Origin: an uncultured Planctomycetia bacterium
GTDB taxonomy: Bacteria > Omnitrophota > Gorgyraeia > Duberdicusellales > 4484-171
NCBI GenBank assembly: GCA_964489445.1
Contig: CAZAYU010000002.1
Coordinates: 355,900-419,899, forward strand
Reading direction: 5' to 3'
Length of the DNA: 64,000 nucleotides
How positions within the stretch are numbered: position 1 is the stretch's first letter; every line of letters starts with the position of its first letter. Of the stretch, positions 1 to 64,000 are shown one piece after another. Under the pieces are notes generated by a model. The model saw nothing but the letters and a program-made list of their open reading frames with translations, was not told the DNA's origin and did not search any database. The translations under genes were made by a program, and so were the position numbers.

Positions 1-9
1 TAATTGGCA

Positions 10-129
10 ATGAAAAGAATAAAAAGAATAATACTAATTAGTTTTCTTTTAGGTATAGCTATTGTGATGGATATCCTATTTTTTATTTGGAAAAAAATAA
101 AAGGTATTACTTTTTTTCCTGGAGCATAA
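10..129 (+). CDS. Possible 39-aa small hydrophobic peptide (MKRIKRIILISFLLGIAIVMDILFFIWKK...) ending just before the first glycosyltransferase. It may be spurious.
   Basis: Open frame from ATG at 10 to TAA at 127-129. One predicted TM helix. There is no homology signal. It is not in the ORF track because it is short. Confidence 0.15.
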   Translation: MKRIKRIILISFLLGIAIVMDILFFIWKKIKGITFFPGA

Positions 130-1314
130 ATGAAGATATTAATGGTTCATCCTCATGATTTATATTCAGATTTAGAGCCTTGGACTATCAGGATTAAAAA
201 GATTGCTATTGAATTTATTCTTAAAGGGCATCATGTTAAATTGATACATTTTCCGATAAGGAAAAGATATGACGACCCGGAGTTTATTGGTGAAAAAATA
301 AAGGTAATACCCTTAGAAAGAAGAGTAGGCCCTCATATTTTATTGCGCAATATTGGATTTTTATTAAAGCTGATAAGTTGGTGCGATGTAGTGCATTTTC
401 AAAAGTGTTTTTATTATTCTTCTCTTCCTGTGTTGATAGCCGCCTTGTTTAAAGACAAGCCTGTGCATTATGATTGGGATGATTGGGAAACAAAAATATT
501 TTATTATTCTAATCCTCACCAAGGAATAATTGGAGAATTTGTAAATATTTTTGAAAAATTAATTCCTAAAATCGTTGATACCGTTTCTGTTTCTAGCCGG
601 TATCTGTTTGATATTTCAGTGGCAAGAGGCGTGCGTCCCGAAAATATTTTTTTTGCCCCGGTTGGCGCCGACCTTGAACAATTTAATTCTAAATCGGAAA
701 AGAAAATTAATGTAAAAAGTATCTATGATGTTAAAGGCGATATGGTGCTTTATTCGGGGCAACTTCACGGAGGGCAATATGTAGAACTACTTATTAATGC
801 TGCTAAGATAGTTGTAGAAAATAATCCTGATATAGTTTTTATGATTGTTGGTGATGGATATAGGATGAAGGAGTTACAGAATTTAGTGTGTAGATTAGGG
901 TTAATAAGGAATTTTATTTTTACGGGGATAGTTGAGCATGGCCGGATACAGGATTATATTATTGATGCTGATATCTGTGTAGCTTGTTTTGAAGATAACG
1001 AAATTACCAGATGCAAGAGTCCATTAAAAGTAGTGGAGTATCTAGCTTGTGGAAAAGCAGTTGTTGCTAGCAATGTAGGAGAGATAAAAAAGATGGTCGG
1101 TGGACTTGGGGTGTTGACGCAGCCTGGTAATTCAGATTCGTTAGCCTGGGGAATTAATCTTTTGATCAATGATAAGCAATTAAGGCAGCGTCTGGCAAGG
1201 TATTCACGGGAGAGAGTACTAAAGAGATATAATTGGCCAACAACAGCAGAAAATATTCTTTCTGCTTATAAAAAATCTATTCAGAAGAGAAAAAGCAATC
1301 AAAAAACAGAGTAA
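130..1314 (+). CDS. Glycosyltransferase, family GT4 (group 1, GT-B fold)
   Basis: The C-terminal GT1/GT4 signature 'CKSPLKVVEYLACGKAVVASNVGEI' matches the E-x7-E motif. The N-terminal donor-binding half is typical of RfaG/WcaL-like enzymes. Confidence 0.8.
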   Translation: MKILMVHPHDLYSDLEPWTIRIKKIAIEFILKGHHVKLIHFPIRKRYDDPEFIGEKIKVIPLERRVGPHILLRNIGFLLKLISWCDVVHFQKCFYYSSLPVLIAALFKDKPVHYDWDDWETKIFYYSNPHQGIIGEFVNIFEKLIPKIVDTVSVSSRYLFDISVARGVRPENIFFAPVGADLEQFNSKSEKKINVKSIYDVKGDMVLYSGQLHGGQYVELLINAAKIVVENNPDIVFMIVGDGYRMKELQNLVCRLGLIRNFIFTGIVEHGRIQDYIIDADICVACFEDNEITRCKSPLKVVEYLACGKAVVASNVGEIKKMVGGLGVLTQPGNSDSLAWGINLLINDKQLRQRLARYSRERVLKRYNWPTTAENILSAYKKSIQKRKSNQKTE

Positions 1315-1390
1315 AACGAGATGTATTAATTTGGAAAATTAAATTATGGTTTTTGTTTATTTTAACGGATAAAAATAAAAGGAGGAGCGT

Positions 1391-1654
1391 ATGGAACACA
1401 ATTATGATATTTTTACTGGAGAAATTATTGCGATACACGAGACTTCTCCGTGCACGATCACTCTTAAGACTAAAGGGATGCAGCAATGGCAAGGGATACC
1501 AGTAACTATAGATCCGCGCTGTACTTTTTATAGGGGAGATAAAAAACCTAAGGGAGTAGGCATCCTTGAAGTGGGGAATATTGTAGAAGTTACGTATATA
1601 GTAAATGAAGGGGTAACAATAGCTTTTAATATTATTGTTAAACCCGAAAAATAA
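1391..1654 (+). CDS. Hypothetical small protein (87 aa)
   Basis: Strong RBS 'aaggaggagcgt' directly upstream of the ATG. There is no recognisable motif. It sits between two transferase genes. Confidence 0.45.
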   Translation: MEHNYDIFTGEIIAIHETSPCTITLKTKGMQQWQGIPVTIDPRCTFYRGDKKPKGVGILEVGNIVEVTYIVNEGVTIAFNIIVKPEK

Positions 1655-1659
1655 ACCTT

Positions 1660-3300
1660 ATGTTAACTGTAAAAATAAAAAACATAATACACTTTTTTAA
1701 AGAGAAAGGTCAAGCATTTTTCCTGTTACTTTTGTGTTTTTATTCAGTAATATTGCATTTTTTTTGGCTTAGGTTAGACAGAACTCCTCCGTGGGGGAAT
1801 GGCATTCCTAGTATCTTAAGAGGGATATATTTTTTTCAAATGCAGGGTGAATGGAGCTTTTGGGAATTTATTAAGGAAATGTCTATTGGATATAATATTA
1901 AGCAAATGTCTATCGGACTTGATTCTACCTACCCACCATTAGTAGATTTTAGTTATTTTGTTTATTATAAATTATTTGGACTTTCCTCAGAAATGGACTT
2001 AATGGTAAATTCAATATATTTAATTATAGGGATAGTAGGGGTGTATGGAATTGGAAAAAATCTTTTTAATAAAAATACAGGGTTATTCTCAGCTCTGATA
2101 TTTGCCTCGTTTCCAGGAGTTTTACTATGTAGCAAATCAGGATTTAAAGAATTTCAGGTGATGTGTTTTATTGCCTTGGCGATATATTTTCTTTTAGAGT
2201 CAAGAAATTTCACAAATAGAAAATTTTCTCTTCTATTCGGTATTTCCGCGGGTTTAATGATGATGGTTAAATATGAGGCAATTATTTTTTTAATAGTTCC
2301 CTTGACTATTGTTTTTGCAAGGATTGTAGTTAACAAAAACATTCTTAAAAACAATGCCTTACCTTGGATTATTAATCTTATGCTAAGCTTAATTATTGTA
2401 ATTTTGATTGGTTTCCCATGGTATATATTAAGTTGGCGAAATTTTTTAGAACATATGCTTTACCGTGCTGATTCTGCAGGCATGGGGGATATTTATTTTT
2501 CAACAAAGGAGCTAACTTATTACTTTCATACTCTGGATTCTGAATTGTTAACTGTAACCTATGGAGTTTTATTCCTTGCCATATATGTATATAGCTTGCT
2601 CAAAATGTTAAACCCAAAGACTATGACGATTGGTATTAAGCGAATAGTACTACTCTGTTTTTATTTTACATTCCCATTCTTGTTTTTTAGTTTTTTATCC
2701 GGAAAGAGTTTTGCGCATATATGTCCATTGTTGGTATTTGCAAGTGTTATTATAGCCGGAGGGATCAGTATCATAAGAAATAGGTTTGTTAGGTTTATCT
2801 TTATTTGCCTAATATTTTTTCACGCTATAAGTCTCCCACTTATGTGGTTGTCAACAGCCGTTAAAGATAATTGGAATTTTAAGCTTAAAGAAATTATTCA
2901 ATTTATAAAAGAAGATTACTATGGCCCAAATCTCAAAGATTATAGTGGGACCAAGAAACCTTTCGTTCTTGTATTAGTAAACGATGGACCCCTTAGGTAT
3001 CACCAAATACAATATTATAATATGAAGGAATATTTACCTATAGAATTGGTTGAACGGTATGGTGAAAACGTAAAACCAGAGGAAGATATTTTTGGAAGTA
3101 AATATGAGTATATTCTTTCAGAAATTCCAACTAACTTTATACATCCAAAAGAAGACGACAGCATAAAAGAGCTTCTCAAGTTTATCGACGACAATACAGA
3201 AAGATTTTTTAAAAATTATGTAGTAGCATGCGAAATTGAAGTACCGAGGTCCTCAAAGGTAATTATTTACAAAAGAGTAAACGATGATGTTAATAAATAA
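1660..3300 (+). CDS. GT-C fold membrane glycosyltransferase (ArnT/PMT_2-like, polyprenyl-phosphate-sugar dependent), paralog 1
   Basis: Multi-TM N-terminal half with block 'YPPLVDFSYFVYYKLFGLSSEMDLMVNSIYLIIGIVGVYGIGKNLFNKNTGLFSALIFASFPG'. The block is clearly paralogous to the ORFs at 11471 and 20214. The C-terminal half is a soluble domain. Confidence 0.7.
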   Translation: MLTVKIKNIIHFFKEKGQAFFLLLLCFYSVILHFFWLRLDRTPPWGNGIPSILRGIYFFQMQGEWSFWEFIKEMSIGYNIKQMSIGLDSTYPPLVDFSYFVYYKLFGLSSEMDLMVNSIYLIIGIVGVYGIGKNLFNKNTGLFSALIFASFPGVLLCSKSGFKEFQVMCFIALAIYFLLESRNFTNRKFSLLFGISAGLMMMVKYEAIIFLIVPLTIVFARIVVNKNILKNNALPWIINLMLSLIIVILIGFPWYILSWRNFLEHMLYRADSAGMGDIYFSTKELTYYFHTLDSELLTVTYGVLFLAIYVYSLLKMLNPKTMTIGIKRIVLLCFYFTFPFLFFSFLSGKSFAHICPLLVFASVIIAGGISIIRNRFVRFIFICLIFFHAISLPLMWLSTAVKDNWNFKLKEIIQFIKEDYYGPNLKDYSGTKKPFVLVLVNDGPLRYHQIQYYNMKEYLPIELVERYGENVKPEEDIFGSKYEYILSEIPTNFIHPKEDDSIKELLKFIDDNTERFFKNYVVACEIEVPRSSKVIIYKRVNDDVNK

Positions 3301-3312
3301 GTCTATTTTAAA

Positions 3313-4374
3313 ATGAAAATACTTTCTGTAGTCGGTACAAGGCCTAATTTTATTAAAGAATATGCAATGGACATGGCTTGTCGGAAGATGGGCGTAAAGA
3401 AGATCCTTGTTCACACAGGACAACATTATGATTTTGAAATGTCGGAAACGTTCTTTAAAGAATTATCATTGCCTAAGCCAAAATACATTAATGTAATGAA
3501 AAAGGAGAGTCATGGCAAGGAAACCGCTTGCATGTTATCTTTTTTAGAGGAGGTGCTCATAAAAGAAAGGCCTGATGTGACATTGATATATGGTGATGTA
3601 AATTCGACGTTAGCAGCAGCTCTGGCATCAGTGAAACTAAGGATACCCACAGCACATGTAGAAGCAGGAATTCGGTCATGCGATAGGTATAATCCTGAAG
3701 AAATTAATCGGACGGTTGCTGATTGTGTATCAGATGTTCTATTTGCCGCTACTCAAGAGGACTATGAATCTTTGCTAGAAGAAGGGTATTCAAAAAAAGA
3801 TATATTCTTAGTCGGTGATATAGTAAAAGACAGTCTAAAGACCATAATTAAAAAATATAGTATAAAAATCAGTCGGGGAAATTATCATCTAGCTACGGTG
3901 CACAGGATGGAAAATGTTACCTCTGGCATTAGACTTAAAAACATTGTTGAGGCGTTTATAGAATCAGAGAGGCATATAAAATTTCCATTGCATCCAGGAA
4001 CTAAGAAGTACTTAAAGAAGTATAATCTTTTTAAAAAACTTAAGGAAAACAATAATATAGAGCTGCTTCCCGCATTAGGATATACAGAATTTATTAAACT
4101 TTTGGCAGGCGCAGATAAGGTGTTAACTGATTCTGGAGGGGTAAGAAGAGAGGCCTATCTTTTAAAAAAACCCATTATTTCTTTAATTAATATTGTGTGG
4201 TTCCCTTCTTTAGTGAATTGTGGATGGAAATATGTTGCTGATGCACAAAAAAGTAAAATAGTTGATGCCATTTACAATTTTAGACCGAACTTGTTACATC
4301 CTAATATATTCGGTAATGGTCAGGCTGCCATGAAAATATTGTCTATTTTAAAAAAACGCTATGGGAGATATTAA
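3313..4374 (+). CDS. wecB: UDP-N-acetylglucosamine 2-epimerase (non-hydrolysing), WecB/MnaA family
   Basis: Family motifs 'VVGTRPNFIK', 'HTGQHYD' and 'HVEAGIRS' are present. Length of 353 aa fits. Confidence 0.8.
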   Translation: MKILSVVGTRPNFIKEYAMDMACRKMGVKKILVHTGQHYDFEMSETFFKELSLPKPKYINVMKKESHGKETACMLSFLEEVLIKERPDVTLIYGDVNSTLAAALASVKLRIPTAHVEAGIRSCDRYNPEEINRTVADCVSDVLFAATQEDYESLLEEGYSKKDIFLVGDIVKDSLKTIIKKYSIKISRGNYHLATVHRMENVTSGIRLKNIVEAFIESERHIKFPLHPGTKKYLKKYNLFKKLKENNNIELLPALGYTEFIKLLAGADKVLTDSGGVRREAYLLKKPIISLINIVWFPSLVNCGWKYVADAQKSKIVDAIYNFRPNLLHPNIFGNGQAAMKILSILKKRYGRY

Positions 4375-5095
4375 GAAAAAAATATCCATCGTGATACCTT
4401 GCTATAATGAAGAAGAATCATTAGATATATTATTCTTAAAGCTTGCAGATGTAGAGAGAATTATTAAATCTAAATATGATTTAGAGATTATTTTTATTAA
4501 TGATGGAAGCATTGATGATACTCATGAGAAATTAGCCAAGAGATATGATGGTAGGAATGATATAAGTATAGTGACTTATGAGAAGAACCATGGATATGGA
4601 TATGCGTTGAAAAAAGGGTTTAAAAAAGCTAGCGGGGATTTTGTGATTTCTATAGATGCAGACACTAATTATGAGCATAGGGAAATACCAGATATCTTGG
4701 TAAAGATGGAAAATAGCCCTGATATCGACATAGTTATAGCATCGCCTTTTTCTCAGAACGGAAAATGGCGCTATTCTGGATTTCGATTTATTTTTAGTCG
4801 ATCATTATCTGGAATTTATGGTCTGGTTCTTCAAGGTAAAAAAAGTGGTATTAGTACGTACACTTCCTGTTTTAGGGTTTATCGTAAAGATGTTTTGTTT
4901 GGTATTTTTCCTGAGTCAGATGACTTTGTGGCTAACGCAGAGATAATTATACGGGCAATATTTAAGGGTTACAGAATAGAGGAATATGCGACACAAGTTT
5001 GTAAGCGAGAATTTGGTAAATCAAAGATGAAGATAGTTAAAACAATAGTAAGCCATATAAAGTTTATTTGGAAGATCCTTAAGAAAGGGGTTTAA
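4361..5095 (+). CDS. GT2 polyprenyl-phosphate glycosyltransferase (ArnC/DPM1/GtrB-like)
   Basis: N-terminal 'ISIVIPCYNEEESL' and 'FINDGSIDDT', with a DxD-type 'SIDADT'. It overlaps the upstream stop by 14 nt. Confidence 0.75.
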   Translation: MGDIKKKISIVIPCYNEEESLDILFLKLADVERIIKSKYDLEIIFINDGSIDDTHEKLAKRYDGRNDISIVTYEKNHGYGYALKKGFKKASGDFVISIDADTNYEHREIPDILVKMENSPDIDIVIASPFSQNGKWRYSGFRFIFSRSLSGIYGLVLQGKKSGISTYTSCFRVYRKDVLFGIFPESDDFVANAEIIIRAIFKGYRIEEYATQVCKREFGKSKMKIVKTIVSHIKFIWKILKKGV

Positions 5096-6963
5096 TGTGT
5101 GGAATCTGTGGTATCTACAATCTAGACAAGAGACCTGTTAAAAAAAGCTCCATTCTAAGTATGCGCGATATAATGTCTTATCGCGGGCCAGATGATAAGG
5201 GAGTAATCATTTGCGATGGGTTGGGACTGGGCCATAGGCGTCTTTCGATAATTGATCTCTCGTCTGCTGCACACCAACCGTTTTCTAATGAATATCATAA
5301 TTTATGGCTTGTTTTTAATGGTTGTATTTATAATTACAAAGAGCTGCGTCATGAATTAGAATTAACAGGCAGGCATTGTTTTAAATCTAATTCTGATACA
5401 GAGGTAATTATTCATGCGTACGAAGAATGGGCTGAAGGGTGTCTAAAAAAGTTTGTTGGAATGTTTGCTTTCGCTATCTACGATACTAAGCTAAAAAGAC
5501 TTTTTCTTGCAAGAGATCCTTTTGGGATCAAACCTCTTTATTATTCTAAAATTGGCAATAGTTTTGTCTTTGCTTCAGAGATTAAATCAATCATGCAATA
5601 CAGAAAAGATAAAGCAGTAGATCTAGAGGCCGTTTCTGATTATTTGACATTTCAGTATATACTGGGAGACAAAACATTTTTTAAAAGTGTAAAGAAACTT
5701 TTGCCCGGTCATTTTATGTTTATAGTTGAGGATGGTTTAAAAATTAAAAAATACTGGGATGTAACATTTAATGTAGATTTTAAAAAATCGCCTCAGGATT
5801 TTAAAAAAGAACTTCTTTTTTTACTAGAAGATTCCGTTCGCTTACAAACAAGGAGTGATGTACCTTTAGGTGCGCATTTGACTGGTGGCATTGATACAGC
5901 TTCTATACTTTGCTTAGCGACAAGGTTTGTAGATTGTCCGATTAAAACCTTTATGGCTGGTTTTAAAGAAGGAGGGGTGTACGATGATACTTCATGGGGA
6001 AGAATAACCTCAAAATTTGCAAATACAGAACATTTCGAGATATTTCCTTCTTCCGATGATTTTAAAACATATTTTTCAACTATTATATGGCATCTTGATG
6101 AACCCATTGCTGCACCGGGTATATTTGGCCAATATATGGTATCCAAATTAGCCAGCCAAAATGTTAAGGTTGTCCTTGGGGGCCAGGGCGCAGATGAAAT
6201 GATAGGAGGGTATGCAAGGTATTATCTTTTATACATTGATAGGCTGTTGCAGAAAGATATTGCAGAAAATTCCGAGATTTTAGGTTTAAGCAAATTACAT
6301 AATTTTGGTCAACTTAAAAACTACAAGTTGCTAGAAACTGATTTTTTGCAGGATCAAAATGGTAGCTCGATTGATGAAAGATATTTTAAATTAATTAAAA
6401 GATGCGGTGATTTAGGTTCAATGCTCACTCCTCAAATTACAAAAGAATTGAATGGCTATTCATCATTTTTTGCTTTTAAACAAATATTTAATAAAAATAA
6501 TAACATAGAGCTTTTGGACAAGGTTTTATATTATGAGATAAAAACATGGTTGCCAGCTTTATTACAGGTAGAAGATAGAATGAGTATGGCATTTTCCTTA
6601 GAATCTCGAATCCCATTTCTGGATTGCAGGATAGCCAATCTTTTATTTAGCATGCCTGTGGGCATAAAATTTAAAGGTGGTAGGCTGAAACACATATTAA
6701 GAGAAGCAACAAAGGGCATAATTCCAGAAAGGATTAGGTGCAGGAACGACAAAATTGGTTTTCCAGTGCCAACAACGCAGTGGTTTAAAGGTCCTTTAAA
6801 TGGCTTCGTTAAAGATCTCTTGTTGTCAAAGAAGAGCAGAAACAGAGGAATTTTTAAACAGGGATTAGTTGAAAAAGCAATTAACAACAATTCAGAGTTT
6901 AGCAGGGAACTCTGGGGGTTAATATGCCTTGAGACATGGTTTAGGGTGATGGTAGATAATTAG
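5095..6963 (+). CDS. Asparagine synthase (glutamine-hydrolysing)-like amidotransferase (AsnB/WbpS-like)
   Basis: Begins 'MCGICGIY' (Ntn Cys2 glutaminase). A C-terminal AsnB synthetase-domain PP-loop region follows (the 'LTGGIDTASILCLAT' match is suggestive rather than exact). 622 aa. Confidence 0.85.
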   Translation: MCGICGIYNLDKRPVKKSSILSMRDIMSYRGPDDKGVIICDGLGLGHRRLSIIDLSSAAHQPFSNEYHNLWLVFNGCIYNYKELRHELELTGRHCFKSNSDTEVIIHAYEEWAEGCLKKFVGMFAFAIYDTKLKRLFLARDPFGIKPLYYSKIGNSFVFASEIKSIMQYRKDKAVDLEAVSDYLTFQYILGDKTFFKSVKKLLPGHFMFIVEDGLKIKKYWDVTFNVDFKKSPQDFKKELLFLLEDSVRLQTRSDVPLGAHLTGGIDTASILCLATRFVDCPIKTFMAGFKEGGVYDDTSWGRITSKFANTEHFEIFPSSDDFKTYFSTIIWHLDEPIAAPGIFGQYMVSKLASQNVKVVLGGQGADEMIGGYARYYLLYIDRLLQKDIAENSEILGLSKLHNFGQLKNYKLLETDFLQDQNGSSIDERYFKLIKRCGDLGSMLTPQITKELNGYSSFFAFKQIFNKNNNIELLDKVLYYEIKTWLPALLQVEDRMSMAFSLESRIPFLDCRIANLLFSMPVGIKFKGGRLKHILREATKGIIPERIRCRNDKIGFPVPTTQWFKGPLNGFVKDLLLSKKSRNRGIFKQGLVEKAINNNSEFSRELWGLICLETWFRVMVDN

Positions 6964-7100
6964 AGGAATTCGTGAAGTAAAAAGCTATTTAAAAAAATGA
7001 TATGTCATTATGTATACATAGAAAAAGAAAGAACGGATGAGGTTAAAATATATAAATAAAAGTATACAAGAACATAGTATAGACAGAGAAGGTTATTTTA

Positions 7101-8795
7101 ATGGGTGATGGAAGGGATAGTTATAAGGTAGTTATTTTTAATAGCGTTCCTAGGCTGTTAACTTTGCTTGATCGAGATTCCAGTTCCCAAACCTATGGTT
7201 CATTTGACCGACAGCATTGGGCTTGGGCAAACAAGGACTTTGTCAATGCAGATTTTCAGCGAGGCGTATATATTTTAGCTATACTTTTTACTGAGCGCTT
7301 TTCAGGGAATACATATTATAACAATAAAAATATCCTAAAATGGATATTTGCTGGATTTGACTATTGGGTTAAGATTCAGCATAAGAATGGTTCTTTTGAT
7401 CAATGGTATCCATGGGAGAATAGCGTAGGCACTACAGGGTTTACTCTTTGTGCGTTAGGTGAAGCCTTTTTACTTATTCAAGAAAATATTCCAGGTAAAC
7501 AAAAAAAACGTTTATTAGCAGCATTTGATAAAGCTGCCAATTTTATTTGTCGATACAGAGAAACACACGGGCTTATTTCTAATCATCTGGCAGGAATGGC
7601 CCTCGCCTTATTAAATGCCTCAAATATCTTAAGTAATCATAAATATTTAGAACAAAGCAACAAGCTGTTACAACGGATATTTGAAGGTCAGTCTGCCGAA
7701 GGTTGGTACAGTGAATATGATGGTGCTGATCCAGGGTATGAGACATTAGGTATAGCTTATCTAGCCAAATATTGGAAGAAGACTCAAGATCCGCAATTAT
7801 TTCTAAGCTTAAAAAGATCCATAGATTACCTGGTTTATTTTGTCCATCCAGATGGGACTTTAGGCGGTGAATACGGAAGCCGAAACACCGAGTTATACTA
7901 TCCATCTGGCATGGAGATCTTGAAGACTGTCCTACCTCAGGCAGGATACATTGCGAACAAGATGATAATCGGAATAAAACAAGGCTACACGTTATCGCCG
8001 TTAACTATTGATGACTTCAATTTTGTGCCACTATTGTCGAGCTATCTCGATGCTTATAAAAATTTAGAACCTGAAATGACAGAGAATATAAATGGAGTAG
8101 AATTGGATAATTTTAAATATTTTGATAAATCTAAAATAGCAGTCTGGACTACTGATAAGATAAAGCTTATTATAGGACTTGTCAAAGGCGGCGTAATACG
8201 GTGTTATGGAAATGACGGCACTTTATTATATTCCGATTGCGGCTACATAGCTTATTTGAGAAATGGATCTAAAATAAGTTCTCAATTTTTAGACTATAAT
8301 GATAATTGCCAAGTCAGTGAAGCTAACTGTTGTTTGGAAAGATATTTCTCTTATGTGCCAGAGCATCAAATGACTCCCGTGTTTTATCTGTTACTTAGGA
8401 TTTTTTCACTAACAGTAGGTAGGTGTAGTAGGGTAGGTAATTGGGCCAAGAATTTGTTAGTAGGTAGGCTTATCAGATATAAGAAGATGTCCTCGTTAAA
8501 GATTATACGTTCAGTCCAGATTTCTAAAGAGAAGTTACTTATAAAGGATTATCTAAAAATAGAGGGAAAGATCAAAGTAAAAGAATTGATAAGGAAAAGC
8601 AAATTTAGTACAATCTTTATGGGCTCCGCAAGATATTTTAATCCTCAGGAATTGTATCAAGAAGATAAGCAGATAGATAATCAGCAAATAAAACAACTCA
8701 ATAATCAAGGTTTTCTTGAATTAGCCAAGGAGGTTCCATTAACAAGTGGATATACTAAAATATTTATAGAACATACGAGATTAAGTAAGTTTTAA
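7101..8795 (+). CDS. Hypothetical 564-aa protein, possibly an (alpha/alpha)-toroid heparinase II/III-like enzyme
   Basis: No unambiguous motif. The basis is gene-order recollection: a position after an AsnB-like gene in polysaccharide loci is often occupied by a heparinase II/III-family protein. Blocks 'HWAWANKDF' and 'WYPWENSVGTTGF' are noted. Confidence 0.4.
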   Translation: MGDGRDSYKVVIFNSVPRLLTLLDRDSSSQTYGSFDRQHWAWANKDFVNADFQRGVYILAILFTERFSGNTYYNNKNILKWIFAGFDYWVKIQHKNGSFDQWYPWENSVGTTGFTLCALGEAFLLIQENIPGKQKKRLLAAFDKAANFICRYRETHGLISNHLAGMALALLNASNILSNHKYLEQSNKLLQRIFEGQSAEGWYSEYDGADPGYETLGIAYLAKYWKKTQDPQLFLSLKRSIDYLVYFVHPDGTLGGEYGSRNTELYYPSGMEILKTVLPQAGYIANKMIIGIKQGYTLSPLTIDDFNFVPLLSSYLDAYKNLEPEMTENINGVELDNFKYFDKSKIAVWTTDKIKLIIGLVKGGVIRCYGNDGTLLYSDCGYIAYLRNGSKISSQFLDYNDNCQVSEANCCLERYFSYVPEHQMTPVFYLLLRIFSLTVGRCSRVGNWAKNLLVGRLIRYKKMSSLKIIRSVQISKEKLLIKDYLKIEGKIKVKELIRKSKFSTIFMGSARYFNPQELYQEDKQIDNQQIKQLNNQGFLELAKEVPLTSGYTKIFIEHTRLSKF

Positions 8796-8804
8796 TAAAA
8801 AAAG

Positions 8805-10223
8805 ATGAAAGTGCTACTTATAAAAACACCATACCTGAATATTTACGGAAGCCTTAAGGATGCAGCCAGGGGTTATTTTCCAATGGGCTTGGGTTACATT
8901 GCCTCTGTTTTAAAAAATTCAGGGTTTGAGGTAATGATGCTTGATCCAGAAGCAAATTTAATGAGTGAAAATGCTATTCGAGCTGTGATAAAAAGTTTTT
9001 CACCAAGTGTCATCGGGATAAGTTGTAGTACGCCAAATATTTACGAGGCCAGGGATTTAGCTAAGATAGTGCGACAAGAGTCTTCTGCAACTATTGTCTT
9101 AGGAGGGGCACATGCTTCAAGCCTTCCTGTACTCACCCTGAAGCAGTTTTCTGATTTTGATCTTGTGGTTTATGGAGAGGGTGAGTTGACCATGCTGGAG
9201 CTCTGTCAAACATTAAAGGCAGGCAAGCAGCAGATGCATAAGATCAAAGGCATAGCCTATAGAGCCAATGGAGGTATTTTAGTTAACGAAGCTAGACCTT
9301 GGATAAGCGATCTGGATCAATTGTCATTTCCGGAGAGAAGTCTTTTGGACATATCCCTTTACAGACCGCAAACCAATATGGAAAGAGGCAAAAAGAGTGC
9401 AGTAATTATTACTTCCAGAGGTTGTCCCTTTAAATGTACGTTTTGCGCTTCATATCATACAGCTGGAAGAATTTTTAGGTCGCATAGCCCACAATATGTA
9501 ATTTCGGAAATGGAATATTTGATTAAAAATTATGGTATAGAATATTTTTTAATCCAGGATGATGAATTTACTATAGATCCTCAGAGGACGAGAAAGATTT
9601 GTCAGATGATTATTGAAAGGAAGCTAAGAATTGAATGGTGGTGTCATTCCAGAGTCGATACAGTTACAGAAGAGCTTTTGTCGTTGATGAGAAAGGCAGG
9701 GTGTGTCCATATTTCTTATGGAGTAGAATCAGGCAATGAAACTATTTTAAAGAGTTACAGAAAAGGAATTAGCTTGGAGCAATCCAGATGTACGCTTAAA
9801 ATTAGTAATCGCCTCGGTCTTAAAACTCATTGCTTTTTTATCTTGGGTCACATAAATGAGACCAAGCAGACAATCAAGGAAACTATAAGGTTTGCTATTG
9901 AGCTTGCGCCCACGATGAGTTCATTTGCCATGCTGGTTCCTTACCCTGGGACAGAAGAATTTGAAAAAGCTAAATTGGACCTCAGAGATATAAATATTTG
10001 GAAAAATTTTGTAACTATTAGCGGAGTACCTATAATTTCTTCTAACGGTCTTTCAAGGAAAATGCTTCAGGCTCATCTTGCTAAGGCGTACATATATTTT
10101 TATCTACGGCCAATTCAATTGATGAGAATATTAAAGAATTTAAGCTCTTTTGAAGAACTTAAGGCTTATATCAGGGGTGGTTTTGCATTACTACATCAAA
10201 TAGTTAATTGGATAAAGGGGTAA
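8805..10223 (+). CDS. Cobalamin-binding (class B) radical SAM enzyme, paralog 1
   Basis: N-terminal B12-binding-like Rossmann region ('MKVLLIKTPY...GLGYIASVLKNSGFEV'). Radical SAM cluster motif 'SRGCPFKCTFCAS' (CX3CX2C). Confidence 0.85.
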   Translation: MKVLLIKTPYLNIYGSLKDAARGYFPMGLGYIASVLKNSGFEVMMLDPEANLMSENAIRAVIKSFSPSVIGISCSTPNIYEARDLAKIVRQESSATIVLGGAHASSLPVLTLKQFSDFDLVVYGEGELTMLELCQTLKAGKQQMHKIKGIAYRANGGILVNEARPWISDLDQLSFPERSLLDISLYRPQTNMERGKKSAVIITSRGCPFKCTFCASYHTAGRIFRSHSPQYVISEMEYLIKNYGIEYFLIQDDEFTIDPQRTRKICQMIIERKLRIEWWCHSRVDTVTEELLSLMRKAGCVHISYGVESGNETILKSYRKGISLEQSRCTLKISNRLGLKTHCFFILGHINETKQTIKETIRFAIELAPTMSSFAMLVPYPGTEEFEKAKLDLRDINIWKNFVTISGVPIISSNGLSRKMLQAHLAKAYIYFYLRPIQLMRILKNLSSFEELKAYIRGGFALLHQIVNWIKG

Positions 10224-11137
10224 TTGTGCAGAATAGTGAGAGATACTTATCGATCAGAGTAGATCTATGTACAATGTCGGATTTTTCAGACGGGCTTTCT
10301 AATATACTGGACATATTGGCGGATTTTGGTATTAAAGCGACTTTTTTTACTGCCATGGGCCCAGATAACCTGGGACAGGTTGGGATAACGAGATTGTTTA
10401 GTAAAAAGTTTATTAAGCAGGTGTATTGTTTGAATCCAATTAAGACCTATGGTTTTGCCAACCTTATGAATGGTTTAATAAAAAAAGGCCCTATTCTAAG
10501 TATCACTTATAGAAATAGACTGGAGAGGATATTGGCAGAGGGGCATGAAATAGGAATCCATGGTTATAACCATGTAAAGTGGTCCAATTATTGCATGAGG
10601 ATGGGGCAGCTTGAAATAAGGGAGGAGATTAACAAAGCGGTCACTATATTTAGGCAGATATTTAGAACTTATCCTTCAGGCTTTGCTGCTCCTTCGTGGG
10701 GATGTAACTTTAATACTTTACGGGTTGAAGACGAATTCAGTTTTTTATATGCCAGTGATACTAGAGGAAGATGCCCATTCTTTCCTAGGATAAATGGTCA
10801 GGTTTTTAAGACACTTCAAATTCCAATTACACTACCCACTTTTTTTGAATTGCTATCAGAAAGACAAGGCGATAAGGATTCAGTGGTTAAAAAGTTAATA
10901 CTTAAAATAATGAATGAAAAATTCAATGCTCTTATTGTTCATCCGTGCCAAGAAGGCAGGGCGAATAAGGAACTTTTCATTAGCTTATTAAATACCCTCA
11001 AGAAAGAGAAAAATACGTATATTACGTATAGCCACTTAGCCAGAATGGTATTAAAGAACAAATCAGAAATTCCTGTATGCGAAGTATGTCCTGCGCAAGT
11101 CTTTGGAGCATTCAGAGAGGTAGGCAGTCAGCTATGA
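10208..11137 (+). CDS. ArnD-like polysaccharide-deacetylase-fold deformylase/deacetylase (4-deoxy-4-formamido-sugar-phosphoundecaprenol deformylase family)
   Basis: Blocks match my recollection of E. coli ArnD. 'IRVDLCT...IKATFFTAMGPDNLGQ' corresponds to 'LRIDVDT...IQASIFFSVGPDNMGR'. 'HEIGIHGYNHVKW' corresponds to 'HEVGLHAWDHHAW'. 'YASDTRGRCPFFP...LQIPITLPTF' corresponds to 'YNSDCRGAMPFRP...AQIPVTLPTW'. The track start at 10208 is TTG. A GTG at 10226 directly after the upstream stop is an alternative start. Confidence 0.75.
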   Translation: MDKGVIVQNSERYLSIRVDLCTMSDFSDGLSNILDILADFGIKATFFTAMGPDNLGQVGITRLFSKKFIKQVYCLNPIKTYGFANLMNGLIKKGPILSITYRNRLERILAEGHEIGIHGYNHVKWSNYCMRMGQLEIREEINKAVTIFRQIFRTYPSGFAAPSWGCNFNTLRVEDEFSFLYASDTRGRCPFFPRINGQVFKTLQIPITLPTFFELLSERQGDKDSVVKKLILKIMNEKFNALIVHPCQEGRANKELFISLLNTLKKEKNTYITYSHLARMVLKNKSEIPVCEVCPAQVFGAFREVGSQL

Positions 11138-11142
11138 AAAAT

Positions 11143-11180
11143 AGATGAATGCTTTGCTTAGCAGTTATATTTTTTATGTA
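11143..11180 (+). terminator. Possible weak rho-independent terminator after the ArnD-like gene
   Basis: A short stem 'gctttgc...agcag' followed by the T-run 'ttatattttttatg'. The stem is imperfect. Confidence 0.25.
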
Positions 11181-11470
11181 TCTGTTTATAAATATTTTGG
11201 TTTTGCATAAGGATGATATTTATCAATTTTTATGATAGCCTTAAATTTGTTGGGGTAGGATAGGAGATGATAAATGATGCATTGGAGTGTAGAGTAGCCA
11301 GTCTTGCTTAAATAGCACTAGAGCATCTTTAGGCTTAATGCGTAGGATGCATTTTTACATTATTTTATGCCGATATATGTTACAATTAATAAAAACGAGG
11401 AGAGGTATACATAACTGAAGTAAATATTAAATAGGTTTTTTAATGTTAGGCTGCCCCGGGGAAACTAAAA

Positions 11471-13075
11471 ATGGAAAATATGTCAAAATTCTTGAATATC
11501 CAATTTATAAATAAGATTAATAAAAGCAATAAAAAGGATTCTTGTAATTGGATTTGGAATTTTAAAGAAAGATGGTACTTAGCTGTGCTATCTGTAGTCT
11601 GGATTTATTCAACATTTTTACATTTTATTTGGCTTAAACTCAATGATGTTCCGCCCTGGGGGGATGCTATTGGTCGGATTCTAAGGAGCATGGATTTATT
11701 TCAAATATGGGAGAAGTCTGGTTTAATCGATTTTATCAAAAGCTTATTTATGTTTAGCTGGGATTATCCGTATCCGCCAATTGTTGAATTTGGGTATCTT
11801 TTTTATTATAAGTTGGCTGGAATAGCTTCAGAAATGGAGCTATTGATGAATTCTCTATATCTAGGGATTGGTATGGCGGGTATTTATGGGATAGGTAAAC
11901 TTTTTTTTAATAAAAATACCGGAATACTTGCTGCTTTGATGTTTAGCTCGTTTCCTGGAATTTTGTTTTATAGTAAAACAGGTTTTAGAGAATTTCAGAT
12001 GGCTTGTTTTCTGGCCTTAACCTTATTGTTTTTGTTTAAGACGGAATGCCTTAGAAATCGAAAATTTTCAATTTTATTTGCTATTTCTTTTGCGTTAACA
12101 ATGTTGATTAAATTAGAAAGCTTAATATTTTTGATATTTCCATTAATTATTGAAGGGGTTAACAGCGTTTTTATAAAAAAAATATTTAAAAGTCGATATT
12201 CGATTGTTAACCTATTGCTAATTCTAATTATTTTTTCTTTTATTTTTTTCCCATGGCATGTTAAGAACTCATTTATTTATTTACAATATTTATTTTCTCT
12301 GCATTTTAATTTATTAGGTAAGTTTTACTGTGTTTTGTTTATTAGTTTATGCGCTTATAGTGTTATTCAATGCTTGAAACGAAAAAGAGAAATAGACGCG
12401 AGGAATGTTGTATGGTTTTTTCTAAATTTTTTATGCCCATTTTTAATTTTTTCTTTTTTATATCCTAAAAATGAGAGCCACATACTTTCATTGCTTGTAT
12501 TTGTTAGTCTTATTATAGCTGGAGGGTGTAATGCTGTAAGGGGCAAGCTTGCAAAATATACTCTTGTTTTGGGAGTAGTTCTTTATTCGTTGCTTTTACC
12601 TTTTGGTTTTTTAGAGGATGTTTCTAGACAAAAAATTGGAAGTTTTGGTAAACAAATATTAAAATTCGTAAATGATGATTACTGTAATGCAAATGTAAAT
12701 TCTTATATTAGTAAAGATATTTTACCTTGTGTTTTTGTAATAATGAATCAAAGTCCGCTTGGGTATTTTCAGATGGAATATTATAAGAAAAAAATGAAGT
12801 TACCTCTTAAACTTATTTTTATCTTACCTGACTGTAAACGCGCTGAAGGATTGTTTTTACAGAATAAAGTTGATTATTTAATTGTAGAGATTCCTCAACT
12901 GACTCACCCAAAAGAAACATTTGAGTTTATTTATAGTGATGGTGATAAATTTAATGAAAACTATTGTTTAATACGTGCGTTTGATTTACCGAACCAGCTT
13001 GAACCAGAAAATAATTTAAAAGTACTAATTTATAAACGGTTAACTAAAAATGTTAAGGTATTAGGTAATGGCTGA
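11471..13075 (+). CDS. GT-C fold membrane glycosyltransferase (ArnT/PMT_2-like), paralog 2
   Basis: 'YPPIVEFGYLFYYKLAGIASEMELLMNSLYLGIGMAGIYGIGKLFFNKNTGILAALMFSSFPG' is near-collinear with the paralog-1 block. A 333-bp AT-rich gap precedes it. Confidence 0.7.
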   Translation: MENMSKFLNIQFINKINKSNKKDSCNWIWNFKERWYLAVLSVVWIYSTFLHFIWLKLNDVPPWGDAIGRILRSMDLFQIWEKSGLIDFIKSLFMFSWDYPYPPIVEFGYLFYYKLAGIASEMELLMNSLYLGIGMAGIYGIGKLFFNKNTGILAALMFSSFPGILFYSKTGFREFQMACFLALTLLFLFKTECLRNRKFSILFAISFALTMLIKLESLIFLIFPLIIEGVNSVFIKKIFKSRYSIVNLLLILIIFSFIFFPWHVKNSFIYLQYLFSLHFNLLGKFYCVLFISLCAYSVIQCLKRKREIDARNVVWFFLNFLCPFLIFSFLYPKNESHILSLLVFVSLIIAGGCNAVRGKLAKYTLVLGVVLYSLLLPFGFLEDVSRQKIGSFGKQILKFVNDDYCNANVNSYISKDILPCVFVIMNQSPLGYFQMEYYKKKMKLPLKLIFILPDCKRAEGLFLQNKVDYLIVEIPQLTHPKETFEFIYSDGDKFNENYCLIRAFDLPNQLEPENNLKVLIYKRLTKNVKVLGNG

Positions 13076-14585
13076 CATAATACTGGTATTTCCAAGAACA
13101 GGATACGGCGACTTTTTTATAAAAGATCCTCCCCTCAGTCTTTTGTATGCCTCTAGTAAGGCTATCAGAGATGGTTTTTCAGTAGAAATTGTGGATCAGA
13201 GGGATTGTTATGAAAACTGGAAAGAAATACTACAGAATAAACTTAAAACAAGACCTTTGATTGTTGGCATATCTGTAATGACGGGTCGCCCCATACATTA
13301 TGCTATAGAGATTTCTAACTTTGTTAGAAAAGTAGCTCCTAAAACTGCCATTGTTTGGGGTGGCCATCACCCAACTATATTGCCAGAGGTCACTTTAGAC
13401 AATCCATTTGTTGATTTTTTAGTGCGAGGCGCAGGCTCTATACCTTTAGCAGCATTGGCAGAGGTTCTTAGATCAGGTAGCAGAAGATATGGGGATATTC
13501 CCGGTTTAAGTTATAAAAGAAATGGTAATTTGATACATGATAAGGACATTATTTCTTGCGAAGAAATATCCTTTGAGGATATCCCGTATCACTTGGTAAA
13601 TATGACTACTTATAATCGGCTGGGTAATAAAAATATCTTCGTTCTTATAACCTCATTGGGCTGCCCGCATGACTGTAGTTTTTGTTATGCTCCGGTCATT
13701 TATCATAATCGATGCTGGATTGCTTATCCCCCTGAAAAGGTTATCGCGCATATGCAGATGGCTATTGATAGATTTGGGACCAAATCCATGTCTATTATTG
13801 ATGACGATTTTTTTGTTGATATAAATCGTGCAAGAAATATTTTTAAATTAATCCAAGAGAAAAAATGGAATGTTACATTTCAGTTTAGAGGAGTGAGAGT
13901 TGATGAAATAGACAGGATGTCCGATGGGATGCTCTCTTTGATGGAAGAAATAGGTGTAAGGCATATAATGATAGGAGCCGAGTCTGGCTCAGATCATACT
14001 CTTCGTCTGATGAATAAGGGAATTACAGTTGAACAGATTATCAGAGTTAATAGGAAGCTTAAAAAACATCATAGAATAACACCTATGTATAATCTGCTGA
14101 CTGGTGTTCCAAATGAAACTTTAAGTGATATGAAGAAAACCGTTGATCTAATGCAACAATTAGTCATGGAGAATAAGCATTGCGAGATATCTATGTTGGA
14201 GCATTTTATGCCTTTGCCTGGAACAAGGCTGTTTTCTGTCGCAAAAGAAAAAGGTTTTAAGGAGCCAGAGACACTGGAGTTATGGGGTAAGTTTGAGAGT
14301 GAAACTAGGGCCGATTATTGTCCGTGGATAAATTGTAAACAACTTCGCTTTATAAGAATCATGCAAGTTGCCTCGTTGTTTATTGATGACAAAATTGCTT
14401 GTGAAATTAAATCAAAAAGATTTATTTTTAAAATAATAATTGGCATGGCTTTTTTCTACAAATTTATTGCCAGGTTAAGAGTAAAGTATCATATTACGGT
14501 TTTACCTGTAGAATATTATCTGTTGAAAAGGTGTAATATAATCCTAGAGAGAATGTTTAGTCGGCCTTTTCGTTTATTAGAATGA
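13068..14585 (+). CDS. Cobalamin-binding (class B) radical SAM enzyme, paralog 2
   Basis: 'SLGCPHDCSFCYA' (CX3CX2C) follows an N-terminal B12-binding-like domain. It overlaps the upstream gene by 8 nt. Confidence 0.85.
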   Translation: MADIILVFPRTGYGDFFIKDPPLSLLYASSKAIRDGFSVEIVDQRDCYENWKEILQNKLKTRPLIVGISVMTGRPIHYAIEISNFVRKVAPKTAIVWGGHHPTILPEVTLDNPFVDFLVRGAGSIPLAALAEVLRSGSRRYGDIPGLSYKRNGNLIHDKDIISCEEISFEDIPYHLVNMTTYNRLGNKNIFVLITSLGCPHDCSFCYAPVIYHNRCWIAYPPEKVIAHMQMAIDRFGTKSMSIIDDDFFVDINRARNIFKLIQEKKWNVTFQFRGVRVDEIDRMSDGMLSLMEEIGVRHIMIGAESGSDHTLRLMNKGITVEQIIRVNRKLKKHHRITPMYNLLTGVPNETLSDMKKTVDLMQQLVMENKHCEISMLEHFMPLPGTRLFSVAKEKGFKEPETLELWGKFESETRADYCPWINCKQLRFIRIMQVASLFIDDKIACEIKSKRFIFKIIIGMAFFYKFIARLRVKYHITVLPVEYYLLKRCNIILERMFSRPFRLLE

Positions 14586-14769
14586 AGGATGTAAAGAAGT
14601 TATATTTTAATCTTGCTCATCTCGATTTTTTAGAATCTAAGATCTTGTTGAATATCACCACGTAAGTGATAGGTTGTCTGATGGTTGTTCACCAACGAAT
14701 TTTAACAAGGTTCTGGCAATGAGAATTAAAGAGAAGATTGATGAGTTAAGGGTAGAAATACCAATACGC

Positions 14770-14791
14770 TATAATAGTTGTCTCGAGACAA
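14770..14791 (+). promoter_or_regulatory. Candidate -10 box (tataat) followed by a perfect 14-bp palindrome, possibly an operator
   Basis: 'tataat' lies at 14770-14775. 'ttgtctcgagacaa' lies at 14778-14791 and is its own reverse complement. The gene at 14810 starts 19 bp later. Confidence 0.35.
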
Positions 14792-14809
14792 GGAATTGGT
14801 TTAAAAAAT

Positions 14810-15838
14810 ATGGTTAATATCGGAATAATCGGAGTAGGATATTGGGGCATCAACCTGGTGAGGAATTTTTATCAATGTAAAGGGGTTAGAGTCCATTCCG
14901 TGTGCGATAGCGATTTAAAAAGAAAAGATTATATATGTAAGACTTATGGGAGAGATATTGGATTTACTGTAAATTATGAAGATTTGTTAAAGAATGATGA
15001 TATTGATGCGATAGTTATAGCTACTCCTGCGATTACACATTATAAGATTGCCAAAGATAGCCTTTTGTCTGATAAGCATGTATTTGTTGAGAAGCCTTTA
15101 GCGATGAATATCTTAGAGTCTAAAGAGCTGATTGATGTTTCAGAGGAAAGAAAAACTGTGCTTATGGTGGGGCATACATTTTTATATAACGCAGCAGTTA
15201 AGAAACTTAAGGAATATGTGAATGGGAACGAATTTGGCCAGATATACTATATTTATTCTCAGAGATTAAATTTTGGAATAGTGCGTCAAGATATTAATGC
15301 TATGTGGAACTTTGCTCCTCACGATATATCTATAGTCCTATATTTGATGGGCATGGATCCAATAAGAGTTAGTGCAAGGGGGTTATCGTATTTGCAAAAA
15401 GATATCCAAGATGTGGTTTTTTTAAATCTCGATTTTTCCAACAAAGTGAGTGCTTATATACATGTCAGTTGGCTAGATTATAATAAGGTCAGAAAGATGA
15501 CGATTGTGGGTAACAAAAAGATGGCTGTTTATGATGATGCAGATCCTGTTGCAAAAATAAAAATTTATAATCAAGGAAATCTAAGAAATGATGGTTCAAT
15601 ATCATTTGATAAATCTAAAGATTTGGGGGGGTCTCAGCCTGCTCGAAGGCTCAGTGATTTATTCATACCTGAAATTGAATATGCGGAACCTTTAAAGGTA
15701 GAATGTTCTCATTTTATCGAATCTATAACGAAGACAAGAAAGCCTCTTTCAGATGGCTTGAATGGACTTCAAGTAGTGAGAGTATTGGCTGCAGCGCAGA
15801 GATCTTTAGCTAATGGGGGAATAGCCGTTGATTTATAA
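14810..15838 (+). CDS. Gfo/Idh/MocA-family NAD-dependent oxidoreductase (UDP-sugar 3-dehydrogenase, WbpB/GnnA-like)
   Basis: N-terminal Rossmann 'IGIIGVGYWGINLVRNF'. Family-typical 'FVEKPLA' and 'GHTFLYN' blocks. Confidence 0.8.
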   Translation: MVNIGIIGVGYWGINLVRNFYQCKGVRVHSVCDSDLKRKDYICKTYGRDIGFTVNYEDLLKNDDIDAIVIATPAITHYKIAKDSLLSDKHVFVEKPLAMNILESKELIDVSEERKTVLMVGHTFLYNAAVKKLKEYVNGNEFGQIYYIYSQRLNFGIVRQDINAMWNFAPHDISIVLYLMGMDPIRVSARGLSYLQKDIQDVVFLNLDFSNKVSAYIHVSWLDYNKVRKMTIVGNKKMAVYDDADPVAKIKIYNQGNLRNDGSISFDKSKDLGGSQPARRLSDLFIPEIEYAEPLKVECSHFIESITKTRKPLSDGLNGLQVVRVLAAAQRSLANGGIAVDL

Positions 15839-15861
15839 AAAATTTTTAAGGGAGATCCAAC

Positions 15862-16464
15862 ATGAATGATAATAAGAATAAAAAAAGAAGCTATTTTGTT
15901 CATAAAAGTTCTTACATTGATGATAATGTAAGAATCGGAAATGGTACCAAGATTTGGCATTTTTGTCATATTCGTGAAGATTCAAGTGTAGGCAAAAACT
16001 GTATTATTGGCCAAAATGTAATGATAGATTCTAATGTGGAAGTTGGAGATGGGTGCAAGCTACAAAATAATGTTTCTATATATAAAGGGGTCATATTAGA
16101 AGAGAATGTTTTTTGTGGGCCGTCTTGCGTGTTTACTAATGTGTATACCCCTCGAGCATTTATTGAAAGAAAGAGTGAATTTTTACCTACCTTAGTTAAA
16201 ACCGGAGCCAGTATTGGAGCGAATGCTACTATTGTCTGCGGAATTAATATTGGCAGGTATGCCTTTATAGGCGCTGGTGCGGTAGTAAAAAGAGATATCC
16301 CTGATTATGGATTAGTTGTAGGGGTTCCTGCGAAGCAGATAGGTTGGGCATGCAAGTGTGGTGTTACTCTTTGCTTTCAAAGAGGTGAAACTAGATGTGG
16401 CTATTGCGGGAGTGAGTATAGATTGGTGAATAGAAGCTTTGAAATTGTAAGAGAGGCGGTGTAA
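15862..16464 (+). CDS. Hexapeptide-repeat (left-handed beta-helix) N-acetyltransferase, WbpD/PglD-like, with a C-terminal four-Cys tail
   Basis: Repeated [LIV]G-x4 hexapeptide turns ('IGNGTKIWHFCHI', 'VGKNCIIGQNVMIDSNVEVGDGCKLQNNV'). The tail 'CKCGVTLCFQRGETRCGYCGSEY' is CxC...CxxC. Confidence 0.75.
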   Translation: MNDNKNKKRSYFVHKSSYIDDNVRIGNGTKIWHFCHIREDSSVGKNCIIGQNVMIDSNVEVGDGCKLQNNVSIYKGVILEENVFCGPSCVFTNVYTPRAFIERKSEFLPTLVKTGASIGANATIVCGINIGRYAFIGAGAVVKRDIPDYGLVVGVPAKQIGWACKCGVTLCFQRGETRCGYCGSEYRLVNRSFEIVREAV

Positions 16465-17606
16465 TGCAAATTTTAATGTTGGATTTAAAAAGGCAGTATG
16501 AATATATGAGAAGAGATATAAATCCAGTCATCAGAAAATGCCTAAAACGCCAACAATGGATACTTGGCCCTGAGGTGAAGAAGTTTGAGGAAAAAATAAG
16601 CGAATATCTTGGAGTAAAGCATTGTCTGGGGGTTTCTTCTGGCACAGACGCCCTTGTTCTTTGTCTAAGAGCATTGGCAATAAAACTGAAAGGTCGGGAG
16701 TATTTTGACAGAGATGACAGAATTATAACTACACCATTTACATTTATAGCTACAGGAGATGCTATTTTACGTGCAGGTGCAACGCCTGTCTTTGTTGATA
16801 TTGATCCAGTAACTTACAATATTAACGTAAATAAAGTGAAAGATTATTTAATTTCGGCTTCGAATGTGGTAGGAATTGTTCCTGTTCACTTTTATGGTCA
16901 AGCTTGCGATATGGATGATATACTACGAATAGCTAAAGAATGCAAGTTGTTCGTAGTGGAAGATGTAGCCCAAGCCTTTGGAGGCAAGTGGAAGGAGAGA
17001 AAATTAGGTTCTATGGGAGATATTAATGCATTTAGTTTCTTTCCTAGCAAAAATCTTGGTGGGTTTGGCGATGGAGGAATGGTAGCCACAAACAATAATG
17101 AGATGGTCCAAATAACAGAGTTGCTAAGAAGACACGGGGGAAAGGATGGACGTAATGCTGAATATATTGGTTACAATGCAAGGCTTGATGCCTTGCAGGC
17201 AGGGGTACTTCTTGCCAAGATGAAATATATAGAGGAATTTAATGATAAAAAAAGAAAGAATGCAGAAATTTACAACGAAGGGTTGAAAGCGATAAAAGGT
17301 ATCATGTTGCCGGCATCTTTGCGGGAGGCACATCATGTTTATCATCAGTATACTATTAGGGTTCTAAATGGCAGAAGAGATGAGCTCCAAAGGTATCTTA
17401 ACGCAAATGGCATAGGCACAAGGGTCTATTATCCTACGCCGTTGCATAAAATGGAAGTTTTTCAAGGTAAGTGTGAAACATTAGAAAGCCTCAAGGAAGC
17501 AGAGAAAGCATCAAGAGAAGTTTTAAGCTTGCCAATAGACCCTTTGTTAACCCAGAAAGAATTAAAGAAAGTAATTAAGTACATAGCAATTAAACTGAAA
17601 ATTTAA
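16464..17606 (+). CDS. DegT/DnrJ/EryC1/StrS-family PLP-dependent sugar aminotransferase (WbpE/ArnB/GnnB-like)
   Basis: 'DINAFSFFPSKNLGGFGDGGMVATNN' block; the PLP-binding Lys lies in 'FFPSKNL'. 380 aa. Start overlaps the previous stop (TAATG). Confidence 0.85.
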   Translation: MQILMLDLKRQYEYMRRDINPVIRKCLKRQQWILGPEVKKFEEKISEYLGVKHCLGVSSGTDALVLCLRALAIKLKGREYFDRDDRIITTPFTFIATGDAILRAGATPVFVDIDPVTYNINVNKVKDYLISASNVVGIVPVHFYGQACDMDDILRIAKECKLFVVEDVAQAFGGKWKERKLGSMGDINAFSFFPSKNLGGFGDGGMVATNNNEMVQITELLRRHGGKDGRNAEYIGYNARLDALQAGVLLAKMKYIEEFNDKKRKNAEIYNEGLKAIKGIMLPASLREAHHVYHQYTIRVLNGRRDELQRYLNANGIGTRVYYPTPLHKMEVFQGKCETLESLKEAEKASREVLSLPIDPLLTQKELKKVIKYIAIKLKI

Positions 17607-17778
17607 TAGTCTTAAAAAACATGCCATCCCTTTAACTGTAACCAAAAAAGCAAAAAATGTTGAAAGAAATTGACGCATTTGATAAGGAGATCAGCACTTT
17701 AATGCTATATTATTTTTTTTGTTAAAAGGGGCAGCGTATCGAAAGCTAGGTTTTCAATATTCATTAATCATTCGCTAA

Positions 17779-17973
17779 AGAAGGAAGTTTAAAGTAACGA
17801 CAAATTCAAAACATAGTTATCCTGTATGGCCCGATATTTTAAACTGGCGCTTTATTGCAAACGAACCTAATGTTATATGGGAATCAGATATAACATATAT
17901 CTGGACTCGCGAAGGCTGGTTGTATTTAGCGGTAACACTTGACCTGCATTCTCGCGGTATCAATACACTATGA
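17779..17973 (+). mobile_element. Degraded IS3-family transposase (OrfB, integrase-core) fragment
   Basis: Translation 'NSKHSYPVWPDILNWRFIANEPNVIWESDITYIWTREGWLYLAVTLDLHSRGINTL*' matches the IS3 OrfB block '...P..VW.SDITYI....GW.YLA.V.D..SR.IVGW'. It is bounded by stops. No full transposase or inverted repeats were recognised. Confidence 0.6.
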
Positions 17974-18271
17974 GGGATTTATAGTGTCGGATCAATATGC
18001 AATTGCTCGGATTGATGAATGGCCTTACTACGGTTTCTTTTATCCTGATAATGTATATGGGGTGCAATTTCATCCGGAGCCAAGTAATGGTGCAGGAAAA
18101 TTTTTAGTTAAATTACAAAGATTCTTATTTGATCATAATGTTTATCAGGAGTTTTCAGCAAAAACACTTTCTAAACATGGAAGGCGATATTTAATAATTT
18201 TATTAACAAATGCCAATAGTTACAGTATAATATTGCTTTATTTACTAAACTTATCTGTTGTTTATAATTGA
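17939..18271 (+). pseudogene. Gene fragment carrying a class-I glutamine amidotransferase signature (GVQFHPE), likely a pseudogene remnant
   Basis: 'YGVQFHPEPSNGAGKFL' resembles the conserved GATase1 C-terminal block. There is no N-terminal catalytic Cys region. It begins inside the transposase remnant and has no RBS. Confidence 0.35.
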
Positions 18272-19323
18272 TGTTATTTATTAGAGTCATTAAATATTCA
18301 TTTAAGATAGTCTTATCTTTATTGTTACTAATTATTTTGTTAGAATTAGGTTCAAGATTTATTGTTCTAATTACTTTAAATAATTTTTTCAATAAATATT
18401 TGCCGGATAGCTACGAGAGTATAGCTGTCCAAGCTCAGAATGATACATATAGCTTTCTTAAGTCTTCAACGTTGCCAGATTCTCAGTGTTATTATATATG
18501 GAAAAATGGATTTTTCAGGGGGCCAACAGGTCAGTTTGATATTTATGGTAAGGAAAGCGATGAAATCAGAGTAATGTGTGTAGGTGATTCTACCACTTTT
18601 GGAGTATGTGTAGATTATTATTGGTCTTACCCTACAATATTAGAGAGGCTGTTAAAAGCAAAATATCCAGAATCAAATATAGGGGTACTAAATACTGGTA
18701 TTCCTGGGGCTTCATCGAAACAAATAAAAAGAGTTTTTCAGAAATATCTAGTAAAGTATAAGCCAGATATTGTTGTTTGGCGTACAGGAGTAAGATTAAC
18801 CGATCATTATGATTTACCTCAGAGCTTAGAAAATCCTATTAACAATTTATTGTGGAATATACTATCCAAGTCTACTTTATTTAGGTTGATTTGTTTATTT
18901 GTTGACAGGGTGATTCCGGATAAGCCTCCGGTAGATCATACATTGTATTCTTATCTAATAGAAAGAAATACGACATTGGAGCCTTGTGGTAATTTTGATT
19001 CAAATTTCGCCATAGTAAATGATATTGCGCGAAGCAATGGAACTAAATATGTTTTAGCTGTTGATTATTTGAGGCGGGATTTAGATGGTTCTCAGAATAT
19101 TACAAGCGACTTTGATGATTACCCAGATAAAGATGTGCCTCCGGTAGTAAATACTTATGAAACTTTTAAAGAAATATTAATGGACGTAGATATCAATGAT
19201 GTATTCGTTGACGAATGTCATCTTACAAGGTTAGGCACAAGCGTTATTGCTAATGCAGTGGCTGAACATATAACTACTAATGGTTGGATTGATAGTTTTA
19301 CAAATAAGCATCCAGACGGGTAA
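18268..19323 (+). CDS. SGNH/GDSL-family hydrolase or acyl-esterase with an N-terminal TM anchor
   Basis: Block I 'IRVMCVGDSTTFG' (GDS nucleophile). C-terminal block V 'DECHLTRLG'. It is paralogous to the ORF at 54641. Confidence 0.7.
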   Translation: MMLFIRVIKYSFKIVLSLLLLIILLELGSRFIVLITLNNFFNKYLPDSYESIAVQAQNDTYSFLKSSTLPDSQCYYIWKNGFFRGPTGQFDIYGKESDEIRVMCVGDSTTFGVCVDYYWSYPTILERLLKAKYPESNIGVLNTGIPGASSKQIKRVFQKYLVKYKPDIVVWRTGVRLTDHYDLPQSLENPINNLLWNILSKSTLFRLICLFVDRVIPDKPPVDHTLYSYLIERNTTLEPCGNFDSNFAIVNDIARSNGTKYVLAVDYLRRDLDGSQNITSDFDDYPDKDVPPVVNTYETFKEILMDVDINDVFVDECHLTRLGTSVIANAVAEHITTNGWIDSFTNKHPDG

Positions 19324-19338
19324 GATGTCGTCTGATGC
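19308..19338 (+). terminator. Imperfect inverted repeat (hairpin) overlapping the stop codon of the SGNH gene
   Basis: 'gcatccagacg' then loop 'ggtaagatgt' then 'cgtctgatgc', followed by an AT-rich tract. A possible terminator. Confidence 0.3.
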
Positions 19339-19460
19339 ATTTCATTCTAAAATTATTTATATAATAAAACATGGTTAGAGAAAATGCATTATTTCCAAAA
19401 AAAGTTTCTTAATAAAGGGAAAATAGAAAAAGTTTATATTATTCTGTTATCAGATTCGCC

Positions 19461-19706
19461 TTGTTTGCGCTAAAATTTAACATAAAAACAGGCATCAAAG
19501 TATATAAACAAGATAAAAAACATATGCTTAAATGGGCTAAAGAAAAATTTCCTAAATATCTTATATTTAAAGAATTAATTAATTTTTTTTGTAAGAATAG
19601 GCTATGGTGGATGATACCATTAATTATTGCTTTTGTATTCTCAGCAGTGTTAATATGGTTTTGTCAGTCTTCGGCAGTATCTTCCTTGATGTACACTCTA
19701 TTTTAA
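19461..19706 (+). CDS. Small membrane peptide (81 aa, or 60 aa from the internal ATG at 19524) with one C-terminal TM helix, ending ...SSLMYTLF
   Basis: '...NRLWWMIPLIIAFVFSAVLIWF...SSLMYTLF'. It resembles the unannotated peptide at 54486 (KWW + TM + FIYSLF). From memory (unverified), it also resembles the DUF5989 small-membrane-peptide family, whose C-terminus ends 'FIYTLF'. Confidence 0.45.
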   Translation: MFALKFNIKTGIKVYKQDKKHMLKWAKEKFPKYLIFKELINFFCKNRLWWMIPLIIAFVFSAVLIWFCQSSAVSSLMYTLF

Positions 19707-20213
19707 TGTCGTGATTTGTTTAAGTGTCAGGAGAATAAACATTTATTATGAATAAGGATATTGTTGATAAGGAATGGGTTACAAATATGGATGTGTAGGC
19801 TACTAATTAATTTGGGCGTTATAGGGTATTATTTATTGGAAAAGATAAAGTTATGTTATTCTCTATTGTTTAGGGTCACAGCTGGGAATTAATTATGGGG
19901 TGAATTGGTAAAGCAAGGTATGGATTGAAAATATTACTCTTGAAATATGGGTGTTAATACAATTACCTTCCTGGAATACTTTTTTCGAGAGTAAGCCTCA
20001 GTGCTTTTTATATAAATTATACTTGGCTCTATGGTAAATAGTTTCTTGGTGTATTAATATAATTGCTGTGCAAGATTTATTTAAGTGCTATAGGCAAAAA
20101 CGGTTTGAAGAGTCTGGAGTAGTTATTTGTTTTTAGAAGCTAAAAAATGTAGTATAGCTAGAAGATAAAAATTAACGAAAGGCGGCGAAAAACTTTCGGC
20201 GTAAATATTTGAT

Positions 20214-22550
20214 ATGATAGATAAGTCTAAGAAATATTTTCCAGCGATGCTATTAATTGCAATTATACTATTGCATATAACTTCTAATTATGTTTGGTTA
20301 AAAAAAGATGATACCTACCTTATGCATGATGCGCATCATAATTTTTTGTTTAGCCTGGGTGTGTTTCATCAAATCCAAGAAAGTTTTATTCCTTTTTTAA
20401 GCGATGTGTTTAGTAAAATCATTTATCACCGTTGGCATGGAGTGTTAGTCGGCTACCTTACAGCACCTTTTTATTTTATTTTTGGTGCCGGCCAAGATAT
20501 AGGGGTGATGGTTAGCAGTACTATTTTTTTAAGTATATTAATTCTTTCAGTGTACGGGATTGGAAAACTAATTCATAGTCGGGCCTCCGGATTACTTTCC
20601 GCATTTCTTATAAGTATTTATCCAATGGTTTTTAATCATTTACGTACGTATATGCTGGATTTACCGCTTACCTCAATGGTAAGTCTAAGCGTGTATTTGC
20701 TGTTAAGGACAAAGTTATTTTCTCAAAGGTTATTTTCACTATTTTTTGGAATATCTATGGGGTTGGGGTTGTTAACAAAATTTAATTTTATCGGCTTTAT
20801 AATCGGACCGCTATTATTTATTTTTTACAAAGCATTCAATATTAAACAAAGTAAAATAAATACAGAACGAAAGAAAATTTTTCATTTTTTTATTATTATT
20901 TGCTTGTCGTTTATTCTTGTGCTTCCTTTTTTAAGGATAAAATTCTGGGAAGTTTTTTCACGATTTTATGAATGTTCATGGCTAAATCCGGTATTTAATA
21001 CTTCTTATGATTCGGTTTTTATTCTTTTTGTCCATTGGTTTTTTGGAGGATGGCAGTTTATTGTTTGGTGTTTCCGGGAAATGAAAGATAGCATTCTATC
21101 GCCTTTATTTTTTTTAATTTTTATTATCAGTTTTTTCATGTTCAAACGAAGTCATGCTAAGTATAGATCGGTTTTTTATTTATGGATACTATTTCCGGTA
21201 TTTGTTTTAAGTTTTGTTTTTCATTATCCGGCAATAAATCGTTATCTAATGCCTTGTTTACCGGCAATAGCAATAGTTTCAGCGATAGGATTAATGACTT
21301 TAAAACCTGTTTTTTTGCGCAGAATAATTATTTTCTTGGTAATAAGTTGTGGAGTTGTCCAATATTTTATTATTTCTTATGGTTATCCTGCTTTTTTTAA
21401 TAATTCAGATGCAAGCTTACCAAAAATAGTTTCAAGATTAAAAAATAGTATATCTTACCGTGATGTTCCTATTGATTATCGAAATGGGCTAAATCGAGGC
21501 GCAAAACCGTCATTATCAAAATGGCCTGTTGAAGAAATTTTAAATAAATTATTAATAGAAGCAAGAGGCTGTCCGCAAAAAATAACAGTTTTTTTCATTG
21601 ATCCTGTTCCGGAAATATACGAGCCAATAGAGTATTTATGCTTGGCAAATAATTATCCAATAGAAATTCACGTTAATTCCTTAAGCGAAGAAGAATCCTA
21701 CAGGGATAAAGAAGAAGATTTTGAACCAAAAAATATGCCTGACTATGTATTAATGGTTGATAATCCGGATAGGGCCAATGATTATCTTCCTATTTCTGTG
21801 AAAGAGAGAATTAACAATTCCCGTAAAAATTTCCAAAATATTCAGGACGAATATGCCTTATGCAATGTTTTTAGGTTGTCAGAAGAAAGTAATATTTTAT
21901 TGTTCAGAGATGCCAGTGAGTCCGTGCGTTTAGAAACACCATTAATTACTGCAGTATTTAAGAGAGGGCGTGTAAGGCTATTTTTTAATGATTATCCTGA
22001 CAGTGAACCTTTATTTATCGTTAATTCCTTTGATTTTGAGGGAGAAAAATATTTGTCAACAGAGATGGAATGGGAGATTAATAAAAGTAGCAAGAAAACA
22101 ATCATGGCTCTTGGTAAGTTGAAAAATTCAGCATTAAGGCAAACATGGAGTTTCTCTGTAAATGAGAATCAAGAAGGAGAATTTAACGCTATTGTTAGCG
22201 CAGAAGAAGAAATAAAAGATAGCATCTTTTCGATTGAAATTCCTAGTTATTATCAGGAATGGGAAACGTCTTTAGAACGAGGTGAGTTTGGTAAAAAGAC
22301 TATATTAAGATATTGCTTCAGGGAATTGTTGTCACCGGTAGACTGTATAACTTTTTGTAAGTTAAGAAGAAGGAATGTGCCCCGCTTTACTTTATTGCCA
22401 AGTTCGGGAGAATGTGATATTAGCTCGTTATTAGCTTATAAAAAAGATCGGCGTATCGTTCAATTTAGGTTGAGCGAGCAAAAGAATAATCAGTATTCTT
22501 TGGATAAAAGTTTAATGAATTCATTTACTCTAAAAATTAAATTCGATTAA
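20214..22550 (+). CDS. GT-C fold membrane glycosyltransferase (ArnT/PMT_2-like), paralog 3, with a long C-terminal soluble domain
   Basis: The block 'YLTAPFYFIFGAGQDIGVMVSSTIFLSILILSVYGIGKLIHSRASGLLSAFLISIYP' is collinear with paralogs 1 and 2. 778 aa. About 12 TM helices, then a roughly 350-aa hydrophilic domain. Confidence 0.65.
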   Translation: MIDKSKKYFPAMLLIAIILLHITSNYVWLKKDDTYLMHDAHHNFLFSLGVFHQIQESFIPFLSDVFSKIIYHRWHGVLVGYLTAPFYFIFGAGQDIGVMVSSTIFLSILILSVYGIGKLIHSRASGLLSAFLISIYPMVFNHLRTYMLDLPLTSMVSLSVYLLLRTKLFSQRLFSLFFGISMGLGLLTKFNFIGFIIGPLLFIFYKAFNIKQSKINTERKKIFHFFIIICLSFILVLPFLRIKFWEVFSRFYECSWLNPVFNTSYDSVFILFVHWFFGGWQFIVWCFREMKDSILSPLFFLIFIISFFMFKRSHAKYRSVFYLWILFPVFVLSFVFHYPAINRYLMPCLPAIAIVSAIGLMTLKPVFLRRIIIFLVISCGVVQYFIISYGYPAFFNNSDASLPKIVSRLKNSISYRDVPIDYRNGLNRGAKPSLSKWPVEEILNKLLIEARGCPQKITVFFIDPVPEIYEPIEYLCLANNYPIEIHVNSLSEEESYRDKEEDFEPKNMPDYVLMVDNPDRANDYLPISVKERINNSRKNFQNIQDEYALCNVFRLSEESNILLFRDASESVRLETPLITAVFKRGRVRLFFNDYPDSEPLFIVNSFDFEGEKYLSTEMEWEINKSSKKTIMALGKLKNSALRQTWSFSVNENQEGEFNAIVSAEEEIKDSIFSIEIPSYYQEWETSLERGEFGKKTILRYCFRELLSPVDCITFCKLRRRNVPRFTLLPSSGECDISSLLAYKKDRRIVQFRLSEQKNNQYSLDKSLMNSFTLKIKFD

Positions 22551-22579
22551 TATTTTATGTAAATATTTGAAAATAGTAA

Positions 22580-24055
22580 TTGCTTACAGCGTTAATGAAA
22601 ATTATATTTATTATTCCTCCGGCTGAACTCAACATAAAAAAGCTTTCTGTTGATAGGTTGTATGGATGTAATTATGGCTTTGATTATAAACCATCTTTAC
22701 ACCTTTTATTGTTGGCTACAATAGCCAAGCAGTTAGGTCATGAAGCTTCTTTTCTGGATTGTCCTGCAGAAAATTTTAGCATAAGAAAACTTATAAAGTA
22801 TGTAAAAAATATCTCTTCTTCAAGTATTTTTGTGTATTTTTCGGTTTGGTTGTCGCTAAAAGAAGACTTATTAAGTGCTGAATTAATTTCTCGAGTTACA
22901 AAAGATGCAAAATTTATATTTACCGGAAGTTATCCAACATGGAAACCGAATTTATTTATAAAGAATGAAAATTATTTTGTTGTTAGAGGAGAGCCGGAAA
23001 TTACATTGGAAGAACTATTAGCGGTTTTAAAATCAAAAAGTACAGATTGTTCCGAAATTCGCGGGCTATCATTTATGAGGAAAGACGAAATTGTTGATAA
23101 TCCGATGAGGGATTTAGCTAATATCGATTATTTTCCGATTCCTGATCGAACAATGTTAAAAAGGAACTATTCTTTTAATAGAATTTTCGGGTATCCGGCT
23201 ACAGCAATGTGTGTTTCACGTGGATGTTGTTATCGATGCACTTATTGCGCCCCTAATGCCTTAGACCAAGCAATAGAAATAGAATATTATCGTGTTAGGC
23301 AGTGTAAACCGCCCGTGAGGGTTAAGGATAAAAAATTAGTGATTGATGAATTTATGGCAATAGATGCTTTAGGGTATCGAGGTGTTGAATTGTGTGATAA
23401 TAATTTTGTTCAAGATAGTAAGAGAATGGAGACAATCTGTGATGCAATTCGTCCGCTGGGTTTGGAGTGGATATGTTACGTTCGTTCAGATAGACTGAAA
23501 GACAAAACCATGGTTAAATTAATGAAGGAATCAGGATGTCGTTTAATTTATATCGGTACAGAGTCTTTTTGTCAGAATATTTTAGATGATGTCAAAAAGG
23601 ATTTAAAAGTTGAAGATAACTATAAAGCTGTAGAACTACTTAAAGAATGTGGAATTAATCCAGAGATTTCCATCCTGCTGGGTGCGTCAGATAAAGAAAC
23701 GCAGCAGACAATAGATTTCAGTGTGGGGGAAGCTAGAAAACTTAAAACTAACTTTGTGCACTACGCTATTGCTTCTCCATTGCCGAATACTGAATTGTAT
23801 AGGAATGCAAAAAATGATAAGCGGATCGTTAATGGTGATTTTAATCCCATGGATAATATTTCTGCGGAACAACTTAAACTTACTTATTTGAGTGATAGGC
23901 AGCTAAAGAATATTTTACGGGAATGCTACAGAGGGCAGTATTTAAAAATTAGTTTTTTTATTCAGCAATTAAAACAGCTTCAGACTTTTATGGGTTGTTG
24001 GCATAGGATAAAATCATTAATAAAATTTTTACGTTATCTAAATCAGAAACATTGA
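22580..24055 (+). CDS. Cobalamin-binding (class B) radical SAM enzyme, paralog 3
   Basis: 'SRGCCYRCTYCAP' (CX3CX2C) after an N-terminal B12-binding-like region. Confidence 0.8.
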   Translation: MLTALMKIIFIIPPAELNIKKLSVDRLYGCNYGFDYKPSLHLLLLATIAKQLGHEASFLDCPAENFSIRKLIKYVKNISSSSIFVYFSVWLSLKEDLLSAELISRVTKDAKFIFTGSYPTWKPNLFIKNENYFVVRGEPEITLEELLAVLKSKSTDCSEIRGLSFMRKDEIVDNPMRDLANIDYFPIPDRTMLKRNYSFNRIFGYPATAMCVSRGCCYRCTYCAPNALDQAIEIEYYRVRQCKPPVRVKDKKLVIDEFMAIDALGYRGVELCDNNFVQDSKRMETICDAIRPLGLEWICYVRSDRLKDKTMVKLMKESGCRLIYIGTESFCQNILDDVKKDLKVEDNYKAVELLKECGINPEISILLGASDKETQQTIDFSVGEARKLKTNFVHYAIASPLPNTELYRNAKNDKRIVNGDFNPMDNISAEQLKLTYLSDRQLKNILRECYRGQYLKISFFIQQLKQLQTFMGCWHRIKSLIKFLRYLNQKH

Positions 24056-24060
24056 ACTAA

Positions 24061-25158
24061 ATGGTAAATTTAGCGATAATTGGAACACGAGGAATTGAAA
24101 CGCGATATAGTGGGGTTGAGGTTGCGGTATCTGAGATGTGCAAATGCCTACCAAGGAACAAATTCAAAATTACTGTTTATTGCCGAAAATATCCTGGTGA
24201 TCCATTCAAAAAAAAGATTAATGATAGTTTATGTTTGATTTTTATCCCTACTTTAGAGTTAAAAAATTGGGGAACAGTAGTGCATGTTATTTTATCTTTG
24301 GTTCATTCAATTTTTATTCCTGTTAACATTGTTCATTTTCATTCTTTAGGTCCGGCTTTTTTTTCATTTTTTCCTCAGATGTTAGGCAGAAAAGTTGTAG
24401 TTACGATTCATGCTTTGGATTGGAAGAGAAAGAAATGGGGTTTTTTTGTTCGCAGCTTTTTAAGATTTTGTGAATATCCAGCTATCTTTCTTTCGAATGA
24501 GATAATTGTAGTCTCGCAAGAGCTAAAAAAATATTTCGAAAATAAATTTAAAAAGCAGGTCTTCTATATTCCTAATGGTGCGCATATTAAATACTCTAAT
24601 AGCTATTATAATAAGGATATTTCTGATTTTGTTAATATTCTTTTTGTTGGAAGGCTGGTTCCGGAGAAGAGAGTGGAGCTTGTAATTAAAGCGGTTAACG
24701 AATTAAAGGGAAGCGCAAAACTGACAATTGCCGGTATTTCTAGCTTTACTCATAGATATGCAAAGCAACTTAAAGCTATTGCCGGTAAAAACATACAATT
24801 TATAGGGTTTATTCAAGGAAAAGCTCTTTTCAGTTTATATCAAAAGGCAGATATTTTTGTTTTACCTTCCGAAATGGAAGGGTCACCGGTTTCTTTACTT
24901 GAAGCTATGGGGCAAGGGAAGTGTGTGGTAGCCAGCGATATTCCTGAATGCCAGGAGATTATCGGTGAGTGTGGAGTTTATTTTAGAGCCGGAGATTATT
25001 GCGATTTAACAATAAAGATCCAATACTTGTCACAGCACCCTGAAATTATATCCAAATTAGGAAGAGAGGCTAGAGAACGTGTTAAAAAAATATATGATTG
25101 GGATATTTTGGTAAACTATATTGCAAGTGTGTATGCGTTGTGTGTAAAACTAGAATAA
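24061..25158 (+). CDS. Glycosyltransferase family GT4
   Basis: C-terminal 'LPSEMEGSPVSLLEAMGQGKCVVASD' (E-x7-E). Confidence 0.8.
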   Translation: MVNLAIIGTRGIETRYSGVEVAVSEMCKCLPRNKFKITVYCRKYPGDPFKKKINDSLCLIFIPTLELKNWGTVVHVILSLVHSIFIPVNIVHFHSLGPAFFSFFPQMLGRKVVVTIHALDWKRKKWGFFVRSFLRFCEYPAIFLSNEIIVVSQELKKYFENKFKKQVFYIPNGAHIKYSNSYYNKDISDFVNILFVGRLVPEKRVELVIKAVNELKGSAKLTIAGISSFTHRYAKQLKAIAGKNIQFIGFIQGKALFSLYQKADIFVLPSEMEGSPVSLLEAMGQGKCVVASDIPECQEIIGECGVYFRAGDYCDLTIKIQYLSQHPEIISKLGREARERVKKIYDWDILVNYIASVYALCVKLE

Positions 25159-25161
25159 AAA

Positions 25162-26016
25162 ATGAAAAAAGTAACTTTATATATTCCTTGCTATAATGCC
25201 GAACAGTATATAAGTGATTGTCTGGATGGAGTATTGAGGCAAACATATCCAATTGATGAAATATTGATAATTGATGATGCTTCTACCGATGGTACGCTTA
25301 ATATTGTTTCTCGGTATCCGGTAAGAATTATTAAGCATTATGTAAATAAAGGACTTACTGTGTCACGAAATACTGCATTTAAGGAAGCCAGGAATGAATT
25401 TGTTGCTTCCTTAGATAGTGATTGCGTCCCGACATCTGAATGGTTAGAAAAATTAATGGGTTGTTTTGCCGATGGTATTGTTGCGGGTGCAGGAGGAATG
25501 CTTATTGAAAAATACACAAAAAATATGGCAGACCAATGGCGTAAAGCGCATATGTCTCAGCATTGGGGGGATAAGTGTATAGAGTGTCCTTCTTTTTTGT
25601 ATGGAAGCAATACTGTCTTTAGAAAAAGTGTTATTAAATCAATAGATTTTTATAATGAAATTTTTAAAAATAACGGTGAAGATGTAGATATCTCACAACG
25701 GATTTATCAATGTGGGGAAAAGCTAGTGTATATTTCCGAAGCATTAGTAGATCATTTACGCAGAGATACTGTACGTTCTGTATTCGAAACTTATTGGAAT
25801 TGGCATGCGGGGCGATATTATAATAAATTACATTCTGATAATTGTGTTTTTCGTAAAGTTGCAGGATATATGGCTATACAATATGAAACCCTAGAAAATA
25901 TTTTTCGAAAAGATTTGAAGATCGGACATTTTTTGTTTTTATTTATGGATTTTATGCTTATATTTTTTTTTATGAAACTTGATTTCAAGAAAATTATAAA
26001 CAAATTGTGTTACTAA
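25162..26016 (+). CDS. Glycosyltransferase family GT2
   Basis: 'LYIPCYNAEQYISDCLDGVLRQTYPIDEILIIDDASTDGT' and a DxD-like 'LDSDC'. Confidence 0.8.
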   Translation: MKKVTLYIPCYNAEQYISDCLDGVLRQTYPIDEILIIDDASTDGTLNIVSRYPVRIIKHYVNKGLTVSRNTAFKEARNEFVASLDSDCVPTSEWLEKLMGCFADGIVAGAGGMLIEKYTKNMADQWRKAHMSQHWGDKCIECPSFLYGSNTVFRKSVIKSIDFYNEIFKNNGEDVDISQRIYQCGEKLVYISEALVDHLRRDTVRSVFETYWNWHAGRYYNKLHSDNCVFRKVAGYMAIQYETLENIFRKDLKIGHFLFLFMDFMLIFFFMKLDFKKIINKLCY

Positions 26017-27026
26017 ACAAATACATAGATTCACCACTTATAAGTATTTTAATTATTGTAAATAGCGATCGGGCATCTTTGGCATGTTTACTGGATTCAC
26101 TTGTAGGCCAAATATGCCCTGAAAGCAGTTACGAGGTTATTATTGTTGATTATCAGTTTGATAATGCTATTCAACAATTATTTAGTAGATATGATAAAGA
26201 GAGACAAAATATTTTTAAATATGTTTGTCAAAATAATAGGAACCTGACAATTACGGTGAATGATATAGTGCGGATGTCCAAAAGCAATCTCATTGCATTT
26301 CTTGAACCCGGATGTGTCGTTGCGAATTCGTGGGTTAAAGAAATTACACAAGGGTGTAATTCTAAACAATTTCTCGGAACCAATGGAAAAGTATCCTTTG
26401 ATTTAAAAAGTTTTATTTATGAAAAATACCGTTTTTATCTCGCCGGAGAATTGGTATTCAATGATTCCGGAAAAGATATTAATTATTTGTCCTTATTAAA
26501 TATTTCTTTTAAGAAAGAATCGCTTATTTTAGTAGGAGGATTTAACGAAAAATTTATTTCCTTCCGAGGAGCAGTTCAGGAAATAATATGTCGCCTGAAA
26601 AAGAAAAATATTTTGATTCGATACAATCCTAAAGCTGTTATTTTTAATTTAAAGAAATCGGACATCTTGGCTTTTTCTCGACTTTGTTTTCAATTTGGAG
26701 TAGATAGAATGCTGCTAAATTTTCAAGAAAAATCTGGGTCTAGCCTAACCGAAATTATCCAAAATAAAAAGAAAGTATCTTGTTTAAAGCTATTTCTAAT
26801 GACAGTTTGTTTGTTGGTTAATGCATTGTTTTATGTTTCCAAGATTTTTTTAGACTTATCAAGGGTTCCTTTTAGGGTTCTTTTTTTCTATGGTGTAGAA
26901 GGATTGTCTGTCGGTAGTGCATTCTATTCTGCGTATCTTGAATTTTTTAATAATCTTTTCTTCCGGCAAGGATGCATTGTTGGCTGTTTTATCAGTGAAT
27001 CAAGAGGCTTAATAAATATATTTTAA
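26007..27026 (+). CDS. GT2-like (degenerate) glycosyltransferase-fold protein with C-terminal TM helices
   Basis: 'ISILIIVNSDRASLACLLDSLVGQ...YEVIIVDYQFDNA' is a GT-A-like N-terminus. Motifs are degenerate. It overlaps the upstream gene by 10 nt. Confidence 0.4.
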   Translation: MLLNKYIDSPLISILIIVNSDRASLACLLDSLVGQICPESSYEVIIVDYQFDNAIQQLFSRYDKERQNIFKYVCQNNRNLTITVNDIVRMSKSNLIAFLEPGCVVANSWVKEITQGCNSKQFLGTNGKVSFDLKSFIYEKYRFYLAGELVFNDSGKDINYLSLLNISFKKESLILVGGFNEKFISFRGAVQEIICRLKKKNILIRYNPKAVIFNLKKSDILAFSRLCFQFGVDRMLLNFQEKSGSSLTEIIQNKKKVSCLKLFLMTVCLLVNALFYVSKIFLDLSRVPFRVLFFYGVEGLSVGSAFYSAYLEFFNNLFFRQGCIVGCFISESRGLINIF

Positions 27027-27035
27027 TTTCATTTT

Positions 27036-28469
27036 ATGGACACGATACAAAATATTGGTAGAAACAGTATAGCGGTAATATTAGGTTGCGTTGCGGGTGC
27101 AGTAATTGATTCTTTTATCGTTATTATTCTTGCCAGATATTTTGGTCATTATGGGTTTGGAGAAATTTGTTTTTTAGGAATTTTTTTCTACTTTTTTAGG
27201 CACATAGACAATTTCTTTATTCGGCCAATATTAGTTCGGGAAATGTCTAGAAATGTAGTGAACGCGGATGCTATTATCGGAAGTGGATTTATTATTAGGA
27301 TAATTTTTGCGTTAATTGCCATTATTCTAATGTGGACCATTCTCTTGTTTGGTAACCATTCAATAGACATCCTGCAATTAGCTATTTTTACGTCAATAAG
27401 CCTAGTTATTTCATCTATGGGAGCATCTTATGATATAGTTTTTCAGATTAATCTCAAACAGGTATACTCCAAGTTCATTAATTTTTTAAGCAAGATAGTA
27501 ACTCTGGCATTGCTTTGTTTTGTTGTGTTTTTGAAAAAAGATTTATTATTCTTCTATGTATTTTCAACCATAATAGGTATTATATCATTTTTCTATATTA
27601 GGCGTTATGCTGAAAAATTTATAAAATTAAAGTTTAATATTTCATTTAAGTTATGGCAGGATATATTTTGTAAATCGTTACCTTTGTTTATATCAGGCAT
27701 TTTTATATTTGTTTACCATCGAACAGATCAAATAATGCTTTTACAGATGAAAGGAGTAGAGGCGGTTGGCTCTTATTCTGCGGCAGTTAAATTTGCTGAA
27801 GTATTTAATATTATCCCTATTGCGCTTGTTGCATCTTTGTTGCCTTTAATGTCAAAGTGCTTTTATTCGAAAAATGAGTATTTTGAAAAAATTTATCAGC
27901 TAAGCTTTAAATATTTATTATTATTTATTATTCCGGTAGCATTTGGTGTTGCTATTTTTTCTGATTCGATAACAGTTATTATTTATGGAGATAATTTTCT
28001 ATCTTCTGGTCTTGCTTTACGTTTTTTAATTTGGGCAGAAGTTTTTGTATTTTTGGGGATAATGAATAATACTATATTAGTTGCGGCAAACAAACAAATA
28101 ATCGACCCATTTCTTACTGGAATATCTGCTATAGCAAATATTCTTCTAAATTTTATTTTTATTCCGCGATATGGTTTTGTTGGTGCGGCAGCAACAACAT
28201 TAGTCGCTTATGCCGTTGGTCCGGTAATCGGGTATTTTCTTAAGACAACAAAAAAATATTCCTTATCGATGTTGAAAAACTTCCTAAAACCTTTTTTTGC
28301 TTCTTTAATCATGGCTGGTTTTATCTGTTATTTTCGTTTTTTTTCTTGGTGGTTAATTATAATCGCACCGTTGATCTATCTATTTATTATGTATTTTATT
28401 CGAGGTGTTGATTATAACGATTTGCGAAGAATTAAGGAAGTGATTCGAGCTAAAAATGCTGCCAGTTAA
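27036..28469 (+). CDS. wzx: Wzx-like oligosaccharide flippase (MOP/polysaccharide biosynthesis protein family)
   Basis: 477 aa. Roughly 12-14 TM helices. Typical PST-family hydrophobic profile. It sits between glycosyltransferases. Confidence 0.65.
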   Translation: MDTIQNIGRNSIAVILGCVAGAVIDSFIVIILARYFGHYGFGEICFLGIFFYFFRHIDNFFIRPILVREMSRNVVNADAIIGSGFIIRIIFALIAIILMWTILLFGNHSIDILQLAIFTSISLVISSMGASYDIVFQINLKQVYSKFINFLSKIVTLALLCFVVFLKKDLLFFYVFSTIIGIISFFYIRRYAEKFIKLKFNISFKLWQDIFCKSLPLFISGIFIFVYHRTDQIMLLQMKGVEAVGSYSAAVKFAEVFNIIPIALVASLLPLMSKCFYSKNEYFEKIYQLSFKYLLLFIIPVAFGVAIFSDSITVIIYGDNFLSSGLALRFLIWAEVFVFLGIMNNTILVAANKQIIDPFLTGISAIANILLNFIFIPRYGFVGAAATTLVAYAVGPVIGYFLKTTKKYSLSMLKNFLKPFFASLIMAGFICYFRFFSWWLIIIAPLIYLFIMYFIRGVDYNDLRRIKEVIRAKNAAS

Positions 28470-28530
28470 AGATAACATCATGTATAGTATGAACTATATT
28501 TATGTTAAGGCGAGAAATAAATTTAAAAGA

Positions 28531-29409
28531 TTATTTGTGGTTGTTTGTTTTGTGCAATCGAATGTAGTTGGTTGCATAGCTTATGTGCATAATTATGCGC
28601 ATAAGATAATTTATGTCAAAAGATAAGATAAGACGAAGGGGCATAGCTAAAAGGTTAGTCAATGAATGGATAGAAAACTTCTTTTTTTGTTCCCAGGTTG
28701 CTCGGCTAAATCCTTCACGGTAGCTTCTTTTAACCAGGTAAGGAATTGTTAGTCTTTTTTTAGGAATATAGTGAAATACGAACATGTTTTGGTTAATTTT
28801 TAAAGAGAAACCAAGTTCTAATGATTTTTTTATTCGATAATAATCTTCTACATAAGGAAGAACAAAGTTAATATTTGGGGATTGAAGTTTTTTATCGTTG
28901 AGCAGTTTGATCAGCGCAGATTTTCGAAAAGCTATGTTGCTGCCTAAAGGTAGGTATTCATTATTCGGATTTATTCCAATTAGCCAATTTAATGATTTTT
29001 TCCACCACCAAGGAAATTTTGTCTTTGGTATGGGCAATACTGGTCCGCTGGCAATATCGTAATCGGGAAGAGAAGTACTAATAATGCTTAGCCAATTTTT
29101 TGATGCTATACAATCGTCATCAATGAACGCAACTATTTCTTCTGTCGTTTTCTCTAGGGCTAAATTTTTACAAGCTGTTAAGTTTAGATGTTGTGCAGTT
29201 TTTATTATTCTTATTTTTTTAAAGCATTGTTTTTTAAAAAGTTCATCAGTGCTATCGGAAGAATGATTGTTGAATACAATGATGTTATATCTACTGGTAA
29301 AATCTTGGCTTATTAAACTTTCCAGGCATTTTTCAAGAAGGCGTTTTCGGTTATGGGTGATTATTATAACATCAATCATTTTTAAAGTTATAAATGCAGA
29401 GTCTATCAA
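28531..29409 (-). CDS. Glycosyltransferase family GT2. It is one of only two minus-strand genes in the window.
   Basis: 'VIIITHNRKRLLEKCLESLISQD' and 'IIVFNNHSSDST', with a DxD 'FIDDDC'. Confidence 0.75.
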   Translation of the reverse strand: MIDSAFITLKMIDVIIITHNRKRLLEKCLESLISQDFTSRYNIIVFNNHSSDSTDELFKKQCFKKIRIIKTAQHLNLTACKNLALEKTTEEIVAFIDDDCIASKNWLSIISTSLPDYDIASGPVLPIPKTKFPWWWKKSLNWLIGINPNNEYLPLGSNIAFRKSALIKLLNDKKLQSPNINFVLPYVEDYYRIKKSLELGFSLKINQNMFVFHYIPKKRLTIPYLVKRSYREGFSRATWEQKKKFSIHSLTNLLAMPLRLILSFDINYLMRIIMHISYATNYIRLHKTNNHK

Positions 29410-29554
29410 CTGTTAAGAGTGTATATCTCATTATATATTAGTGGGAATACTTTTCAACAAGCAAAAGTGTAAGGGGAAAGATTATGGTAATTTATTGCGC
29501 TTATTAGTTTAAGAAAATAATTTTCTTAGGAATGGTCTCTGGTATAATAATAAT

Positions 29555-30793
29555 ATGAAGATTCTACAATGCCATAAATTTTATTATCCTTCAGGAGGTG
29601 CTGAACGATATTTTATTGATTTATGTGATAGCTTGAGCAGAGAAGGACATAAAGTTATACATTTTTCGACGTTGAATGATAATAATTTGCCTTCTGCTTA
29701 CTCAAGATATTTTGTTGATACTGTGGGGATCAGTGATCACCATAAAAATAACTTTTTTACCAAAATAAAAACTGCATTGAAGTTTATTTATTCTTTTGAT
29801 TCCCGAAGAAAAATAAAGGAGTTGGTTACTGAATTTAATCCAGAAATTGCACATATTCATAATATCTATCATCACCTTTCTTCATCAATCTTGGATGAAT
29901 TATACATTAGAAAGATTCCGGTAGTGATGACAGTCCATGACTATAAGCTTGTTTGTCCTGACTATCTGTTATTTAGGCGTGGTAATATTTGTGAAGAATG
30001 TAAAGGAGATAAATATTTTCGGGCAGTAATAAATAGATGTGTAAAGAACTCTTACCTTGCAAGTAGTGTGGCTTGTTTAGAGATGTATTTTTGCCGGTTA
30101 TTAAAAAAATATACAAGGTCTGTTAATATTTTTATAGCTCCTTCTATTTTTGTGAAGAAAAAATTAATAAAATTTGGATTGCCAGAAGATAAGATTTATT
30201 ATCTTCCGCATCCTATTAATTTGCAAGATGCCAAACCAAATTTTAATGTGGGCAGATACATACTTTATTATGGTCGGCTGGCTCCGGAAAAAGGTATTGA
30301 AAGTTTATTGAAAAGTCAGCGGTTTTTTCCAAATATTCCGATGAAGATAGTTGGTGATGGGCCGCAAAAAAATAAGCTAAGGCAGATTATCAAGAGAGAA
30401 AGATTACACAATGTAGAGTTATTAGGCTATAAATCGGATGATGAATTATTGGATTTAATCAAGAACGCTGCCTTAGTTGTGGTTCCTTCTGTCTGGCCAG
30501 AGGTTAGCGGCTTGGTGATTTATGAGGCATTTGCTCTTGGTAAATGTGTAATTGCCTCAAATATTGGGGGCATTCCCGAGCTCGTAAACGACCGAGTTAA
30601 TGGATTATTATTTTCTCCCGGTAATTATAAACAGCTAGCCGATAAGATTAAATATCTTATCGGTAATCCAGAAAAAATAAAAAACTATGGACTGAATGGA
30701 TTTAATAAGATAAGGCAGTTTAATAGCCAGTTTGAGCATAATCAGCATTTATTAAATATATATAAAATGGCTATCGATGGTAGACATTCTTGA
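29555..30793 (+). CDS. Glycosyltransferase family GT4
   Basis: N-terminal 'MKILQCHKFYYPSGGAERY'. C-terminal 'VPSVWPEVSGLVIYEAFALGKCVIASNIGGIPELV'. Confidence 0.8.
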   Translation: MKILQCHKFYYPSGGAERYFIDLCDSLSREGHKVIHFSTLNDNNLPSAYSRYFVDTVGISDHHKNNFFTKIKTALKFIYSFDSRRKIKELVTEFNPEIAHIHNIYHHLSSSILDELYIRKIPVVMTVHDYKLVCPDYLLFRRGNICEECKGDKYFRAVINRCVKNSYLASSVACLEMYFCRLLKKYTRSVNIFIAPSIFVKKKLIKFGLPEDKIYYLPHPINLQDAKPNFNVGRYILYYGRLAPEKGIESLLKSQRFFPNIPMKIVGDGPQKNKLRQIIKRERLHNVELLGYKSDDELLDLIKNAALVVVPSVWPEVSGLVIYEAFALGKCVIASNIGGIPELVNDRVNGLLFSPGNYKQLADKIKYLIGNPEKIKNYGLNGFNKIRQFNSQFEHNQHLLNIYKMAIDGRHS

Positions 30794-30959
30794 ACAGTAA
30801 TAAGACTTTCTATTCTATGAAATATTTTAAGTGTAGTTTACAAAAAAAGTTTAGATCTTAAAGAGTTTGTAGTATGGTGAATTATTTTTTAAATTGTGTA
30901 GAGAGGTTTGAAAAAATTGGATTTAAAACACAATAGGTAAAAAATTCGGGAGGACAATA

Positions 30960-33002
30960 ATGGTGTATTTCAGGTTAAAGCCATGGAGTGCAAAGTTAGT
31001 AATAACCTTATTATTTCTTGGGTTTTTTATTTCTTGGCCAGCAATGGGATTTGAGGAAGGCGGGAAAGATCCTCTAAAAGAAAAAAAGCTTTATTGGTTT
31101 ATTCCCGATGGAATGAGGGCTGACCCTGATCTATTTAATGTCTTTAAATGGGCAAAAGAAGGAAAATTACCTAACATTAAGAGAATGATGGAAAATGGTT
31201 CTTATGGATATTGTATTCCTGTTTATCCTTCTCACACCCCGGTTAATTTTGCAACTCTTTTGACTGGAACTTATCCTAAGACTCATGGTGTAGCTGATGG
31301 TCCAATGCATGTGGAGGGGCGGCCGCTGGATAGAGTATCGATAGGCGGTTTTAGTTCAGTTGCGAAAAAAGTACCTCCTATTTGGATAAACATGGAAGAA
31401 AACGGGAAAAAAGTTATTTTACTTTCTATTCCTGGTTCAACTCCTCCTGAGCTTGATGAAGGTATTGTTATTAGAGGGCGGTGGGGTGGTTGGGGGGCAG
31501 ATTTCCATGCTTTAAATTTTCAATCAAAGGGTGATTTAACCGAACGAAAAAAACAAGGCCGAGGGTCAAGACTTTTCTTTTTTGGTCCAGAATTAACTCA
31601 GTATGTTGATTCTAAACTAGCTGAAGGATGGGAGAACGTGCCGGAGTCATATAGTTTGCCTTTAGAAGTAGAGATGGAAGGTTGGGGAAAATCAATTTTT
31701 GTTTATATTTATGATAGCACTAATGACAAAAAAGTAAATTATGACCGGATAACATTTTCTCTGGACAAAGAAAATGTTATCGCTGACTTAGCTCAAGGTG
31801 AATGGAGTCGGTGGAATTCAATTAATCTTAAATGGCAAGGACATGATGTTAATTCTGATGTGAAAATTAAAATAATTAAGTTAAAAATAGATGAATTGAA
31901 TGAAAAAGTATTTTTTCGAATAAGATGTTTTTACAATAATTTGAATAAATATATTACAAAGCCAGCTAAAATTTCTGAAGAGTTAGTTAAGAATATTGGC
32001 CCGATGGTTGATTTTGTCGATAATTTTCCTCCCCAGCTTATTTATTACGACGAGGATAAACAAACATTCATTGAAGAAGCTGACATGTCATTTCAATGGC
32101 ATAAACAAGCAACAAAATTTATTTTGGCTAATTATCATCCGGATGTGTATATTCATGATATTTATACTCCTAATCAAATGCTTACCAGCAGGTGGTGGCT
32201 TGGTTACATTGATCCTACAAGTAAGCGCTACAGAAATGTAAGCCGAAAAGAAAGAAAGAAACTTTGGCATGAAGTGTTGGATATGTACAAAAAGATAGAC
32301 GAGATTATCGGTGAAGATTTGAATAATGCTGATGAAGATACGGTAGTTGTTTTAAGTTCTGACCATGGTGCAGTTCCTTTAAATGAGTGGGTGCATCTTA
32401 ATAATTTATTTGCCAAGAAAGGTCTTTTGAAATTTACGATTAATAAAAAAACCGGGGAACCATCAATTGACTGGAAGAATTCCAAGGTTATTTATCTAAA
32501 GATGGATAATATCTATATTAATCCTAATGGGCTTAATGGAGATTGGCAGAGAGCTAGCGGTTCGGAATATCAGGAGTTACGGAATAAAGTGATAAAAATG
32601 CTTTACAATCTCGAAGATAAGAATGGTGATAAACCAGTGGCAGTTGTAGTGCGATGGGAGGATGTAGAAGATTTTTGGGATCTTCCCCCTGATCGGGTTG
32701 GGGATTTAATTATTGCCAATGAAGCTGGATTTGGTTGGAATGAAGAAATGACTGCGGATATGAATGTCTTCAGCTGTCCCTTGAAGACCGGCTACAAACA
32801 AGCAATATTACCTGGAGAGACAAAAGGAATGTGGACACCTTTTATTATTATGGGGCCTGGAGTAAAGAAAAATTATGAATTAAAAAGACCTATTAAAATG
32901 GTAGATCAATACCCTACAATCATGGATTTAATGGGAATGAAGATACCCGATTTTGTTGAAGGAAAAAAATTGGAAGAGATATACGAGAAAAATATCAAGT
33001 AA
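30960..33002 (+). CDS. Exported alkaline-phosphatase-superfamily type I phosphodiesterase / nucleotide pyrophosphatase-like enzyme
   Basis: Signal/TM N-terminus. 'FIPDGMRAD' plus 'PVYPSHTPVNFATLLTGTYPKTHGV' correspond to the ENPP/PhnA-like 'DG.R.D' and 'PT.T.PN..T..TG..P..HG' blocks. A Thr nucleophile sits in 'SHTPVN'. Confidence 0.65.
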   Translation: MVYFRLKPWSAKLVITLLFLGFFISWPAMGFEEGGKDPLKEKKLYWFIPDGMRADPDLFNVFKWAKEGKLPNIKRMMENGSYGYCIPVYPSHTPVNFATLLTGTYPKTHGVADGPMHVEGRPLDRVSIGGFSSVAKKVPPIWINMEENGKKVILLSIPGSTPPELDEGIVIRGRWGGWGADFHALNFQSKGDLTERKKQGRGSRLFFFGPELTQYVDSKLAEGWENVPESYSLPLEVEMEGWGKSIFVYIYDSTNDKKVNYDRITFSLDKENVIADLAQGEWSRWNSINLKWQGHDVNSDVKIKIIKLKIDELNEKVFFRIRCFYNNLNKYITKPAKISEELVKNIGPMVDFVDNFPPQLIYYDEDKQTFIEEADMSFQWHKQATKFILANYHPDVYIHDIYTPNQMLTSRWWLGYIDPTSKRYRNVSRKERKKLWHEVLDMYKKIDEIIGEDLNNADEDTVVVLSSDHGAVPLNEWVHLNNLFAKKGLLKFTINKKTGEPSIDWKNSKVIYLKMDNIYINPNGLNGDWQRASGSEYQELRNKVIKMLYNLEDKNGDKPVAVVVRWEDVEDFWDLPPDRVGDLIIANEAGFGWNEEMTADMNVFSCPLKTGYKQAILPGETKGMWTPFIIMGPGVKKNYELKRPIKMVDQYPTIMDLMGMKIPDFVEGKKLEEIYEKNIK

Positions 33003-33102
33003 AGTTAATGTAAGAATAGTAGGATACTGTTGGCATAGGAAACAGAAGAAATTTCAATTATTTTTGTTTTAATAAGTGTATTAGATTAAAACGCAATGAA
33101 AT

Positions 33103-33753
33103 ATGAAAACCTGGATAGTAGTTTTAATAATATTAAGTCTTTCTTTAATCAAGATTCCTCAGGCTTTTGCCAGAGATGATTGGGAGTGTTGGCCGACTGC
33201 AAATATAAAAAAAAATATCAATGAAAAGGTTAGTTTAAAAGCTTCTTTTGCAGGGAGGTTTAAGGATGATATGGCTAAGTTTTATTATGGAGGGGCGCAG
33301 CTTGGCGTAGAGTTTAAGGTAAATAAATATTTTTCAGTTGCCCCTAGCTATCTTTTTACAAAATATAAAAATAGCGGATATTTCGAGGATGAATATCGGT
33401 ATATATTAGATGCAGTTTTTAGCTGTAAGGTGAAGAGGTTGAAAGTGGATTACCGTTCAAGAGTTGAGTACCGAGATTTGTCTGCCCTTGACTGCTGGAG
33501 GTATCGATCTCGTTTTAAGGCAGGCTTACCAGTTAAAGTCTATGAGTATTCGTTAATGCCGTATATTTCTGAGGAGGTTTTTTTTAATGAGAGAAAAAAT
33601 GAATTTGACCAGAATCGGTTTTCTTTAGGTGTAATGGTAAAGATCACTGAAGTAACTAGTGTTGATATTTATTATATTTTGCGCAGTGATAAAAAGGGAG
33701 AAGATTGGTCGGAAAGAAATGTTTTGGGTATTTCGCTAAACTTTAGTTTCTAG
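33103..33753 (+). CDS. Outer-membrane beta-barrel protein (small porin-like)
   Basis: Signal peptide 'MKTWIVVLIILSLSLIKIPQAFA'. Alternating amphipathic strands. A C-terminal '...ISLNFSF' ending in Phe is the beta-barrel OMP signature. Confidence 0.6.
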   Translation: MKTWIVVLIILSLSLIKIPQAFARDDWECWPTANIKKNINEKVSLKASFAGRFKDDMAKFYYGGAQLGVEFKVNKYFSVAPSYLFTKYKNSGYFEDEYRYILDAVFSCKVKRLKVDYRSRVEYRDLSALDCWRYRSRFKAGLPVKVYEYSLMPYISEEVFFNERKNEFDQNRFSLGVMVKITEVTSVDIYYILRSDKKGEDWSERNVLGISLNFSF

Positions 33754-33817
33754 TAGTTTATTTTCTTAGTAAGCCTGCTAGAAACGCTTTTTTTCTATTA
33801 GGATAATTGGATTCTAT

Positions 33818-34588
33818 ATGTTTAAAAAAAGTTTTAAAGGGTTGTTTATTATCCTGATAGTTTTAGTTCTTTGGCAGCTTGGTTCGCATTTTAAGTTTAT
33901 TAATTCTTTTATTATGCCGGCACCTTCAGAAATAATAAAATCATTTTTTTCAATGTTATTAAAAGGGCCACTACTAATTGATATATATTCAAGCATAAAA
34001 CGTGTTTTTGTTGGATTTGGGTGCGCTTTTCCAGTTGCTGTTTTACTGGGGATGGTATTGGGATGGAATAAACAACTGGCACAATATTTTTTGCCGACCA
34101 TAGAATTTATTCGTCCTATTCCGCCTATAGCATGGATACCCTTGGCAATTCTTTGGTTTGGGGTGAGTGATGTTTCAAGCTACTTTATTACTGCTTTAGC
34201 TTCTTTTTTCCCGATATTTATTAATTCATTTGTTGGGGCGGAAAGTGTAGAAAAGGTTCATATTAATGCCGCTTTAAGTTTGGGGGCTTCCAAAAAGCTT
34301 ATTATTACTGACATTATTTTTCCATCAGCTTTACCGTCTATACTTGCTGGGATGAGGATAGGCTTAGGTGTAGCATGGATGAGTGTTATTGCTGCTGAAC
34401 TTATTGCTGCCCAATCAGGATTAGGATATATGATTCAGCTACACCGGATGTTGCTCAATACACCAAAGGTCATCGCTGGAATGGTAGCAATTGGAATTAT
34501 TGGTTTTCTTATGAATTTATTTATACTTTATTTAGAGAGTAAACTTACTCCATGGATGAATTTTAAATATAGATGTTGCCAAAAATAG
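33818..34588 (+). CDS. ABC transporter permease, NitT/TauT family (SsuC/TauC/NrtB-like)
   Basis: Six TM helices. EAA-loop-like 'ALSLGASKKLIITDIIFPSALPSILAGMRIGLGVAWMSVIAAE'. Confidence 0.8.
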   Translation: MFKKSFKGLFIILIVLVLWQLGSHFKFINSFIMPAPSEIIKSFFSMLLKGPLLIDIYSSIKRVFVGFGCAFPVAVLLGMVLGWNKQLAQYFLPTIEFIRPIPPIAWIPLAILWFGVSDVSSYFITALASFFPIFINSFVGAESVEKVHINAALSLGASKKLIITDIIFPSALPSILAGMRIGLGVAWMSVIAAELIAAQSGLGYMIQLHRMLLNTPKVIAGMVAIGIIGFLMNLFILYLESKLTPWMNFKYRCCQK

Positions 34589-35415
34589 AAGTCGACAAAC
34601 TTTCTAAGAAATTTAGCCTTGCTAAGGATGGAACTAGCATCCAAGTATTGAAGGAATTTTCTTTTTTTCTCAACGTTAATGAAATCCTTGGAATTATTGG
34701 ACCTAGCGGTTGTGGCAAAACGACTCTTCTTTATATAATTGCCGGATTCATCCCGTATGATAGTGGACGGGCTTTTTATGATGGAGAATTGATTACCGAG
34801 CCAAATGTTAAGCGAACAGTAGTATTTCAGGAGTACGGATTATTTCCCTGGATGACCGTAGAAAGAAATATTGAATTTAGCCTTAAGGCTAAGGGAATTT
34901 CTAGAAATGAGCGAAGAGAAATTACTCATAATTTTATTGAGCTTGTTCATTTGAAAGGGTTTGAAAACAAATATCCTTATCAGCTTTCGGGCGGAATGAA
35001 ACAGCGAGTAGGAATTGCTCGGGCGTTAATACCAGACCCAGAGGTAATTTTAATGGATGAGCCTTTTGCTTCATTGGACTCTTTGACTCGGGAAATAATG
35101 CAAGAAGAAATTCTAAGAATCTGGAGAAGAAAAAACAAGGCATTACTTTTTATAACTCACAATATTGAAGAGGCTATTTTTCTAAGCGACAGGGTAGTTA
35201 TAATGAGTGCCCGACCCGGGAAGGTAAAAGAGATCGTGCCTATAGATTTGGGAAAACCTCGACATTCGGAAATAAAAAGAAAAAGTATACGTTTTTTAAA
35301 ATTGAAAGAGTATATTTCTCAAAGCTTGCGAGAGGAAACATTAAAAGGGATAGACCAGATGGGCATAAGACTAAGTAATGTGTTAGGAGATATAAGGATA
35401 GAAAAAAAAGGGTGA
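34573..35415 (+). CDS. ABC transporter ATP-binding protein, NitT/TauT family (SsuB/TauB-like)
   Basis: Walker A 'GPSGCGKTT'. Signature 'LSGGMKQRVGIARAL'. Walker B 'ILMDEPFASLD'. Confidence 0.9.
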   Translation: MLPKIEVDKLSKKFSLAKDGTSIQVLKEFSFFLNVNEILGIIGPSGCGKTTLLYIIAGFIPYDSGRAFYDGELITEPNVKRTVVFQEYGLFPWMTVERNIEFSLKAKGISRNERREITHNFIELVHLKGFENKYPYQLSGGMKQRVGIARALIPDPEVILMDEPFASLDSLTREIMQEEILRIWRRKNKALLFITHNIEEAIFLSDRVVIMSARPGKVKEIVPIDLGKPRHSEIKRKSIRFLKLKEYISQSLREETLKGIDQMGIRLSNVLGDIRIEKKG

Positions 35416-35418
35416 GAA

Positions 35419-36456
35419 GTGAAAATAATAATTAGAGGGGCAATGATTAGAATATTAATTTTGGCAGCATTTCAGTTTTCTTGCTTTGCAGCTGGATTAA
35501 ATGAAATAAATAAAGTGCCTATTCGTATTGCTTATCCTACAGCTACATTGGCCAATGGCCAGGTTGGCCAGGTACTTTTAAAGACTAATATTTTGGAGAA
35601 AAACGATTTAGAGGCTCAAATCACTGGTTTCCAATATGGGGCGCCGATGATGGAAGCCTTAATATCTGGTAAGGTGGACGTAGCTTTCACTTCTGAAGTG
35701 CCGGCCTGTTTACCCTTGTCTAAAGGGTACAAAGCAACAATTATTGCTACTTTTGGCCATTTAGGACGGGGAGCAATTATGGTTACAGAAGATTCTCCGA
35801 TAAAACAAATCAGCGATTTAAAAGGTAAAAAAATAGGGGTTCCTTTTGGTTCTTCTCCGCATAGAAATCTTTTAGGGATGCTCAGGAGCGCTGGCTTAAA
35901 GCCAGGTGATGATGTTCAGGTATTAAATATTGGTAGAGATGAAGTAGCCTTAGGATTGATAAAGGGTGGGGTAGACGCTATAATGATTTGGGATCCGGCG
36001 GTAGAGCAATATAGACAAAAGAATTATTTTAAGATTATAAAGGCAGAACCTTTTTATTCAGTGGTTATTATGAATGATGAATTTATTAAAAAATATCCTC
36101 AGGGTGTAATCGATTTTATTCGGTCGCTTAAAGAGGCAGTATTTTTTTGGGTCAGTTATAAAGATAAAGTGAATAAATGGTTTAGTGAAATTTCACGGTT
36201 AAACCTTGAAATTGTTAAGGTATGTTCAGAGGCTAATTCAAACTACCGTAATGCAAAAGCGATAAGCGATATTGATATCGCATTAAATAGTGATTTTTTA
36301 GATATGATGAAAAAAAGCGCTGAATTTACTGCCAATCAAAAGGTAGTTCCTGTATTCAATATTTTAAGGGCTGTAAGTTCGCAGTTGCAGGAAGAATCGG
36401 CGAAGAAGATAGATGATAACGCTTATGTTATTTCGGAAGTTATTATAGATGAATAA
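35419..36456 (+). CDS. Periplasmic substrate-binding protein, NMT1/SsuA/TauA-like
   Basis: Signal peptide. Size and position after the permease and ATPase. 'DVAFTSEVP' and 'IMIWDP' blocks resemble SsuA-type binding proteins. Confidence 0.6.
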   Translation: MKIIIRGAMIRILILAAFQFSCFAAGLNEINKVPIRIAYPTATLANGQVGQVLLKTNILEKNDLEAQITGFQYGAPMMEALISGKVDVAFTSEVPACLPLSKGYKATIIATFGHLGRGAIMVTEDSPIKQISDLKGKKIGVPFGSSPHRNLLGMLRSAGLKPGDDVQVLNIGRDEVALGLIKGGVDAIMIWDPAVEQYRQKNYFKIIKAEPFYSVVIMNDEFIKKYPQGVIDFIRSLKEAVFFWVSYKDKVNKWFSEISRLNLEIVKVCSEANSNYRNAKAISDIDIALNSDFLDMMKKSAEFTANQKVVPVFNILRAVSSQLQEESAKKIDDNAYVISEVIIDE

Positions 36457-36623
36457 TCTTTTAATTATATTCGCTAAGAAGATTCTGAATAAAAAAATAT
36501 TAGTCAGTTAATTTTATTTTGAGCTTTGTTTGGTTAATAGCTAATCTCTTTAAATAATAAGCTATCACGCATTGATTGTTAGCTGGTTAAAAAATAATTA
36601 TTTTGTTGCAAGGATAGAGTGTT

Positions 36624-38066
36624 ATGTGTAACGTAAAAGGGTTTCCAGATAGTTCTGAAACTTACAAGCGTCTTTTAAATATTTCGAAGAATTGTCAACC
36701 CAAAAATAAGTATAATTTTAAAGTAGGGATTATTGTTCCTCCTTCACCTTTTGTTGTCCCTGTGGGTTGGGAATTTGTCCACGTTGCTCCTTTTGAAGGA
36801 CCTTCGATAATTGCTAGTCTTTTAAAAGGGCTCGGTTTTGATGTGGTTGTAATAGATCAACGGGATAATTTTAATCCCCATGTTTTATCTAACGGGCGAT
36901 TGAAGAATCTGGATTTAATTGGAGTAGCGACTTATTCCGATAGTTTTCCATACATCAGAAAAGTTATTCAGATCGCTAAAGAAGAAAGCTTAGAGAGGCC
37001 AGTAATTATCGGTGGACCGCTGGTAACTTCTGTTCCTAAGTTAATAATGGAAAATACGTTGGCTGATTATGCGGTAATTGGTGAGGGAGAATTAACTTTG
37101 ATAGAATTAATGGATTTTTTATTAAAACAAAAAGAAGCTTTTTCAGCAAAAGAGATAAGGGGCCTTGCTTGGAAGAATGTGCTGGGAAAGACAGTGCTTA
37201 ACCCAAGAAGGGCGCAGATGCATAATCTTGATGCTGTGCCTTTGCAAGATTTGTCTGTATGGCCCGGAGTACAAGAAACTAATATGACATCTGAGATATA
37301 TATGACATCAAGCCGAGGTTGTTCGGGAAATTGTAGTTTTTGTTTTAGATCGATGCCGCTTTTACGTTATAAATCTCCGGAAAGGGTGCATCGGGAACTC
37401 AAGCATTTAAAAAAATATAAATATCGTTTTGTTTGGTGGAGCGATCTTACCTTTATAGAGACTAAAGAAAGAGTTCATAAGCTTATGGATGAGGCCTTTT
37501 CTGGAATAGATTTTCGTTGGAGTTGTTTTACTCGGGTTGATGGTTTAGATTTATCGGTTCTCCAACATATGAAAAAAAAAGGTTGTGATATTGTTATGTA
37601 TGGATTTGAATCAATCACTGGTAAAATTTTGAATTGTTTCAAAAAGCGGGTTTCAAAATATCAAATTACAGAAGCTATAGAACTTACTCGTCAAGCAGGA
37701 TTAAAAGTGGGAGGTCTTTTTATTGTTGGTGGACCTGGGGAAACTAAAGAAAGTTTAAAAAGAATGATAGAGTTTTGTAAAGAATTTAAAGAGGTTACCA
37801 GAGTAAAATATCTTTCTGCTTTGCCAGGCACAGCGCTTTATCATGATGCTGTTAAAAAAGGCATCATTAAAGATGAGTTGGAGCATTTGCATTTTTTAGC
37901 TATGGAACATTCGGTAGAAGAAGATGAATTCGTAAATTTTTCTGATGTTTCTGAAAAAGAGCTTCGAAGAGCCTACCAGGAGATTAATTATCAGATAAAG
38001 GTACGACCATATGAATACTGGAATCCGGATAACCGATATCTGGAAAAAATAAAGAAATTTAAATAG
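36624..38066 (+). CDS. Cobalamin-binding (class B) radical SAM enzyme, paralog 4
   Basis: 'SSRGCSGNCSFCFRS' (CX3CX2C). N-terminal 'VGIIVPPSPF...' B12-binding-like domain. Confidence 0.8.
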   Translation: MCNVKGFPDSSETYKRLLNISKNCQPKNKYNFKVGIIVPPSPFVVPVGWEFVHVAPFEGPSIIASLLKGLGFDVVVIDQRDNFNPHVLSNGRLKNLDLIGVATYSDSFPYIRKVIQIAKEESLERPVIIGGPLVTSVPKLIMENTLADYAVIGEGELTLIELMDFLLKQKEAFSAKEIRGLAWKNVLGKTVLNPRRAQMHNLDAVPLQDLSVWPGVQETNMTSEIYMTSSRGCSGNCSFCFRSMPLLRYKSPERVHRELKHLKKYKYRFVWWSDLTFIETKERVHKLMDEAFSGIDFRWSCFTRVDGLDLSVLQHMKKKGCDIVMYGFESITGKILNCFKKRVSKYQITEAIELTRQAGLKVGGLFIVGGPGETKESLKRMIEFCKEFKEVTRVKYLSALPGTALYHDAVKKGIIKDELEHLHFLAMEHSVEEDEFVNFSDVSEKELRRAYQEINYQIKVRPYEYWNPDNRYLEKIKKFK

Positions 38067-38078
38067 GACCGGATATTA

Positions 38079-39563
38079 TTGTGTCGACATAGGCTGAGAA
38101 CCAAATATCAAACAATGAAGAATGAAATTTCAGAGCTATTTAAGTGCAACTATGTATATTCTGATGAAAAGGACGCCCAGGAAGAAATTTTAAGGAAAAT
38201 TTCTTATTCAAAAAAAGTTGTTTCTAAGCCTGAAAAAGTAGCCCTTATAATTCCTCCTTCTTCTCAAATTCCGACCCCAGGCAGAGAATTTTTAGTAACT
38301 GGTTCTTTTGAAGGATTTACCTGTGTTGCCACGCTAATAAAAAAAATGGGGCATCAATTGCAGGTTATTGATTGTCGTTTAAAAAAGAATGTAAAGGATT
38401 TTGTTATTAGGAATATTAAGGATGCATCTATTATTGGAATAGCAACATATATGGATTCTTTTAATTTTCTCCAAAGAATAACAGCCTTAATAAAAGAGAA
38501 ATATTCTGATAAATTAATTTTTTTAGGTGGTTCGCTAGTTTCATCTTTACCAGAAATTATGCTTTCGCAGGTCAATGCTGATTGTGCAATTTTAGGCGAG
38601 GCAGAACTTACTTTGATAGAATTTTTCCATAAATATTTTGGAAAAGAATGCTTTGAATATAAAAATATAAAAGGGATGGCCTATAAAAACAATGGAAAAA
38701 TAAAAATTAATTTACCTAGGCCTCAAATTAAAAATCTTGATAATCTTCCTTTGCTTGACTATTCTATTTGGCCTAATCATAAAAGCATAATTGATAAAGG
38801 GCAGATACTAATTTCTTCTATGAGAGGATGTCCTATGGAATGTTCTTTTTGTTTTAAGACAATTCCTGCTCTTCGAATGAAGAGTCTTGAGCGTTTTGAG
38901 CAAGAGATAGTTCATCTTAAAGAAGCAACTAAATTCAATTACACTTGGCTTAATGATCTTACTTTTAATATTGATGAAGAAAGGGCTATATGCATTGGTG
39001 AAATAATGCAAAAATATAGTGTCAAGTATCATTGTTTTGCCAGAGTTACTAAGTTTAGTAAAGCTTTAGCAAAGAAGTTAAGGAAAACAGGATGTTTGGG
39101 AGTTTGGTTTGGCATGGAGTCGTACAATCAAGATGTTTTAGATTATAATGGTAAAAATGTATCTATAGATGATATAAATAGGGTTGTCAGGATTTGTGAT
39201 GATATTGGATTAGCTGCGCGTGGACTTTTTATTGTGGGCCTATATGGTGAGACAGAAGACTCATTAAAGGAAATGCTTACTTTTATTAAGCAAAAAACTT
39301 TTTTACCGCTAGTAAAATATTTGGTTCCATTTCCCGGAACAGCACTTTACAAATATGCTCTTCAAAGTAAAAAAATAACGGATATAGTTAGTTTCTTGAG
39401 GATGCTTTCTAGAAGAAAGATAAGAGATCATGATGACAAGATTATTAATCTTACGGGATTGCAAGATGAGGTTCTTAGGTATTATTTTCGTCAAATATGG
39501 GATATAACGAATAAGAGAGAAAAGTTTTTTGCGGAAACAGAGAAAAAGGAATGCCATGAGTGA
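38079..39563 (+). CDS. Cobalamin-binding (class B) radical SAM enzyme, paralog 5 (in tandem with paralog 4)
   Basis: 'SMRGCPMECSFCFKT' (CX3CX2C). N-terminal 'VALIIPPSSQIPTPG' parallels paralog 4. Confidence 0.8.
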   Translation: MCRHRLRTKYQTMKNEISELFKCNYVYSDEKDAQEEILRKISYSKKVVSKPEKVALIIPPSSQIPTPGREFLVTGSFEGFTCVATLIKKMGHQLQVIDCRLKKNVKDFVIRNIKDASIIGIATYMDSFNFLQRITALIKEKYSDKLIFLGGSLVSSLPEIMLSQVNADCAILGEAELTLIEFFHKYFGKECFEYKNIKGMAYKNNGKIKINLPRPQIKNLDNLPLLDYSIWPNHKSIIDKGQILISSMRGCPMECSFCFKTIPALRMKSLERFEQEIVHLKEATKFNYTWLNDLTFNIDEERAICIGEIMQKYSVKYHCFARVTKFSKALAKKLRKTGCLGVWFGMESYNQDVLDYNGKNVSIDDINRVVRICDDIGLAARGLFIVGLYGETEDSLKEMLTFIKQKTFLPLVKYLVPFPGTALYKYALQSKKITDIVSFLRMLSRRKIRDHDDKIINLTGLQDEVLRYYFRQIWDITNKREKFFAETEKKECHE

Positions 39564-40305
39564 TTTTTATCAGAAGCTAAAGAACCAATTTAAATTAAGA
39601 GCTGAATCTTTTGATAACTCGGCATGTTGGGTGAGAAATAAAAAGTTGATAGATATCCATCAAAAATTAGCTCAAGTTTCAAATAATAGTTTGGTTCTTG
39701 ATGTTTGTTGTGGTACTGGCATAGTAGGAGAAAACCTACTATGCAATGGATCAAAGGCGATAGGCCTTGATATAAGCTTATCAATGCTTAAAAAGGCCAA
39801 AGAAAGATTAAGCTTGTGTATCAATGGCGAGGCAGAGCATTTACCATTTTTAAATAATGTTTTCGATGTGGTAATTTGCCGACAGGCTTTTCATTTTTTA
39901 GATATCACTAAAGTAATGAAGGAGTTGTTCCGGGTTACTAAATCGGGAGGAGGCAAAATCATTATCAGCCAGATAGTTCCTTTTAGCGAAGAAGATAGCC
40001 CATGGTTACATAAGATACACCGAAAGAAGCAGTTGCTGTTAAAGAATTTTTTAAAGGAAAAAGATTTCAAATTATTTTTAAAAAATTTAGGATGTGTGGA
40101 CATAACCACTCTTCAGTGTTGTATTGAAGAGCCAATTAATAGTTGGTTAAAGGATACATTTTTTTCCAAGAAAGAAATAGAGGATATAAAGAATATGTTT
40201 TTGCATGCTCCTTTAAAATATAAGATTTTGCATTGCACTAGAGAAAAGAGTGGAAAAGTTTTTGATACTATGAGGTGGGTAGTTACAAAGGGTATAAAGA
40301 TGTAA
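39556..40305 (+). CDS. Class I SAM-dependent methyltransferase (Methyltransf_11/UbiE-like)
   Basis: Motif I 'VLDVCCGTGIVG'. Post-I 'GLDIS'. Motif II/III 'FDVVICRQAFHFL'. The track start at 39529 overlaps the upstream gene by 35 nt. The ATG at 39556 (ATGAGTGA overlap) is more likely. Confidence 0.8.
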   Translation: MSDFYQKLKNQFKLRAESFDNSACWVRNKKLIDIHQKLAQVSNNSLVLDVCCGTGIVGENLLCNGSKAIGLDISLSMLKKAKERLSLCINGEAEHLPFLNNVFDVVICRQAFHFLDITKVMKELFRVTKSGGGKIIISQIVPFSEEDSPWLHKIHRKKQLLLKNFLKEKDFKLFLKNLGCVDITTLQCCIEEPINSWLKDTFFSKKEIEDIKNMFLHAPLKYKILHCTREKSGKVFDTMRWVVTKGIKM

Positions 40306-40403
40306 CTTATCCCGACTGTGCCTTCTGTAGAACCTAAAATATTTTAAAATAGTAAACTAGTGTCTTATTGTTATATATTTAGAAGAAAGTGTAGGAAAAA
40401 AAT

Positions 40404-42344
40404 ATGAAAAAATTTATCAGTGCTACTATTTGTTTTAGCGTATTTGCTTTAAGTTTATTTTGCATTTCAGTAAAATCTGAAGAGACAAGTAAGCCATTAA
40501 AAGATATTTTTAAAGAATTTGGAATCTTAATAAATGGAGTAGGTGATTTTGTTGTTCAAAAAAATATAAGAAAAGAAGGGCTTGAAAATTCATTCTGGAC
40601 AATTGTTGCAGAAAAAGACGGGAAAGTAATTAAAATAGAAGCTATAAATAATATTAATTCCCAAGAAGCCCGAAAATATGCTGAAGAAAGACAGAATATA
40701 GTTAAGGCTTTATATCAACGTATTCCTTCTCCTTATCCCGGCATGATTTCAAACGTTATAGAGTGCCCCGATGAATTAAAACCTGAGATTGTATCTTTAG
40801 ATATAGAAGGGAAGATAGTTTCTGCATATATCTTGTATAGCACGCCTAGATTCACCTATGGAGCTGGAGTTGAGGAATTGATTAAATATAGGGGAGTTTT
40901 GATGTTTATCTATGGGGATAAGGTAAGAACGTTGTATAGAGTTGAAATATTTATTCCTAAAGAAAAATTTAACAAAAAGGAAATAGTAGATATTTTAAAA
41001 TCAATTCGCTTAGAAAAAGGAGGCAGCTATCCTAAACAAGACTATGTCAATGCTTCGGAAAAGGCATGGGGTGAACCCTATAGAAAAACAGATATTTCTG
41101 AAGGCTATAATTTAATTATCATCGGGTTTGACCCCTTGGGTGCAAAGCATATTGGTGCTTATGGATACCACAGGAATACTACTCCTAATCTGGATAACTT
41201 TTCAAAAAAGGCTTTTTTGTTTAAAAATGCCATTAGTTCTTCCAGCTGGACGCTACCTTCATTTATGTCTTGGTTTACGTCATTGTATCCTTCGCAGCAT
41301 AAGATTGTTAATAAATATAGTACTTACACTGAAGAGAAGCAGGTTCTTTCTAACCTTTCAACGCTTTCCCCTTCTGTTGTTACCCTGGCGCAAATTTTAA
41401 AAAGAAACGGATATCTAACTGCCGGGTTTACCGGTGATGCAGGAGTTGGGGGTGTTTTCGGCTATAGCTTAGGGTTTGATGTTTATTATGATAAAATAAA
41501 ATTTGCCGGATTCGACATTGTTCTGCCCATGGCTTTAGATTGGCTTAATGAACATAGGCTCAAGAAATTTTTTTTATTTATCCAAGGCTACGATGTTCAT
41601 GGGCAACATAGCCTTGGCGATGATTTTAGGAATATATTTGTTAGCAAAAATTATGATGGAAAGTATAGGGGTACAACAAAAGAGTATTGGGATTTAAGGA
41701 ATAAGAGCCTAGAGCAGAAATGTCTGGAGATGAACGATGAAGATATAAATTTTTGGAATGCATGGTATGATACAAAAATATATAAAGCTGACCAAAGATT
41801 AGGAAATTTCTTCAAAGAGATAGAAAAGTTAGGGTTAATGGAGAATACGGTGGTGGTTATTTCTTCAGCATCAGGGAATGAATTTTATGAACATAAAAGG
41901 TTTGATCATGGCCATAGTTTGTATGATGAGCTGGTACACGTTCCTCTAGTGATACGGGTTCCGGAAAAGAACGGATGCGCGATAGAAAGCCAAGTGCGGA
42001 CTATTGATATCATGCCGACAGTATTAGACTTATTGAATATAGAAATTGATAAGAATATTAAATATAAAATACAAGGGGTAAGCTTAGCTTCACTCATGGA
42101 GGGAAATGAGTTAGATCTAGATGCTTTTTCTGAGACTGATTATTTATCTCAGGTTTTTAAACGTTCCATAAGAACACACAATGGCTGGAAGTTTATATAT
42201 TCAATAGAGACTGAGCAGCGCGAGCTATATAATTTGAATGAAGACCCTTATGAGGCGTATAATTTAATCAATAAAGAACAGAAGATTGCTTATGAACTTG
42301 AACAAAGAATTTTTAATTGGTCTGAGAGCTTAAAAAGGAAGTAA
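40404..42344 (+). CDS. Exported sulfatase-fold (alkaline-phosphatase superfamily, PF00884-like) enzyme, paralog 1. It lacks the Cys/Ser-x-Pro-x-Arg FGly motif, so it is a probable phospho-transferase or phosphodiesterase rather than a sulfatase.
   Basis: Signal peptide. A roughly 200-aa N-terminal domain. Then 'YNLIIIGFDPLGAKHIGAYGYHRNTTPNLDNF' and 'SSSSWTLPSFMSWFTS', with Thr where sulfatases have the FGly Cys. C-terminal 'LYNLNEDPYEAYNLI' sulfatase-type block. Confidence 0.7.
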   Translation: MKKFISATICFSVFALSLFCISVKSEETSKPLKDIFKEFGILINGVGDFVVQKNIRKEGLENSFWTIVAEKDGKVIKIEAINNINSQEARKYAEERQNIVKALYQRIPSPYPGMISNVIECPDELKPEIVSLDIEGKIVSAYILYSTPRFTYGAGVEELIKYRGVLMFIYGDKVRTLYRVEIFIPKEKFNKKEIVDILKSIRLEKGGSYPKQDYVNASEKAWGEPYRKTDISEGYNLIIIGFDPLGAKHIGAYGYHRNTTPNLDNFSKKAFLFKNAISSSSWTLPSFMSWFTSLYPSQHKIVNKYSTYTEEKQVLSNLSTLSPSVVTLAQILKRNGYLTAGFTGDAGVGGVFGYSLGFDVYYDKIKFAGFDIVLPMALDWLNEHRLKKFFLFIQGYDVHGQHSLGDDFRNIFVSKNYDGKYRGTTKEYWDLRNKSLEQKCLEMNDEDINFWNAWYDTKIYKADQRLGNFFKEIEKLGLMENTVVVISSASGNEFYEHKRFDHGHSLYDELVHVPLVIRVPEKNGCAIESQVRTIDIMPTVLDLLNIEIDKNIKYKIQGVSLASLMEGNELDLDAFSETDYLSQVFKRSIRTHNGWKFIYSIETEQRELYNLNEDPYEAYNLINKEQKIAYELEQRIFNWSESLKRK

Positions 42345-42424
42345 TTTTATTTTTGATTTGCTTGTAGTAGATATATGGTTTTTAAAGTTATTTGATAGGT
42401 TGTGTATATTAAGATAGTAAAAGC

Positions 42425-42721
42425 ATGAATAAAAAAAATATCCTAAAAATAATAGCTGATTCAATCAGCGAAATTAATGAAATGAGGCCTAATGATGAAT
42501 ACATCGGTCAAACTTTGGAAACTATTTTGTTTGATACTTCTAGAGAAATTGATTCACTAGAATTTGTAATGTTGATTGTATCGATAGAGAAAAAACTCAA
42601 GAAAGAGTCTGGCAAATGTGTGATTTTAGCAGAAGGAAAAACAATGTTGTACAAAGATGCTTCTTTTCGAAGTGTTGGTGCACTGGTTGATTATATTGAC
42701 TCTATTTTAAAGGACAGCTAA
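42425..42721 (+). CDS. Acyl/peptidyl carrier protein (ACP 1)
   Basis: 98 aa. Phosphopantetheine-attachment motif 'EIDSLEFVMLI' (DSL). It directly abuts the FkbH-like gene. Confidence 0.65.
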   Translation: MNKKNILKIIADSISEINEMRPNDEYIGQTLETILFDTSREIDSLEFVMLIVSIEKKLKKESGKCVILAEGKTMLYKDASFRSVGALVDYIDSILKDS

Positions 42722-44419
42722 GTGTCTAAGATTAAATCAATAATCGTAACAGATTTTACTGCCGATGCCTTAAAAGGCTACCTAAACAATGATACCTGCT
42801 ATCCTTTAGTTAACGCAAAGATTACGCCATTTGCTCAGGTTATGCAATCTTATTTCAAGAGATTTCCAGAATTTGGAAAAAATAAGATTAACTTTGCAGT
42901 TGTCTGGACTAGACCAGAAGGCGTTATTGAATCTTTTATGCGCTTTGCTAATTATCAAAGCGCATCAATTAATGAGATATTAGCCGATGTCAACGAGTAT
43001 TGCCGGTTTTTAATAGGTCTTCAAGATAAGGTAAAATTAGTATTTGTTCCGACATGGATTTTCCCTACTTATCATAGAGGACATGGAATGCTGGAAATGA
43101 GAAAAGATTTAGGCATTAGAAATATTCTTATGCAAATGAACTTAATGCTTTCTGATAAGTTAAATGAAACAAAGAATATTTATTTATTGAATGCTCAAAG
43201 ATGGATTGAAAGCGTAGGCAGTGATGCTTTTGATTCAAAGTTGTGGTATTTAGCTAAGATTCCTTTTGATGCTGCAATCTTCAAGGAAGCGGCAAAAGAT
43301 ATTAAGTCTGCATTAAGAGGTATATTTGGTGTTGCAAGAAAGATGATAATCGTTGATTTAGACAATACGATCTGGGGAGGTTCTGTTGGAGAAATAGGAT
43401 GGGAGAAGCTTAAACTTGGCGGGCATGATCCAGTAGGAGAAGCTTTTGTTGACTTTCAGAGAGCTTTAAAGTCATTTATTAACCGTGGCATTTTATTAGG
43501 TATTGTTAGCAAAAATGAGCCGTCCGTTGTGTTAGATGCAATAAATAATCATCCAGAAATGTGTCTAAGATTAAATGATTTTAGTGCATGGGCGATTAAC
43601 TGGGAAGATAAAGCTAAAAATATCATTCGTTTAGCATCGAATTTAAATATTGGTCTTGAATCAATAGTCTTTATTGATGATAATCCATTAGAAAGAGCAA
43701 GGGTCAAAGAGTCTTTGCCGGAGGTTTTTGTTCCTGAATGGCCTAAGAACAAGATGCTGTTTAGGGAAACTTTGCTTAATCTTTCTTGCTTTGATACACC
43801 TTCAATAACTGAGGAGGATTTAGCCAAGACTAGAATGTATATGTCTTTTATCAGCCGTAAAGGGCAGCAAATAAAAATGAAGTCAGTGAATACATGGTTA
43901 AAAAAACTGTTTATTAAAGTAAAAATAGATGAGTTGCAGGATGTTGATATTGAAAGAGTAACGCAACTGTTAAATAAAACAAATCAAATGAATTTAACTA
44001 CTAGACGCCTTATTGCCTCAGAGTTGGATATTTGGGCCCATAAAAGAAATCATAAGCTTTGGACTTTTCGAGTTTCAAATAAATTTGGGGATTTAGGCTT
44101 AGTAGGTGTGGTAAGCCTTGGAATAAACAGAAAAGAAGGCAGGATTGTAGATTTTGTTTTAAGCTGCAGAGCTTTTGGGTTAAGGATTGAAGAAGCTATG
44201 CTCATTGCAACTATACGGTATTCTCAAAGTGTTGGTTTAATAAAAGTGCAGGCAAAATATATCAGCACTCCTAAGAATAAGCCTTGTTTAAATTTTTGGA
44301 GAAAAACAATATTTGAATTTGACAAAAAAAGAAATATCTTTTTTTATAGTCCAGGAAAAACTCATTATTTTCCGCGATACATTACAATAGTAGACAATCG
44401 ACGCAGTGATCCCTGTTAG
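42722..44419 (+). CDS. FkbH-like HAD-superfamily (subfamily IIIC) glyceryl-ACP loading enzyme
   Basis: HAD motif I 'MIIVDLDNTIWGG'. Motif II 'GIVSKN'. Motif IV 'VFIDDNPLERARV'. A C-terminal roughly 200-aa FkbH-type domain. 565 aa. Confidence 0.75.
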   Translation: MSKIKSIIVTDFTADALKGYLNNDTCYPLVNAKITPFAQVMQSYFKRFPEFGKNKINFAVVWTRPEGVIESFMRFANYQSASINEILADVNEYCRFLIGLQDKVKLVFVPTWIFPTYHRGHGMLEMRKDLGIRNILMQMNLMLSDKLNETKNIYLLNAQRWIESVGSDAFDSKLWYLAKIPFDAAIFKEAAKDIKSALRGIFGVARKMIIVDLDNTIWGGSVGEIGWEKLKLGGHDPVGEAFVDFQRALKSFINRGILLGIVSKNEPSVVLDAINNHPEMCLRLNDFSAWAINWEDKAKNIIRLASNLNIGLESIVFIDDNPLERARVKESLPEVFVPEWPKNKMLFRETLLNLSCFDTPSITEEDLAKTRMYMSFISRKGQQIKMKSVNTWLKKLFIKVKIDELQDVDIERVTQLLNKTNQMNLTTRRLIASELDIWAHKRNHKLWTFRVSNKFGDLGLVGVVSLGINRKEGRIVDFVLSCRAFGLRIEEAMLIATIRYSQSVGLIKVQAKYISTPKNKPCLNFWRKTIFEFDKKRNIFFYSPGKTHYFPRYITIVDNRRSDPC

Positions 44420-44481
44420 CCAATTTTTAAATTAGAAGCGAGTAAAAATTTTAGCTTGATATAAGCGGTAGCCAATTCTAG

Positions 44482-45921
44482 ATGCTATTTACTTCATTAC
44501 AATTTGCAGTATTTTTTATTATTGTTTATGGAGTATATACTCTGCTTAAACACAGACAACAGAATATTATGCTTCTTGTGGCCAGTTATATTTTTTATGG
44601 AGCATGGGATTGGAGATTTTTATTTTTGATATTTATATCAACTGTTTTTGATTATTTTTTTGGGGCAGCAATATATAGGTCTAATAGCAATAAGCAAAAA
44701 AAAATATTTGTTTTTTGTAGTATTTTTACAAATTTATCTATTTTAGTGTTTTTTAAATATTTAAATTTTTTTATTCTGAATTTGCAGTTTTTATTAAGAC
44801 GTTTTAATCTGCCTAATGTAATTTTTCCTTTACACATAATACTTCCTTTGGGGTTGTCTTTTTATATTTTTCAAAAAATGAGCTATACCATAGATATATA
44901 TAGAGGTGAGATGAAACCTGTAAGAAAATTTTCAGATTTTGCACTTTTTGTAAGTTTCTTTCCCCAGCTTCTTGCAGGGCCAATCGAAAGAGCAAAGCAC
45001 CTTATTCCGCAGATAATCTTTCCTAGAAAATTAACCATGGATAAATTTCAAAAAGGCTGTTATCTAATATCTTGGGGCATATTCCAGAAACTTTTTGTTG
45101 CGGATAATTTATCAAAAGTTGTGGATTCTGTATTTTCTAATCCGGGTCCTTACAATGGTTTAGAAGTTTTGTTAGCTTCTTATGCTTTTACATTTCAGAT
45201 ATTTTGTGATTTTGCAGGTTATAGCAATATAGCAAGGGGTCTTGGTAAATTAATGGGATTTGATATTATCAATAATTTTGATCTCCCATTTTTTGTTACA
45301 AACGTACAAGATTTTTGGAAAAAATGGCACATTAGCTTGAGCACTTGGATTAAGGATTATGTGTATTTTCCGCTTTTTTATCACATGCGAATGATTAGAG
45401 GTAAAATGCGTATCTATATTACATTAGTAGGTACGATGATTTTGTTAGGCTTGTGGCATGGCGCAAGATGGACCTTTGTCCTTTTTGGGTTATATTATGG
45501 TTGTTTGCTTAGCTTGTATGTAATGTCAAAACCTGTTTTATGCAAAGCGATAAAAATTGTAAAATTCACAAAAAGCAGGCAGTGGTTTTGGGTTAAAGTT
45601 ATTTTCATGTTTCATATTACAGTGCTTGGAATGCTAATTTTTAGAGCTAATTCTGTTGGCCAGCTAATACAAATGGTTCATAGCGTTGTGTTTAATTTTT
45701 CTATTCCAGAATATTCGATTATGCTCAGAATGATCGGAAAAATATTATTTTATATTAGTTTTTTGTTACTTATCCAGTATTTTCAATTTAGAAGAAATGA
45801 TCATTTTGTTGTTCTTAAATGGCATTGGGCGTTGCAAGGATTTATATATTTTATAATTATGTTTTTTTTGTTTACTTTTGGCAAAAGCGGAGGAAATGAG
45901 TTTGTATATTTTCAATTCTAA
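44482..45921 (+). CDS. MBOAT-family membrane O-acyltransferase (DltB/AlgI-like), copy 1
   Basis: MBOAT signature 'FWKKWHISLSTWIKDYVYFPL' with the conserved His. About 10 TM helices. Confidence 0.85.
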   Translation: MLFTSLQFAVFFIIVYGVYTLLKHRQQNIMLLVASYIFYGAWDWRFLFLIFISTVFDYFFGAAIYRSNSNKQKKIFVFCSIFTNLSILVFFKYLNFFILNLQFLLRRFNLPNVIFPLHIILPLGLSFYIFQKMSYTIDIYRGEMKPVRKFSDFALFVSFFPQLLAGPIERAKHLIPQIIFPRKLTMDKFQKGCYLISWGIFQKLFVADNLSKVVDSVFSNPGPYNGLEVLLASYAFTFQIFCDFAGYSNIARGLGKLMGFDIINNFDLPFFVTNVQDFWKKWHISLSTWIKDYVYFPLFYHMRMIRGKMRIYITLVGTMILLGLWHGARWTFVLFGLYYGCLLSLYVMSKPVLCKAIKIVKFTKSRQWFWVKVIFMFHITVLGMLIFRANSVGQLIQMVHSVVFNFSIPEYSIMLRMIGKILFYISFLLLIQYFQFRRNDHFVVLKWHWALQGFIYFIIMFFLFTFGKSGGNEFVYFQF

Positions 45922-47152
45922 TTTCCGAAAGATTCTGCGATTTTTCATGCTTAATCGTGCTTTTTTTGCTGGAGTTTTATTTTTTTGTTTTTCGCAATTA
46001 ATTTGTTTGAATATTTCCAATATAAGCAAAACAAGGCATAAGCAAGTGATAGAGCACAAGCGACAAGCAGTAAAGAGTATCGATTTCAGCAAAGATAAAG
46101 GATTGCGAGAGTCTGTATTTTTTTTTGGCTCATCCAAGATCTTAGCAGCTATAATTCCAAAATTTTTTGACGAATGCAATGAAGATGGAACATATTCTTA
46201 TAATTTTGCAATACCAGGATTACCATTGGCATCTCAATATTTTATTTTTAAAGAATATTTGGAAAAAACCGAAGTACCCGATTATGCAATAATAAAACTA
46301 AATAATGGAATATTTCCTCTTTGGCTTTTTCCTTCTTTTTCTATTCAAGGCGCGAGTTTGTCCGAGGTTTTGCAGTATGCTTTTCTTACGAAAGATGTAT
46401 CAATGTTATTTAACTATTTTATTCCATCAAGGGTGTATTGGTCCGGCATTAGCAGATTTATTGCTGGTAGGGCCCTATCTTTAGTACCTGATAGCGTGCG
46501 GGCATTACATAAATCAAGATATCTTAATTTTTTTTCTAGTAAAAATATGTATTACTATAATTGGGAGTTTGAATATGATGCTAGCTACATTTTTCCAAAA
46601 GAATATGCAAGAGCGTTGAGAGAATCTTTAGAAAAGAATCGAGGATATTATTATATGGTGGAAAAGGCTATGCCAAGAACAGGCGCTTTTGAAAGTATTA
46701 CAGTGCCACCGAAACACAGAAAATACTATGAAGCAATAATAGAGGCGGGTAGGGAAGGAAAAAACTTTAAAGGGCCTGTTTCTGTAAAGACTACAAAGCG
46801 CGAAAGAGATACGAAAAAGAAGCTTGATACTTTTTTCTTGGATAAATTTTTTATATTGGCCAAAGATTATAAGTGTAAAGTCATTTTGGTTGGAGATTAT
46901 ATGCCTGATAGCAACAAAGATACTCCAGGCGTTTATATTGAGGAAAATATAACCCTGGGCTGTTGGGAGCTATTGCAAAAAAAATATGATAATGTATTTT
47001 TTTTAAAGGATGGCTTTAAGACCGTATTTTATAGTCCGGATTTTTTTTCTGACCCCGAACATTTGGATTATGAGGGGGCAAAAAAATTTACAAAAAAGAT
47101 TGCTAAGGAATTTCAAGCAATAAAAAAAATAATCAAAAGCAATAAACAATAA
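45878..47152 (+). CDS. DltD/AlgJ/AlgX-like (SGNH-related) acyl-transfer partner protein
   Basis: N-terminal TM anchor. 'VFFFGSSKI' corresponds to the DltD GSSE nucleophile block. C-terminal 'DPEHLDYEGAKKF' corresponds to the D..H catalytic block. The start may be the ATG at 45896. It overlaps the MBOAT gene's end. Confidence 0.6.
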   Translation: MAKAEEMSLYIFNSNFRKILRFFMLNRAFFAGVLFFCFSQLICLNISNISKTRHKQVIEHKRQAVKSIDFSKDKGLRESVFFFGSSKILAAIIPKFFDECNEDGTYSYNFAIPGLPLASQYFIFKEYLEKTEVPDYAIIKLNNGIFPLWLFPSFSIQGASLSEVLQYAFLTKDVSMLFNYFIPSRVYWSGISRFIAGRALSLVPDSVRALHKSRYLNFFSSKNMYYYNWEFEYDASYIFPKEYARALRESLEKNRGYYYMVEKAMPRTGAFESITVPPKHRKYYEAIIEAGREGKNFKGPVSVKTTKRERDTKKKLDTFFLDKFFILAKDYKCKVILVGDYMPDSNKDTPGVYIEENITLGCWELLQKKYDNVFFLKDGFKTVFYSPDFFSDPEHLDYEGAKKFTKKIAKEFQAIKKIIKSNKQ

Positions 47153-47153
47153 A

Positions 47154-48332
47154 ATGCATTTTATAAGTTTAACATATTTGGTATTTCTATTTATATCTGC
47201 TACCATCTATTGGTTTTTTCCCGTCAAGCATCGAAAGTTGTTTTTAATATTTATCAGTTTATTATTTATCTGCAGTTATAAATGGGTAATTGCTTTTTTA
47301 TTTTTATTCATGGGGACAGCGACTTATTTTAGCAGCAGATTTATATTAAGTACGACTTCAAATTGGAAGAAAAAAATAATTTTTATATCAATTTTGATTG
47401 GTTTTATAGTAAGTCTCTTTTTATATAAGTATTTTGGGCTAAATTTATTGTTGGTACATTCATCTTTTGAATCATTTGATTTTCTTATAGCGCTGGGGTT
47501 TTCATATGTTTCCTTTAGAATGATACATTATATTATTGAGAGCTACCGGAAGAATGTTCCTGACGTTTCATTCTTGGATTTTATTTGTTATGTTGTGTTT
47601 TTTCCCATTTTTTTGGCCGGTCCGATAGAAAGATTTCAAGCGTTTCATCGGCAAACAGCGGAAAATAAACACATAGGATTTTATGATGTAAATTATGGAT
47701 TATATCGTATAATTTGCGGTGTTTTTAAAAAGGTTGCTGTTGCAGACGTTATAAGCAAGCTAATCACGCCAGTATTATACTATCCTCTTGGCCATTCCAA
47801 AACTATATTGATATTATCGGTATATGGATTGGCGATACAAATTTATATGGATTTTTCTGGGTATACGGATATAGCAATTGGTAGTGCCAGATTATTTGGC
47901 TATCGGCTTACGGAAAATTTTAATAGGCCATTTTTACAGAAAAATATAGCGTTGTTTTGGAGAAATTGGCATATATCCCTGTATACTTGGATAAGGGATT
48001 ATTTCTTTTTTCCGTTATTTGGTTATCGGGCATCAAAGGTAAAAATCTATATTGGAATATTTTTCAGTATGATGGTATTTATTCTTTGGCACCGGCTATC
48101 ATTAAGCTTTTTTATCTTAGGATTGTATCATGGAACGGGCCTTATTTGTTGGCATATTTTTCAAGGTGTGAAACGTAAATATCCAATAATTCGTCGAGGA
48201 ATATCAAAACGGTACTTGGATCCTATTTCGATCTTTTTTACGTTTAGTTTTCATGCTTTTGGTACCTTATTCTTTATAATGAATTTTGAGCAGGTATTAA
48301 TTATTGTAAAAAGTATTATAAATCTAAAGTGA
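47154..48332 (+). CDS. MBOAT-family membrane O-acyltransferase (DltB/AlgI-like), copy 2
   Basis: 'FWRNWHISLYTWIRDYFFFPLFG' MBOAT signature. 392 aa. Confidence 0.85.
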   Translation: MHFISLTYLVFLFISATIYWFFPVKHRKLFLIFISLLFICSYKWVIAFLFLFMGTATYFSSRFILSTTSNWKKKIIFISILIGFIVSLFLYKYFGLNLLLVHSSFESFDFLIALGFSYVSFRMIHYIIESYRKNVPDVSFLDFICYVVFFPIFLAGPIERFQAFHRQTAENKHIGFYDVNYGLYRIICGVFKKVAVADVISKLITPVLYYPLGHSKTILILSVYGLAIQIYMDFSGYTDIAIGSARLFGYRLTENFNRPFLQKNIALFWRNWHISLYTWIRDYFFFPLFGYRASKVKIYIGIFFSMMVFILWHRLSLSFFILGLYHGTGLICWHIFQGVKRKYPIIRRGISKRYLDPISIFFTFSFHAFGTLFFIMNFEQVLIIVKSIINLK

Positions 48333-48609
48333 GTAAAGACAGTAGACAGGGGTAACAACGATAATTTTATTACCAAAATAATTTTTTCAGGAAAGTGGGC
48401 ATTAAGAAAAGTTAGTATTAAGGTAAATGTTGGCTTAGCAGAAAAAGATATTTTATGGAAGGAAAGTAAAGCGAAAATAAAATGATCCGATAGGGGCTCT
48501 ACAATCTAAGCAGTTAAGACAATTATTATAAATTTAATAAATAGTTTGTAAAAAATATTATTCTTAAATATTATTTTTTATTTTTGGTGACAGAAAATTA
48601 TCTGTTGGA

Positions 48610-49899
48610 ATGAAGATTTTATTGGTATCCTCAAATATTGCTGATACACCCTACGCTGTTTATCCTTTTGGTATGAGTATAGTTGCGTCTGCGCTTTCTA
48701 GTGCAGGATATTGCGTTAAGCAAACAGATTTTTTACAGAGCAAAAAATCTCTGGATGTTTTATCAAAAGAGCTTAACGCTATGCAGCCAAATATAGTAGG
48801 GGTATCGATGCGTAATATAGATAATGTTAATTCAGTCAATGAGCAGCGCTACATTGACAGCGTTGTAGATATTGTTTTGACGGTAAAGAAGAATTCAAGT
48901 GCTATTGTTGTGCTAGGTGGTTCTGGATTTTCTCTTATGCCTGATGAAATTCTTGAAAAAACAGGTGCAGATTATGGAATTACGGGAGAAGGTGAGAAAC
49001 TAATGGTTGAATTTGTAAAAAATGCTGAAAAAGGTATTTTTCCTGGAGCGAAAATTCTGCGAAGTAAAAATACAATCGCTGGTTGTAACATCTCAAGTGC
49101 TTTGCATGATCTAAAGTTAATGAAGTATTATTTAAGAAGAATTAACGTTGCTTCTGTTCAGACAAAAAGGGGGTGTCCTTATAAATGCATTTACTGTTCG
49201 TATCCTCTCTTAGAAGGTGATAGAGTTAGAGTAAGAAGTCCGAAAATCGTTATTGAGGATATTAAGAAATTGACTAGAAAATATGGAATAAAGCTTATTT
49301 TTTTTGTTGACTCTGTTTTTAACGACTCAGAGGGAAGATATTTAGAGCTTATAGAACAAATGAAATATCATAAAGTAAATGTTTCATGGACGGCGCTGTT
49401 TACTCCTAGAGGATTAACAGATAAAAACGTGAAGTTAATGAAAGATACAGGCTTGCGATTTGCTGAATTAGGGTCGGATGCGCCGACTGATTTTACCTTA
49501 AAAAGATTAGGAAAATCTTTTTTATTTCAAGATATTATTAATGCAAATGATTTATTAGTTAGGCATAAGGTGACGCCTTTGCATTGTTATATGTTCGGGT
49601 GTCCGGGAGAAACAAAAGAAACAGTAATTGAAGGGATTAAGAATATTAAAAAATTAAAAAGCTCGGTTTCGGTTATTTATATGGGTATAAGAATTTTTCC
49701 GAACACTAAGTTAGCGAAGGTTGCAGAGAACGATGGTATAATAAAAAAAGAATGTAATCTTTTAGATTCCGCTTATTATATTAGCCCTTTAGTTGACAAA
49801 AAATGGCTAAAAAAAATACTAATAAAAAGTTTTAAGGGAGTAAAGAATTGCATTTTCCCGCCTGATGCATTAAGCAATTATCGAATATATAAAAAGTGA
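48610..49899 (+). CDS. Cobalamin-binding (class B) radical SAM enzyme, paralog 6
   Basis: 'TKRGCPYKCIYCSYP' (CX3CX2C). N-terminal 'MKILLVSSNIADTPYAVYPFGMSIVASAL' B12-binding-like. Confidence 0.8.
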   Translation: MKILLVSSNIADTPYAVYPFGMSIVASALSSAGYCVKQTDFLQSKKSLDVLSKELNAMQPNIVGVSMRNIDNVNSVNEQRYIDSVVDIVLTVKKNSSAIVVLGGSGFSLMPDEILEKTGADYGITGEGEKLMVEFVKNAEKGIFPGAKILRSKNTIAGCNISSALHDLKLMKYYLRRINVASVQTKRGCPYKCIYCSYPLLEGDRVRVRSPKIVIEDIKKLTRKYGIKLIFFVDSVFNDSEGRYLELIEQMKYHKVNVSWTALFTPRGLTDKNVKLMKDTGLRFAELGSDAPTDFTLKRLGKSFLFQDIINANDLLVRHKVTPLHCYMFGCPGETKETVIEGIKNIKKLKSSVSVIYMGIRIFPNTKLAKVAENDGIIKKECNLLDSAYYISPLVDKKWLKKILIKSFKGVKNCIFPPDALSNYRIYKK

Positions 49900-50067
49900 T
49901 GATTTTTTGGTTAGACCTTGAAATAGTTTCGTTTTTTGAGAGATTTTTCTTACTTTATATTTATACCATGTTGGGTATTAATTAATAGCTATTGTGTTAT
50001 GCATAGGCTTATAGCAGAAATTTTCTGTTGATGTGTCAAGAACTTTGTATACTTTAAATGTTGATAA

Positions 50068-50076
50068 TGCTATAAT
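50068..50076 (+). promoter_or_regulatory. Candidate extended -10 promoter element (TGcTATAAT) about 90 bp upstream of ACP 2
   Basis: 'tgctataat' at 50068-50076 in an AT-rich 265-bp intergenic region. Confidence 0.25.
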
Positions 50077-50164
50077 TTTTCTAGAGGGCGGAATAGATAG
50101 GTAAGATATATTGCGTAATGTGCCGTATTATGTAAGCGTAATGATTATTAAGAAGGAGGTGAAT

Positions 50165-50416
50165 ATGGAGAAAAAAGAGACAATCAGACAATTTATTATC
50201 GAATATTTTCTTTCAGGTAGCGGAGAAATTAAGGATGATGATTCATTATTTGAAGCAGGAATAATAGACTCCCTGAGCCTTCTTGAATTGATCGCTTTTA
50301 TAGAAAAAACATATGGCATTTCTATAAGCATGAGCCAAATCACTATTAGTAATTTTGATTCTATAAATAAAATCTATAAATTAATAAAAGGTAGTAAACG
50401 TAAGGGCATTAATTAG
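50165..50416 (+). CDS. Acyl/peptidyl carrier protein (ACP 2)
   Basis: 'GIIDSLSLLELIAFIEKTYG' (DSL Ser attachment site). Strong RBS 'aggaggtgaat' before the ATG at 50165. The track ORF starts earlier at 50111. Confidence 0.7.
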   Translation: MEKKETIRQFIIEYFLSGSGEIKDDDSLFEAGIIDSLSLLELIAFIEKTYGISISMSQITISNFDSINKIYKLIKGSKRKGIN

Positions 50417-50418
50417 TA

Positions 50419-52857
50419 ATGTTTAATATAAGAATTAATAATGTTACATATGATTTTTCGCGGGAGAAAAATGTTATGATGGCTTTGCGTTTCAAAGGGG
50501 CAAGGCAGCAATGTTTATTTAAGTATGCACGAAATATAAGAGATAAAGTTTTCTCTAAACAGGTCGAAATAAGGAGTGTTATCGAGTATTCTAATGTTTG
50601 TCAGCAGGCATGTAATTATTGCGGAATGAGCAAAGCGTCAATGGTAACTCGTTACATATTAAAAAGAAATCAGCTAATATCTCGTGTTAATAAGTTATAT
50701 GATTGTGGACGTAGAATTATAATATTACAGGCGGGTGAGTGCAATAATGATAATTATTTAGATAATTTGTTTGGCCTAATTAAGATGTTAAAAAATGAAT
50801 ATCCTTATTTAGTCATAGTGGGTAGTTTTGGTAATTTATCGCGAGATAATTATAAAAGATTGAGGGATATTGGGGTCGATAGGTATTTACTTAAATTTGA
50901 AACATCAGATGCTAAGCTATACAGAAGAATTAAGCCTACCGATTGTCTTAAAAAAAGACTAGATTGCATTACATTTTTAAAGAAAATAGGTTTTTATGTC
51001 AGCTCTGGCAATATAACTGGGATACCGCAACAATCTCTTAGTAGTTTAGCTGATGATATTTTTTTACTTAAAAAATTAGATATTTGCATGGGTAGCACAT
51101 CACCTTTTATTCCTAACGAGGTTTCTAATTATAGAGATTGTTTTCCGGGAGATATTAATCTTACGCTTAATTTTATAGCAATCCTAAGGATACTCTGTCC
51201 GACTATGTTAATACCTGCTACAAGTTCTTTGGAATTGATTATAAAGGGAGGCCAGTATCTGGGGCTGATGGCAGGAGCAAATGTGCTTACTTTGCATGAT
51301 GGAACTCCCGCAAATAAAGAAAAAATGTTTTTGTTGTATAAAAAGAATCGGTACAAGCCTAAGGGAATTCTATTTAATATTGTTCAAAGAGCAGGCCTGA
51401 AGCCAAGCTTATTTTCTCTTGTTAAGAATAAAGCAGAAAACTCTCTTTTTTATAAACTCGTTAGCCAGAATGTCAATCGTAAGAGTTCTTATATTTATTC
51501 CGATAGCAGTAGGTATACATACGAGGAAGTGCTATTATTGACTTCGAAATGCTGTTCGTTCTTGCAAGGCAATAATATTAAGGAGAGGGATGTAGTAATG
51601 TTAGCTTTATTTGATTCAATAGAATTCATTATTGTTTGCCTAGCTTGCATAAGACTAGGCATAATTGTTGCACCGATAGATCCGCTATCAACTGTAGACG
51701 AGCTAAGGTTTTTAATCTCTGATTGTGTACCCAAAATTATATTAGCAACAGATAGTATTGCTAAGAAATTAAGATACAAGAATGTTATGAAAATAACCAA
51801 CGATAATTGCCCTAAATATTTTTTTTCGTTGCTCTGCAGGAGAAAAAAAAGTATTTTTTTAGCTGCTGTTGATAAAAATAATCCGGCTATTATTTTGTAT
51901 ACTTCTGGGACTACAGGCAAGGCCAAAGGTGTAGTCCACAGCTATAATGATCTACTTACTATGAATTTTCCACATAAGATATTGAGGGTATGCAAAAAAG
52001 ATATTTTCTTTTCTTATTCTAGGATTTATACTAGTTTTGGTTTTGGTAATAGTTTACTTTTTCCGTTATATTGTGGTGCGTCTGTAATTTTATCCAGAAA
52101 TATCCCAAATCCGGTTGCATTGTCTGATGTGTTATTGTATAATCCTACATTATTTTTTGCGGTTCCCGGCGTGTATAAGCTATTGTTAAGAAGTAGAAAA
52201 CTAATAAAACATAATTTTAGTTGTGTTCGTCAATTTATTTCTTCTGGTGAGAGTCTCGGTGAGGATATTTTTAAGCAATGGGAAAAAGTTTATGGCTTTA
52301 GGTTATTGGATTGTTTTGGAACATCTGAGATGTGCCATCCGTTTATTTCGAATATTCCGGGAGAGGAAAAATCTGGGACTTGCGGAAAAACGGTAGAAGG
52401 ATTTCAGGTAAAGTTTGATAAAAAAGGTAAAATGTTTTACAAGGGGCCTTCCTTGTTTTCTGGATATTATAGAAGGAATAAATTTGTAAAAGAAACAATG
52501 GTGGTTGATGGATGGTTTGAATCAAATGATATTGGACGCGTAGATAAAAATGGCAGTATAGTTTTAAAAGGCAGAGACAATCTAATATTTAAGATTAATG
52601 GTAAGTGGATTTCAGCCTTAAATATAGAGGATAAAATAAATCGATTGGAGTTAATAAAGGAAAGCGCTGCTATAAAGAAAGCAGACGGTTTATATCTGTA
52701 TGTTTCTTTAAATTTAAAGGAAATAAAACCTGTTGAGGCTATAAGCTTAGTAAGAAGTTATTGTGTAGAAAAATTGAAAATTAACGAATTTCCCGTAAAA
52801 ATAAACTTGTTAGATGAAATACCGAAGACAAGAAGCGGGAAAATTAAAAGACAGTAA
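50419..52857 (+). CDS. Fusion protein: N-terminal HydE/PylB/BioB-like radical SAM domain plus C-terminal adenylation (AMP-binding, acyl-CoA-synthetase/DltA-like) domain
   Basis: Radical SAM: 'IEYSNVCQQACNYCGMS' (CX3CX2C) and 'IIILQAGE', reminiscent of HydE/PylB 'SNYC..NC.YCG...VLQSGE'. Adenylation: 'ILYTSGTTGKAKGVV' (A3), 'GESLG', 'GFRLLDCFGTSE' (A5), 'GWFESNDIGRVDKNGSIVLKGRDNLIFKINGKWI' (A7/A8), 'PKTRSGKIKRQ' (A10). It is a single 812-aa frame. Confidence 0.75.
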   Translation: MFNIRINNVTYDFSREKNVMMALRFKGARQQCLFKYARNIRDKVFSKQVEIRSVIEYSNVCQQACNYCGMSKASMVTRYILKRNQLISRVNKLYDCGRRIIILQAGECNNDNYLDNLFGLIKMLKNEYPYLVIVGSFGNLSRDNYKRLRDIGVDRYLLKFETSDAKLYRRIKPTDCLKKRLDCITFLKKIGFYVSSGNITGIPQQSLSSLADDIFLLKKLDICMGSTSPFIPNEVSNYRDCFPGDINLTLNFIAILRILCPTMLIPATSSLELIIKGGQYLGLMAGANVLTLHDGTPANKEKMFLLYKKNRYKPKGILFNIVQRAGLKPSLFSLVKNKAENSLFYKLVSQNVNRKSSYIYSDSSRYTYEEVLLLTSKCCSFLQGNNIKERDVVMLALFDSIEFIIVCLACIRLGIIVAPIDPLSTVDELRFLISDCVPKIILATDSIAKKLRYKNVMKITNDNCPKYFFSLLCRRKKSIFLAAVDKNNPAIILYTSGTTGKAKGVVHSYNDLLTMNFPHKILRVCKKDIFFSYSRIYTSFGFGNSLLFPLYCGASVILSRNIPNPVALSDVLLYNPTLFFAVPGVYKLLLRSRKLIKHNFSCVRQFISSGESLGEDIFKQWEKVYGFRLLDCFGTSEMCHPFISNIPGEEKSGTCGKTVEGFQVKFDKKGKMFYKGPSLFSGYYRRNKFVKETMVVDGWFESNDIGRVDKNGSIVLKGRDNLIFKINGKWISALNIEDKINRLELIKESAAIKKADGLYLYVSLNLKEIKPVEAISLVRSYCVEKLKINEFPVKINLLDEIPKTRSGKIKRQ

Positions 52858-52974
52858 TGTTAAAAAGTATTTAATCCAGGGTATTCTCAATTTCTATTAA
52901 ATATTAATCTTGTATTGGTTTTCTAATTTTAGTTTCTCAAAGATTTAAAAGATATACCTTAATTCATGTAGAAT

Positions 52975-54402
52975 ATGGTTAAAATTATATATCGTTTATT
53001 TTTTGTTTTTATGGGCCTTACAATAGTGAATGGAGCATGGTGTTTTGAATTCTGTGCTTATGGGCAGGCTAAGGATGGATCTATGAGTATTAGGAAGAAA
53101 ACAGCATATAATGTTATTTTAATTTCTGTGCCTTGTTTAAGGTTTGACCATTTAAGCTGTTATGGCTATTCAAGAGCAACTACACCCAATATTGATAAGT
53201 TTGCTAAAAAAAGTTTTCTTTTTACTCAAGCGTATTCTCAATCTACATGGACTTTACCGAGTATGGCATCGTTGTTTACTTCTAAGGATGTAATAGATCA
53301 TAAAGTATTTAATTGTGAAACTAAACTTGCAGATTTTGAGTTGACTCTTGCTGAAGTATTAAATATTTTTGGGTACAAGACAGCAGCATTTACTTCGGGG
53401 GTTCATTTTAATAAGAGGTTTAATTTACATCAAGGGTTTGATGTGTATGAAGATATTCCTTTTTCTACATCTGCAGTAAAAACAGGAAAGATAGGGTTAA
53501 AATTAACTGGTAAAAGAGAGATAAAAGATTTTTTTCCCTCTATCGTTGAGTGGCTTGAATGTAATCGGGGTGAAAAGTTTTTTTTATTTGTGGATATTAA
53601 CGATGTGCATCAACCATTTTATTCGCCCGAAGATGGTGATGAAAATATGTTTGATCCCGAATATGAGGGTATAGTAGATAGCCTTTATCTAGATTCATTG
53701 TTAAAAGAGAAAATGCGTGGAGATTTAATAGTAAGGGACGACGGAGAAGTAATAAAGTTGCAAAAGAAGGATGTAGATCATATAATTTCACATTATGATG
53801 CGGGGATCTATTATACAGATAAGTATTTTGGGAAATTAATGAATGAACTTGGCAATATGCAATTGTTAGAAAATACTATAGTTATTTTGACATCTCCGCA
53901 CGGGATTGACCTTTTTGATCATTTTACGTTGTTTCATTATACACATAGCTATCCGTATGAAGAATTAGTTCATGTTCCCTTAATATTTTTTCATCCTAGC
54001 ATAGAAGCAAGTAATATGCGGATTAAGGAACGAGTTCAGCTAATTGATATTTTTCCTACTATTTTAGAGTGTTGTAATATTACTGTGCCCAAGGCAATAA
54101 AAGGAGTTAGTCTATTTTCTTTGATTAAAGATGGAGAAAACATAGATTTATTAAATCGAGATATTTATTTTACATCTGCAATTCCTTCAGGGAGTGATTT
54201 TACCTGGAAAAGCACATATGGTGTTCGTGCATTAAATTGGAAGCTTTTTATGCGGTTTAGTAAACCTCATTGCTCTGTGTATGAATTATATAATTTAGAT
54301 GAAGACCCTTACGAATTAAATAATTTGATTTACGAAGAAAAAGACGTCAGAACGCAGCTAATCATAAAACTTAATGAATGGATAAAGAATGCAGATGAGT
54401 AA
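52975..54402 (+). CDS. Exported sulfatase-fold enzyme, paralog 2 (Thr in the nucleophile position, no FGly motif)
   Basis: Signal peptide. 'LRFDHLSCYGYSRATTPNIDKFA'. 'SQSTWTLPSMASLFTSK'. C-terminal 'LYNLDEDPYELNNLI'. The first metal-ligand Asp pair appears to be replaced ('ISVPCL'). Confidence 0.7.
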   Translation: MVKIIYRLFFVFMGLTIVNGAWCFEFCAYGQAKDGSMSIRKKTAYNVILISVPCLRFDHLSCYGYSRATTPNIDKFAKKSFLFTQAYSQSTWTLPSMASLFTSKDVIDHKVFNCETKLADFELTLAEVLNIFGYKTAAFTSGVHFNKRFNLHQGFDVYEDIPFSTSAVKTGKIGLKLTGKREIKDFFPSIVEWLECNRGEKFFLFVDINDVHQPFYSPEDGDENMFDPEYEGIVDSLYLDSLLKEKMRGDLIVRDDGEVIKLQKKDVDHIISHYDAGIYYTDKYFGKLMNELGNMQLLENTIVILTSPHGIDLFDHFTLFHYTHSYPYEELVHVPLIFFHPSIEASNMRIKERVQLIDIFPTILECCNITVPKAIKGVSLFSLIKDGENIDLLNRDIYFTSAIPSGSDFTWKSTYGVRALNWKLFMRFSKPHCSVYELYNLDEDPYELNNLIYEEKDVRTQLIIKLNEWIKNADE

Positions 54403-54485
54403 TGGGTTTAGCAATGGTAAGCGATTTTCATCCATCATGATAGGGCATAAAAATTTGACAACAATCCAAGAGGAGAGCGAATAAG

Positions 54486-54638
54486 ATGAGATTTAATTAT
54501 AAGGATTTTATTCAAATAATTTTGACTCAAAATAAATGGTGGGTGACAACAATGCTTATTAGTACAATATTGATTGTCTTTATAATTTTGTATTTGATAA
54601 AATATGAGACTAGTGAGTTTATCTATAGCCTGTTTTAG
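54486..54638 (+). CDS. Unannotated 50-aa membrane peptide ending ...SEFIYSLF, paralogous to the peptide at 19461-19706
   Basis: Translation 'MRFNYKDFIQIILTQNKWWVTTMLISTILIVFIILYLIKYETSEFIYSLF'. RBS 'gaggagagcgaataag' before the ATG. It is absent from the ORF track because it is short. Confidence 0.5.
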   Translation: MRFNYKDFIQIILTQNKWWVTTMLISTILIVFIILYLIKYETSEFIYSLF

Positions 54639-54640
54639 TC

Positions 54641-56206
54641 TTGCAACCAGATATTATGGTTAAAAATAATTGTTTGTTTCTTAAGAGGAAAATTTTATTG
54701 ATAATATTCGGAATATTTTTTTCTTTAATAGTTGTTGAGCTGGGATTGCGAATCGTTGGGTGGGGGTGGTCGGCGCATGATAACTTTAGAAATAAATCTT
54801 ATTTGGTTGAAACCGATTCGGATACAATCAGGATTCTTTGCTTGGGGGCATGCTATACAGCTGGAGTGGGAGTTGAGCCAGATAAAACATATCCACATTA
54901 CTTAGAGAAATTTTTAAGCGAGCATTACCCAACAAAATCTTTTCGTGTTATTAATCGAGGTGTTCGTGGTAAAACATTGTCGTTTTTTGTGAATCGGTTA
55001 GAGCGTTTTGTAAAAGATTATTCTCCTCGAATAATTATTATGAATATAGGAAGTAGTGTGGATTTTTATGAGAAAAATGTGCTTTTAGCGAATAGCAATT
55101 TATTATCTTCTGTTGATAAAATTAAAATTAGCTTGCGTATATTTCTCAAAAAATTTAAAATTTATAGAGTGTTTAATCTTATGTTTTCTTCACTAAACAG
55201 AAGAAATGCGGAAATAAACGATAAGGAGGATATTTCTCGAGAATTTTATGCGGAAGGTGAAGAAAATAAGTATCATGCCCAGGTTAGGGAGTTGCAATGT
55301 AAAGTTAAGGTAGACCCACAATCTTCTGAAAATTGGAGTCGTCTTGCTTTTATTTATGCAGACCAAGGGCTTTATCAGTTGTCAGAAAAATACATAAAAA
55401 AAGCCATAGAACTTGACCAAAACAATGGATGGAATTATTTGCATTTATTTTGGTGTTATGTCTTTCAACGTGAGTATGAATTAGCGGTAAGGTCTCAAAA
55501 ACAAGCGCTAGATGTGGACCCTGCTATTATCAAATGGCTGGATGATGAGATAAAAAATATCAATGGATTTATAAAGCGTAAGCCGTATGTAATGTCATAT
55601 TATTTCCATTTATCAGATAGGTATGCTATGCTTGGTGATTATGAGCGCGCTATAAAAACGCTAAAACAGATTTTATATAAAGGTCCTGACCATATTGATT
55701 ATGTTGATAGATTGTCTTTTTATGAGACAGTGGTTCGAAAAACAAAGAACAGCGATGAAATATGCGTAAATAGTTCAGTAGGTAGGAAAAAGTATTTCAA
55801 TCGGGAAAATAGCCAGCATTGGGCGTTTATGGCTGAAGCAGAAGGCTTTCTTAAAGAAAAAATACCCGTAAATGATTCAGAAAAACTAGATGGATGTAAA
55901 ATATTTGACAGATTATTTAAATATAATTTAAGAAAAATTAATAAAATTGCCAGAAAATATAATATTAAATTTTTTCTTGAAAATATGGGGTCTTCATTTG
56001 AGCAGCAAGAGATTGTAGAAAGTGCTTGCAAAGAATCAAATATACCTTTGGTTGATTTGTATTCTTATTTTAGAAATACATCGGATGATGCGAGCCTTTT
56101 CCATTCTTCTGTTTCCTTGAGGCTTAGTGAAAAAGGGAATAAAATTGTAGCTGAGAAAATATTTAAAGCGTTAGTAAGTGCTGGTGTTGTAGATGAGGTT
56201 AATTAG
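54641..56206 (+). CDS. SGNH-like paralog with an inserted TPR-repeat region. The catalytic GDS is replaced by GAC.
   Basis: 'IRILCLGACYTAGVGVE...YPHYLEKFLSEHYP...INRGVRG' is collinear with the 18268 protein 'IRVMCVGDSTTFGVCVD...YPTILERLLKAKYP...LNTGIPG'. A TPR-like segment spans about residues 200-330. The probable start is the ATG at 54656. Confidence 0.6.
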   Translation: MQPDIMVKNNCLFLKRKILLIIFGIFFSLIVVELGLRIVGWGWSAHDNFRNKSYLVETDSDTIRILCLGACYTAGVGVEPDKTYPHYLEKFLSEHYPTKSFRVINRGVRGKTLSFFVNRLERFVKDYSPRIIIMNIGSSVDFYEKNVLLANSNLLSSVDKIKISLRIFLKKFKIYRVFNLMFSSLNRRNAEINDKEDISREFYAEGEENKYHAQVRELQCKVKVDPQSSENWSRLAFIYADQGLYQLSEKYIKKAIELDQNNGWNYLHLFWCYVFQREYELAVRSQKQALDVDPAIIKWLDDEIKNINGFIKRKPYVMSYYFHLSDRYAMLGDYERAIKTLKQILYKGPDHIDYVDRLSFYETVVRKTKNSDEICVNSSVGRKKYFNRENSQHWAFMAEAEGFLKEKIPVNDSEKLDGCKIFDRLFKYNLRKINKIARKYNIKFFLENMGSSFEQQEIVESACKESNIPLVDLYSYFRNTSDDASLFHSSVSLRLSEKGNKIVAEKIFKALVSAGVVDEVN

Positions 56207-57446
56207 TAGAGTTTTGCTTTTTTTGTTTATTTTTTTTATCTGTATTGTGTTGTTTGGTAAGATAAATGTAAAATCTGCTGAACAATCTGATTATAACGTA
56301 ATTATTATTAATCTTGAAGGCTTGAGTGTTGGCGATATTGGTTGCTGTAGGGGGGCAAGTCCTAACATAGGTAATTTTATTAAAGAAGGGATAATATTTA
56401 ATCAAGTAGCAACGCAGAGTCCATGGTCTTTTTCTAGCCAAGCATCAATATTAACTTCAAAATATGTTCATGCGCATGGTGTTTATAACAAAAATCAAAA
56501 ATTATCGGAAAAAGAAATGACTTTAGGTGAAGTTTTAAAAATATATGGGTACAATACCGCGGCTTTTATTGGTAGCTTAGATGTGGTAGCTGATAGCGGG
56601 TTAAATCAAGGTTTTGACTTATATCGTTACAATAAAGGCAGGAGTGGAATTCAATGGACAAAAATAATTTTTAACAAGGCATTACAATGGCTAAAGAAAA
56701 ACAAAGATAGTAAGTTTTTTTTGTATTTAAATATCGAAGGGCTGTATCCTTCTTCAGAGTTTTTAAGTAAAGACAGGAAAGTAGACAAAAGTAATAGTAT
56801 CTCTATAGGTAGAAACTGTGATGAATATGTTCTCTTAATGAACAAATTTACAGGAAAATTGTTAGAGCGTGTGGAGCATTTTGGGTTGGCGGATAAAACT
56901 ATGATTTTCTTGATATCTGGATTTGGTAGAAAATTATCAAACAGAAATGAGTTAAATCGAGACAATCTTAATGAAGAATTTGTCCATGTCCCCTTAATGG
57001 TTAGGTATCCCGGTTGCCCAAAGAATAAGCAAATTGAAGAAGCAGTCCAACTTATTGATATTATGCCTACTATCCTTGATTTTTTAGATATCCCGTTAAA
57101 TAAAGAGGCGCAAGGCAAAAGCATAATTTCAGTTGTTGAGAATGTGAAAAGTATAGGAGAGATTAATCCATATGTTTATTCTGAATCTGACAGGGGTAAA
57201 GTAGCAATAAGAACAAAGAAATGGAAAATGATAACATGGCTCGGAAACTATAAGTTGTACAATCTTAATGATGACCCCTTAGAAATAAATGATTTAGCAT
57301 GTCAAAACCCAGATATTGTTTATGAATTTGTTCAAAAGCTATCCGAGTGGTACAAGCAAACCAAGCCCCTAAAGCCATTTTCTATTGATAGGGTTAATAT
57401 TACTGACGAGGTAAGGAAAAAATTGATGGAGATAGGATATTGGTAG
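56193..57446 (+). CDS. Exported sulfatase-fold enzyme, paralog 3 (Ser in the nucleophile position; divergent)
   Basis: 'ATQSPWSFSSQASILTSKYVHAHG'. C-terminal 'LYNLNDDPLEINDLA'. Signal/TM N-terminus. Confidence 0.65.
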   Translation: MRLISRVLLFLFIFFICIVLFGKINVKSAEQSDYNVIIINLEGLSVGDIGCCRGASPNIGNFIKEGIIFNQVATQSPWSFSSQASILTSKYVHAHGVYNKNQKLSEKEMTLGEVLKIYGYNTAAFIGSLDVVADSGLNQGFDLYRYNKGRSGIQWTKIIFNKALQWLKKNKDSKFFLYLNIEGLYPSSEFLSKDRKVDKSNSISIGRNCDEYVLLMNKFTGKLLERVEHFGLADKTMIFLISGFGRKLSNRNELNRDNLNEEFVHVPLMVRYPGCPKNKQIEEAVQLIDIMPTILDFLDIPLNKEAQGKSIISVVENVKSIGEINPYVYSESDRGKVAIRTKKWKMITWLGNYKLYNLNDDPLEINDLACQNPDIVYEFVQKLSEWYKQTKPLKPFSIDRVNITDEVRKKLMEIGYW

Positions 57447-57494
57447 CCAGTTTACTTTAATGTTGTGTTAGGTTGTTAGCGGATAATCAAAAAA

Positions 57495-58853
57495 ATGAGA
57501 AAGATTATTTTTTTTAATATATTAGTAATTTTAAATTTAATTTTTTTTGATTTTATCTTATATGCTGATAGTGAGAAAAAGGGGAGGCCTGAAACAAGAA
57601 AGAAACATAATATCATTTTAATAGATGTTGACTCCCTAAGACCCGATCATTTAAGCTGCTATGGGTATAAAAGAGCAACTTCTCCTGGTATTGACGAATT
57701 GGCATCTAGAGGTATTCTTTTTAGACAGGCGATTAGTCAATCTAACTTTACTCTTCCTAGCATAGCTTCCTTATTTACTTCCAAATATGTTTCTGCTCAC
57801 GGGGTTAATTTAGATGATAAGAAGCTTAATCAGATGGAGCTCACTCTAGCGGAGATACTGAAAATTTATGGTTATTCTACGGCAGCTTACGTGGGAACTC
57901 CTCATTTAAATAAAATATATGGCTTTGATCAGGGGTTTGATTTGTATCATGATGAGTTTCAGGATAATCCAGAAGGGTCTTTTAAGGTAATAATGCCTCT
58001 AGCGATTGAATGGATCGAAAATCATAAATGGACTAATTTTTTTCTTTTTTTACATAGTTATGATGTTCACACATCTTATCATTGTCATCCCGACTTTGAT
58101 AATATCTACGATCCTGGCTATAAAGGTATTGTTGATATGCTATATTTGCATTATGCTTTTCTTCAAAAAGTTAAAAAAGGTGAAGTCTTCTTAGATGAAA
58201 ATAAAACTCAAAAAATAACATTAACGCAGAAAGATATTGACCATATTATTGCTCACTATGATGGAGGAATTACTTATGCAGATCATTATGTTGATTTATT
58301 GATTAGTAAATTAAGAGAGTTAAGCATTTTAAAAGATACAATAATTTTTTTATTTTCTTCTCATGGAGAAGGACTTTTAGACCATCAAAAACGATATTTG
58401 CAGCTTGAAGGACCGGAATTTTCCGGATTCGGACACACTAATTTGTATTATGATGAGGTCTTAAGAGTGCCGCTCATCATCTATCATCCGGGTATTAAAG
58501 GTAAATATGAAATATTTTCTCAAGTTCAGCTTATTGATATTATGCCTACTATTCTTGATTTTTTGGATATCCAGTTTAATGAAGAAGCACAGGGCAAAAG
58601 CGTAGTTCCTCTTATCGAAGGAAATGCTAGTGAAGATTTCAATAAATACGTATTCTCAGAGATAGGTTATGGTTTTTTAGCTGTAAGGACAGAAAAGTGG
58701 AAATTAATATGCTATGAGGAAGAATGTGAGCTTTACGATTTAGATAATGACCCAAAAGAATCAAATAATTTAAGCAATAAGAGACCAGACATTGTTAGTG
58801 AATTATTTCTAATTTTGAGAAAATGGCATATCAGCAATAAAAATAATAGTTAA
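57495..58853 (+). CDS. Exported sulfatase-fold enzyme, paralog 4 (Thr in the nucleophile position)
   Basis: 'IDVDSLRPDHLSCYGYKRATSPGIDELA'. 'SQSNFTLPSIASLFTSKYVSAHG'. C-terminal 'LYDLDNDPKESNNLS'. Confidence 0.7.
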   Translation: MRKIIFFNILVILNLIFFDFILYADSEKKGRPETRKKHNIILIDVDSLRPDHLSCYGYKRATSPGIDELASRGILFRQAISQSNFTLPSIASLFTSKYVSAHGVNLDDKKLNQMELTLAEILKIYGYSTAAYVGTPHLNKIYGFDQGFDLYHDEFQDNPEGSFKVIMPLAIEWIENHKWTNFFLFLHSYDVHTSYHCHPDFDNIYDPGYKGIVDMLYLHYAFLQKVKKGEVFLDENKTQKITLTQKDIDHIIAHYDGGITYADHYVDLLISKLRELSILKDTIIFLFSSHGEGLLDHQKRYLQLEGPEFSGFGHTNLYYDEVLRVPLIIYHPGIKGKYEIFSQVQLIDIMPTILDFLDIQFNEEAQGKSVVPLIEGNASEDFNKYVFSEIGYGFLAVRTEKWKLICYEEECELYDLDNDPKESNNLSNKRPDIVSELFLILRKWHISNKNNS

Positions 58854-58873
58854 ATACTCATCTGCATGTAGTC

Positions 58874-60052
58874 ATGAAGTTAGCATTTATAACTAATGCC
58901 CGTTTGCCTGGAAGAATACCTACTTCATTTACGATTGTGCAAATATGCGAGGCTTTTAAAGAAAGTGGTGATGATGTAGAGTTGATTTGTCCTGTTGTTT
59001 TAGGAGAGGACAAAAATATAAAAGTAGATATTTGGCATTTTTATGGACTTCAGACATACTTCAAGATAAAAAGGATTTTCTTATTAGATCTAGCTACTGT
59101 TGATCGAATACGTAATTTTTTTGGCAGATATATTGCCAATATTTTGCAAGCTATAGTGTATTCTTATTCCCTTAAGCTTTATTTATTGTTTTCTGATATC
59201 GATGTGTTTTATTGCATGCACCCAATAACCATGTTTTCTTTAGCTTTTGTAGGATGGCATAAAAAACGAAAAATTTATTATGAGTCGCATGAATTCCCTG
59301 TGGGGAAGATATTTAGATCGATACATAGATGGTCGTTGAACATGGCAAAAGGTATAATAGTCATCAATGTTGAATTAAAGCGATTATATGTAAGGTTGGG
59401 TATTCCCGAAAATAAAATAATTGTTATTCCTAATGGCGTTAAACAAAAACGACTTAAAATTATAAATAAGATGTCTCAATGCGAAGCGCGAACAAAATTG
59501 AACTTACCATTAAACAGAAAAATAATTGTGTATACCGGTAATCTTTATGGATGGAAAGGAGTTGAAACTTTGGTCGATAGTATTCGATATTTACCAGATT
59601 GCTTGTTGTGTATTGTGGGGGGGGAAGAAAAAGATATAATGAGATTTAGAAATAATGCCGAAAATGGGAATAATAATATTGTATTCGCCGGGTATGCTAT
59701 TCCAGCTGATGTTCAGTTCTATTGTTTAGCGGCGGATGTTTTAGTTTTACCAAATACAGCTAAGGATGAAAAATCAAAATATTATACTTCCCCTAATAAA
59801 ATGTTTGAGTATATGGCCTCTAAACGACCAATTGTTGCGTCAAGATTACCGTCTTTGATGGAGGTCCTTAGTGATGGCGACAATTCTGTACTTGTGGATC
59901 CTGACAGCCCGGAAGCTTTAGCTTTAGGTATAGATAGTGTATTAAAAAATAAGAGATTGTCCGATAAAATAAGTAGTAAAGCATACAAAGATGTTGAAAA
60001 ATATACATGGACGGCTAGGGTGGGAAAAATTAAGGAGTTTATGAAGGCCTAA
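58874..60052 (+). CDS. Glycosyltransferase family GT4
   Basis: C-terminal 'YYTSPNKMFEYMASKRPIVASRLPSLMEVL' (E-x7-E-like). Confidence 0.75.
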   Translation: MKLAFITNARLPGRIPTSFTIVQICEAFKESGDDVELICPVVLGEDKNIKVDIWHFYGLQTYFKIKRIFLLDLATVDRIRNFFGRYIANILQAIVYSYSLKLYLLFSDIDVFYCMHPITMFSLAFVGWHKKRKIYYESHEFPVGKIFRSIHRWSLNMAKGIIVINVELKRLYVRLGIPENKIIVIPNGVKQKRLKIINKMSQCEARTKLNLPLNRKIIVYTGNLYGWKGVETLVDSIRYLPDCLLCIVGGEEKDIMRFRNNAENGNNNIVFAGYAIPADVQFYCLAADVLVLPNTAKDEKSKYYTSPNKMFEYMASKRPIVASRLPSLMEVLSDGDNSVLVDPDSPEALALGIDSVLKNKRLSDKISSKAYKDVEKYTWTARVGKIKEFMKA

Positions 60053-61428
60053 TGGATGATAAACAGTATAAAAAGATTATTATCAGAATAAAAGATTTAG
60101 CCAAGATTAAATTTATCAATGATACTTTAGTGCTGCAGTTGGGAGCAGTTGTAAATATAGTTTTAGGTTTTGCCGCTACCATTGCAATTGTAAGAACATT
60201 GCATATACAAGATTATGGAGTATACGCACTTATTCTTTCTGTTTACGGATGTATAAATTTTTTCGGCAATTTTAGTATAGATAAAGTTACAGTTATAAAA
60301 TTAGCAGAAGCTCGCCTTAAAAAAGATCAGCAGCAAATAAATAATATTTTAGCTGCGTATACAAAATTGGCTTTTATTTTGAGTGTATCTGTTTGTGTTA
60401 TAGGATTCATCTTTTCTCCTTACCTGGCACAGGTTTTATATGGTAGAAAAGATATTGGAGATTTAGCAAGAGTTATTTTTTTGGCTGCTCCTTTTGGTGT
60501 ATTTTATGAATTAATATGTGTTATTTTCCATGGTTTTAGGATGATAAAACACCTTGCAATAGTAGAGAGTATATTCAGAGCGTGTAAAACGCTTTTCATC
60601 TTAATTGTGTTAATTTTAGGATTTGGTCTTTTTGGGATAATAACAGCATTGGCGATAAATAGCTTAATATGTTCTGTGATAGCTATTTTAATATACAAGA
60701 AACTGCAGCTGAAAGAAGAGAAAATGCCACATTTAGGAAAAATCTTAAGAATGGTGCGGGGTGCTTCTGTTGTTAAGTATTTAAAATTTAGCCTATGGAT
60801 GACTTTAGATAAGAGTTTATTCAATTTATATGATATTTTACCTATTATAATTTTAGGCAGGTTTGTTAACTATGCTGAGGTTGGTTATTTTAAAATTGCC
60901 AAGGATTTAATTGCTTATTTTGTTTATCTGTTTTGGCCGATATATCGCGGTTTACTTGTTAAATTTCCATCGGTGCTAGCACAAAAAGGAAAACTTTATG
61001 CATATAATTTTTTTGTTAAAGTTTCTTTATTCTCTGGCATGGTGGCGTCCGGGATTGCATTTGTTTTGTTGTTTGCTGTTCCTTTTATCATTACTTATTC
61101 TTACGGAAATGAATATGCGCCGGCAAATGGCGTAGTCACTGTTTTATTATTTTATCTTATTTTTTCAGGATTTAATGTAGCAATTCCGGCATTGTATGAG
61201 ATATTGCGACAGGTAAAATTACTAGTATATATAAAACTTTTGGCTATAGTTTTTATTTTGCCTTTTGGCTTATTGTTGATAAAGGCGAAAGGGATAGTCG
61301 GAGCAGCGTTATTCTGCAATGGAATGATTTTGGTAGCATCGGTACTTGCTTTTTCTTTTGCAATTTATATATTAAGAAATGTAAAGCAGAGGAATAATTT
61401 TTATGGTTTACTTAGCAGAGACATCTAA
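60052..61428 (+). CDS. Wzx-like oligosaccharide flippase / polysaccharide biosynthesis (MOP) family protein, copy 2
   Basis: 458 aa. 12-14 TM helices. PST-family-like profile. Confidence 0.6.
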   Translation: MDDKQYKKIIIRIKDLAKIKFINDTLVLQLGAVVNIVLGFAATIAIVRTLHIQDYGVYALILSVYGCINFFGNFSIDKVTVIKLAEARLKKDQQQINNILAAYTKLAFILSVSVCVIGFIFSPYLAQVLYGRKDIGDLARVIFLAAPFGVFYELICVIFHGFRMIKHLAIVESIFRACKTLFILIVLILGFGLFGIITALAINSLICSVIAILIYKKLQLKEEKMPHLGKILRMVRGASVVKYLKFSLWMTLDKSLFNLYDILPIIILGRFVNYAEVGYFKIAKDLIAYFVYLFWPIYRGLLVKFPSVLAQKGKLYAYNFFVKVSLFSGMVASGIAFVLLFAVPFIITYSYGNEYAPANGVVTVLLFYLIFSGFNVAIPALYEILRQVKLLVYIKLLAIVFILPFGLLLIKAKGIVGAALFCNGMILVASVLAFSFAIYILRNVKQRNNFYGLLSRDI

Positions 61429-61449
61429 CAATTAATTTTTTATTAACTT

Positions 61450-62886
61450 ATGAGGTACGAAAAAGTTCTTTTAATTTGTCCGCCATCTTTAAGAGGAAAG
61501 ATCCGCTTATCTCATTTTCCTCATGTCGGATTAGGGTATATAGCCGAAGCTCTTATAAAATCTGGTGTCCACGTAAGTGTTCTTGACATGAATGCTGGTT
61601 ATAGGTTCAATGACTTGCAGTACAGGATTAGAGAGTTTAGCCCGACACTTATAGGTTTTACCGGGATGACGTTAGGGTACAATCATTTTTATAGGATGAT
61701 CAATAAAATTAAAAGTTTATATCCGCAGATAAATATTATTGTAGGGGGTGCACATTGTTCTTCTGTCAGAGAACAATTTTTACAAGAATGCCAAGGAGTT
61801 GATTATGGAATTATTTTTGAAGGAGATAAAACTATTGTGCAATTGTGTTGTGGGGAAGAATTGGAAAAAATACAGGGGTTTATCTATCGTATTAATGGGG
61901 AAGTAGTAAGTAACCAGTTTAAGAACTTTATCCGGGATCTTGATTCACTGTCTTTCCCAAGATATGAGTCCTTTGAATTGGGTAAGTATCCATCTAAAAG
62001 TATAGCCATCGTTACCTCGAGAGGTTGTCCTTATGATTGCATCTATTGTTCGGTAGGGGCATCTGCCGGAAAAGAATTTCGCGCGCGAAGCGCTGAAGAT
62101 GTAGTAAATGAAATTGAATATTGGTATAATCGTGGTTATCGCGAAATATTTATTTTAGATGACAATTTTACTTTTGTTCGGAAGAGAGTAGAAAAAATTT
62201 GCGAATTATTGCTTAAAATGGATTTTAAGGGTTTGAGCTTGAAAAACCCTGTTGGCTTAAGAGCTGATAGAGTTGACAGAGAATTATTAAAGAAGTTAAA
62301 ACATGCTGGTTTTGATTTAATTGCCTTTGGGGTGGAATCAGCCAGCAATAGGATTTTAGATAATATAAAAAAAGGAGAAACGATATTTTCCATAGAGCAA
62401 GCTGTAAAAAATGCTTGTGAGCTTGGGTTTGATGTTGACCTTTTTTTTCTTATTGGGTCTCCTGGAGAAACCATGCAAGATTTACAGAAGTCTTTTTTGC
62501 TAGCAAAGAAATATTTAATACGTCGAGCTGATTTTTACAACCTTGTTCCTTTTCCATCCACAGAGTTGCTTGATATGCTGGTAGAGAAGCGATATCTTGT
62601 TTATTCCTTGAACGAAATATTTAATGATATTTCCTATTATCAAAATAAACCTTGTTTTTATACTCCAGAAATGTCAATAATCGAGAGAAGAAAAGCCTTT
62701 AATTTGGGAAAAAAAATATCCATAGAAGTACAGAAGAGGTTCATGGAGGGTAAAATTAGGGCTCCTTTGATTTTAAAAAGAATTATAGTGGCTATTTCTA
62801 CTGCGCCGTTAATAGAGAAGGTGACAGTTAATAGTAGGTGGATGCTTAGACTAAGAAGGTTATTGAAAAGATTCTTATTTAGATAA
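61450..62886 (+). CDS. Cobalamin-binding (class B) radical SAM enzyme, paralog 7
   Basis: 'TSRGCPYDCIYCSVG' (CX3CX2C). N-terminal 'VLLICPPSLRG...GLGYIAEALIKSGV' B12-binding-like region. Confidence 0.8.
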   Translation: MRYEKVLLICPPSLRGKIRLSHFPHVGLGYIAEALIKSGVHVSVLDMNAGYRFNDLQYRIREFSPTLIGFTGMTLGYNHFYRMINKIKSLYPQINIIVGGAHCSSVREQFLQECQGVDYGIIFEGDKTIVQLCCGEELEKIQGFIYRINGEVVSNQFKNFIRDLDSLSFPRYESFELGKYPSKSIAIVTSRGCPYDCIYCSVGASAGKEFRARSAEDVVNEIEYWYNRGYREIFILDDNFTFVRKRVEKICELLLKMDFKGLSLKNPVGLRADRVDRELLKKLKHAGFDLIAFGVESASNRILDNIKKGETIFSIEQAVKNACELGFDVDLFFLIGSPGETMQDLQKSFLLAKKYLIRRADFYNLVPFPSTELLDMLVEKRYLVYSLNEIFNDISYYQNKPCFYTPEMSIIERRKAFNLGKKISIEVQKRFMEGKIRAPLILKRIIVAISTAPLIEKVTVNSRWMLRLRRLLKRFLFR

Positions 62887-62929
62887 ATTTACATAGTTTG
62901 GCAAAGGCATGATTTGAAGGTTAAATATG

Positions 62930-64000
62930 CTATTTTGGCATATTGTAAATAGTTTTACTTTTCGTGTGGTTGTTTGTTGAAATTTTATCATACCATTGAT
63001 ATATAAATTTATCGCCGGAATATATTTCGGTTTTGATTGTATAGATAAAATCACTTTTAAAACTATTAGTCGGGATTTGAACTTTGGATAGTAAATTTTT
63101 CTCTCTTTTCTTTTTAAAAAATGATCCATTCCCTGTAAGGATAATATTTTTTTCGTCATTGTATATTTTCCAGCGGAAAAAATATCTTTGATTGGTGTTA
63201 TTTAAAAATTTTTCAGGGTAAAGGCATAATTGGATAATGTCTTTTTCTATATCAGTTTGTTTCCAGTAGAACTTTTGTGTAAAAGCTTTATCGTTATATT
63301 TAACCAATATAAATTGGTTATTAGCGTCTTTTTCTAAGATATTGATAGCGCAGTTATTAAGCGCGAATCTTCCTTTTGGGTTTAAATCAAGTAACATTTC
63401 TAATAATTTCCCTCCCGTGCATTTATGGGATACTAAAAGGAGAGATCCTTTCTTTCCGGAATATTCTTGTATCATGTTTTTGGCTTTTATGAATTGTGCA
63501 AAAATTTGAGTAGCATCATTTGGTCTATATCTATATGAGCTTAATAAATTTCTAATTTTTAAATATTTTTTATCAGAAAGCTTAATTTTTTCACCTTTAG
63601 AAATCGTCATAGAGGGTAGAGTGTTGTCGTCAATAGGTAAGCATCTTTCGTCTATTTCAGGCCATATTTCTCCGACTATCTTTTGAGATCTTAGATAAGG
63701 TAGTATCGTATGTTGGGTCCTATAAGTAGGGCTTACGAAGATATGATCGAAGTGATAATTTTTAAACTTGTTAACTATATTTTTAATTTGTTTAAGTCCT
63801 TGTGGAGAAAAAGATGTCTGATTTTTTTTAGAATAGTTACCAGTTGTATTGGCCATTGTTTCGGCGTGGCGGAGTAGATAGACTTTTAATTTGTTATTAT
63901 CTTTTAGATTATTCTGGCAGCATATACTTGATGAGTAAAAACAGTTTCCAGAAATAATAAGCAGGGAGATTAATTTAAGGTTGAATATTTTTTTATTTTT
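62930..64000 (-). CDS. Exported histidine-phosphatase-superfamily (phosphoglycerate-mutase-like) protein, 5' end beyond the window
   Basis: The minus-strand frame stays open upstream of the track Met at 63856. It encodes 'KVYLLRHAET' (RHG-type catalytic motif), preceded by a signal-peptide-like stretch. A downstream 'HIFVSPTYRTQHT' matches the SPL.R..QTA block. Confidence 0.6.
   Translation of the reverse strand, partial: KNKKIFNLKLISLLIISGNCFYSSSICCQNNLKDNNKLKVYLLRHAETMANTTGNYSKKNQTSFSPQGLKQIKNIVNKFKNYHFDHIFVSPTYRTQHTILPYLRSQKIVGEIWPEIDERCLPIDDNTLPSMTISKGEKIKLSDKKYLKIRNLLSSYRYRPNDATQIFAQFIKAKNMIQEYSGKKGSLLLVSHKCTGGKLLEMLLDLNPKGRFALNNCAINILEKDANNQFILVKYNDKAFTQKFYWKQTDIEKDIIQLCLYPEKFLNNTNQRYFFRWKIYNDEKNIILTGNGSFFKKKREKNLLSKVQIPTNSFKSDFIYTIKTEIYSGDKFIYQWYDKISTNNHTKSKTIYNMPK

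Follow-up and report, generated by a model that had tools for sequence, protein, structure and literature searches.

A 64,000 nt stretch of DNA (the window) encodes four proteins with a sulfatase fold, here called S1 to S4, and raises the question of what these proteins do. An earlier note on this DNA took them for exported, LtaS/EptA/OpgB-like phosphotransferases or phosphodiesterases. The four ORFs are:

S1: 40404..42344, + strand, 646 aa; hydrophobic aa 3-25, orphan alpha+beta N-domain aa ~28-206, disordered linker 207-232, sulfatase fold aa ~236-646; core D243 / T283 (nt 41250-41252) / A489-S490 (nt 41868-41873) where D-H is expected
S2: 52975..54402, + strand, 475 aa; core P53 / T93 (nt 53251-53253) / P308-H309
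S3: 56193..57446, + strand, 417 aa; core E42 / S79 (nt 56427-56429) / G243-F244
S4: 57495..58853, + strand, 452 aa; core D46 / T86 (nt 57750-57752) / S289-H290 (nt 58359-58364)

Sulfatase fold and formylglycine position

All four proteins match PF00884 Sulfatase (E 5e-28 to 1e-42) and PF16347 SGSH_C (E 1e-12 to 4e-19) in Pfam, along with secondary PF01663 matches that are weaker than those to PF00884. Each carries the C-terminal LY(D/N)L..DP.E..(N/D)L block and, at its N-terminus, one hydrophobic segment, which fits an exported or N-terminally anchored protein. Thus, the description in the earlier note of four exported sulfatase-fold ORFs sharing a C-terminal block agrees with what we find. 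The AF2 model of S4 (pLDDT 93.7) superimposes on type I (SulfAtlas S1) sulfatases with TM 0.66-0.75, and its top 50 Foldseek matches are all formylglycine (FGly) sulfatases or phosphonate monoester hydrolases (PMHs). The active-site geometry of all four was deduced from alignments.

HMMER alignments place T86-L-P-S-I90 of S4 on FGly-G-P-S-R of SpAS1 (4upi) and on C61-V-P-A-R65 of EfAS (9koq), T283-L-P-S-F of S1 on S-S-P-H-R of 8di0, and S79-F-S-S-Q of S3 on S-G-P-S-R of BT4656 (5g2v); T93-L-P-S-M of S2 aligns with the S4 motif. Given these placements on the FGly motif of solved sulfatases, the manual alignment behind the earlier note was therefore not shifted, and its reading of Thr or Ser without Arg is borne out. 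The C/S-x-P/A-x-R motif is absent from S1-S4, the first position being Thr in S1, S2 and S4 and Ser in S3; Arg at +4 is absent in all four, and S3 also lacks Pro or Ala at +2. Reference roles are available for EfAS residues D20, FGly61, D311 and H312, and for R65, K110 and K324 (PMC12421950). Sulfate-binding R65 and K110 are replaced in S4 by I90 and T135, and in place of the Lys that follows D-H-G (K324), S4 has Thr (against 4upi), S1 Gly and S3 Arg. The SulfAtlas paper (PMC5066984) argues that Thr cannot be converted to formylglycine. The Thr or Ser at the FGly position and the missing +4 Arg support the claim that S1-S4 are not FGly sulfatases.

Neither FGE nor anSME was identified in the window, and none of its nine radical-SAM (rSAM) ORFs has a SPASM domain, as previously stated. 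Just beyond the window edge, ~9.7 kb downstream of S4, lies a SPASM-like rSAM gene with best matches to NirJ, AhbD and peptide maturases, and to anSME only at E 6e-6; family models reject it as an anSME.

A Thr-type branch of the sulfatase fold

By sequence, S1-S4 are assigned to a large, uncharacterised Thr-type branch of the sulfatase/PMH fold, with 9689 cluster representatives at E<=1e-30 and a spread across Omnitrophota, Elusimicrobiota, Desulfobulbaceae and other uncultured lineages. The branch signature (W-[TS]-L-P-[SA] at the FGly position, no +4 Arg, an S-x-x-T-S-[KR]-Y helix and SGSH_C) is found in S1-S4, loosely in S3. Branch proteins are soluble and, besides having Thr or occasionally Ser for the FGly, have lost the sulfate-binding Arg and Lys residues. 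Among 122 sequences the nucleophile position is Thr in 100 and Ser in 22, none has Arg at +4, and the commonest cores are DTDH (62), NTEH (16) and DSYH (10). Of the 113 closest representatives of 50%-identity clusters, 106 have Thr, 5 Ser and 1 Cys at this position, and 91 have a DTDH core. It is usual for a genome to carry 2-6 non-orthologous paralogs; distinct paralog subgroups recur together and are sometimes fused into a single multi-domain polypeptide.

D-T-D-H is a single-metal, Thr-nucleophile set; other parts of the alkaline phosphatase superfamily use it for phosphoryl transfer via a phospho-Thr intermediate. By this analogy, the Thr nucleophile suggests that the family in general handles phosphoryl and not sulfuryl groups. 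Because to our knowledge no member of the branch has been characterised, the phosphoester reading is drawn solely from the nucleophile and the metal-site analogy.

Metal site of the four copies

None of the window copies has the full set of canonical ligands (N-terminal Asp, nucleophile, Asp-His/Asn): the residues are D/T/A-S in S1, P/T/P-H in S2, E/S/G-F in S3 and D/T/S-H in S4. Since the Asp of D-H-G is missing from all four, catalysis in this organism is uncertain. The earlier note overlooked this shared loss. It did report that paralog 2 had lost an Asp pair; S2 indeed has Pro at the N-terminal metal Asp, but the family has one Asp there and not a pair. The His of D-H-G is lost in S1 and S3, the only two of the 122 sequences without it.

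S4 is the copy nearest the family consensus, from which one ligand differs (D-T-S-H). Its S-H is a recurrent minor variant in the branch, where Ser, Ala, Gly, Thr, Asn and Tyr recur at the altered Asp position with the His kept. From its sequence, S4 is the most plausible working enzyme of the four. S2 has Pro at both acidic metal ligands, and retains the Thr and several His. In an exhaustive search its nearest relative (46% identity) has a D-T-D-H core, and the Pro/Pro state is therefore specific to the S2 lineage. S3 is the most degenerate copy (E-S-G-F, no motif Pro, Tyr for the His of D-x-H, shortened loops) and has lost nearly the whole metal site. No S3 homolog above 39% identity was identified among 5.8 billion proteins, and its terminal branch is long in an NJ tree. 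We interpret the states of S2 and S3 as lineage-specific losses; S2, and S3 even more so, probably serve without catalysis as partners or binding subunits.

S1 is one of a strongly conserved "long" subfamily in which the site is remodelled to [D/E]-T-[A/G]-S and N492, H399 and H502 are invariant. About 75 long S1 orthologs keep this core, the segment SS[AG]SGNE[FY]YEH and the orphan N-terminal domain, which in S1 has no Pfam or PDB match. The AF2 model of S1 has a pLDDT of 85.6. Over 41-64% identity a polar pocket is invariant (T/S283, H249, H299, D397, H399, N492, E493, H497, D501 and H502), and it looks like a working site.

Genomic context

The following neighbours, identified with Pfam and NCBIfam models, bear on function:

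30960..33002, + strand: NPP-like exported alkaline-phosphatase-superfamily protein, 680 aa (Pfam Phosphodiest 5e-30)
33103..36456, + strand: DUF2490 and ABC transporter (permease, ATPase, SsuA/TauA-like binding protein; Pfam), between the NPP-like gene and the rSAM/methyltransferase/S1 block
36624-38066 and 38079-39563, + strand: two B12-binding radical-SAM enzymes (Pfam/NCBIfam)
39529-40305, + strand: class I SAM methyltransferase (MT; Pfam/NCBIfam)
47154..48332, + strand: DltB-like MBOAT (MBOAT_b; Pfam MBOAT; LTA_dltB 158 bits, below the cut-off of 375)
54641..56206, + strand: membrane-anchored SGNH-hydrolase + TPR protein (SGNH-TPR; Pfam), between S2 and S3 and overlapping S3 by 14 nt

Recurrent neighbours of the branch include DltB-like MBOATs, SGNH-TPR proteins, B12 rSAM/methyltransferase pairs, NPP-like enzymes and SsuA-like binding proteins. 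The putative D / T / S-S-D-H-G core of the NPP-like protein was read by eye from the translation; PDB alignments extend over the NPP segment in which the putative Thr lies and, though weakly, over that of SSDHG. Its homologs adjoin S-like genes in related loci L026 (49%), L031 (55%), L054 (73%), L055 (53%), L010, L043, L050 and L051. The NPP-like gene of L054 overlaps an S1 ortholog, and S1 probably works together with the NPP-like enzyme. The L054 locus comprises an S-like gene, Porin_O_P, the NPP-like gene, long S1 and a further S-like gene amid housekeeping genes, without glycan genes. The ABC binding protein scores 122 bits against SsuA_fam of NCBIfam, below the cut-off of 163; the same ABC set occurs near the NPP-like gene and long S1 in L055, and orphan NMT1 proteins adjoin S-like genes in L025, L026, L027 and L029.

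The rSAM/rSAM/MT block (36624..40305) lies directly upstream of S1, and the order rSAM-(rSAM)-MT-S (group A) recurs in L006/L034, L036, L042 and L026. The two B12 rSAMs have generic HpnJ/PhpK/ApyD-like similarity, below cut-offs. Homologs of the MBOAT adjoin SGNH-TPR and S-like genes in L006, L036 and L029. SGNH-TPR homologs (34-37% identity) adjoin S-like genes in these loci (two copies in L029) and in L046. Among related loci, L029 also encodes CysD/CysN for sulfate activation, with a phosphatidylserine decarboxylase gene among the paralogs, and L027 a sulfotransferase.

Proposed function and alternatives

The reading that we tentatively favour, short of calling it probable, is that the Thr-type branch carries out extracytoplasmic phosphoester-type chemistry on an envelope glycopolymer or glycolipid, with S4 the likeliest enzyme and S2 and S3 probably non-catalytic. 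Located outside the cytoplasmic membrane, S1-S4 would attach, relocate or trim substituents, of phosphoester type or possibly phosphonate esters, on a polymer or lipid built by this glycan locus, and may act alongside the Dlt-like O-acylation pair. Organosulfur chemistry stays on the table, given CysD/CysN in L029, the sulfotransferase in L027 and the SsuA/TauA-like binding protein.

It is fairly unlikely that all four are pseudoenzymes here, which would bind or scaffold other components (such as the NPP-like enzyme or SGNH-TPR/MBOAT) and leave catalysis to other proteins. No copy has all of the canonical metal ligands, the exceptional loss of the His in S1 and S3 goes the same way, long S1 is translationally coupled to a motif-keeping NPP-like enzyme in L054, and paralog fusions suggest complexes. 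YejM/PbgA, whose site is altered and whose role lies mostly in regulation or binding, offers by analogy a precedent for S1-S3, but it retains a weak Mg-dependent phosphatase activity (PMC7576196). Against four inactive copies, S4 is off consensus at one ligand only, where substitutions recur with the His kept, and the invariant pocket of long S1 looks functional. Unlikely too is a role as nutrient-scavenging esterases that would act in concert with the NPP-like enzyme, the ABC importer and a channel in the outer membrane to release and take up phosphate or an organic head group from the environment or prey, and would not build the cell's own envelope. The window order (NPP-like, DUF2490, ABC importer, then S1) and the L055 set would suit such a role, and the L054 set of S1, NPP-like enzyme and phosphate-selective porin fits scavenging better than envelope building. 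However, S2-S4 and their relatives sit with the MBOAT and SGNH-TPR O-acylation pair, glycosyltransferases and flippases, the binding protein is SsuA/TauA-like rather than PstS-like, and degraded metal sites are odd for a selected scavenging hydrolase.

The proposal of the earlier note, in which LtaS/EptA/OpgB-type enzymes transfer phosphoglycerol, phosphoethanolamine or phosphocholine from membrane phospholipids to a glycan, one step per paralog, now seems improbable. The Thr nucleophile, the Dlt-like machinery of the locus and the phosphatidylserine decarboxylase gene of L029 are in its favour, as are weak local matches to the EptA, CptA, LtaS and YejM models. These matches are far below the cut-offs, at 16-39 bits for EptA (cut-off 561), 22-34 for CptA (404) and 33 for LtaS (970); the multi-pass membrane domain is lacking, SGSH_C is present and the canonical Asp/His ligands are incomplete in all four. 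The structural comparison that the note suggested, LtaS/EptA versus arylsulfatase, favours the latter side: LtaS and EptA are found neither in the Foldseek top 50 of S4 nor among PDB profile hits at E<=1e-30. Furthermore, EptA and LtaS need their membrane domains for transfer; on their own, the soluble domains can only hydrolyse the substrates (PMC7576196). Several transfer steps are unsupported, because that idea assumed four working active sites and ligands are lost in all four, nearly all of them in S3. What stands of the note's phosphoryl chemistry is the pointer from the Thr nucleophile and the D-T-D-H consensus, without membership of the LtaS/EptA class. Real sulfatase activity, through formylglycine or another route, is extremely unlikely. 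Fold and best matches, the Ser of S3, the downstream SPASM-like gene and sulfate activation in one related locus could be cited for it; opposed are the chemistry of Thr, the S-F-S-S-Q motif of S3, the absent sulfate-binding Arg and Lys, and the affinities of the downstream rSAM.

Very unlikely, but of consequence, is that the FGly-position Thr is modified before export by the co-located B12 rSAM/methyltransferase pair (e.g., to a keto residue or by C-methylation). This would be a new kind of catalytic residue and could explain how long S1 dispenses with Asp-His ligands. The rSAM-(rSAM)-MT-sulfatase-like order of the window and related loci recalls the maturase-sulfatase arrangement atsB-atsA, and some B12 rSAM enzymes modify protein residues. 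The two B12 rSAMs match peptide/protein C-methyltransferase models (E 1e-24 to 1e-31, below cut-offs), but are slightly closer to HpnJ, a hopanoid sugar-modifying enzyme; in all, seven such enzymes are encoded in the locus.

Comparison with known systems

FGly sulfatases and PMHs (SpAS1 4UPI, EfAS 9KOQ, RlPMH 2VQR) share the two-domain fold and SGSH_C with the window ORFs and are their best sequence matches (92 bits with a single sequence, 206 bits with a profile). Motifs in common are LRxDHL..YGY, the x-P-S of the FGly motif, D-x-H and LYDL..DP.E..NL, with D-H-G in the branch consensus. The window ORFs differ in having Thr/Ser for FGly, no +4 Arg, replaced sulfate-binding Lys residues and no maturase in the window, and in the loss of the D-H-G Asp and, in S1 and S3, its His.

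LtaS, EptA (MCR-1), OpgB and BcsG share the Pfam family, the Thr nucleophile (in S1, S2 and S4; Ser in S3) and the extracytoplasmic location, which is predicted for S1-S4. Their ligand logic (acidic residue, Thr, Asp-His) is that of the branch consensus, present in 62/122 and 91/113 sequences, whereas the window copies do not retain the acidic and Asp-His ligands together. Both groups keep company with Dlt-like genes for O-acyl or aminoacyl transfer to polymers; decoration of a polymer by a Thr-type PF00884 enzyme and a membrane O-acyltransferase is known from LtaS with DltABCD and OpgB with OpgC. Unlike these proteins, the window ORFs have SGSH_C and no multi-pass membrane domain.

In YejM/PbgA/LapC the periplasmic domain has the sulfatase fold; Thr occupies its nucleophile position, and the residue at its D-H position is non-canonical. 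With five transmembrane helices YejM is nearer LtaS, in contrast to the single hydrophobic segment of the window ORFs, which score 19-43 bits against the YejM model (cut-off 825; S3 the 43 bits). The NPP family represents Thr-nucleophile chemistry in a branch of the alkaline phosphatase superfamily different from that of S1-S4, and its representative here, the NPP-like gene at 30960, repeatedly accompanies the sulfatase-like genes.

Locus and gene content

The window is a single long envelope-glycan locus of low GC content (0.30-0.38), with nearly all genes on the plus strand, and it includes four exported sulfatase-fold paralogs, referred to here as S1 to S4. When ORFs of 150 aa or more are counted, 43 of 46 are on the plus strand; those on the minus strand are genes at 28531-29409 and 62930-63856, and an ORF nested within S3 (56651-57124). 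All 2-kb bins have a positive GC skew and the cumulative skew climbs steadily. Seven genes encode B12-binding radical-SAM proteins.

Features of the locus (window coordinates, except for L023, DNA that reaches beyond the window end; window ORFs of at least 150 aa listed here are on the plus strand)
1660-3300, 11471-13075, 20214-22550: three ArnT-like PMT_2 glycosyltransferases
4361-5095: ArnC-like GT2
7101-8795: 564-aa ORF without Pfam or NCBIfam match
10208-11137: ArnD-like deacetylase
40404-42344: S1, 646 aa
42722-48332: FkbH-domain protein (TIGR01686, 1.9e-74), then two DltB-like MBOATs
45878-47152: 424-aa ORF between the two MBOATs, without Pfam or NCBIfam match
ORF 48610: TIGR04072, "lipid biosynthesis B12-binding/radical SAM protein" (550 bits, cut-off 360)
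50111-50416: carrier protein, downstream of ORF 48610
within 48610-52857, after the carrier protein: 812-aa fusion of a HydE/PylB-like radical-SAM domain and an acyl-AMP ligase
52975-54402: S2, 475 aa
56193-57446: S3, 417 aa
57495-58853: S4, 452 aa
L023 17090-18169: 359-aa radical-SAM protein, about 9.7 kb downstream of S4, just outside the window
L023 18909-21437: DUF4956 protein and 872-aa CotH-like protein, 3' of the glycan locus, downstream of the window

The FkbH/MBOAT run, together with the carrier protein and ligase, resembles a Dlt-like pathway, and an acyl or aminoacyl loading unit of an unusual type seems to be encoded at 48610-52857.

Formylglycine position, sulfate-binding residues and maturase genes

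All four proteins matched PF00884 (Sulfatase; Pfam, E 5e-28 to 1e-42) and also PF16347 (SGSH_C), a C-terminal subdomain carried by true sulfatases. Each has one hydrophobic segment, at the N-terminus, and no second one, which fits export or an N-terminal anchor and thus a predicted extracytoplasmic location. Pairwise HMMER alignments place T86-L-P-S-I90 of S4 on FGly-G-P-S-R of SpAS1 (4upi) and on C61-V-P-A-R65 of EfAS (9koq), T283-L-P-S-F of S1 on S-S-P-H-R of 8di0, and S79-F-S-S-Q of S3 on S-G-P-S-R of BT4656. S2 (T93-L-P-S-M) matches S4 column by column. These alignments to solved enzymes agree with the manual alignment of the earlier note at the formylglycine (FGly) position, and its reading of Thr or Ser with no C/S-x-P-x-R motif holds for S1, S2 and S4 (T-L-P-S-F/M/I) and for S3 (S-F-S-S-Q).

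In EfAS, the metal ligands are D20, FGly61, D311 and H312, and sulfate is held by R65, K110 and K324 with H112 and H220 (PMC12421950). The S4 equivalents of the metal ligands in the alignment are D46, T86, S289 and H290. At the sulfate-binding sites R65 is replaced by I90 and K110 by T135, while H137 is retained, and the Lys that follows D-H-G in SpAS1 has a Thr as its S4 counterpart. Given these Lys/Arg replacements, the positive charges that hold sulfate were lost together with formylglycine, and the conclusion that these proteins are not sulfatases stands.

Nine radical-SAM ORFs occur in the window and all lack a SPASM domain, in agreement with the earlier note. No FGE or anSME gene was found in the window either. 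A SPASM-class enzyme (L023 17090-18169) is encoded just beyond its end, the only one found near sulfatase-like genes. Its SPASM match is weak (E 0.005), its best families are NirJ2, AhbD and peptide maturases (60-75 bits), and its PDB matches include SkfB (3e-8) and anSME (6e-6), which together indicate a generic SPASM-class enzyme rather than an anSME ortholog. It gives no support to a sulfatase function because the S/C-x-P/A-x-R recognition motif is present in none of S1-S4.

Altered cores and the S1-long subfamily

We summarize each active site by its core: the N-terminal metal Asp, the nucleophile, and the D-H of the D-H-G metal motif. All four window copies are altered, and the total lack of a canonical core among them is new and was missed in the earlier note. 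S4 reads D-T-S-H. At its altered Asp position, minor clades repeatedly have Ser, Ala, Gly, Thr, Asn or Tyr, with the His retained. S2 (P-T-P-H) has Pro in both Asp positions, a lineage-specific change, since its nearest relative (46% identity) has D-T-D-H. S3 (E-S-G-F) additionally lacks the motif Pro and the conserved D-x-H His, has shortened loops and falls on a long branch in the neighbor-joining (NJ) tree; a search of 5.8 billion proteins found it no homolog with more than 39% identity. The core of S1 is D-T-A-S. Recent decay of all four was considered, as the syntenic S1 ortholog in another genome (Omnitrophota, locus L006) has D-T-D-H; it was dropped for S1 because about 75 long orthologs keep [A/G]-S, and is retained for S2 and S3 only. 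A degenerate copy with the core E-S-S-A also occurs elsewhere (L026 8436-9929), among five otherwise canonical paralogs, thus inactive-looking copies are not peculiar to the window.

The long S1 orthologs with an extra N-terminal domain (S1-long), recovered by a dedicated search, are 626-705 aa in length, share 41-64% identity and occur in several phyla. They conserve the motifs [D/E]-P-L-G, SPSSW-T-LP.FMSWFTSLY and SS-[A/G]-S-G-N-E-[FY]-Y-E-H, and the invariant residues include H299, D397, H399, N492, H502 and E509. The pocket is thus highly conserved in the absence of the Asp-His pair kept in the other superfamily enzymes compared, a pattern that, at the sequence level, shows purifying selection acting on a remodelled site, and not decay. 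This conserved subfamily without the Asp-His pair is new, and is the single target of greatest interest. Its N-domain (about 180 aa; S1 aa 28-206, window 40485-41021) is an orphan alpha+beta domain, confident in AF2, with the invariant motifs PSPYPG and RFTYG and no relative in the Pfam scan or the profile search of PDB sequences. [quoted passage not shown]

The Thr-type branch

An S4 search returned 2566 proteins at E<=1e-10. Taken together with the paralogs, the best 120 of these have W-T(100)/S(22)-L-P-S-x-x-S-[LI]-F-T-S-[KR]-Y as their consensus at the FGly position, with +4 occupied by His, Leu, Phe, Gln, Val or Ile, and in none by Arg. In these 122 sequences the most frequent cores are D-T-D-H (62), N-T-E-H (16) and D-S-Y-H (10), and the core His is retained in 120. 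An exhaustive S2 search of 1.84 billion cluster representatives gave 9689 at E<=1e-30; the nucleophile in the nearest 113 is Thr in 106, Ser in five and Cys in one, and 91 of them have the D-T-D-H core. The hosts are metagenome-assembled genomes (MAGs) of Omnitrophota, Elusimicrobiota, Patescibacteria, Acidobacteriota, Aminicenantes, Planctomycetota, Desulfobulbaceae and uncultured archaea.

The presence of Thr-type non-sulfatases within PF00884 is textbook knowledge. The SulfAtlas authors found Thr at the FGly position in many PF00884 members, which could not be counted as sulfatases (PMC5066984). Where named at source, members of the branch are called "sulfatase" or "arylsulfatase A-like enzyme". 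In uncultured bacteria and in some archaea such labels are attached to thousands of proteins, many of them taken as evidence for degradation of sulfated polysaccharides. The Thr-type branch is unable to act as FGly sulfatases, so its sulfatase annotations are wrong.

Paralog sets and recurrent neighbours

Of the subgroups into which a rough NJ tree divides the branch, A contains S1, D both S2 and S4, and E S3. One member from each of several subgroups can adjoin (A-C-E in L006, L036 and L042), paralogs number five in L026 and six in L029, and fused forms of 900-1550 aa contain two to four tandem Thr-type domains (P0282, P0285, P0295, P0299, P0309, P0313). Given the side-by-side subgroup members and fused polypeptides, the paralogs are not redundant and probably act together.

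Directly 5' of the group A gene are one or two B12 radical-SAM genes and a class I methyltransferase (window, L006, L036, L042, L026). An SGNH-TPR protein and a DltB-like MBOAT are neighbours in the window, L006, L036, L029 and L046, and the NPP-like protein (650-700 aa) in the window (30960), L026, L031, L054, L055, L010, L043, L050 and L051, its gene overlapping the following one in L054, L031 and L026. An SsuA/NMT1-like binding protein is an orphan in L025, L026, L027 and L029 and has ABC partners in the window and L055. The whole set occurs in a single run at window 30960-42344. After the NPP-like gene the window encodes a DUF2490 protein (33103-33753) and L054, in the equivalent place, a Porin_O_P protein (6942-7961); the two have no BLAST similarity at E 1e-5.

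The wider contexts give mixed signals. In L054 there is a phosphate-selective porin and there are no glycan genes; in L055 (Desulfobulbaceae MAG, 12699-21332) S1-long directly adjoins a complete Arn (lipid A aminoarabinose) operon; L029 encodes phosphatidylserine decarboxylase and CysD/CysN; and in L027 a sulfotransferase is 10 kb away. The paralog sets and fixed neighbours form a candidate envelope-modification (or scavenging) module without a characterised member, and this pattern is new for the branch.

Predicted function

We tentatively favour, at somewhat less than even confidence, a scheme in which the Thr-type branch would catalyze metal-assisted phosphoryl transfer (phosphoester, perhaps phosphonate-ester) via phospho-Thr. 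In this locus the target would be a glycopolymer or glycolipid built by the surrounding glycosyltransferases, three ArnT-like GT-C enzymes and flippases, accompanied by a Dlt-like acylation unit (carrier protein, rSAM-adenylase fusion, two MBOATs, SGNH-TPR protein). S4 would be the likeliest catalyst of the four, S1-long would use its own conserved site, probably as partner of the NPP-like enzyme, and S3, and probably S2, would be non-catalytic. A phosphonate pathway, prompted by Phosphonate-bd and PhpK-like matches, was rejected as all were far below cut-offs, and no PEP mutase family match was found among the ORFs scanned.

That S1-S4 are all pseudoenzymes is unlikely, though the likeliest of the rival readings: every core is altered and S3 is strongly degenerate, and on the other side are the conservation of the S1-long pocket and the recurrence of S4-like substitutions. 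A scavenging system formed with the NPP-like enzyme, a porin and an importer, a rather improbable reading, would suit the porin context of L054 and the ABC partners in the window; the glycan genes here suit the envelope. Lipid-donor transferases, as proposed previously, are a poorer prospect, having the Thr nucleophile in their favour and the family scores below against them. Real sulfatases are very improbable: the fold and the subdomains agree, and the FGly motif and sulfate-binding cations do not. The "manganese-dependent arylsulfatase" model matched by S4 was rejected as a Thr-sulfatase precedent, being the model for EfAS, a formylglycine user.

Comparison with known systems

The S4 AF2 model is confident (pLDDT 93.7), and its top 50 Foldseek PDB matches consist entirely of FGly sulfatases and phosphonate monoester hydrolases (PMHs; TM 0.66-0.75), with LtaS and EptA absent. 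The family profile matched 4upi at 206 bits in the PDB, and LtaS, EptA and MCR-1 gave no match at E<=1e-30. The NCBIfam arylsulfatase and choline-sulfatase models scored 78-142 bits for S1-S4, versus 16-39 bits for EptA, CptA and LtaS, whose cut-offs are 404-970. From these sequence and model comparisons, S1-S4 derive from sulfatase/PMH enzymes and lie outside the LtaS/EptA/OpgB group, which has a membrane domain that they lack; the earlier assignment to that group is therefore not borne out. Literature searches found no characterised Thr-type soluble sulfatase-fold enzyme, and these and the PDB profile search found no solved structure of, or paper on, any member of the branch.

The Thr-type branch is the Thr-switched part of the alkaline phosphatase superfamily nearest to true sulfatases, and a soluble, sulfatase-proximal Thr-type branch of such size is new. 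It provides a natural experiment in the joint change of nucleophile, metal site and charge-binding residues. Its D-T-D-H core matches the ligand set found in Thr-nucleophile enzymes of the superfamily, such as LtaS (E255/T300/D475/H476) and EptA, whose set is also listed (PMC7576196), and by this analogy we infer that the branch would perform phosphoryl rather than sulfuryl transfer.

Follow-up and report, generated by a model that had tools for sequence, protein, structure and literature searches.

Three separately conserved acylation cassettes may meet in a large surface-glycan locus

The five genes at positions 42425-48332 of the window (the whole stretch of DNA analysed, 64,000 nucleotides) encode an ACP-like protein, an FkbH-domain protein, an MBOAT, an SGNH protein and a second MBOAT (Table 1). 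Domain matches and motifs agree with the gene identities and the order given in an earlier note on this DNA. That note described a single module built around FkbH. From sequence and synteny, we favour with moderate confidence a junction of three separately conserved cassettes: an ACP1-FkbH pair (cassette A), an MBOAT1-SGNH pair (cassette B), and MBOAT2 with a set of downstream genes (cassette C). All three are on the + strand in head-to-tail order and probably form one operon; their setting is a very large surface-glycan locus. The gene sets look separately inherited and suited to the acylation of a sugar polymer at the cell surface. The Dlt/Pat-type logic of the earlier note, from a cytoplasmic donor via MBOAT and SGNH proteins to an extracytoplasmic polymer, was sound.

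The comparison covered 15 related loci, with a small sample for each cassette (8 for FkbH, 3 for MBOAT1, 3 for MBOAT2): L005-L012 for cassette A, L013, L016 and L017 for cassette B, and L018, L019 and L020 for cassette C. What these data show directly is which domains, motifs and fold the proteins have and which gene neighbours are conserved. The chemistry and all donors and acceptors are inferred.

Table 1 Coordinates and properties of the genes discussed
Feature	Position	Strand	Properties
B12-radical SAM genes	36624-38066, 38079-39563	+	Pfam, NCBIfam
Class I SAM methyltransferase	39529-40305	+	Pfam, NCBIfam
ACP1	42425..42721	+	98 aa, carrier-protein-like; candidate phosphopantetheine site Ser44 in 'IDSL'
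FkbH-like protein	42722..44419	+	565 aa; ~200-aa N-terminal domain, HAD-IIIC, C-terminal domain
MBOAT1	44482..45921	+	479 aa; predicted catalytic His283 ('WHISL'); two extra C-terminal helices
DltD-like SGNH acyltransferase	45896..47152	+	418 aa from ATG 45896; N-terminal membrane helix
MBOAT2	47154..48332	+	392 aa; predicted catalytic His273 ('WHISL'); no C-terminal FxYxxF tail
B12-binding radical SAM protein	48610..49899	+	TIGR04072 550 bits, cutoff 360
ACP2	50165..50416	+	83 aa, ORF open from 50111; Ser36 in 'IIDSL'
rSAM-adenylase fusion	50419..52857	+	812 aa; HydE/PylB-like rSAM aa ~14-309, adenylate-forming ligase aa ~345-812
Microprotein, unannotated	54486..54638	+	50 aa, one membrane helix, C-terminus E-F-I-Y-S-L-F; GAGGAG ribosome-binding site upstream
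SGNH/GDSL-TPR protein	54641..56206	+	membrane-anchored; probable start ATG 54656; PF13472 37.2 bits; TPR matches

ACP1 and the FkbH-like enzyme

The FkbH-like protein matched TIGR01686 over aa 205-534 with 250.7 bits (cutoff 146.65) and TIGR01681 with 55.6 bits. Its HAD part matched PDB 3slr (BF1531), a structural-genomics deposit of unassigned function, at E 1e-42. Homologues numbered over 4000; the N-terminal domain corresponds to FkbH_N in homologues. Invariant residues are D212, D214 and T216 of the DxDxT motif in the HAD-IIIC phosphatase domain, S263, K264, K297, D319, and C482 within 'SCR' of the C-terminal domain. The earlier note made carrier loading depend on the catalytic Cys and the C-terminal part of this enzyme and on a modifiable Ser in the ACP; the FkbH domain is full length, with the invariant candidate Cys482 in its C-terminal half, and Ser44 of the ACP1 DSL motif is invariant in the alignment of homologues.

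ACP1 passed no curated threshold among the Pfam and NCBIfam carrier-protein models, PF00550 included, and its AF2 single-sequence model was unreliable (pLDDT 51.9). Its weaker matches were consistent in kind: 13 of 15 from the PDB profile search were ACP or DltC proteins with the Ser aligned, and the ACP, DltC and AcpM models were the sole NCBIfam matches at E<0.1. An hhalign comparison with the ACP2 family gave a probability of 65.7% (E 5.8e-5).

A homologue of about 100 aa lies directly 5' of the FkbH homologue (46-58% identity) in all eight other loci (tblastn E 1e-7 to 1e-17), and in L012 an ACPS phosphopantetheinyl transferase is encoded two genes 5' of the pair. These loci carry genes for nonulosonic acids or amino sugars, usually together with soluble N-acyltransferases (GNAT or Antibiotic_NAT); an MBOAT gene within +/-10 kb of the pair was found in none of the eight. 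B12-radical SAM and/or methyltransferase genes also adjoin ACP-FkbH in L007/L008, L009, L010 and L012.

By analogy with FkbH/OzmB (PMC9057759; PMC7489565), the enzyme would take 1,3-bisphosphoglycerate, dephosphorylate it on an enzyme cysteine, for which Cys482 is the candidate, and transfer the glyceryl unit to the Ser44-phosphopantetheine of ACP1. We infer that the B12-radical SAM pair and the methyltransferase nearby (36624..40305) may tailor this ACP1-bound unit. With the FkbH/OzmB-type glyceryl-ACP loaders known from polyketide pathways, in methoxymalonyl-ACP and tetronate formation, the protein shares the HAD-IIIC and C-terminal domains, an end-to-end TIGR01686 match, the DxDxT motif and a conserved Cys, and like theirs its gene has a stand-alone carrier protein of its own encoded next to it. 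It differs from them in its extra N-terminal domain (OzmB has 366 aa), in a glycan-biosynthesis context without dehydrogenases, FabH-like enzyme or PKS, and in a carrier protein too divergent for PF00550.

MBOAT1 and the DltD-like SGNH protein

MBOAT1 matched PF03062 with 61.8 bits and the DltB structures 8jem and 6bug at E 1e-25. At its C-terminus (...NEFVYFQF), residues F474-V-Y476-F-Q-F479 (nt 45901-45918) make up an acyl-shuttle motif fused to the protein, and its predicted architecture is of the PatA/AlgI type. The function of the FxYxxF tail, the shuttle mechanism and the distinction between fused-tail and tail-less MBOATs have been described (PMC12148441); the fused tail is typical of the acyl-CoA-using PatA/AlgI type, and PatA uses acetyl-CoA (PMC12148441). 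Among PatA-type MBOATs, the acyl donor has been demonstrated for PatA only.

The partner protein has a predicted Ser80/Asp386/His389 triad (S63/D369/H372 in 401-aa numbering); alternative starts give 401 aa from 45947 or 424 aa from TTG 45878. It belongs to a rare family (122 representatives) with a helical insertion and weak DUF1574 similarity, and DltD was the best structural match of its predicted model. Of the label 'DltD/AlgJ-like' in the earlier note we retain the first half only, since DltD is favoured both by the fold matches and by the order Ser...DxxH.

The MBOAT1-SGNH pair, overlapping or adjacent, recurred in all three loci compared (MBOAT1 identity 46-58%), and every MBOAT1 orthologue terminates in EFIYFQF. 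Neither FkbH nor an adjoining carrier protein was detected in these loci, on short contigs reaching only 0.2-2.7 kb upstream. The 5' neighbour of MBOAT1 is a divergently transcribed formyltransferase gene in L013 and a flippase gene in L016.

We propose that MBOAT1 and the SGNH protein form a PatA/PatB-type pair. His283 would take the acyl group of a cytoplasmic thioester (an acyl-CoA, for example acetyl-CoA, is the likeliest donor) and place it on Tyr476 of the protein's own FVYFQF tail at the outer face, from where Ser80 of the SGNH partner would take it and esterify the glycan. Like MBOATs of the AlgI/WssH pairs and of PatA/PatB, which O-acetylates peptidoglycan, MBOAT1 has extra C-terminal helices and a terminal FxYxxF (FIYSSF in CjPatA), and it is likewise translationally coupled to a membrane-anchored Ser/Asp/His SGNH protein. 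In contrast to PatB or AlgJ/AlgX this partner is large (~400 aa) and DltD-like, and unlike in PatA/PatB systems a carrier-protein/FkbH pair lies immediately upstream.

MBOAT2 and the downstream genes

MBOAT2 matched PF03062 with 63.4 bits, and its match to a DltB structure had E 2e-25. Over aa 1-389 it shares 32% identity with MBOAT1, whose last ~76 residues it lacks, and it belongs to a family of tail-less MBOATs of about 395 aa; its architecture is predicted to be DltB-like. In the three loci with orthologues (51-54% identity), the gene is followed by ACP, AMP-ligase, microprotein, and SGNH or TPR genes, and an MBOAT1-type gene is absent. The window holds the same partner set in the same order at 50165-56206. 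The suggestion of the earlier note that the second MBOAT takes the product of ACP2 and the rSAM-ligase is thus supported by synteny in all three orthologous loci.

Relative to these loci, the radical SAM gene ahead of ACP2 is an insertion; its product may tailor the ACP2-bound acyl group. ACP2 matched PF00550 with 36.4 bits (cutoff 20.8) and, weakly, the DltC and OlsHI-ACP models. In L018 and L019 the gene right after the MBOAT2 orthologue encodes an ACP2 orthologue (49-50% identity), in L020 a PP-binding protein, and ACP2 is the putative DltC analogue. The rSAM-adenylase fusion matched both PF04055 and PF00501, scoring 219.6 bits against TIGR03956 HydE (cutoff 254.6), 116.7 bits against PylB and 228.7 bits against the benzoate-CoA ligase family; L018 has a full-length orthologue with 50% identity in this position. 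It is probably the DltA analogue, which makes and activates an acyl group and loads it onto ACP2.

The 50-aa microprotein showed a weak full-length match to DUF5989 (18.6 bits, E 0.002). Microproteins in the same slot have FxYxxF or VxYxxF C-termini: ...KVIYQLF in L018, ...SFIYVFF in L019 (DUF5989 26.7 bits) and ...FFLYPFF in L020. Among 1680 ORFs in the window, counted from stop to stop with a minimum of 20 aa, only 9 end in the relaxed pattern [FLIVMWY]xYxxF. The microprotein is a candidate DltX-like acyl-tyrosine shuttle. The SGNH-TPR protein, which has an N-terminal helix and SGNH or SGNH-TPR counterparts in the corresponding place in all three loci, is the putative DltD analogue of this line. 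Its block-I motif ('GACYT') places Cys instead of Ser at the nucleophile position, and it may therefore act differently or be impaired.

MBOAT2 and its downstream genes look like a complete counterpart of the Gram-positive Dlt machinery, in which MBOAT2 would be the first of five components and correspond to DltB. The fusion protein would make and activate an unusual acid and load ACP2, the tail-less MBOAT2 would pass the acyl group to the tyrosine of the microprotein (...EFIYSLF), and the SGNH-TPR protein would deliver it to an extracytoplasmic acceptor. As in DltXABCD of Firmicutes, which carries out D-alanylation, a tail-less MBOAT is combined with a small carrier protein and an adenylate-forming enzyme, with an FxYxxF microprotein of one helix and with a membrane-anchored SGNH protein. 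Unlike in that system, the adenylase is benzoate-CoA-ligase-like and fused to a HydE/PylB-like rSAM domain, and the cargo is therefore probably not D-alanine. Further differences are the DUF5989-like microproteins, the TPR repeats and nucleophile-position Cys of the SGNH partner, the scores of both MBOATs below the DltB equivalog cutoff (158.6-158.7 vs 375 bits), and the host locus, a glycosyltransferase/flippase/sulfatase island whose nearest homologues are in Omnitrophota-type MAGs, not Firmicutes. The dra genes of the Gram-negative Bordetella are close homologues of dlt and serve D-alanine transfer. This Dlt-like locus offers a precedent, beyond the Gram-positive bacteria, for MBOAT acylation that depends on a carrier protein; its activating enzyme and partner set differ from those found here.

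Alternative explanations

Some observations count against a split into cassettes. Spacing between the five genes is as tight as in co-translated genes (0 nt between ACP1 and FkbH, 62 nt from FkbH to MBOAT1, a 26-nt overlap of MBOAT1 and SGNH, 1 nt from the SGNH stop to MBOAT2); MBOAT2 and ACP2 are ~1.8 kb apart, with the inserted rSAM gene between them; and without a soluble acyltransferase near ACP1-FkbH here, the closest candidate for using the ACP1-bound acyl group is MBOAT1. Glyceryl-ACP1, or a methylated derivative, could accordingly be the donor for MBOAT1 and possibly MBOAT2, giving an O-glyceroyl ester on the glycan via Tyr476 and the DltD-like SGNH protein. The one-strand packing, the lack of another acyltransferase near ACP1-FkbH in the window, the precedent of DltB for an MBOAT accepting a carrier-protein thioester (PMC12148441) and glyceroyl decorations on bacterial glycans, known with no genes assigned (PMC5378307), speak for this hand-off, which the earlier note had predicted. 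We nevertheless regard it as unlikely: the co-occurrence check gave MBOAT in 0/8 FkbH loci and FkbH in 0/6 MBOAT loci (those of MBOAT1 on short contigs), the MBOAT1 orthologues there have no carrier-protein gene next to them, the fused-tail architecture has so far been tied to acyl-CoA use, and elsewhere ACP-FkbH accompanies soluble N-acyltransferases.

A different role for the FkbH-like protein, as a HAD phosphatase/GNAT-like enzyme whose substrate is a sugar phosphate or some other acyl group, with a non-phosphopantetheinylated accessory subunit encoded upstream, appears quite improbable. The sub-threshold scores and unreliable model of ACP1 and the functionally unassigned 3slr would fit it, and the literature searched yielded no characterised glycan-locus FkbH-like protein with the extra N-terminal domain; against it stand the full-length TIGR01686 match above the trusted cutoff, the invariant Cys482, DxDxT and DSL Ser, the predominance of carrier proteins among the weak ACP1 profile matches, and the ACPS gene in L012. 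Very improbable, in our view, is that MBOAT2 is an accessory paralogue of the MBOAT1-SGNH machine, apart from the ACP2 system, which borrows the MBOAT1 tail or the DltD-like SGNH protein for a second acceptor or donor specificity. Its start 1 nt past the SGNH stop and the 277-nt gap and inserted gene ahead of ACP2 agree with such a role, but the tail-less orthologues are followed directly by their own partners in 3/3 loci, all without an MBOAT1-type gene, and every such partner is present in the window. The candidate DltX-like microprotein and the SGNH-TPR gene, which complete this second system, had been overlooked in the earlier note.

Three probable juxtaposed cassettes

The genes between ACP1 and the SGNH-TPR protein most likely represent three juxtaposed cassettes. 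Cassette A consists of ACP1 and an FkbH-like protein, cassette B of the acyltransferase MBOAT1 and a DltD-like SGNH protein, and cassette C of MBOAT2, ACP2, a radical SAM (rSAM)-ligase fusion, a microprotein and SGNH-TPR. All five ORFs from ACP1 to MBOAT2, and every motif quoted for them in an earlier note, are present in the sequence. From the observed domain identities, motif conservation, folds and synteny we infer the chemistry of each cassette. Acylation by MBOAT-SGNH pairs, the Dlt pathway and loading by FkbH enzymes each belong to a known kind.

Coordinates of the features in the window and in related loci
Feature	Coordinates	Strand	Length (aa)	Remarks
ACP1	42425-42721		98	cassette A
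FkbH-like protein	42722-44419		565	cassette A
MBOAT1	44482-45921		479	cassette B
DltD-like SGNH protein	45896-47152		418	cassette B
MBOAT2	47154-48332		392	cassette C
TIGR04072 B12-binding radical SAM gene	48610-49899	+		between MBOAT2 and ACP2
ACP2	50165-50416			cassette C
rSAM-ligase fusion	50419-52857			cassette C; HydE/PylB-like domain
Microprotein	54486-54638		50	cassette C; unannotated; ends EFIYSLF
SGNH-TPR	54656-56206	+		cassette C
Third SGNH/GDSL gene	18268-19323	+	351
DUF5989 microprotein	19524-19706	+	60	follows third SGNH gene; ends LMYTLF; 45.6 bits, cutoff 27
B12-binding radical SAM genes (7)	8805, 13068, 22580, 36624, 38079, 48610, 61450
Sulfatase/alkaline-phosphatase-superfamily genes (5)	30960, 40404, 52975, 56193, 57495	+		second gene spans 40404-42344
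ORF	7101-8795	+	564	no Pfam match
L005 and L006, ACP-FkbH loci	9600-20400			two Acidobacteriota MAGs
L012, ACP-FkbH locus	8746-10008, 20084-20374			Woesearchaeota MAG
L014, split SGNH homologue	559-1762
L009, carbamoyltransferase and microprotein	207-2173			microprotein ends APFVYTLF

The ACP1-FkbH pair

The FkbH identity proposed earlier was borne out by TIGR01686, which matched residues 205-534 with 250.7 bits (cutoff 146.65) over model positions 2-322 of 323; the HAD-IIIC model TIGR01681 also matched, with 55.6 bits (cutoff 35.75). The HAD domain matches PDB 3slr with an E-value of 1e-42, and its motif residues, D212, D214 and T216 of the DxDxT nucleophile motif together with S263, K264, K297 and D319, are invariant among 17 homologues. 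Also invariant is Cys482, located in an 'SCR' motif of the C-terminal domain and a candidate for the cysteine that carries the thioester.

The assignment of ACP1 as a carrier protein is well supported but indirect. A modifiable serine, on which this part of the earlier note depended, is present: Ser44 of the DSL motif is invariant in nine sequences and aligns to the modified serine of AcpM and other ACPs and, for the ACP2 family, to its DSL motif. No Pfam match was obtained for ACP1 at E<=1, PF00550 did not pass its threshold, and a single-sequence search of the PDB returned only noise. The NCBIfam matches were confined to ACP, DltC and AcpM models and reached 13-16 bits, where the cutoffs are at least 65. 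All these weak matches are carrier proteins, and the family profile retrieved from the PDB nearly only ACPs and DltC, with the serine aligned. Comparison of the ACP1 and ACP2 families with hhalign gave an E-value of 5.8e-5. The single-sequence AF2 model, which is unreliable at a pLDDT of 51.9, placed helices at residues 3-20, 27-41, 45-62 and 84-97, compatible with a four-helix bundle.

The neighbourhoods of FkbH homologues (46-58% identity) were compared in eight loci, the named sources being Omnitrophota, Entotheonella, Woesearchaeota and Acidobacteriota MAGs. An ACP1-like ORF accompanies FkbH both in the window and in each of these eight loci as its neighbour, except that an Antibiotic_NAT gene intervenes in L011. 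The surroundings comprise amino-sugar or nonulosonic-acid pathways (NeuB, CMP-transferase, aminotransferases), along with methyltransferase and B12-rSAM genes and soluble acyltransferases of the GNAT or Antibiotic_NAT type. By analogy with OzmB/FkbH glyceryl loading (PMC9057759; PMC7489565), the FkbH-like enzyme would use 1,3-bisphosphoglycerate to form a glyceryl thioester on itself and then transfer the glyceryl unit to ACP1. The neighbouring methyltransferase and B12-rSAM genes, which recur with the pair, may tailor this unit.

Sugars bearing N-glyceroyl groups, such as Pse5Am7Gra, or di-O-methylglyceroyl groups have been described, and their genes are not assigned (PMC5378307). In this light, and given its own traits, the ACP-FkbH pair is a plausible source of glyceroyl groups for glycans, in most cases via soluble N-acyltransferases, and the pairs found in nonulosonic-acid and amino-sugar loci are candidate genes for sugars such as Pse5Am7Gra. 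We found no description of ACP-FkbH pairs in glycan loci in the literature. A search for FkbH in connection with MBOATs or polysaccharides led only to natural-product clusters, with the two acting at unrelated steps.

Two kinds of locus deserve separate mention. In L012, two ACP1-like genes, ACPS, GNAT, Antibiotic_NAT and NeuB are arranged around FkbH, the ACPS phosphopantetheinyl transferase being encoded two genes upstream of the ACP-FkbH pair; this locus is the clearest context for nonulosonic-acid N-acylation from an ACP-bound donor. In L005 and L006, the pair adjoins NRPS modules (A-PCP, C-A-PCP-TE) and a P450, and Wzy, GT4 and sulfotransferase genes are also present. Here the cassette may feed a lipopeptide-like or glycan-linked product.

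MBOAT1 and its SGNH partner

Both MBOATs passed the PF03062 search, as the earlier note had assumed, MBOAT1 with 61.8 bits, and they share 32% identity over about 390 residues. Similarity to DltB does not tell them apart, the scores of MBOAT1 and MBOAT2 being 158.7 and 158.6 bits with NCBIfam and 93.9 and 92.8 bits with the PDB. The FxYxxF hexapeptide is an acyl-shuttle motif (PMC12148441). In PatA, a user of acetyl-CoA, two extra helices of the MBOAT itself carry the motif, the tyrosine of which becomes auto-acylated before the SGNH partner unloads it; AlgI and further non-Dlt MBOATs likewise have the fused motif (PMC12148441). In the Dlt system DltB is without this tail, the microprotein DltX provides the motif and a carrier protein acts as donor, and according to the same 2025 mechanistic paper the non-Dlt MBOAT/SGNH pathways operate without a carrier protein and without a DltX-like microprotein (PMC12148441).

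MBOAT1 resembles the PatA/AlgI type in its catalytic histidine, in a terminal FxYxxF on extra helices and in an adjacent membrane-anchored SGNH protein. His283 in 'WHISL' aligns to 'WHMSL' of DltB, and the C-terminus reads FVYFQF, carried on about 76 residues which are extra to MBOAT2. In three loci, MBOAT1 orthologues of 46-58% identity are paired with a DltD-like SGNH protein, and all of them end with EFIYFQF (motif FIYFQF).

The SGNH partner had been expected to match the DltD profile PF04914, and this expectation failed: the protein matched no curated family, PF04914 included. A first homologue search with a 401-aa version of the ORF found nothing, and a single-sequence PDB search returned only noise. 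An exhaustive HMMER search then recovered a family of 122 representatives among 1.84 billion, with the invariants Gly-x-Ser, Asn and DxxH, which constitute the SGNH signature in canonical order. The fold is SGNH/DltD. The conserved N-terminus of the homologues points to ATG 45896 as the start, resulting in a 26-nt overlap with the MBOAT1 stop. The label 'AlgJ-like' was rejected, as the Ser...DxxH order and the structural matches point to DltD/canonical SGNH; no alginate polymerase or export genes were present among the window ORFs scanned. A DltD-like homologue in L014, which has no MBOAT1-type gene before it, is split by a frameshift; pseudogenization or faulty assembly may be the cause.

As a PatAB-type pair, cassette B would pass an acyl group from a cytoplasmic thioester via His283 and Tyr476 of MBOAT1 to Ser80 and finally to a glycan hydroxyl.

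MBOAT2 and its downstream genes

MBOAT2 is tail-less, ending with '...IINLK', and members of its family have about 395 residues. Its set resembles Dlt in the tail-less MBOAT, the carrier protein, the adenylating enzyme and the FxYxxF microprotein, and differs from it in a radical-SAM/adenylase fusion that replaces DltA. PF00550 matched ACP2 with 36.4 bits, and the set includes an AMP-binding domain. With the DltB equivalog TIGR04091 neither MBOAT attained the cutoff of 375 bits (158.6 for MBOAT2), ACP2 is not a DltC orthologue (35.7 bits, cutoff 68), and the ligase is benzoate-CoA-ligase-like and not an orthologue of DltA. We therefore regard the systems as Dlt-like and Pat-like, not as members of these families.

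In three metagenomic loci (L018, L019 and L020), MBOAT2 orthologues of 51-54% identity are directly followed by a PP-binding carrier protein and an AMP-ligase. The carrier proteins of L018 and L019 are 49-50% identical to ACP2, and the L018 ligase is an 814-aa radical-SAM fusion like that in the window (50% identity). After the ligase come a microprotein ending with VIYQLF, FIYVFF or FLYPFF and then SGNH or SGNH-TPR genes. Exactly these components follow one another in the window too, with a TIGR04072 B12-rSAM gene and a sulfatase as inserted extras. Since the MBOAT2 set here and in the three metagenomic loci has both a carrier protein and a microprotein, the Dlt design is not confined to teichoic-acid D-alanylation in Firmicutes. 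A system like cassette C was not found described in the literature.

Cassette C would form a five-part Dlt-like line of MBOAT2, ACP2, the HydE/PylB-like rSAM-adenylase, the microprotein and SGNH-TPR. Its cargo may be another acyl or aminoacyl group, probably not D-alanine in view of the rSAM fusion and the ligase type.

SGNH-TPR is membrane-anchored and has a cysteine as the nucleophile-position residue of block I ('GACYT'); in five homologues this residue is serine (GDSTT, GASAT, GESVT). Its C-terminal histidine motif is also atypical. The cysteine may indicate a thioester intermediate or altered catalysis. The gene inserted between MBOAT2 and ACP2 matched TIGR04072, 'lipid biosynthesis B12-binding/radical SAM protein', with 550 bits against a cutoff of 360; the corresponding site is empty in the orthologous loci.

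Microproteins of the DUF5989 type

The window was searched in all six frames for ORFs ending with the shuttle motif. The microprotein gene of cassette C is preceded by a good ribosome-binding site and located 17 nt upstream of SGNH-TPR; its product contains a single hydrophobic helix and matches DUF5989 weakly over the full length. Even a relaxed motif terminates just 9 of the 1680 window ORFs; at this frequency, a microprotein in the same slot in all four loci is not a chance occurrence.

The third SGNH gene of the window is likewise accompanied by a DUF5989 microprotein, and no MBOAT or AT3 gene lies beside this pair. In L009, a carbamoyltransferase gene is directly followed by a DUF5989 microprotein. 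The L009 pair and the Dlt-like loci hint at DUF5989 as a general family of DltX-like tyrosine shuttles which also serves non-MBOAT enzymes; the function suggested for DUF5989-like microproteins is that of acyl-tyrosine shuttles.

One module or three

The earlier note had joined ACP1, FkbH, the SGNH protein and both MBOATs in a single FkbH-centred module, with the FkbH product handed to an MBOAT. The five genes and their identities are real, but the proposal as a whole is only partly borne out, and synteny splits the genes: in none of the eight FkbH loci is an MBOAT encoded within 10 kb of the FkbH homologue. Conversely, FkbH is absent from the three MBOAT1-SGNH loci, the contigs of which are short. 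The orthologous MBOAT1-SGNH pairs have no adjacent carrier protein, whereas ACP1-FkbH lies directly upstream in the window; the MBOAT1 orthologue is preceded by divergently transcribed genes in L013 and by a flippase in L016. In favour of a single module, the five genes are tightly packed (gaps of 0, 62, -26 and 1 nt), with about 1.8 kb from MBOAT2 to ACP2. MBOAT1 is also the nearest possible user of an ACP1-bound group in the window, where no soluble N-acyltransferase is found beside ACP1-FkbH. The locus samples are small, the related-locus searches comprising two loci on genome contigs and two short loci on metagenome contigs with a smaller alignment. On account of the gene packing, the proximity of MBOAT1 and these small samples, we do not reject a transfer from FkbH to an MBOAT, which we nevertheless consider unlikely.

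If glyceryl-ACP1 or a methylated derivative did feed MBOAT1, two transmembrane acylation lines, each fed by a carrier protein, would operate in parallel, and an extracytoplasmic glycan would receive from them an O-glyceroyl-type ester and a second acyl group of radical-SAM origin. One would run from ACP1 via Tyr476 of MBOAT1 to the DltD-like SGNH protein, the other from ACP2 via MBOAT2 and Tyr47 of the microprotein to SGNH-TPR. We regard this as improbable to a similar degree; were it true, use of a carrier protein would be shown for the first time in a fused-shuttle MBOAT, namely MBOAT1, and a gene basis would exist for glyceroyl decoration outside the cytoplasm. The three-cassette arrangement is preferred, and for annotation it implies that modules of a one-strand glycan island are not defined by the adjacency of their genes.

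Setting of the locus

The window is a single very large surface-glycan locus with a G+C content of about 32% and nearly all genes on the plus strand. It contains GT1, GT2 and GT4 glycosyltransferases, three PMT_2/ArnT-like enzymes, two Wzx-like flippases, an aminotransferase/hexapeptide-transferase set and five proteins of the sulfatase/alkaline-phosphatase family. Identical copies of window proteins are present on metagenomic contigs and in an NCBI assembly, and several window proteins have their closest homologues in Candidatus Omnitrophota and other uncultured lineages. A promoter and terminator scan of the window revealed no enrichment over shuffled sequence and did not define operon boundaries. 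The 564-aa ORF, of much the same length as the FkbH-like protein, was considered as a second FkbH and rejected, as it is not similar to that protein.

Seven B12-binding radical SAM genes and the HydE/PylB-like domain amount to an unusually high radical SAM density for a 64-kb glycan locus, which suggests that glycan or acyl substituents are extensively C-methylated or rearranged. The products of the five sulfatase-type genes may act on the same polymer, by transfer or removal of phospho or sulfo substituents. The one at 40404-42344 encodes a signal-peptide-like N-terminus, as judged by eye, and gave weak matches of the LtaS/EptA type.

Follow-up and report, generated by a model that had tools for sequence, protein, structure and literature searches.

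An 812-residue protein encoded on the forward strand at 50419–52857 of the window (the whole 64-kb stretch of DNA analysed here) fuses a HydE-like radical SAM domain to an adenylation domain of the ANL superfamily, and its sequence and surroundings indicate that it is probably the acyl-supplying enzyme of a Dlt-like, carrier-dependent MBOAT/SGNH cassette that acylates an envelope glycan. Given its neighbours, namely a carrier protein, a DltB-like MBOAT, a DltX-like microprotein and an SGNH-type protein, the fusion most likely supplies an unusual acyl group for export. The synteny of all five Dlt-like roles (X, A, B, C, and, through a candidate protein, D) is conserved. The fusion reads from its ATG without an internal stop. 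The HydE-like half occupies the N-terminal residues 1–310 (50419–51348, forward strand), a linker follows as a continuous conserved alignment (51349–51483, forward strand), and the C-terminal ANL half (residues 356–812 plus the stop codon; 51484–52857, forward strand) would take the role of DltA. Pfam places PF04055 at residues 55–214 (E 1.7e-15) and PF00501 at residues 355–684 (E 6.8e-57). The radical SAM motif SNVCQQACNYCG spans residues 58–69, with the CX3CX2C cysteines at C61, C65, and C68, followed by ILQAGE at residues 102–107, the A3 motif YTSGTTGKAKGV at residues 494–505, and PKTRSGKIKRQ at the very C-terminus (residues 802–812). The intact frame, the motifs and the two Pfam domains bear out the original prediction of a single open reading frame that joins a radical SAM domain to a complete adenylation domain.

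First, the genes that accompany the fusion define the cassette. The carrier gene (50165–50416, forward strand), preceded by AAGGAGG, encodes a PF00550 protein (E 4e-9) that would play the part of DltC; its stop codon lies 2 nt before the fusion ATG, the spacing that had been predicted, and its length is 83 residues plus the stop rather than the 84 residues first given. In every locus the carrier gene lies within a few nucleotides of the fusion gene or overlaps it, and its IDS serine is invariant in seven orthologs; a second, divergent radical SAM–ligase fusion lineage (P0156) likewise overlaps a gene for a PP-binding domain. The carrier scores below every NCBIfam carrier cutoff (DltC, 35.7 against 68 bits). 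A match to the "ACP for OlsHI" model was set aside as uninformative, at 49 bits against a cutoff of 130, OlsH belonging to the GH3-type ornithine-lipid pathway of planctomycetes. Since ligases of the aryl/short-acyl-CoA-ligase-like class usually form CoA thioesters, it is synteny, and not the class of the ligase, that suggests loading of this carrier by the fused enzyme.

The partner of the carrier is a 392-residue MBOAT (47154–48332, forward strand; PF03062, E 2.9e-17), whose best NCBIfam match is DltB (TIGR04091, 158.6 bits; cutoff 375), whose only PDB relatives are the DltB structures 6bug and 8jem, and in which both conserved histidines align (WRNWH and ILWH). It lacks a C-terminal FxYxxF, as do six of its orthologs. 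Orthologs with 38–54% identity immediately precede the carrier in L001, L003, L013, L019, L020, L021, and L022, and in L007 one is separated from the carrier by a B12-binding radical SAM gene; in all, the MBOAT travels with carrier and fusion in nine loci. A second MBOAT, at 44482–45921, bears the FxYxxF motif in cis, as in PatA/PatB and AlgI/J/X, and belongs to a separate FkbH-carrier module. The nearby MBOAT/DltD-like module invoked in the original prediction does exist, but there are two such modules rather than one, and the partner of the fusion is the enzyme at 47154–48332, not the neighbouring MBOAT.

The motif missing from the partner MBOAT is found on a separate microprotein (54486–54638, forward strand) of 50 residues, MRFNYKDFIQIILTQNKWWVTTMLISTILIVFIILYLIKYETSEFIYSLF up to its stop codon, with one transmembrane helix, a C-terminal FIYSLF and GAGGAG upstream; its sole Pfam match is a weak one to DUF5989, at 18.6 bits against 27. 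Microproteins ending in F/V-I/V-Y-x-x-F at the stop codon directly follow the fusion in L001, L003, L006, L007, L019, L020, L021, and L022, and in L004 the equivalent gene is upstream. Altogether a one-helix microprotein of 40–50 residues lies beside the fusion in 10 loci (the window and nine others), usually ahead of an SGNH/GDSL protein, and the tyrosine and terminal phenylalanine are invariant among the aligned sequences. The FxYxxF motif is an acyl shuttle, through whose tyrosine an MBOAT and an SGNH protein pass an acyl group on to an extracytoplasmic polymer (PMC12148441). In the window the microprotein is followed by a membrane-anchored GDSL/SGNH-like protein with TPR repeats (54641–56206, forward strand; likely start at the ATG at 54656), a candidate for the DltD role with an N-terminal hydrophobic helix, a PF13472 match at residues 67–138 (E 5.4e-9) and matches to TPR families. 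Its block I reads LGACYTAG, with a cysteine at the expected serine position, and the homologs or analogs that follow the microprotein elsewhere carry GDS, GES, or GPS. As a group they vary widely, several Pfam searches with them giving no match. With the MBOAT in nine loci, the microprotein in 10 and usually an SGNH protein as well, the sequences support the earlier proposal that the carrier-bound product serves as donor, and very probably it feeds this MBOAT pathway.

Two further genes lie within the window's cassette. A 429-residue B12-binding radical SAM protein (48610–49899, forward strand), encoded between MBOAT and carrier, exceeds the cutoff of TIGR04072, "lipid biosynthesis B12-binding/radical SAM protein" (550 bits against 360), a family for which ACP-linked chains have been proposed as substrates (PMC13459092). 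It was rejected as a core component: such a gene is missing from most fusion loci and occupies this position only in the window and in L007, where the copy is of a different type. Because proteins like that at 48610 recur in L023/L024 and L025, adjoining a HydE-like radical SAM protein, a ligase and a carrier, it is retained as an accessory tailoring candidate. A 475-residue sulfatase-fold enzyme (52975–54402, forward strand; PF00884, E 1.1e-42) between fusion and microprotein is specific to the window locus and lies outside the conserved cassette; elsewhere the microprotein directly follows the fusion. The 64 kb as a whole hold glycosyltransferases, GT-C/PMT_2 enzymes, flippases, sugar-modifying enzymes and eight radical SAM domains. 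An Rfam search of the window, long intergenic gaps included, returned no riboswitch or other RNA-element match, and promoter and terminator scans were uninformative, as their counts equalled the shuffled expectation.

Second, a sequence of events can be proposed. The HydE-like domain, using SAM and its [4Fe-4S] cluster, would start from a common small metabolite and produce an unusual carboxylic acid, which the ANL domain would then adenylate and thioesterify onto the phosphopantetheine arm of the 83-residue carrier; in the window, the TIGR04072-type enzyme may further tailor the acyl group. At the cytoplasmic face the MBOAT would unload the carrier and hand the acyl group on to the C-terminal tyrosine of the microprotein; from there the SGNH/TPR protein would transfer it to a glycan that the glycosyltransferase/flippase locus around the cassette makes. 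We infer the direction of acyl flow by analogy with Dlt; carrier loading, the order "make, then load" and the target polymer are also inferred. A glycan target is favoured by the wealth of glycosyltransferases, GT-C/PMT_2 enzymes, flippases and sugar-modifying enzymes in the 64 kb. A radical step on a free substrate is favoured by two considerations: stand-alone relatives of the N-terminal domain (48–60% identity) have no ligase or carrier nearby in four of the five loci examined (L008–L011), and HydE-type enzymes form a full TIM barrel that buries small ligands (PMC10114646).

Does the radical chemistry precede loading, or could it follow? In the converse order, an ordinary acid would be loaded first, and the HydE-like domain, together with the B12-dependent enzyme where present, would modify the tethered acyl group in cis before export. 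The fused activities are equally consistent with that order, and in the minimal loci no further enzyme is present from which a precursor could come. B12-dependent radical SAM protein, HydE-like radical SAM protein, ligase and carrier moreover come together in three arrangements (the window, L023/L024, and L025), and the window's own neighbour belongs to the TIGR04072 family, with its proposed ACP-linked substrates (PMC13459092). Against it stand the stand-alone homologs that dispense with ligase and carrier, and a barrel suited to enclosing small free ligands. It also counts against this order that we know of no HydE/BioB/PylB-class enzyme that acts on a phosphopantetheine-tethered substrate. 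We regard tailoring after loading as the less likely order, if deserving of serious consideration, and tentatively prefer the one in which the acid is made and then loaded.

Not all loci conform to the cassette. L012 comprises only carrier and fusion among unrelated genes, with no MBOAT nearby; the sequence examined for L005 contains neither MBOAT nor microprotein; and L004 looks degenerate. In L023/L024, the divergent fusion lineage lacks an MBOAT and is accompanied by 2OG oxygenases and a hydrolase, and in L025 the closest stand-alone radical SAM protein lies beside a single protein that combines an NRPS/DltA-type A domain, a PP-binding domain and an LpxL-type transferase. This last arrangement resembles AlmEFG of Vibrio cholerae, which carries out carrier-dependent lipid A aminoacylation; the likeness concerns L025 only, whereas the window has an MBOAT/SGNH route and a ligase of another class. 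As L025 pairs an amino-acid adenylation domain with an LpxL-type transferase, neither substrate class nor final acceptor can be generalised. L012, L023/L024, and L025 could even suggest that fusion and carrier are a small unit for natural-product synthesis or lipid modification that happens to sit inside a glycan locus, its product not reaching a glycan by way of the MBOAT. That is improbable for the window's own family, which keeps MBOAT, carrier and fusion together in nine loci and the motif-bearing microprotein in 10, and in which the pairing of a motif-less MBOAT with a separate microprotein is the carrier-dependent Dlt pattern (PMC12148441).

Third, both catalytic domains can be placed by kinship. 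The N-terminal domain shows the HydE fold together with the CX3CX2C cluster motif of radical SAM enzymes, and by its sequence is HydE-like, rather than PylB-like or a true HydE. In comparison with PDB entries it scores 180 bits against HydE and 80 against PylB; among curated models, HydE (TIGR03956) gives 219.6 bits with the full-length fusion and 223.1 with the N-terminal domain by itself, under the equivalog cutoff of 254.6, and the methylornithine synthase PylB (TIGR03910) gives 116.7 bits against a cutoff of 348.2. Members of the stand-alone clade at 55–60% identity also score below the HydE cutoff, and this clade occurs in several phyla. The HydE/PylB-like assignment first proposed is corrected to HydE-like, HydE being the closest characterised relative. 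What survives of PylB is the analogy drawn at the outset: a radical SAM enzyme of the BioB/HydE/PylB class makes an unusual acid, and an ATP-dependent enzyme, PylC, activates the product, although PylC is an ATP-grasp ligase rather than an ANL enzyme and the Pyl system has neither carrier protein nor MBOAT.

Could the domain be a true HydE that matures [FeFe]-hydrogenase and is only by chance joined to an unrelated ligase, or next to one, or else an ordinary biotin synthase? HydE is clearly its nearest characterised relative, and the CX3CX2C and GE motifs and the HydE active-site residues R54, R155, and M224 are invariant in the fusion alignment. In HydE, Met224 and Met291 handle Fe(I), alongside a threonine of site S3 and two arginines (PMC11826987, PMC10114646). 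In the fusion family, the position of Met291, the "backflow valve", is leucine in 16 of 20 sequences, that of Thr134 is Ile, Val, Met or Leu, and the C-terminal region with the auxiliary cluster is absent, a linker standing in its place. The hydrogenase context is also missing, with no hydA, hydF, or hydG within the 64-kb window or any homolog locus. Together with the subthreshold HydE score and a BioB score of no more than about 91 bits where the cutoff is 225, which answers the concern raised at the outset that the domain might be plain biotin synthase, these observations make either identity highly improbable, and true HydE, PylB and BioB are rejected on curated cutoffs, residue mapping and context.

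The C-terminal domain shows the features of the ANL superfamily, namely an AMP-binding domain above the Pfam threshold, a P-loop-like A3 motif and the A10 lysine, the latter two invariant in the fusion alignment. Within the superfamily its sequence is of the benzoate/anthranilate-CoA-ligase type, not the DltA type: it scores 228.7 bits against the benzoate-CoA-ligase family (cutoff 375.25) and 113.4 bits against the amino-acid adenylation model TIGR01733 (cutoff 317.4), and DltA is not among its best 25 ligase families. In the A4 region, the position corresponding to D235 of PheA, the aspartate that binds the alpha-amino group of the substrate, is F540 (19 Phe and 1 Tyr), as in benzoate-CoA ligase, the register having been assigned by hand from the motif. 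On these observations a DltA-type or amino-acid-type ligase is rejected, and the DltA-like loader of the original prediction with it. The enzyme nevertheless differs from the characterised ligases BCL (2v7b), AuaEII (4wv3), and PqsA (5oe3): it falls below the family cutoff, its pocket region (T538, S539, C639, and P641) is smaller and more polar, and, where benzoate- and anthranilate-CoA ligases use free CoA, it appears to be paired with a dedicated carrier. The closest stand-alone ligase, P0027, was considered as a split version of the fusion and rejected, since its context holds no radical SAM protein, MBOAT, or carrier.

Fourth, the fusion is, on the evidence of its sequences, a genuine protein under selection, as is argued by the single frame across contigs and clusters, the conservation of both halves and of the linker, and the structural model. 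A sequencing or assembly frameshift that joined two separate genes, the check called for at the outset, has a negligible probability and is ruled out, since the identical 812-residue protein is found on at least 11 contigs (the places shown lie in three different ENA assemblies), the same two Pfam domains recur in 25 further protein clusters at 46–56% identity, mostly from Candidatus Omnitrophota and drawn from ENA, JGI, NCBI, and Logan, to make 26 clusters with the window's own, and the linker is conserved, with R311, P314, L318, L327, and S333 invariant. The AlphaFold2 model has a pLDDT of 87.6 and a pTM of 0.84, the linker stretch ranging from 64 to 94 in pLDDT, and a Foldseek search of the PDB returned matches to the ligase half only, with no solved two-domain homolog. 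The original prediction knew of no described radical SAM–adenylation fusion; a literature search for one likewise found no prior description, and searches on HydE-like enzymes, MBOAT with FkbH, DltX homologs and TIGR04072 yielded no relevant work.

How close, then, is the cassette to DltXABCD, which D-alanylates teichoic acids in Firmicutes? In both, an adenylating enzyme is clustered with a small serine-bearing carrier, an MBOAT that has no FxYxxF at its C-terminus and, among solved structures, is related to DltB only, a microprotein of one helix with that motif at its end and a membrane-anchored SGNH-type protein, for which the window offers a candidate with cysteine at the block-I serine position. 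They differ in that the window's ligase is of the aryl/acyl-CoA-ligase type and carries a fused radical SAM domain, the genes run B-C-(rSAM-A)-X-D, the window proteins stay below the cutoff of each Dlt model in NCBIfam and the hosts are Omnitrophota-type MAGs. Given the DltB and DltC scores under their cutoffs (158.6/375 and 35.7/68 bits) and the place of DltA outside the best 25 families, the cassette would work like Dlt although its proteins fall outside the Dlt families. D-alanine is a very unlikely acyl group here, and from the genomic context the acceptor is probably a polysaccharide rather than teichoic acid. In PatA/PatB and AlgI/J/X, too, an MBOAT and an SGNH protein relay acyl groups via the tyrosine of FxYxxF to an extracytoplasmic polymer (PMC12148441); there, however, the motif is in cis and no carrier is used, whereas the window's cassette has a separate microprotein and a carrier. 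Other MBOAT/SGNH pathways have neither carrier nor DltX-like microprotein, and it is the carrier donor and the motif on a separate microprotein that set Dlt apart from MBOATs using acyl-CoA (PMC12148441).

Finally, the fusion offers a practical way to learn what HydE-like radical SAM enzymes do when they do not mature hydrogenases. Because the product should become covalently bound through the action of the fused ligase and its dedicated carrier, it should be readable as a mass shift on an 83-residue protein. As a "Rosetta stone", the fusion ties the stand-alone HydE-like clade to carrier-dependent acyl transfer, and the cassette would carry the Dlt mechanism, solved only recently, into a distant phylum with few cultured members and beyond D-alanine as the acyl group. 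The radical SAM-rich glycan locus is flagged as a source of new envelope chemistry. A broader idea, which we put forward tentatively and with more doubt than confidence, is that Dlt-type acylation is not a Firmicute speciality but an older modular export route, which Omnitrophota-type bacteria may have coupled to a new acyl group, made or tailored by radical SAM chemistry, on a surface glycan. Such a group, esterified to the glycan, could be sulfur-containing, rearranged or, with the B12-dependent enzyme, C-methylated. If true, the non-hydrogenase HydE-like clade would gain its first physiological reaction on a small molecule, from a type of enzyme previously known only from assembly of the organometallic H-cluster, and a new class of glycan decoration would be defined.

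The radical SAM (rSAM) domain and the adenylation domain of the fusion lie in one 812-aa frame on the + strand (50419-52857), as the original prediction had it: Pfam matches to Radical_SAM (residues 55-214, E 1.7e-15) and AMP-binding (residues 355-684, E 6.8e-57) are both recovered, and the protein contains all four of the motifs quoted there. The identical protein is encoded on at least 11 contigs, the places shown representing three different assemblies, and a search of 5.8 billion proteins returned 25 further clusters that combine the same two domains and are 46-56% identical; below these the score falls from 665 to 177 bits, where the hits are stand-alone ligases. When 20 fusion sequences are aligned, the rSAM half, the ligase half and the linker are all conserved (mean pairwise identity in the family: rSAM domain 0.61, linker 0.46, A core 0.52), and no sequence departs from the CX3CX2C motif (C61/C65/C68), G106-E107, the A3 motif or the A10 lysine K808. 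A frameshift joining two genes is therefore ruled out. Named hosts of the fusion are Candidatus Omnitrophota MAGs and two MAGs labelled Planctomycetes-type; source databases call the protein only "AMP-binding protein" or "biotin synthase". In line with the original expectation, literature searches turned up no earlier description of such an rSAM-adenylation fusion, nor of a DltX-like microprotein outside Dlt.

The N-domain, initially placed in a broad HydE/PylB/BioB type, can be narrowed by its sequence to HydE-like. It scores 219.6 bits against TIGR03956 (HydE) as part of the whole protein and 223.1 bits as a domain alone, compared with 116.7 bits for PylB and about 91 bits for BioB; likewise, Thermotoga maritima HydE matches the fusion at 180 bits and 34% identity, and PylB at 80 bits, and the analogy to PylB is only conceptual. 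Among the residues whose roles in HydE have been described (PMC11826987; PMC10114646), R54, R155, L157 and M224 are retained in the fusion family. A true HydE is nevertheless rejected on cutoff, residues and context: both scores fall below the cutoff of 254.6 bits, Leu replaces the conserved Met291 in 16 of the 20 fusion sequences, Thr134 gives way to Ile, Val, Met or Leu, the interdomain linker takes the place of the HydE C-terminal region, and neither the 64-kb window nor any homolog locus contains hydA, hydF or hydG. In an exhaustive search of 1.84 billion representatives, the N-domain's closest clade members are stand-alone proteins of about 335 aa (55%, then 43-44% identity), and the clade grades into canonical HydE at 30-37% identity; the stand-alone members tested (207, 207 and 175 bits) are also below the HydE cutoff. 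Other HydE-like domains are fused to class I SAM methyltransferases in proteins of 550-620 aa (P0135, P0152, P0199, P0200 and P0270) or, in the 825-aa P0139, to a second radical SAM domain, whose position matches that of a HemN-like gene (PF06969) in homolog locus L008 (region 9518-12944), two genes 5′ of a stand-alone HydE-like gene.

The genes around the fusion recall the Dlt system, in which an acyl-carrier protein serves as acyl donor and a separate microprotein, DltX, bears the acyl-shuttle tyrosine of the FxYxxF motif, while other, acyl-CoA-using MBOATs carry FxYxxF at their own C-terminus, as shown for PatA (PMC12148441). The 392-aa MBOAT (47154-48332, + strand) matches no NCBIfam family other than DltB, has no PDB relatives apart from DltB structures, aligns with these at both conserved histidines, and, like its orthologs, lacks a C-terminal FxYxxF. 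The carrier (50165-50416, + strand; PP-binding E 4e-9; AAGGAGG upstream) does end 2 nt before the ATG of the fusion, as originally noted, and is 83 rather than 84 aa long. Eight homolog loci (L001, L003, L006, L007, L019, L020, L021 and L022) have, directly 3′ of the fusion, an ORF of 40-50 aa that contains a single hydrophobic helix and has a C-terminus of the form F/V-I/V-Y-x-x-F; in the rearranged L004 this ORF lies upstream of the fusion. The Tyr and terminal Phe are invariant across the compared loci. The window counterpart (54486-54638, + strand; GAGGAG upstream) ends in ETSEFIYSLF and matches Pfam DUF5989 weakly (18.6 bits, below 27). Following the microprotein comes a membrane-anchored SGNH candidate, heterogeneous among loci, whose block-I-like motif reads GDS, GES or GPS elsewhere; the GDSL/TPR protein of the window (54641-56206), the candidate for the DltD role, reads GAC, with Cys at the expected position of the nucleophilic Ser (LGACYTAG).

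Taken together, an MBOAT without the motif, a carrier, the fusion ligase, a microprotein with the motif and an SGNH-like protein would, on sequence grounds, supply all five Dlt roles in the syntenic order B-C-(rSAM-A)-X-D. The cassette would work like Dlt but belongs to none of the DltA, DltB and DltC families, since all three score below their cutoffs, and the description of the ligase as a DltA-like loader is not upheld at the family level. The argument from the Asp position of the ligase uses a motif register set by hand. Among homolog loci with enough upstream sequence, all but L005, L012 and the rearranged L004 have the order MBOAT-carrier-fusion; it recurs in L001/L002, L003, L013, L019, L020, L021 and L022, and a B12-rSAM stands between MBOAT and carrier in the window and L007. 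Two genes of the window cassette are locus-specific insertions: the B12-rSAM starting at 48610 and, at 52975, one with a sulfatase fold. Linkage of the MBOAT to the fusion is not universal: L005 has no MBOAT or microprotein in its available sequence, L012 retains only the carrier-fusion pair (9739-12448), flanked upstream by a methyltransferase-like ORF and downstream by an unrelated ORF of 391 aa, and in L004 (2515-5528) neither carrier nor MBOAT was detected beside the microprotein, the fusion and a 117-aa truncated SGNH fragment. The latter two look like orphan or decaying copies.

The cassette lies in a 64-kb single-strand glycan locus that encodes glycosyltransferases, GT-C/PMT_2 enzymes, two flippases, a UDP-GlcNAc 2-epimerase, a DegT aminotransferase, an AsnB-type amidotransferase, five sulfatase-fold proteins and seven B12-binding rSAMs (starting at 8805, 13068, 22580, 36624, 38079, 48610 and 61450), only one of which (48610-49899; TIGR04072) exceeds a curated family cutoff. 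All but one or two genes of the window are on the + strand, GC skew is steadily positive (0.15-0.28), GC content is 30-38%, and the 64 kb contain no match to any Rfam family. A second carrier-to-MBOAT module (42425-47152) consists of a 98-aa ORF that bears the serine motif EIDSLEF and has no Pfam match, an FkbH-domain glyceryl-carrier loader (42722-44419; TIGR01686 250.7 bits, cutoff 146.65), an MBOAT of 479 aa (44482-45921) that carries the acyl-shuttle motif in cis, at its NEFVYFQF end, and a membrane protein of 424 aa (45878-47152) with an SGNH-block-I-like FFFGSS and no Pfam match. Such a pairing of a cis-motif MBOAT with a carrier and FkbH loader is at odds with the simple view that cis-motif MBOATs use acyl-CoA. 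Elsewhere, just 3′ of another GDSL-like gene (18268-19323), lies a small + strand ORF (19524-19706) that contains KNRLWW and a single hydrophobic helix and ends in SSLMYTLF; it is similar to the 54486 microprotein and may encode a second shuttle protein of this kind.

Beyond the window, two neighbourhoods tie the N-domain clade to carrier-dependent acyl transfer. P0156 (771 aa; N-domain 38% identical) represents a second, divergent rSAM-AMP-binding fusion lineage, and its gene overlaps that of a PP-binding-2OG oxygenase in a cluster (L023 4523-12240; same genes in L024) of B12-rSAM, unknown gene, alpha/beta hydrolase, fusion, PP-binding-2OG oxygenase and Asp/Arg hydroxylase, with no MBOAT nearby in either locus. 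P0127, the closest stand-alone rSAM (55% identity to the window N-domain), follows, in L025 (2841-8011), a B12-rSAM (BzaD/TIGR04072-like, below cutoffs) and a 935-aa protein that joins an NRPS/DltA-type A domain, a PP-binding domain and an LpxL-type acyltransferase. The L025 set resembles an AlmEFG-like lipid-acylation unit in fused form, accompanied by two rSAM partners. Its A domain being NRPS/DltA-like, no common substrate class is proposed here.

A three-step acyl relay is the best-supported reading of the cassette. The fusion would supply an acyl group to its carrier, the DltB-like MBOAT would move it across the membrane to the microprotein tyrosine, and the SGNH protein would deliver it to glycan. 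The sequences themselves show the domain identities, the conserved motifs and the synteny; carrier loading, direction of flow and acceptor are taken by analogy from Dlt. As to the first step, the rSAM could tailor the acyl group on the carrier after loading, which we consider less likely, because stand-alone rSAM relatives at 48-60% identity have no ligase or carrier nearby in four of five loci (L008-L011) and HydE-type full barrels enclose small ligands (PMC10114646). Both points instead favor a sequence in which the rSAM makes a free acid that the ligase then loads onto the carrier. The chemistry of the acyl group is one that we infer entirely; a heterocyclic or sulfur-containing acid, though speculative, would be compatible with a ligase pocket of aryl/heterocycle type and with M224 and the two Arg, which preserve the surroundings of the HydE sulfur site. 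The cassette context makes the rSAM-ligase finding more coherent than the sequence alone allowed, and with its ligase fused and its carrier encoded alongside, a HydE-like reaction becomes accessible to experiment.
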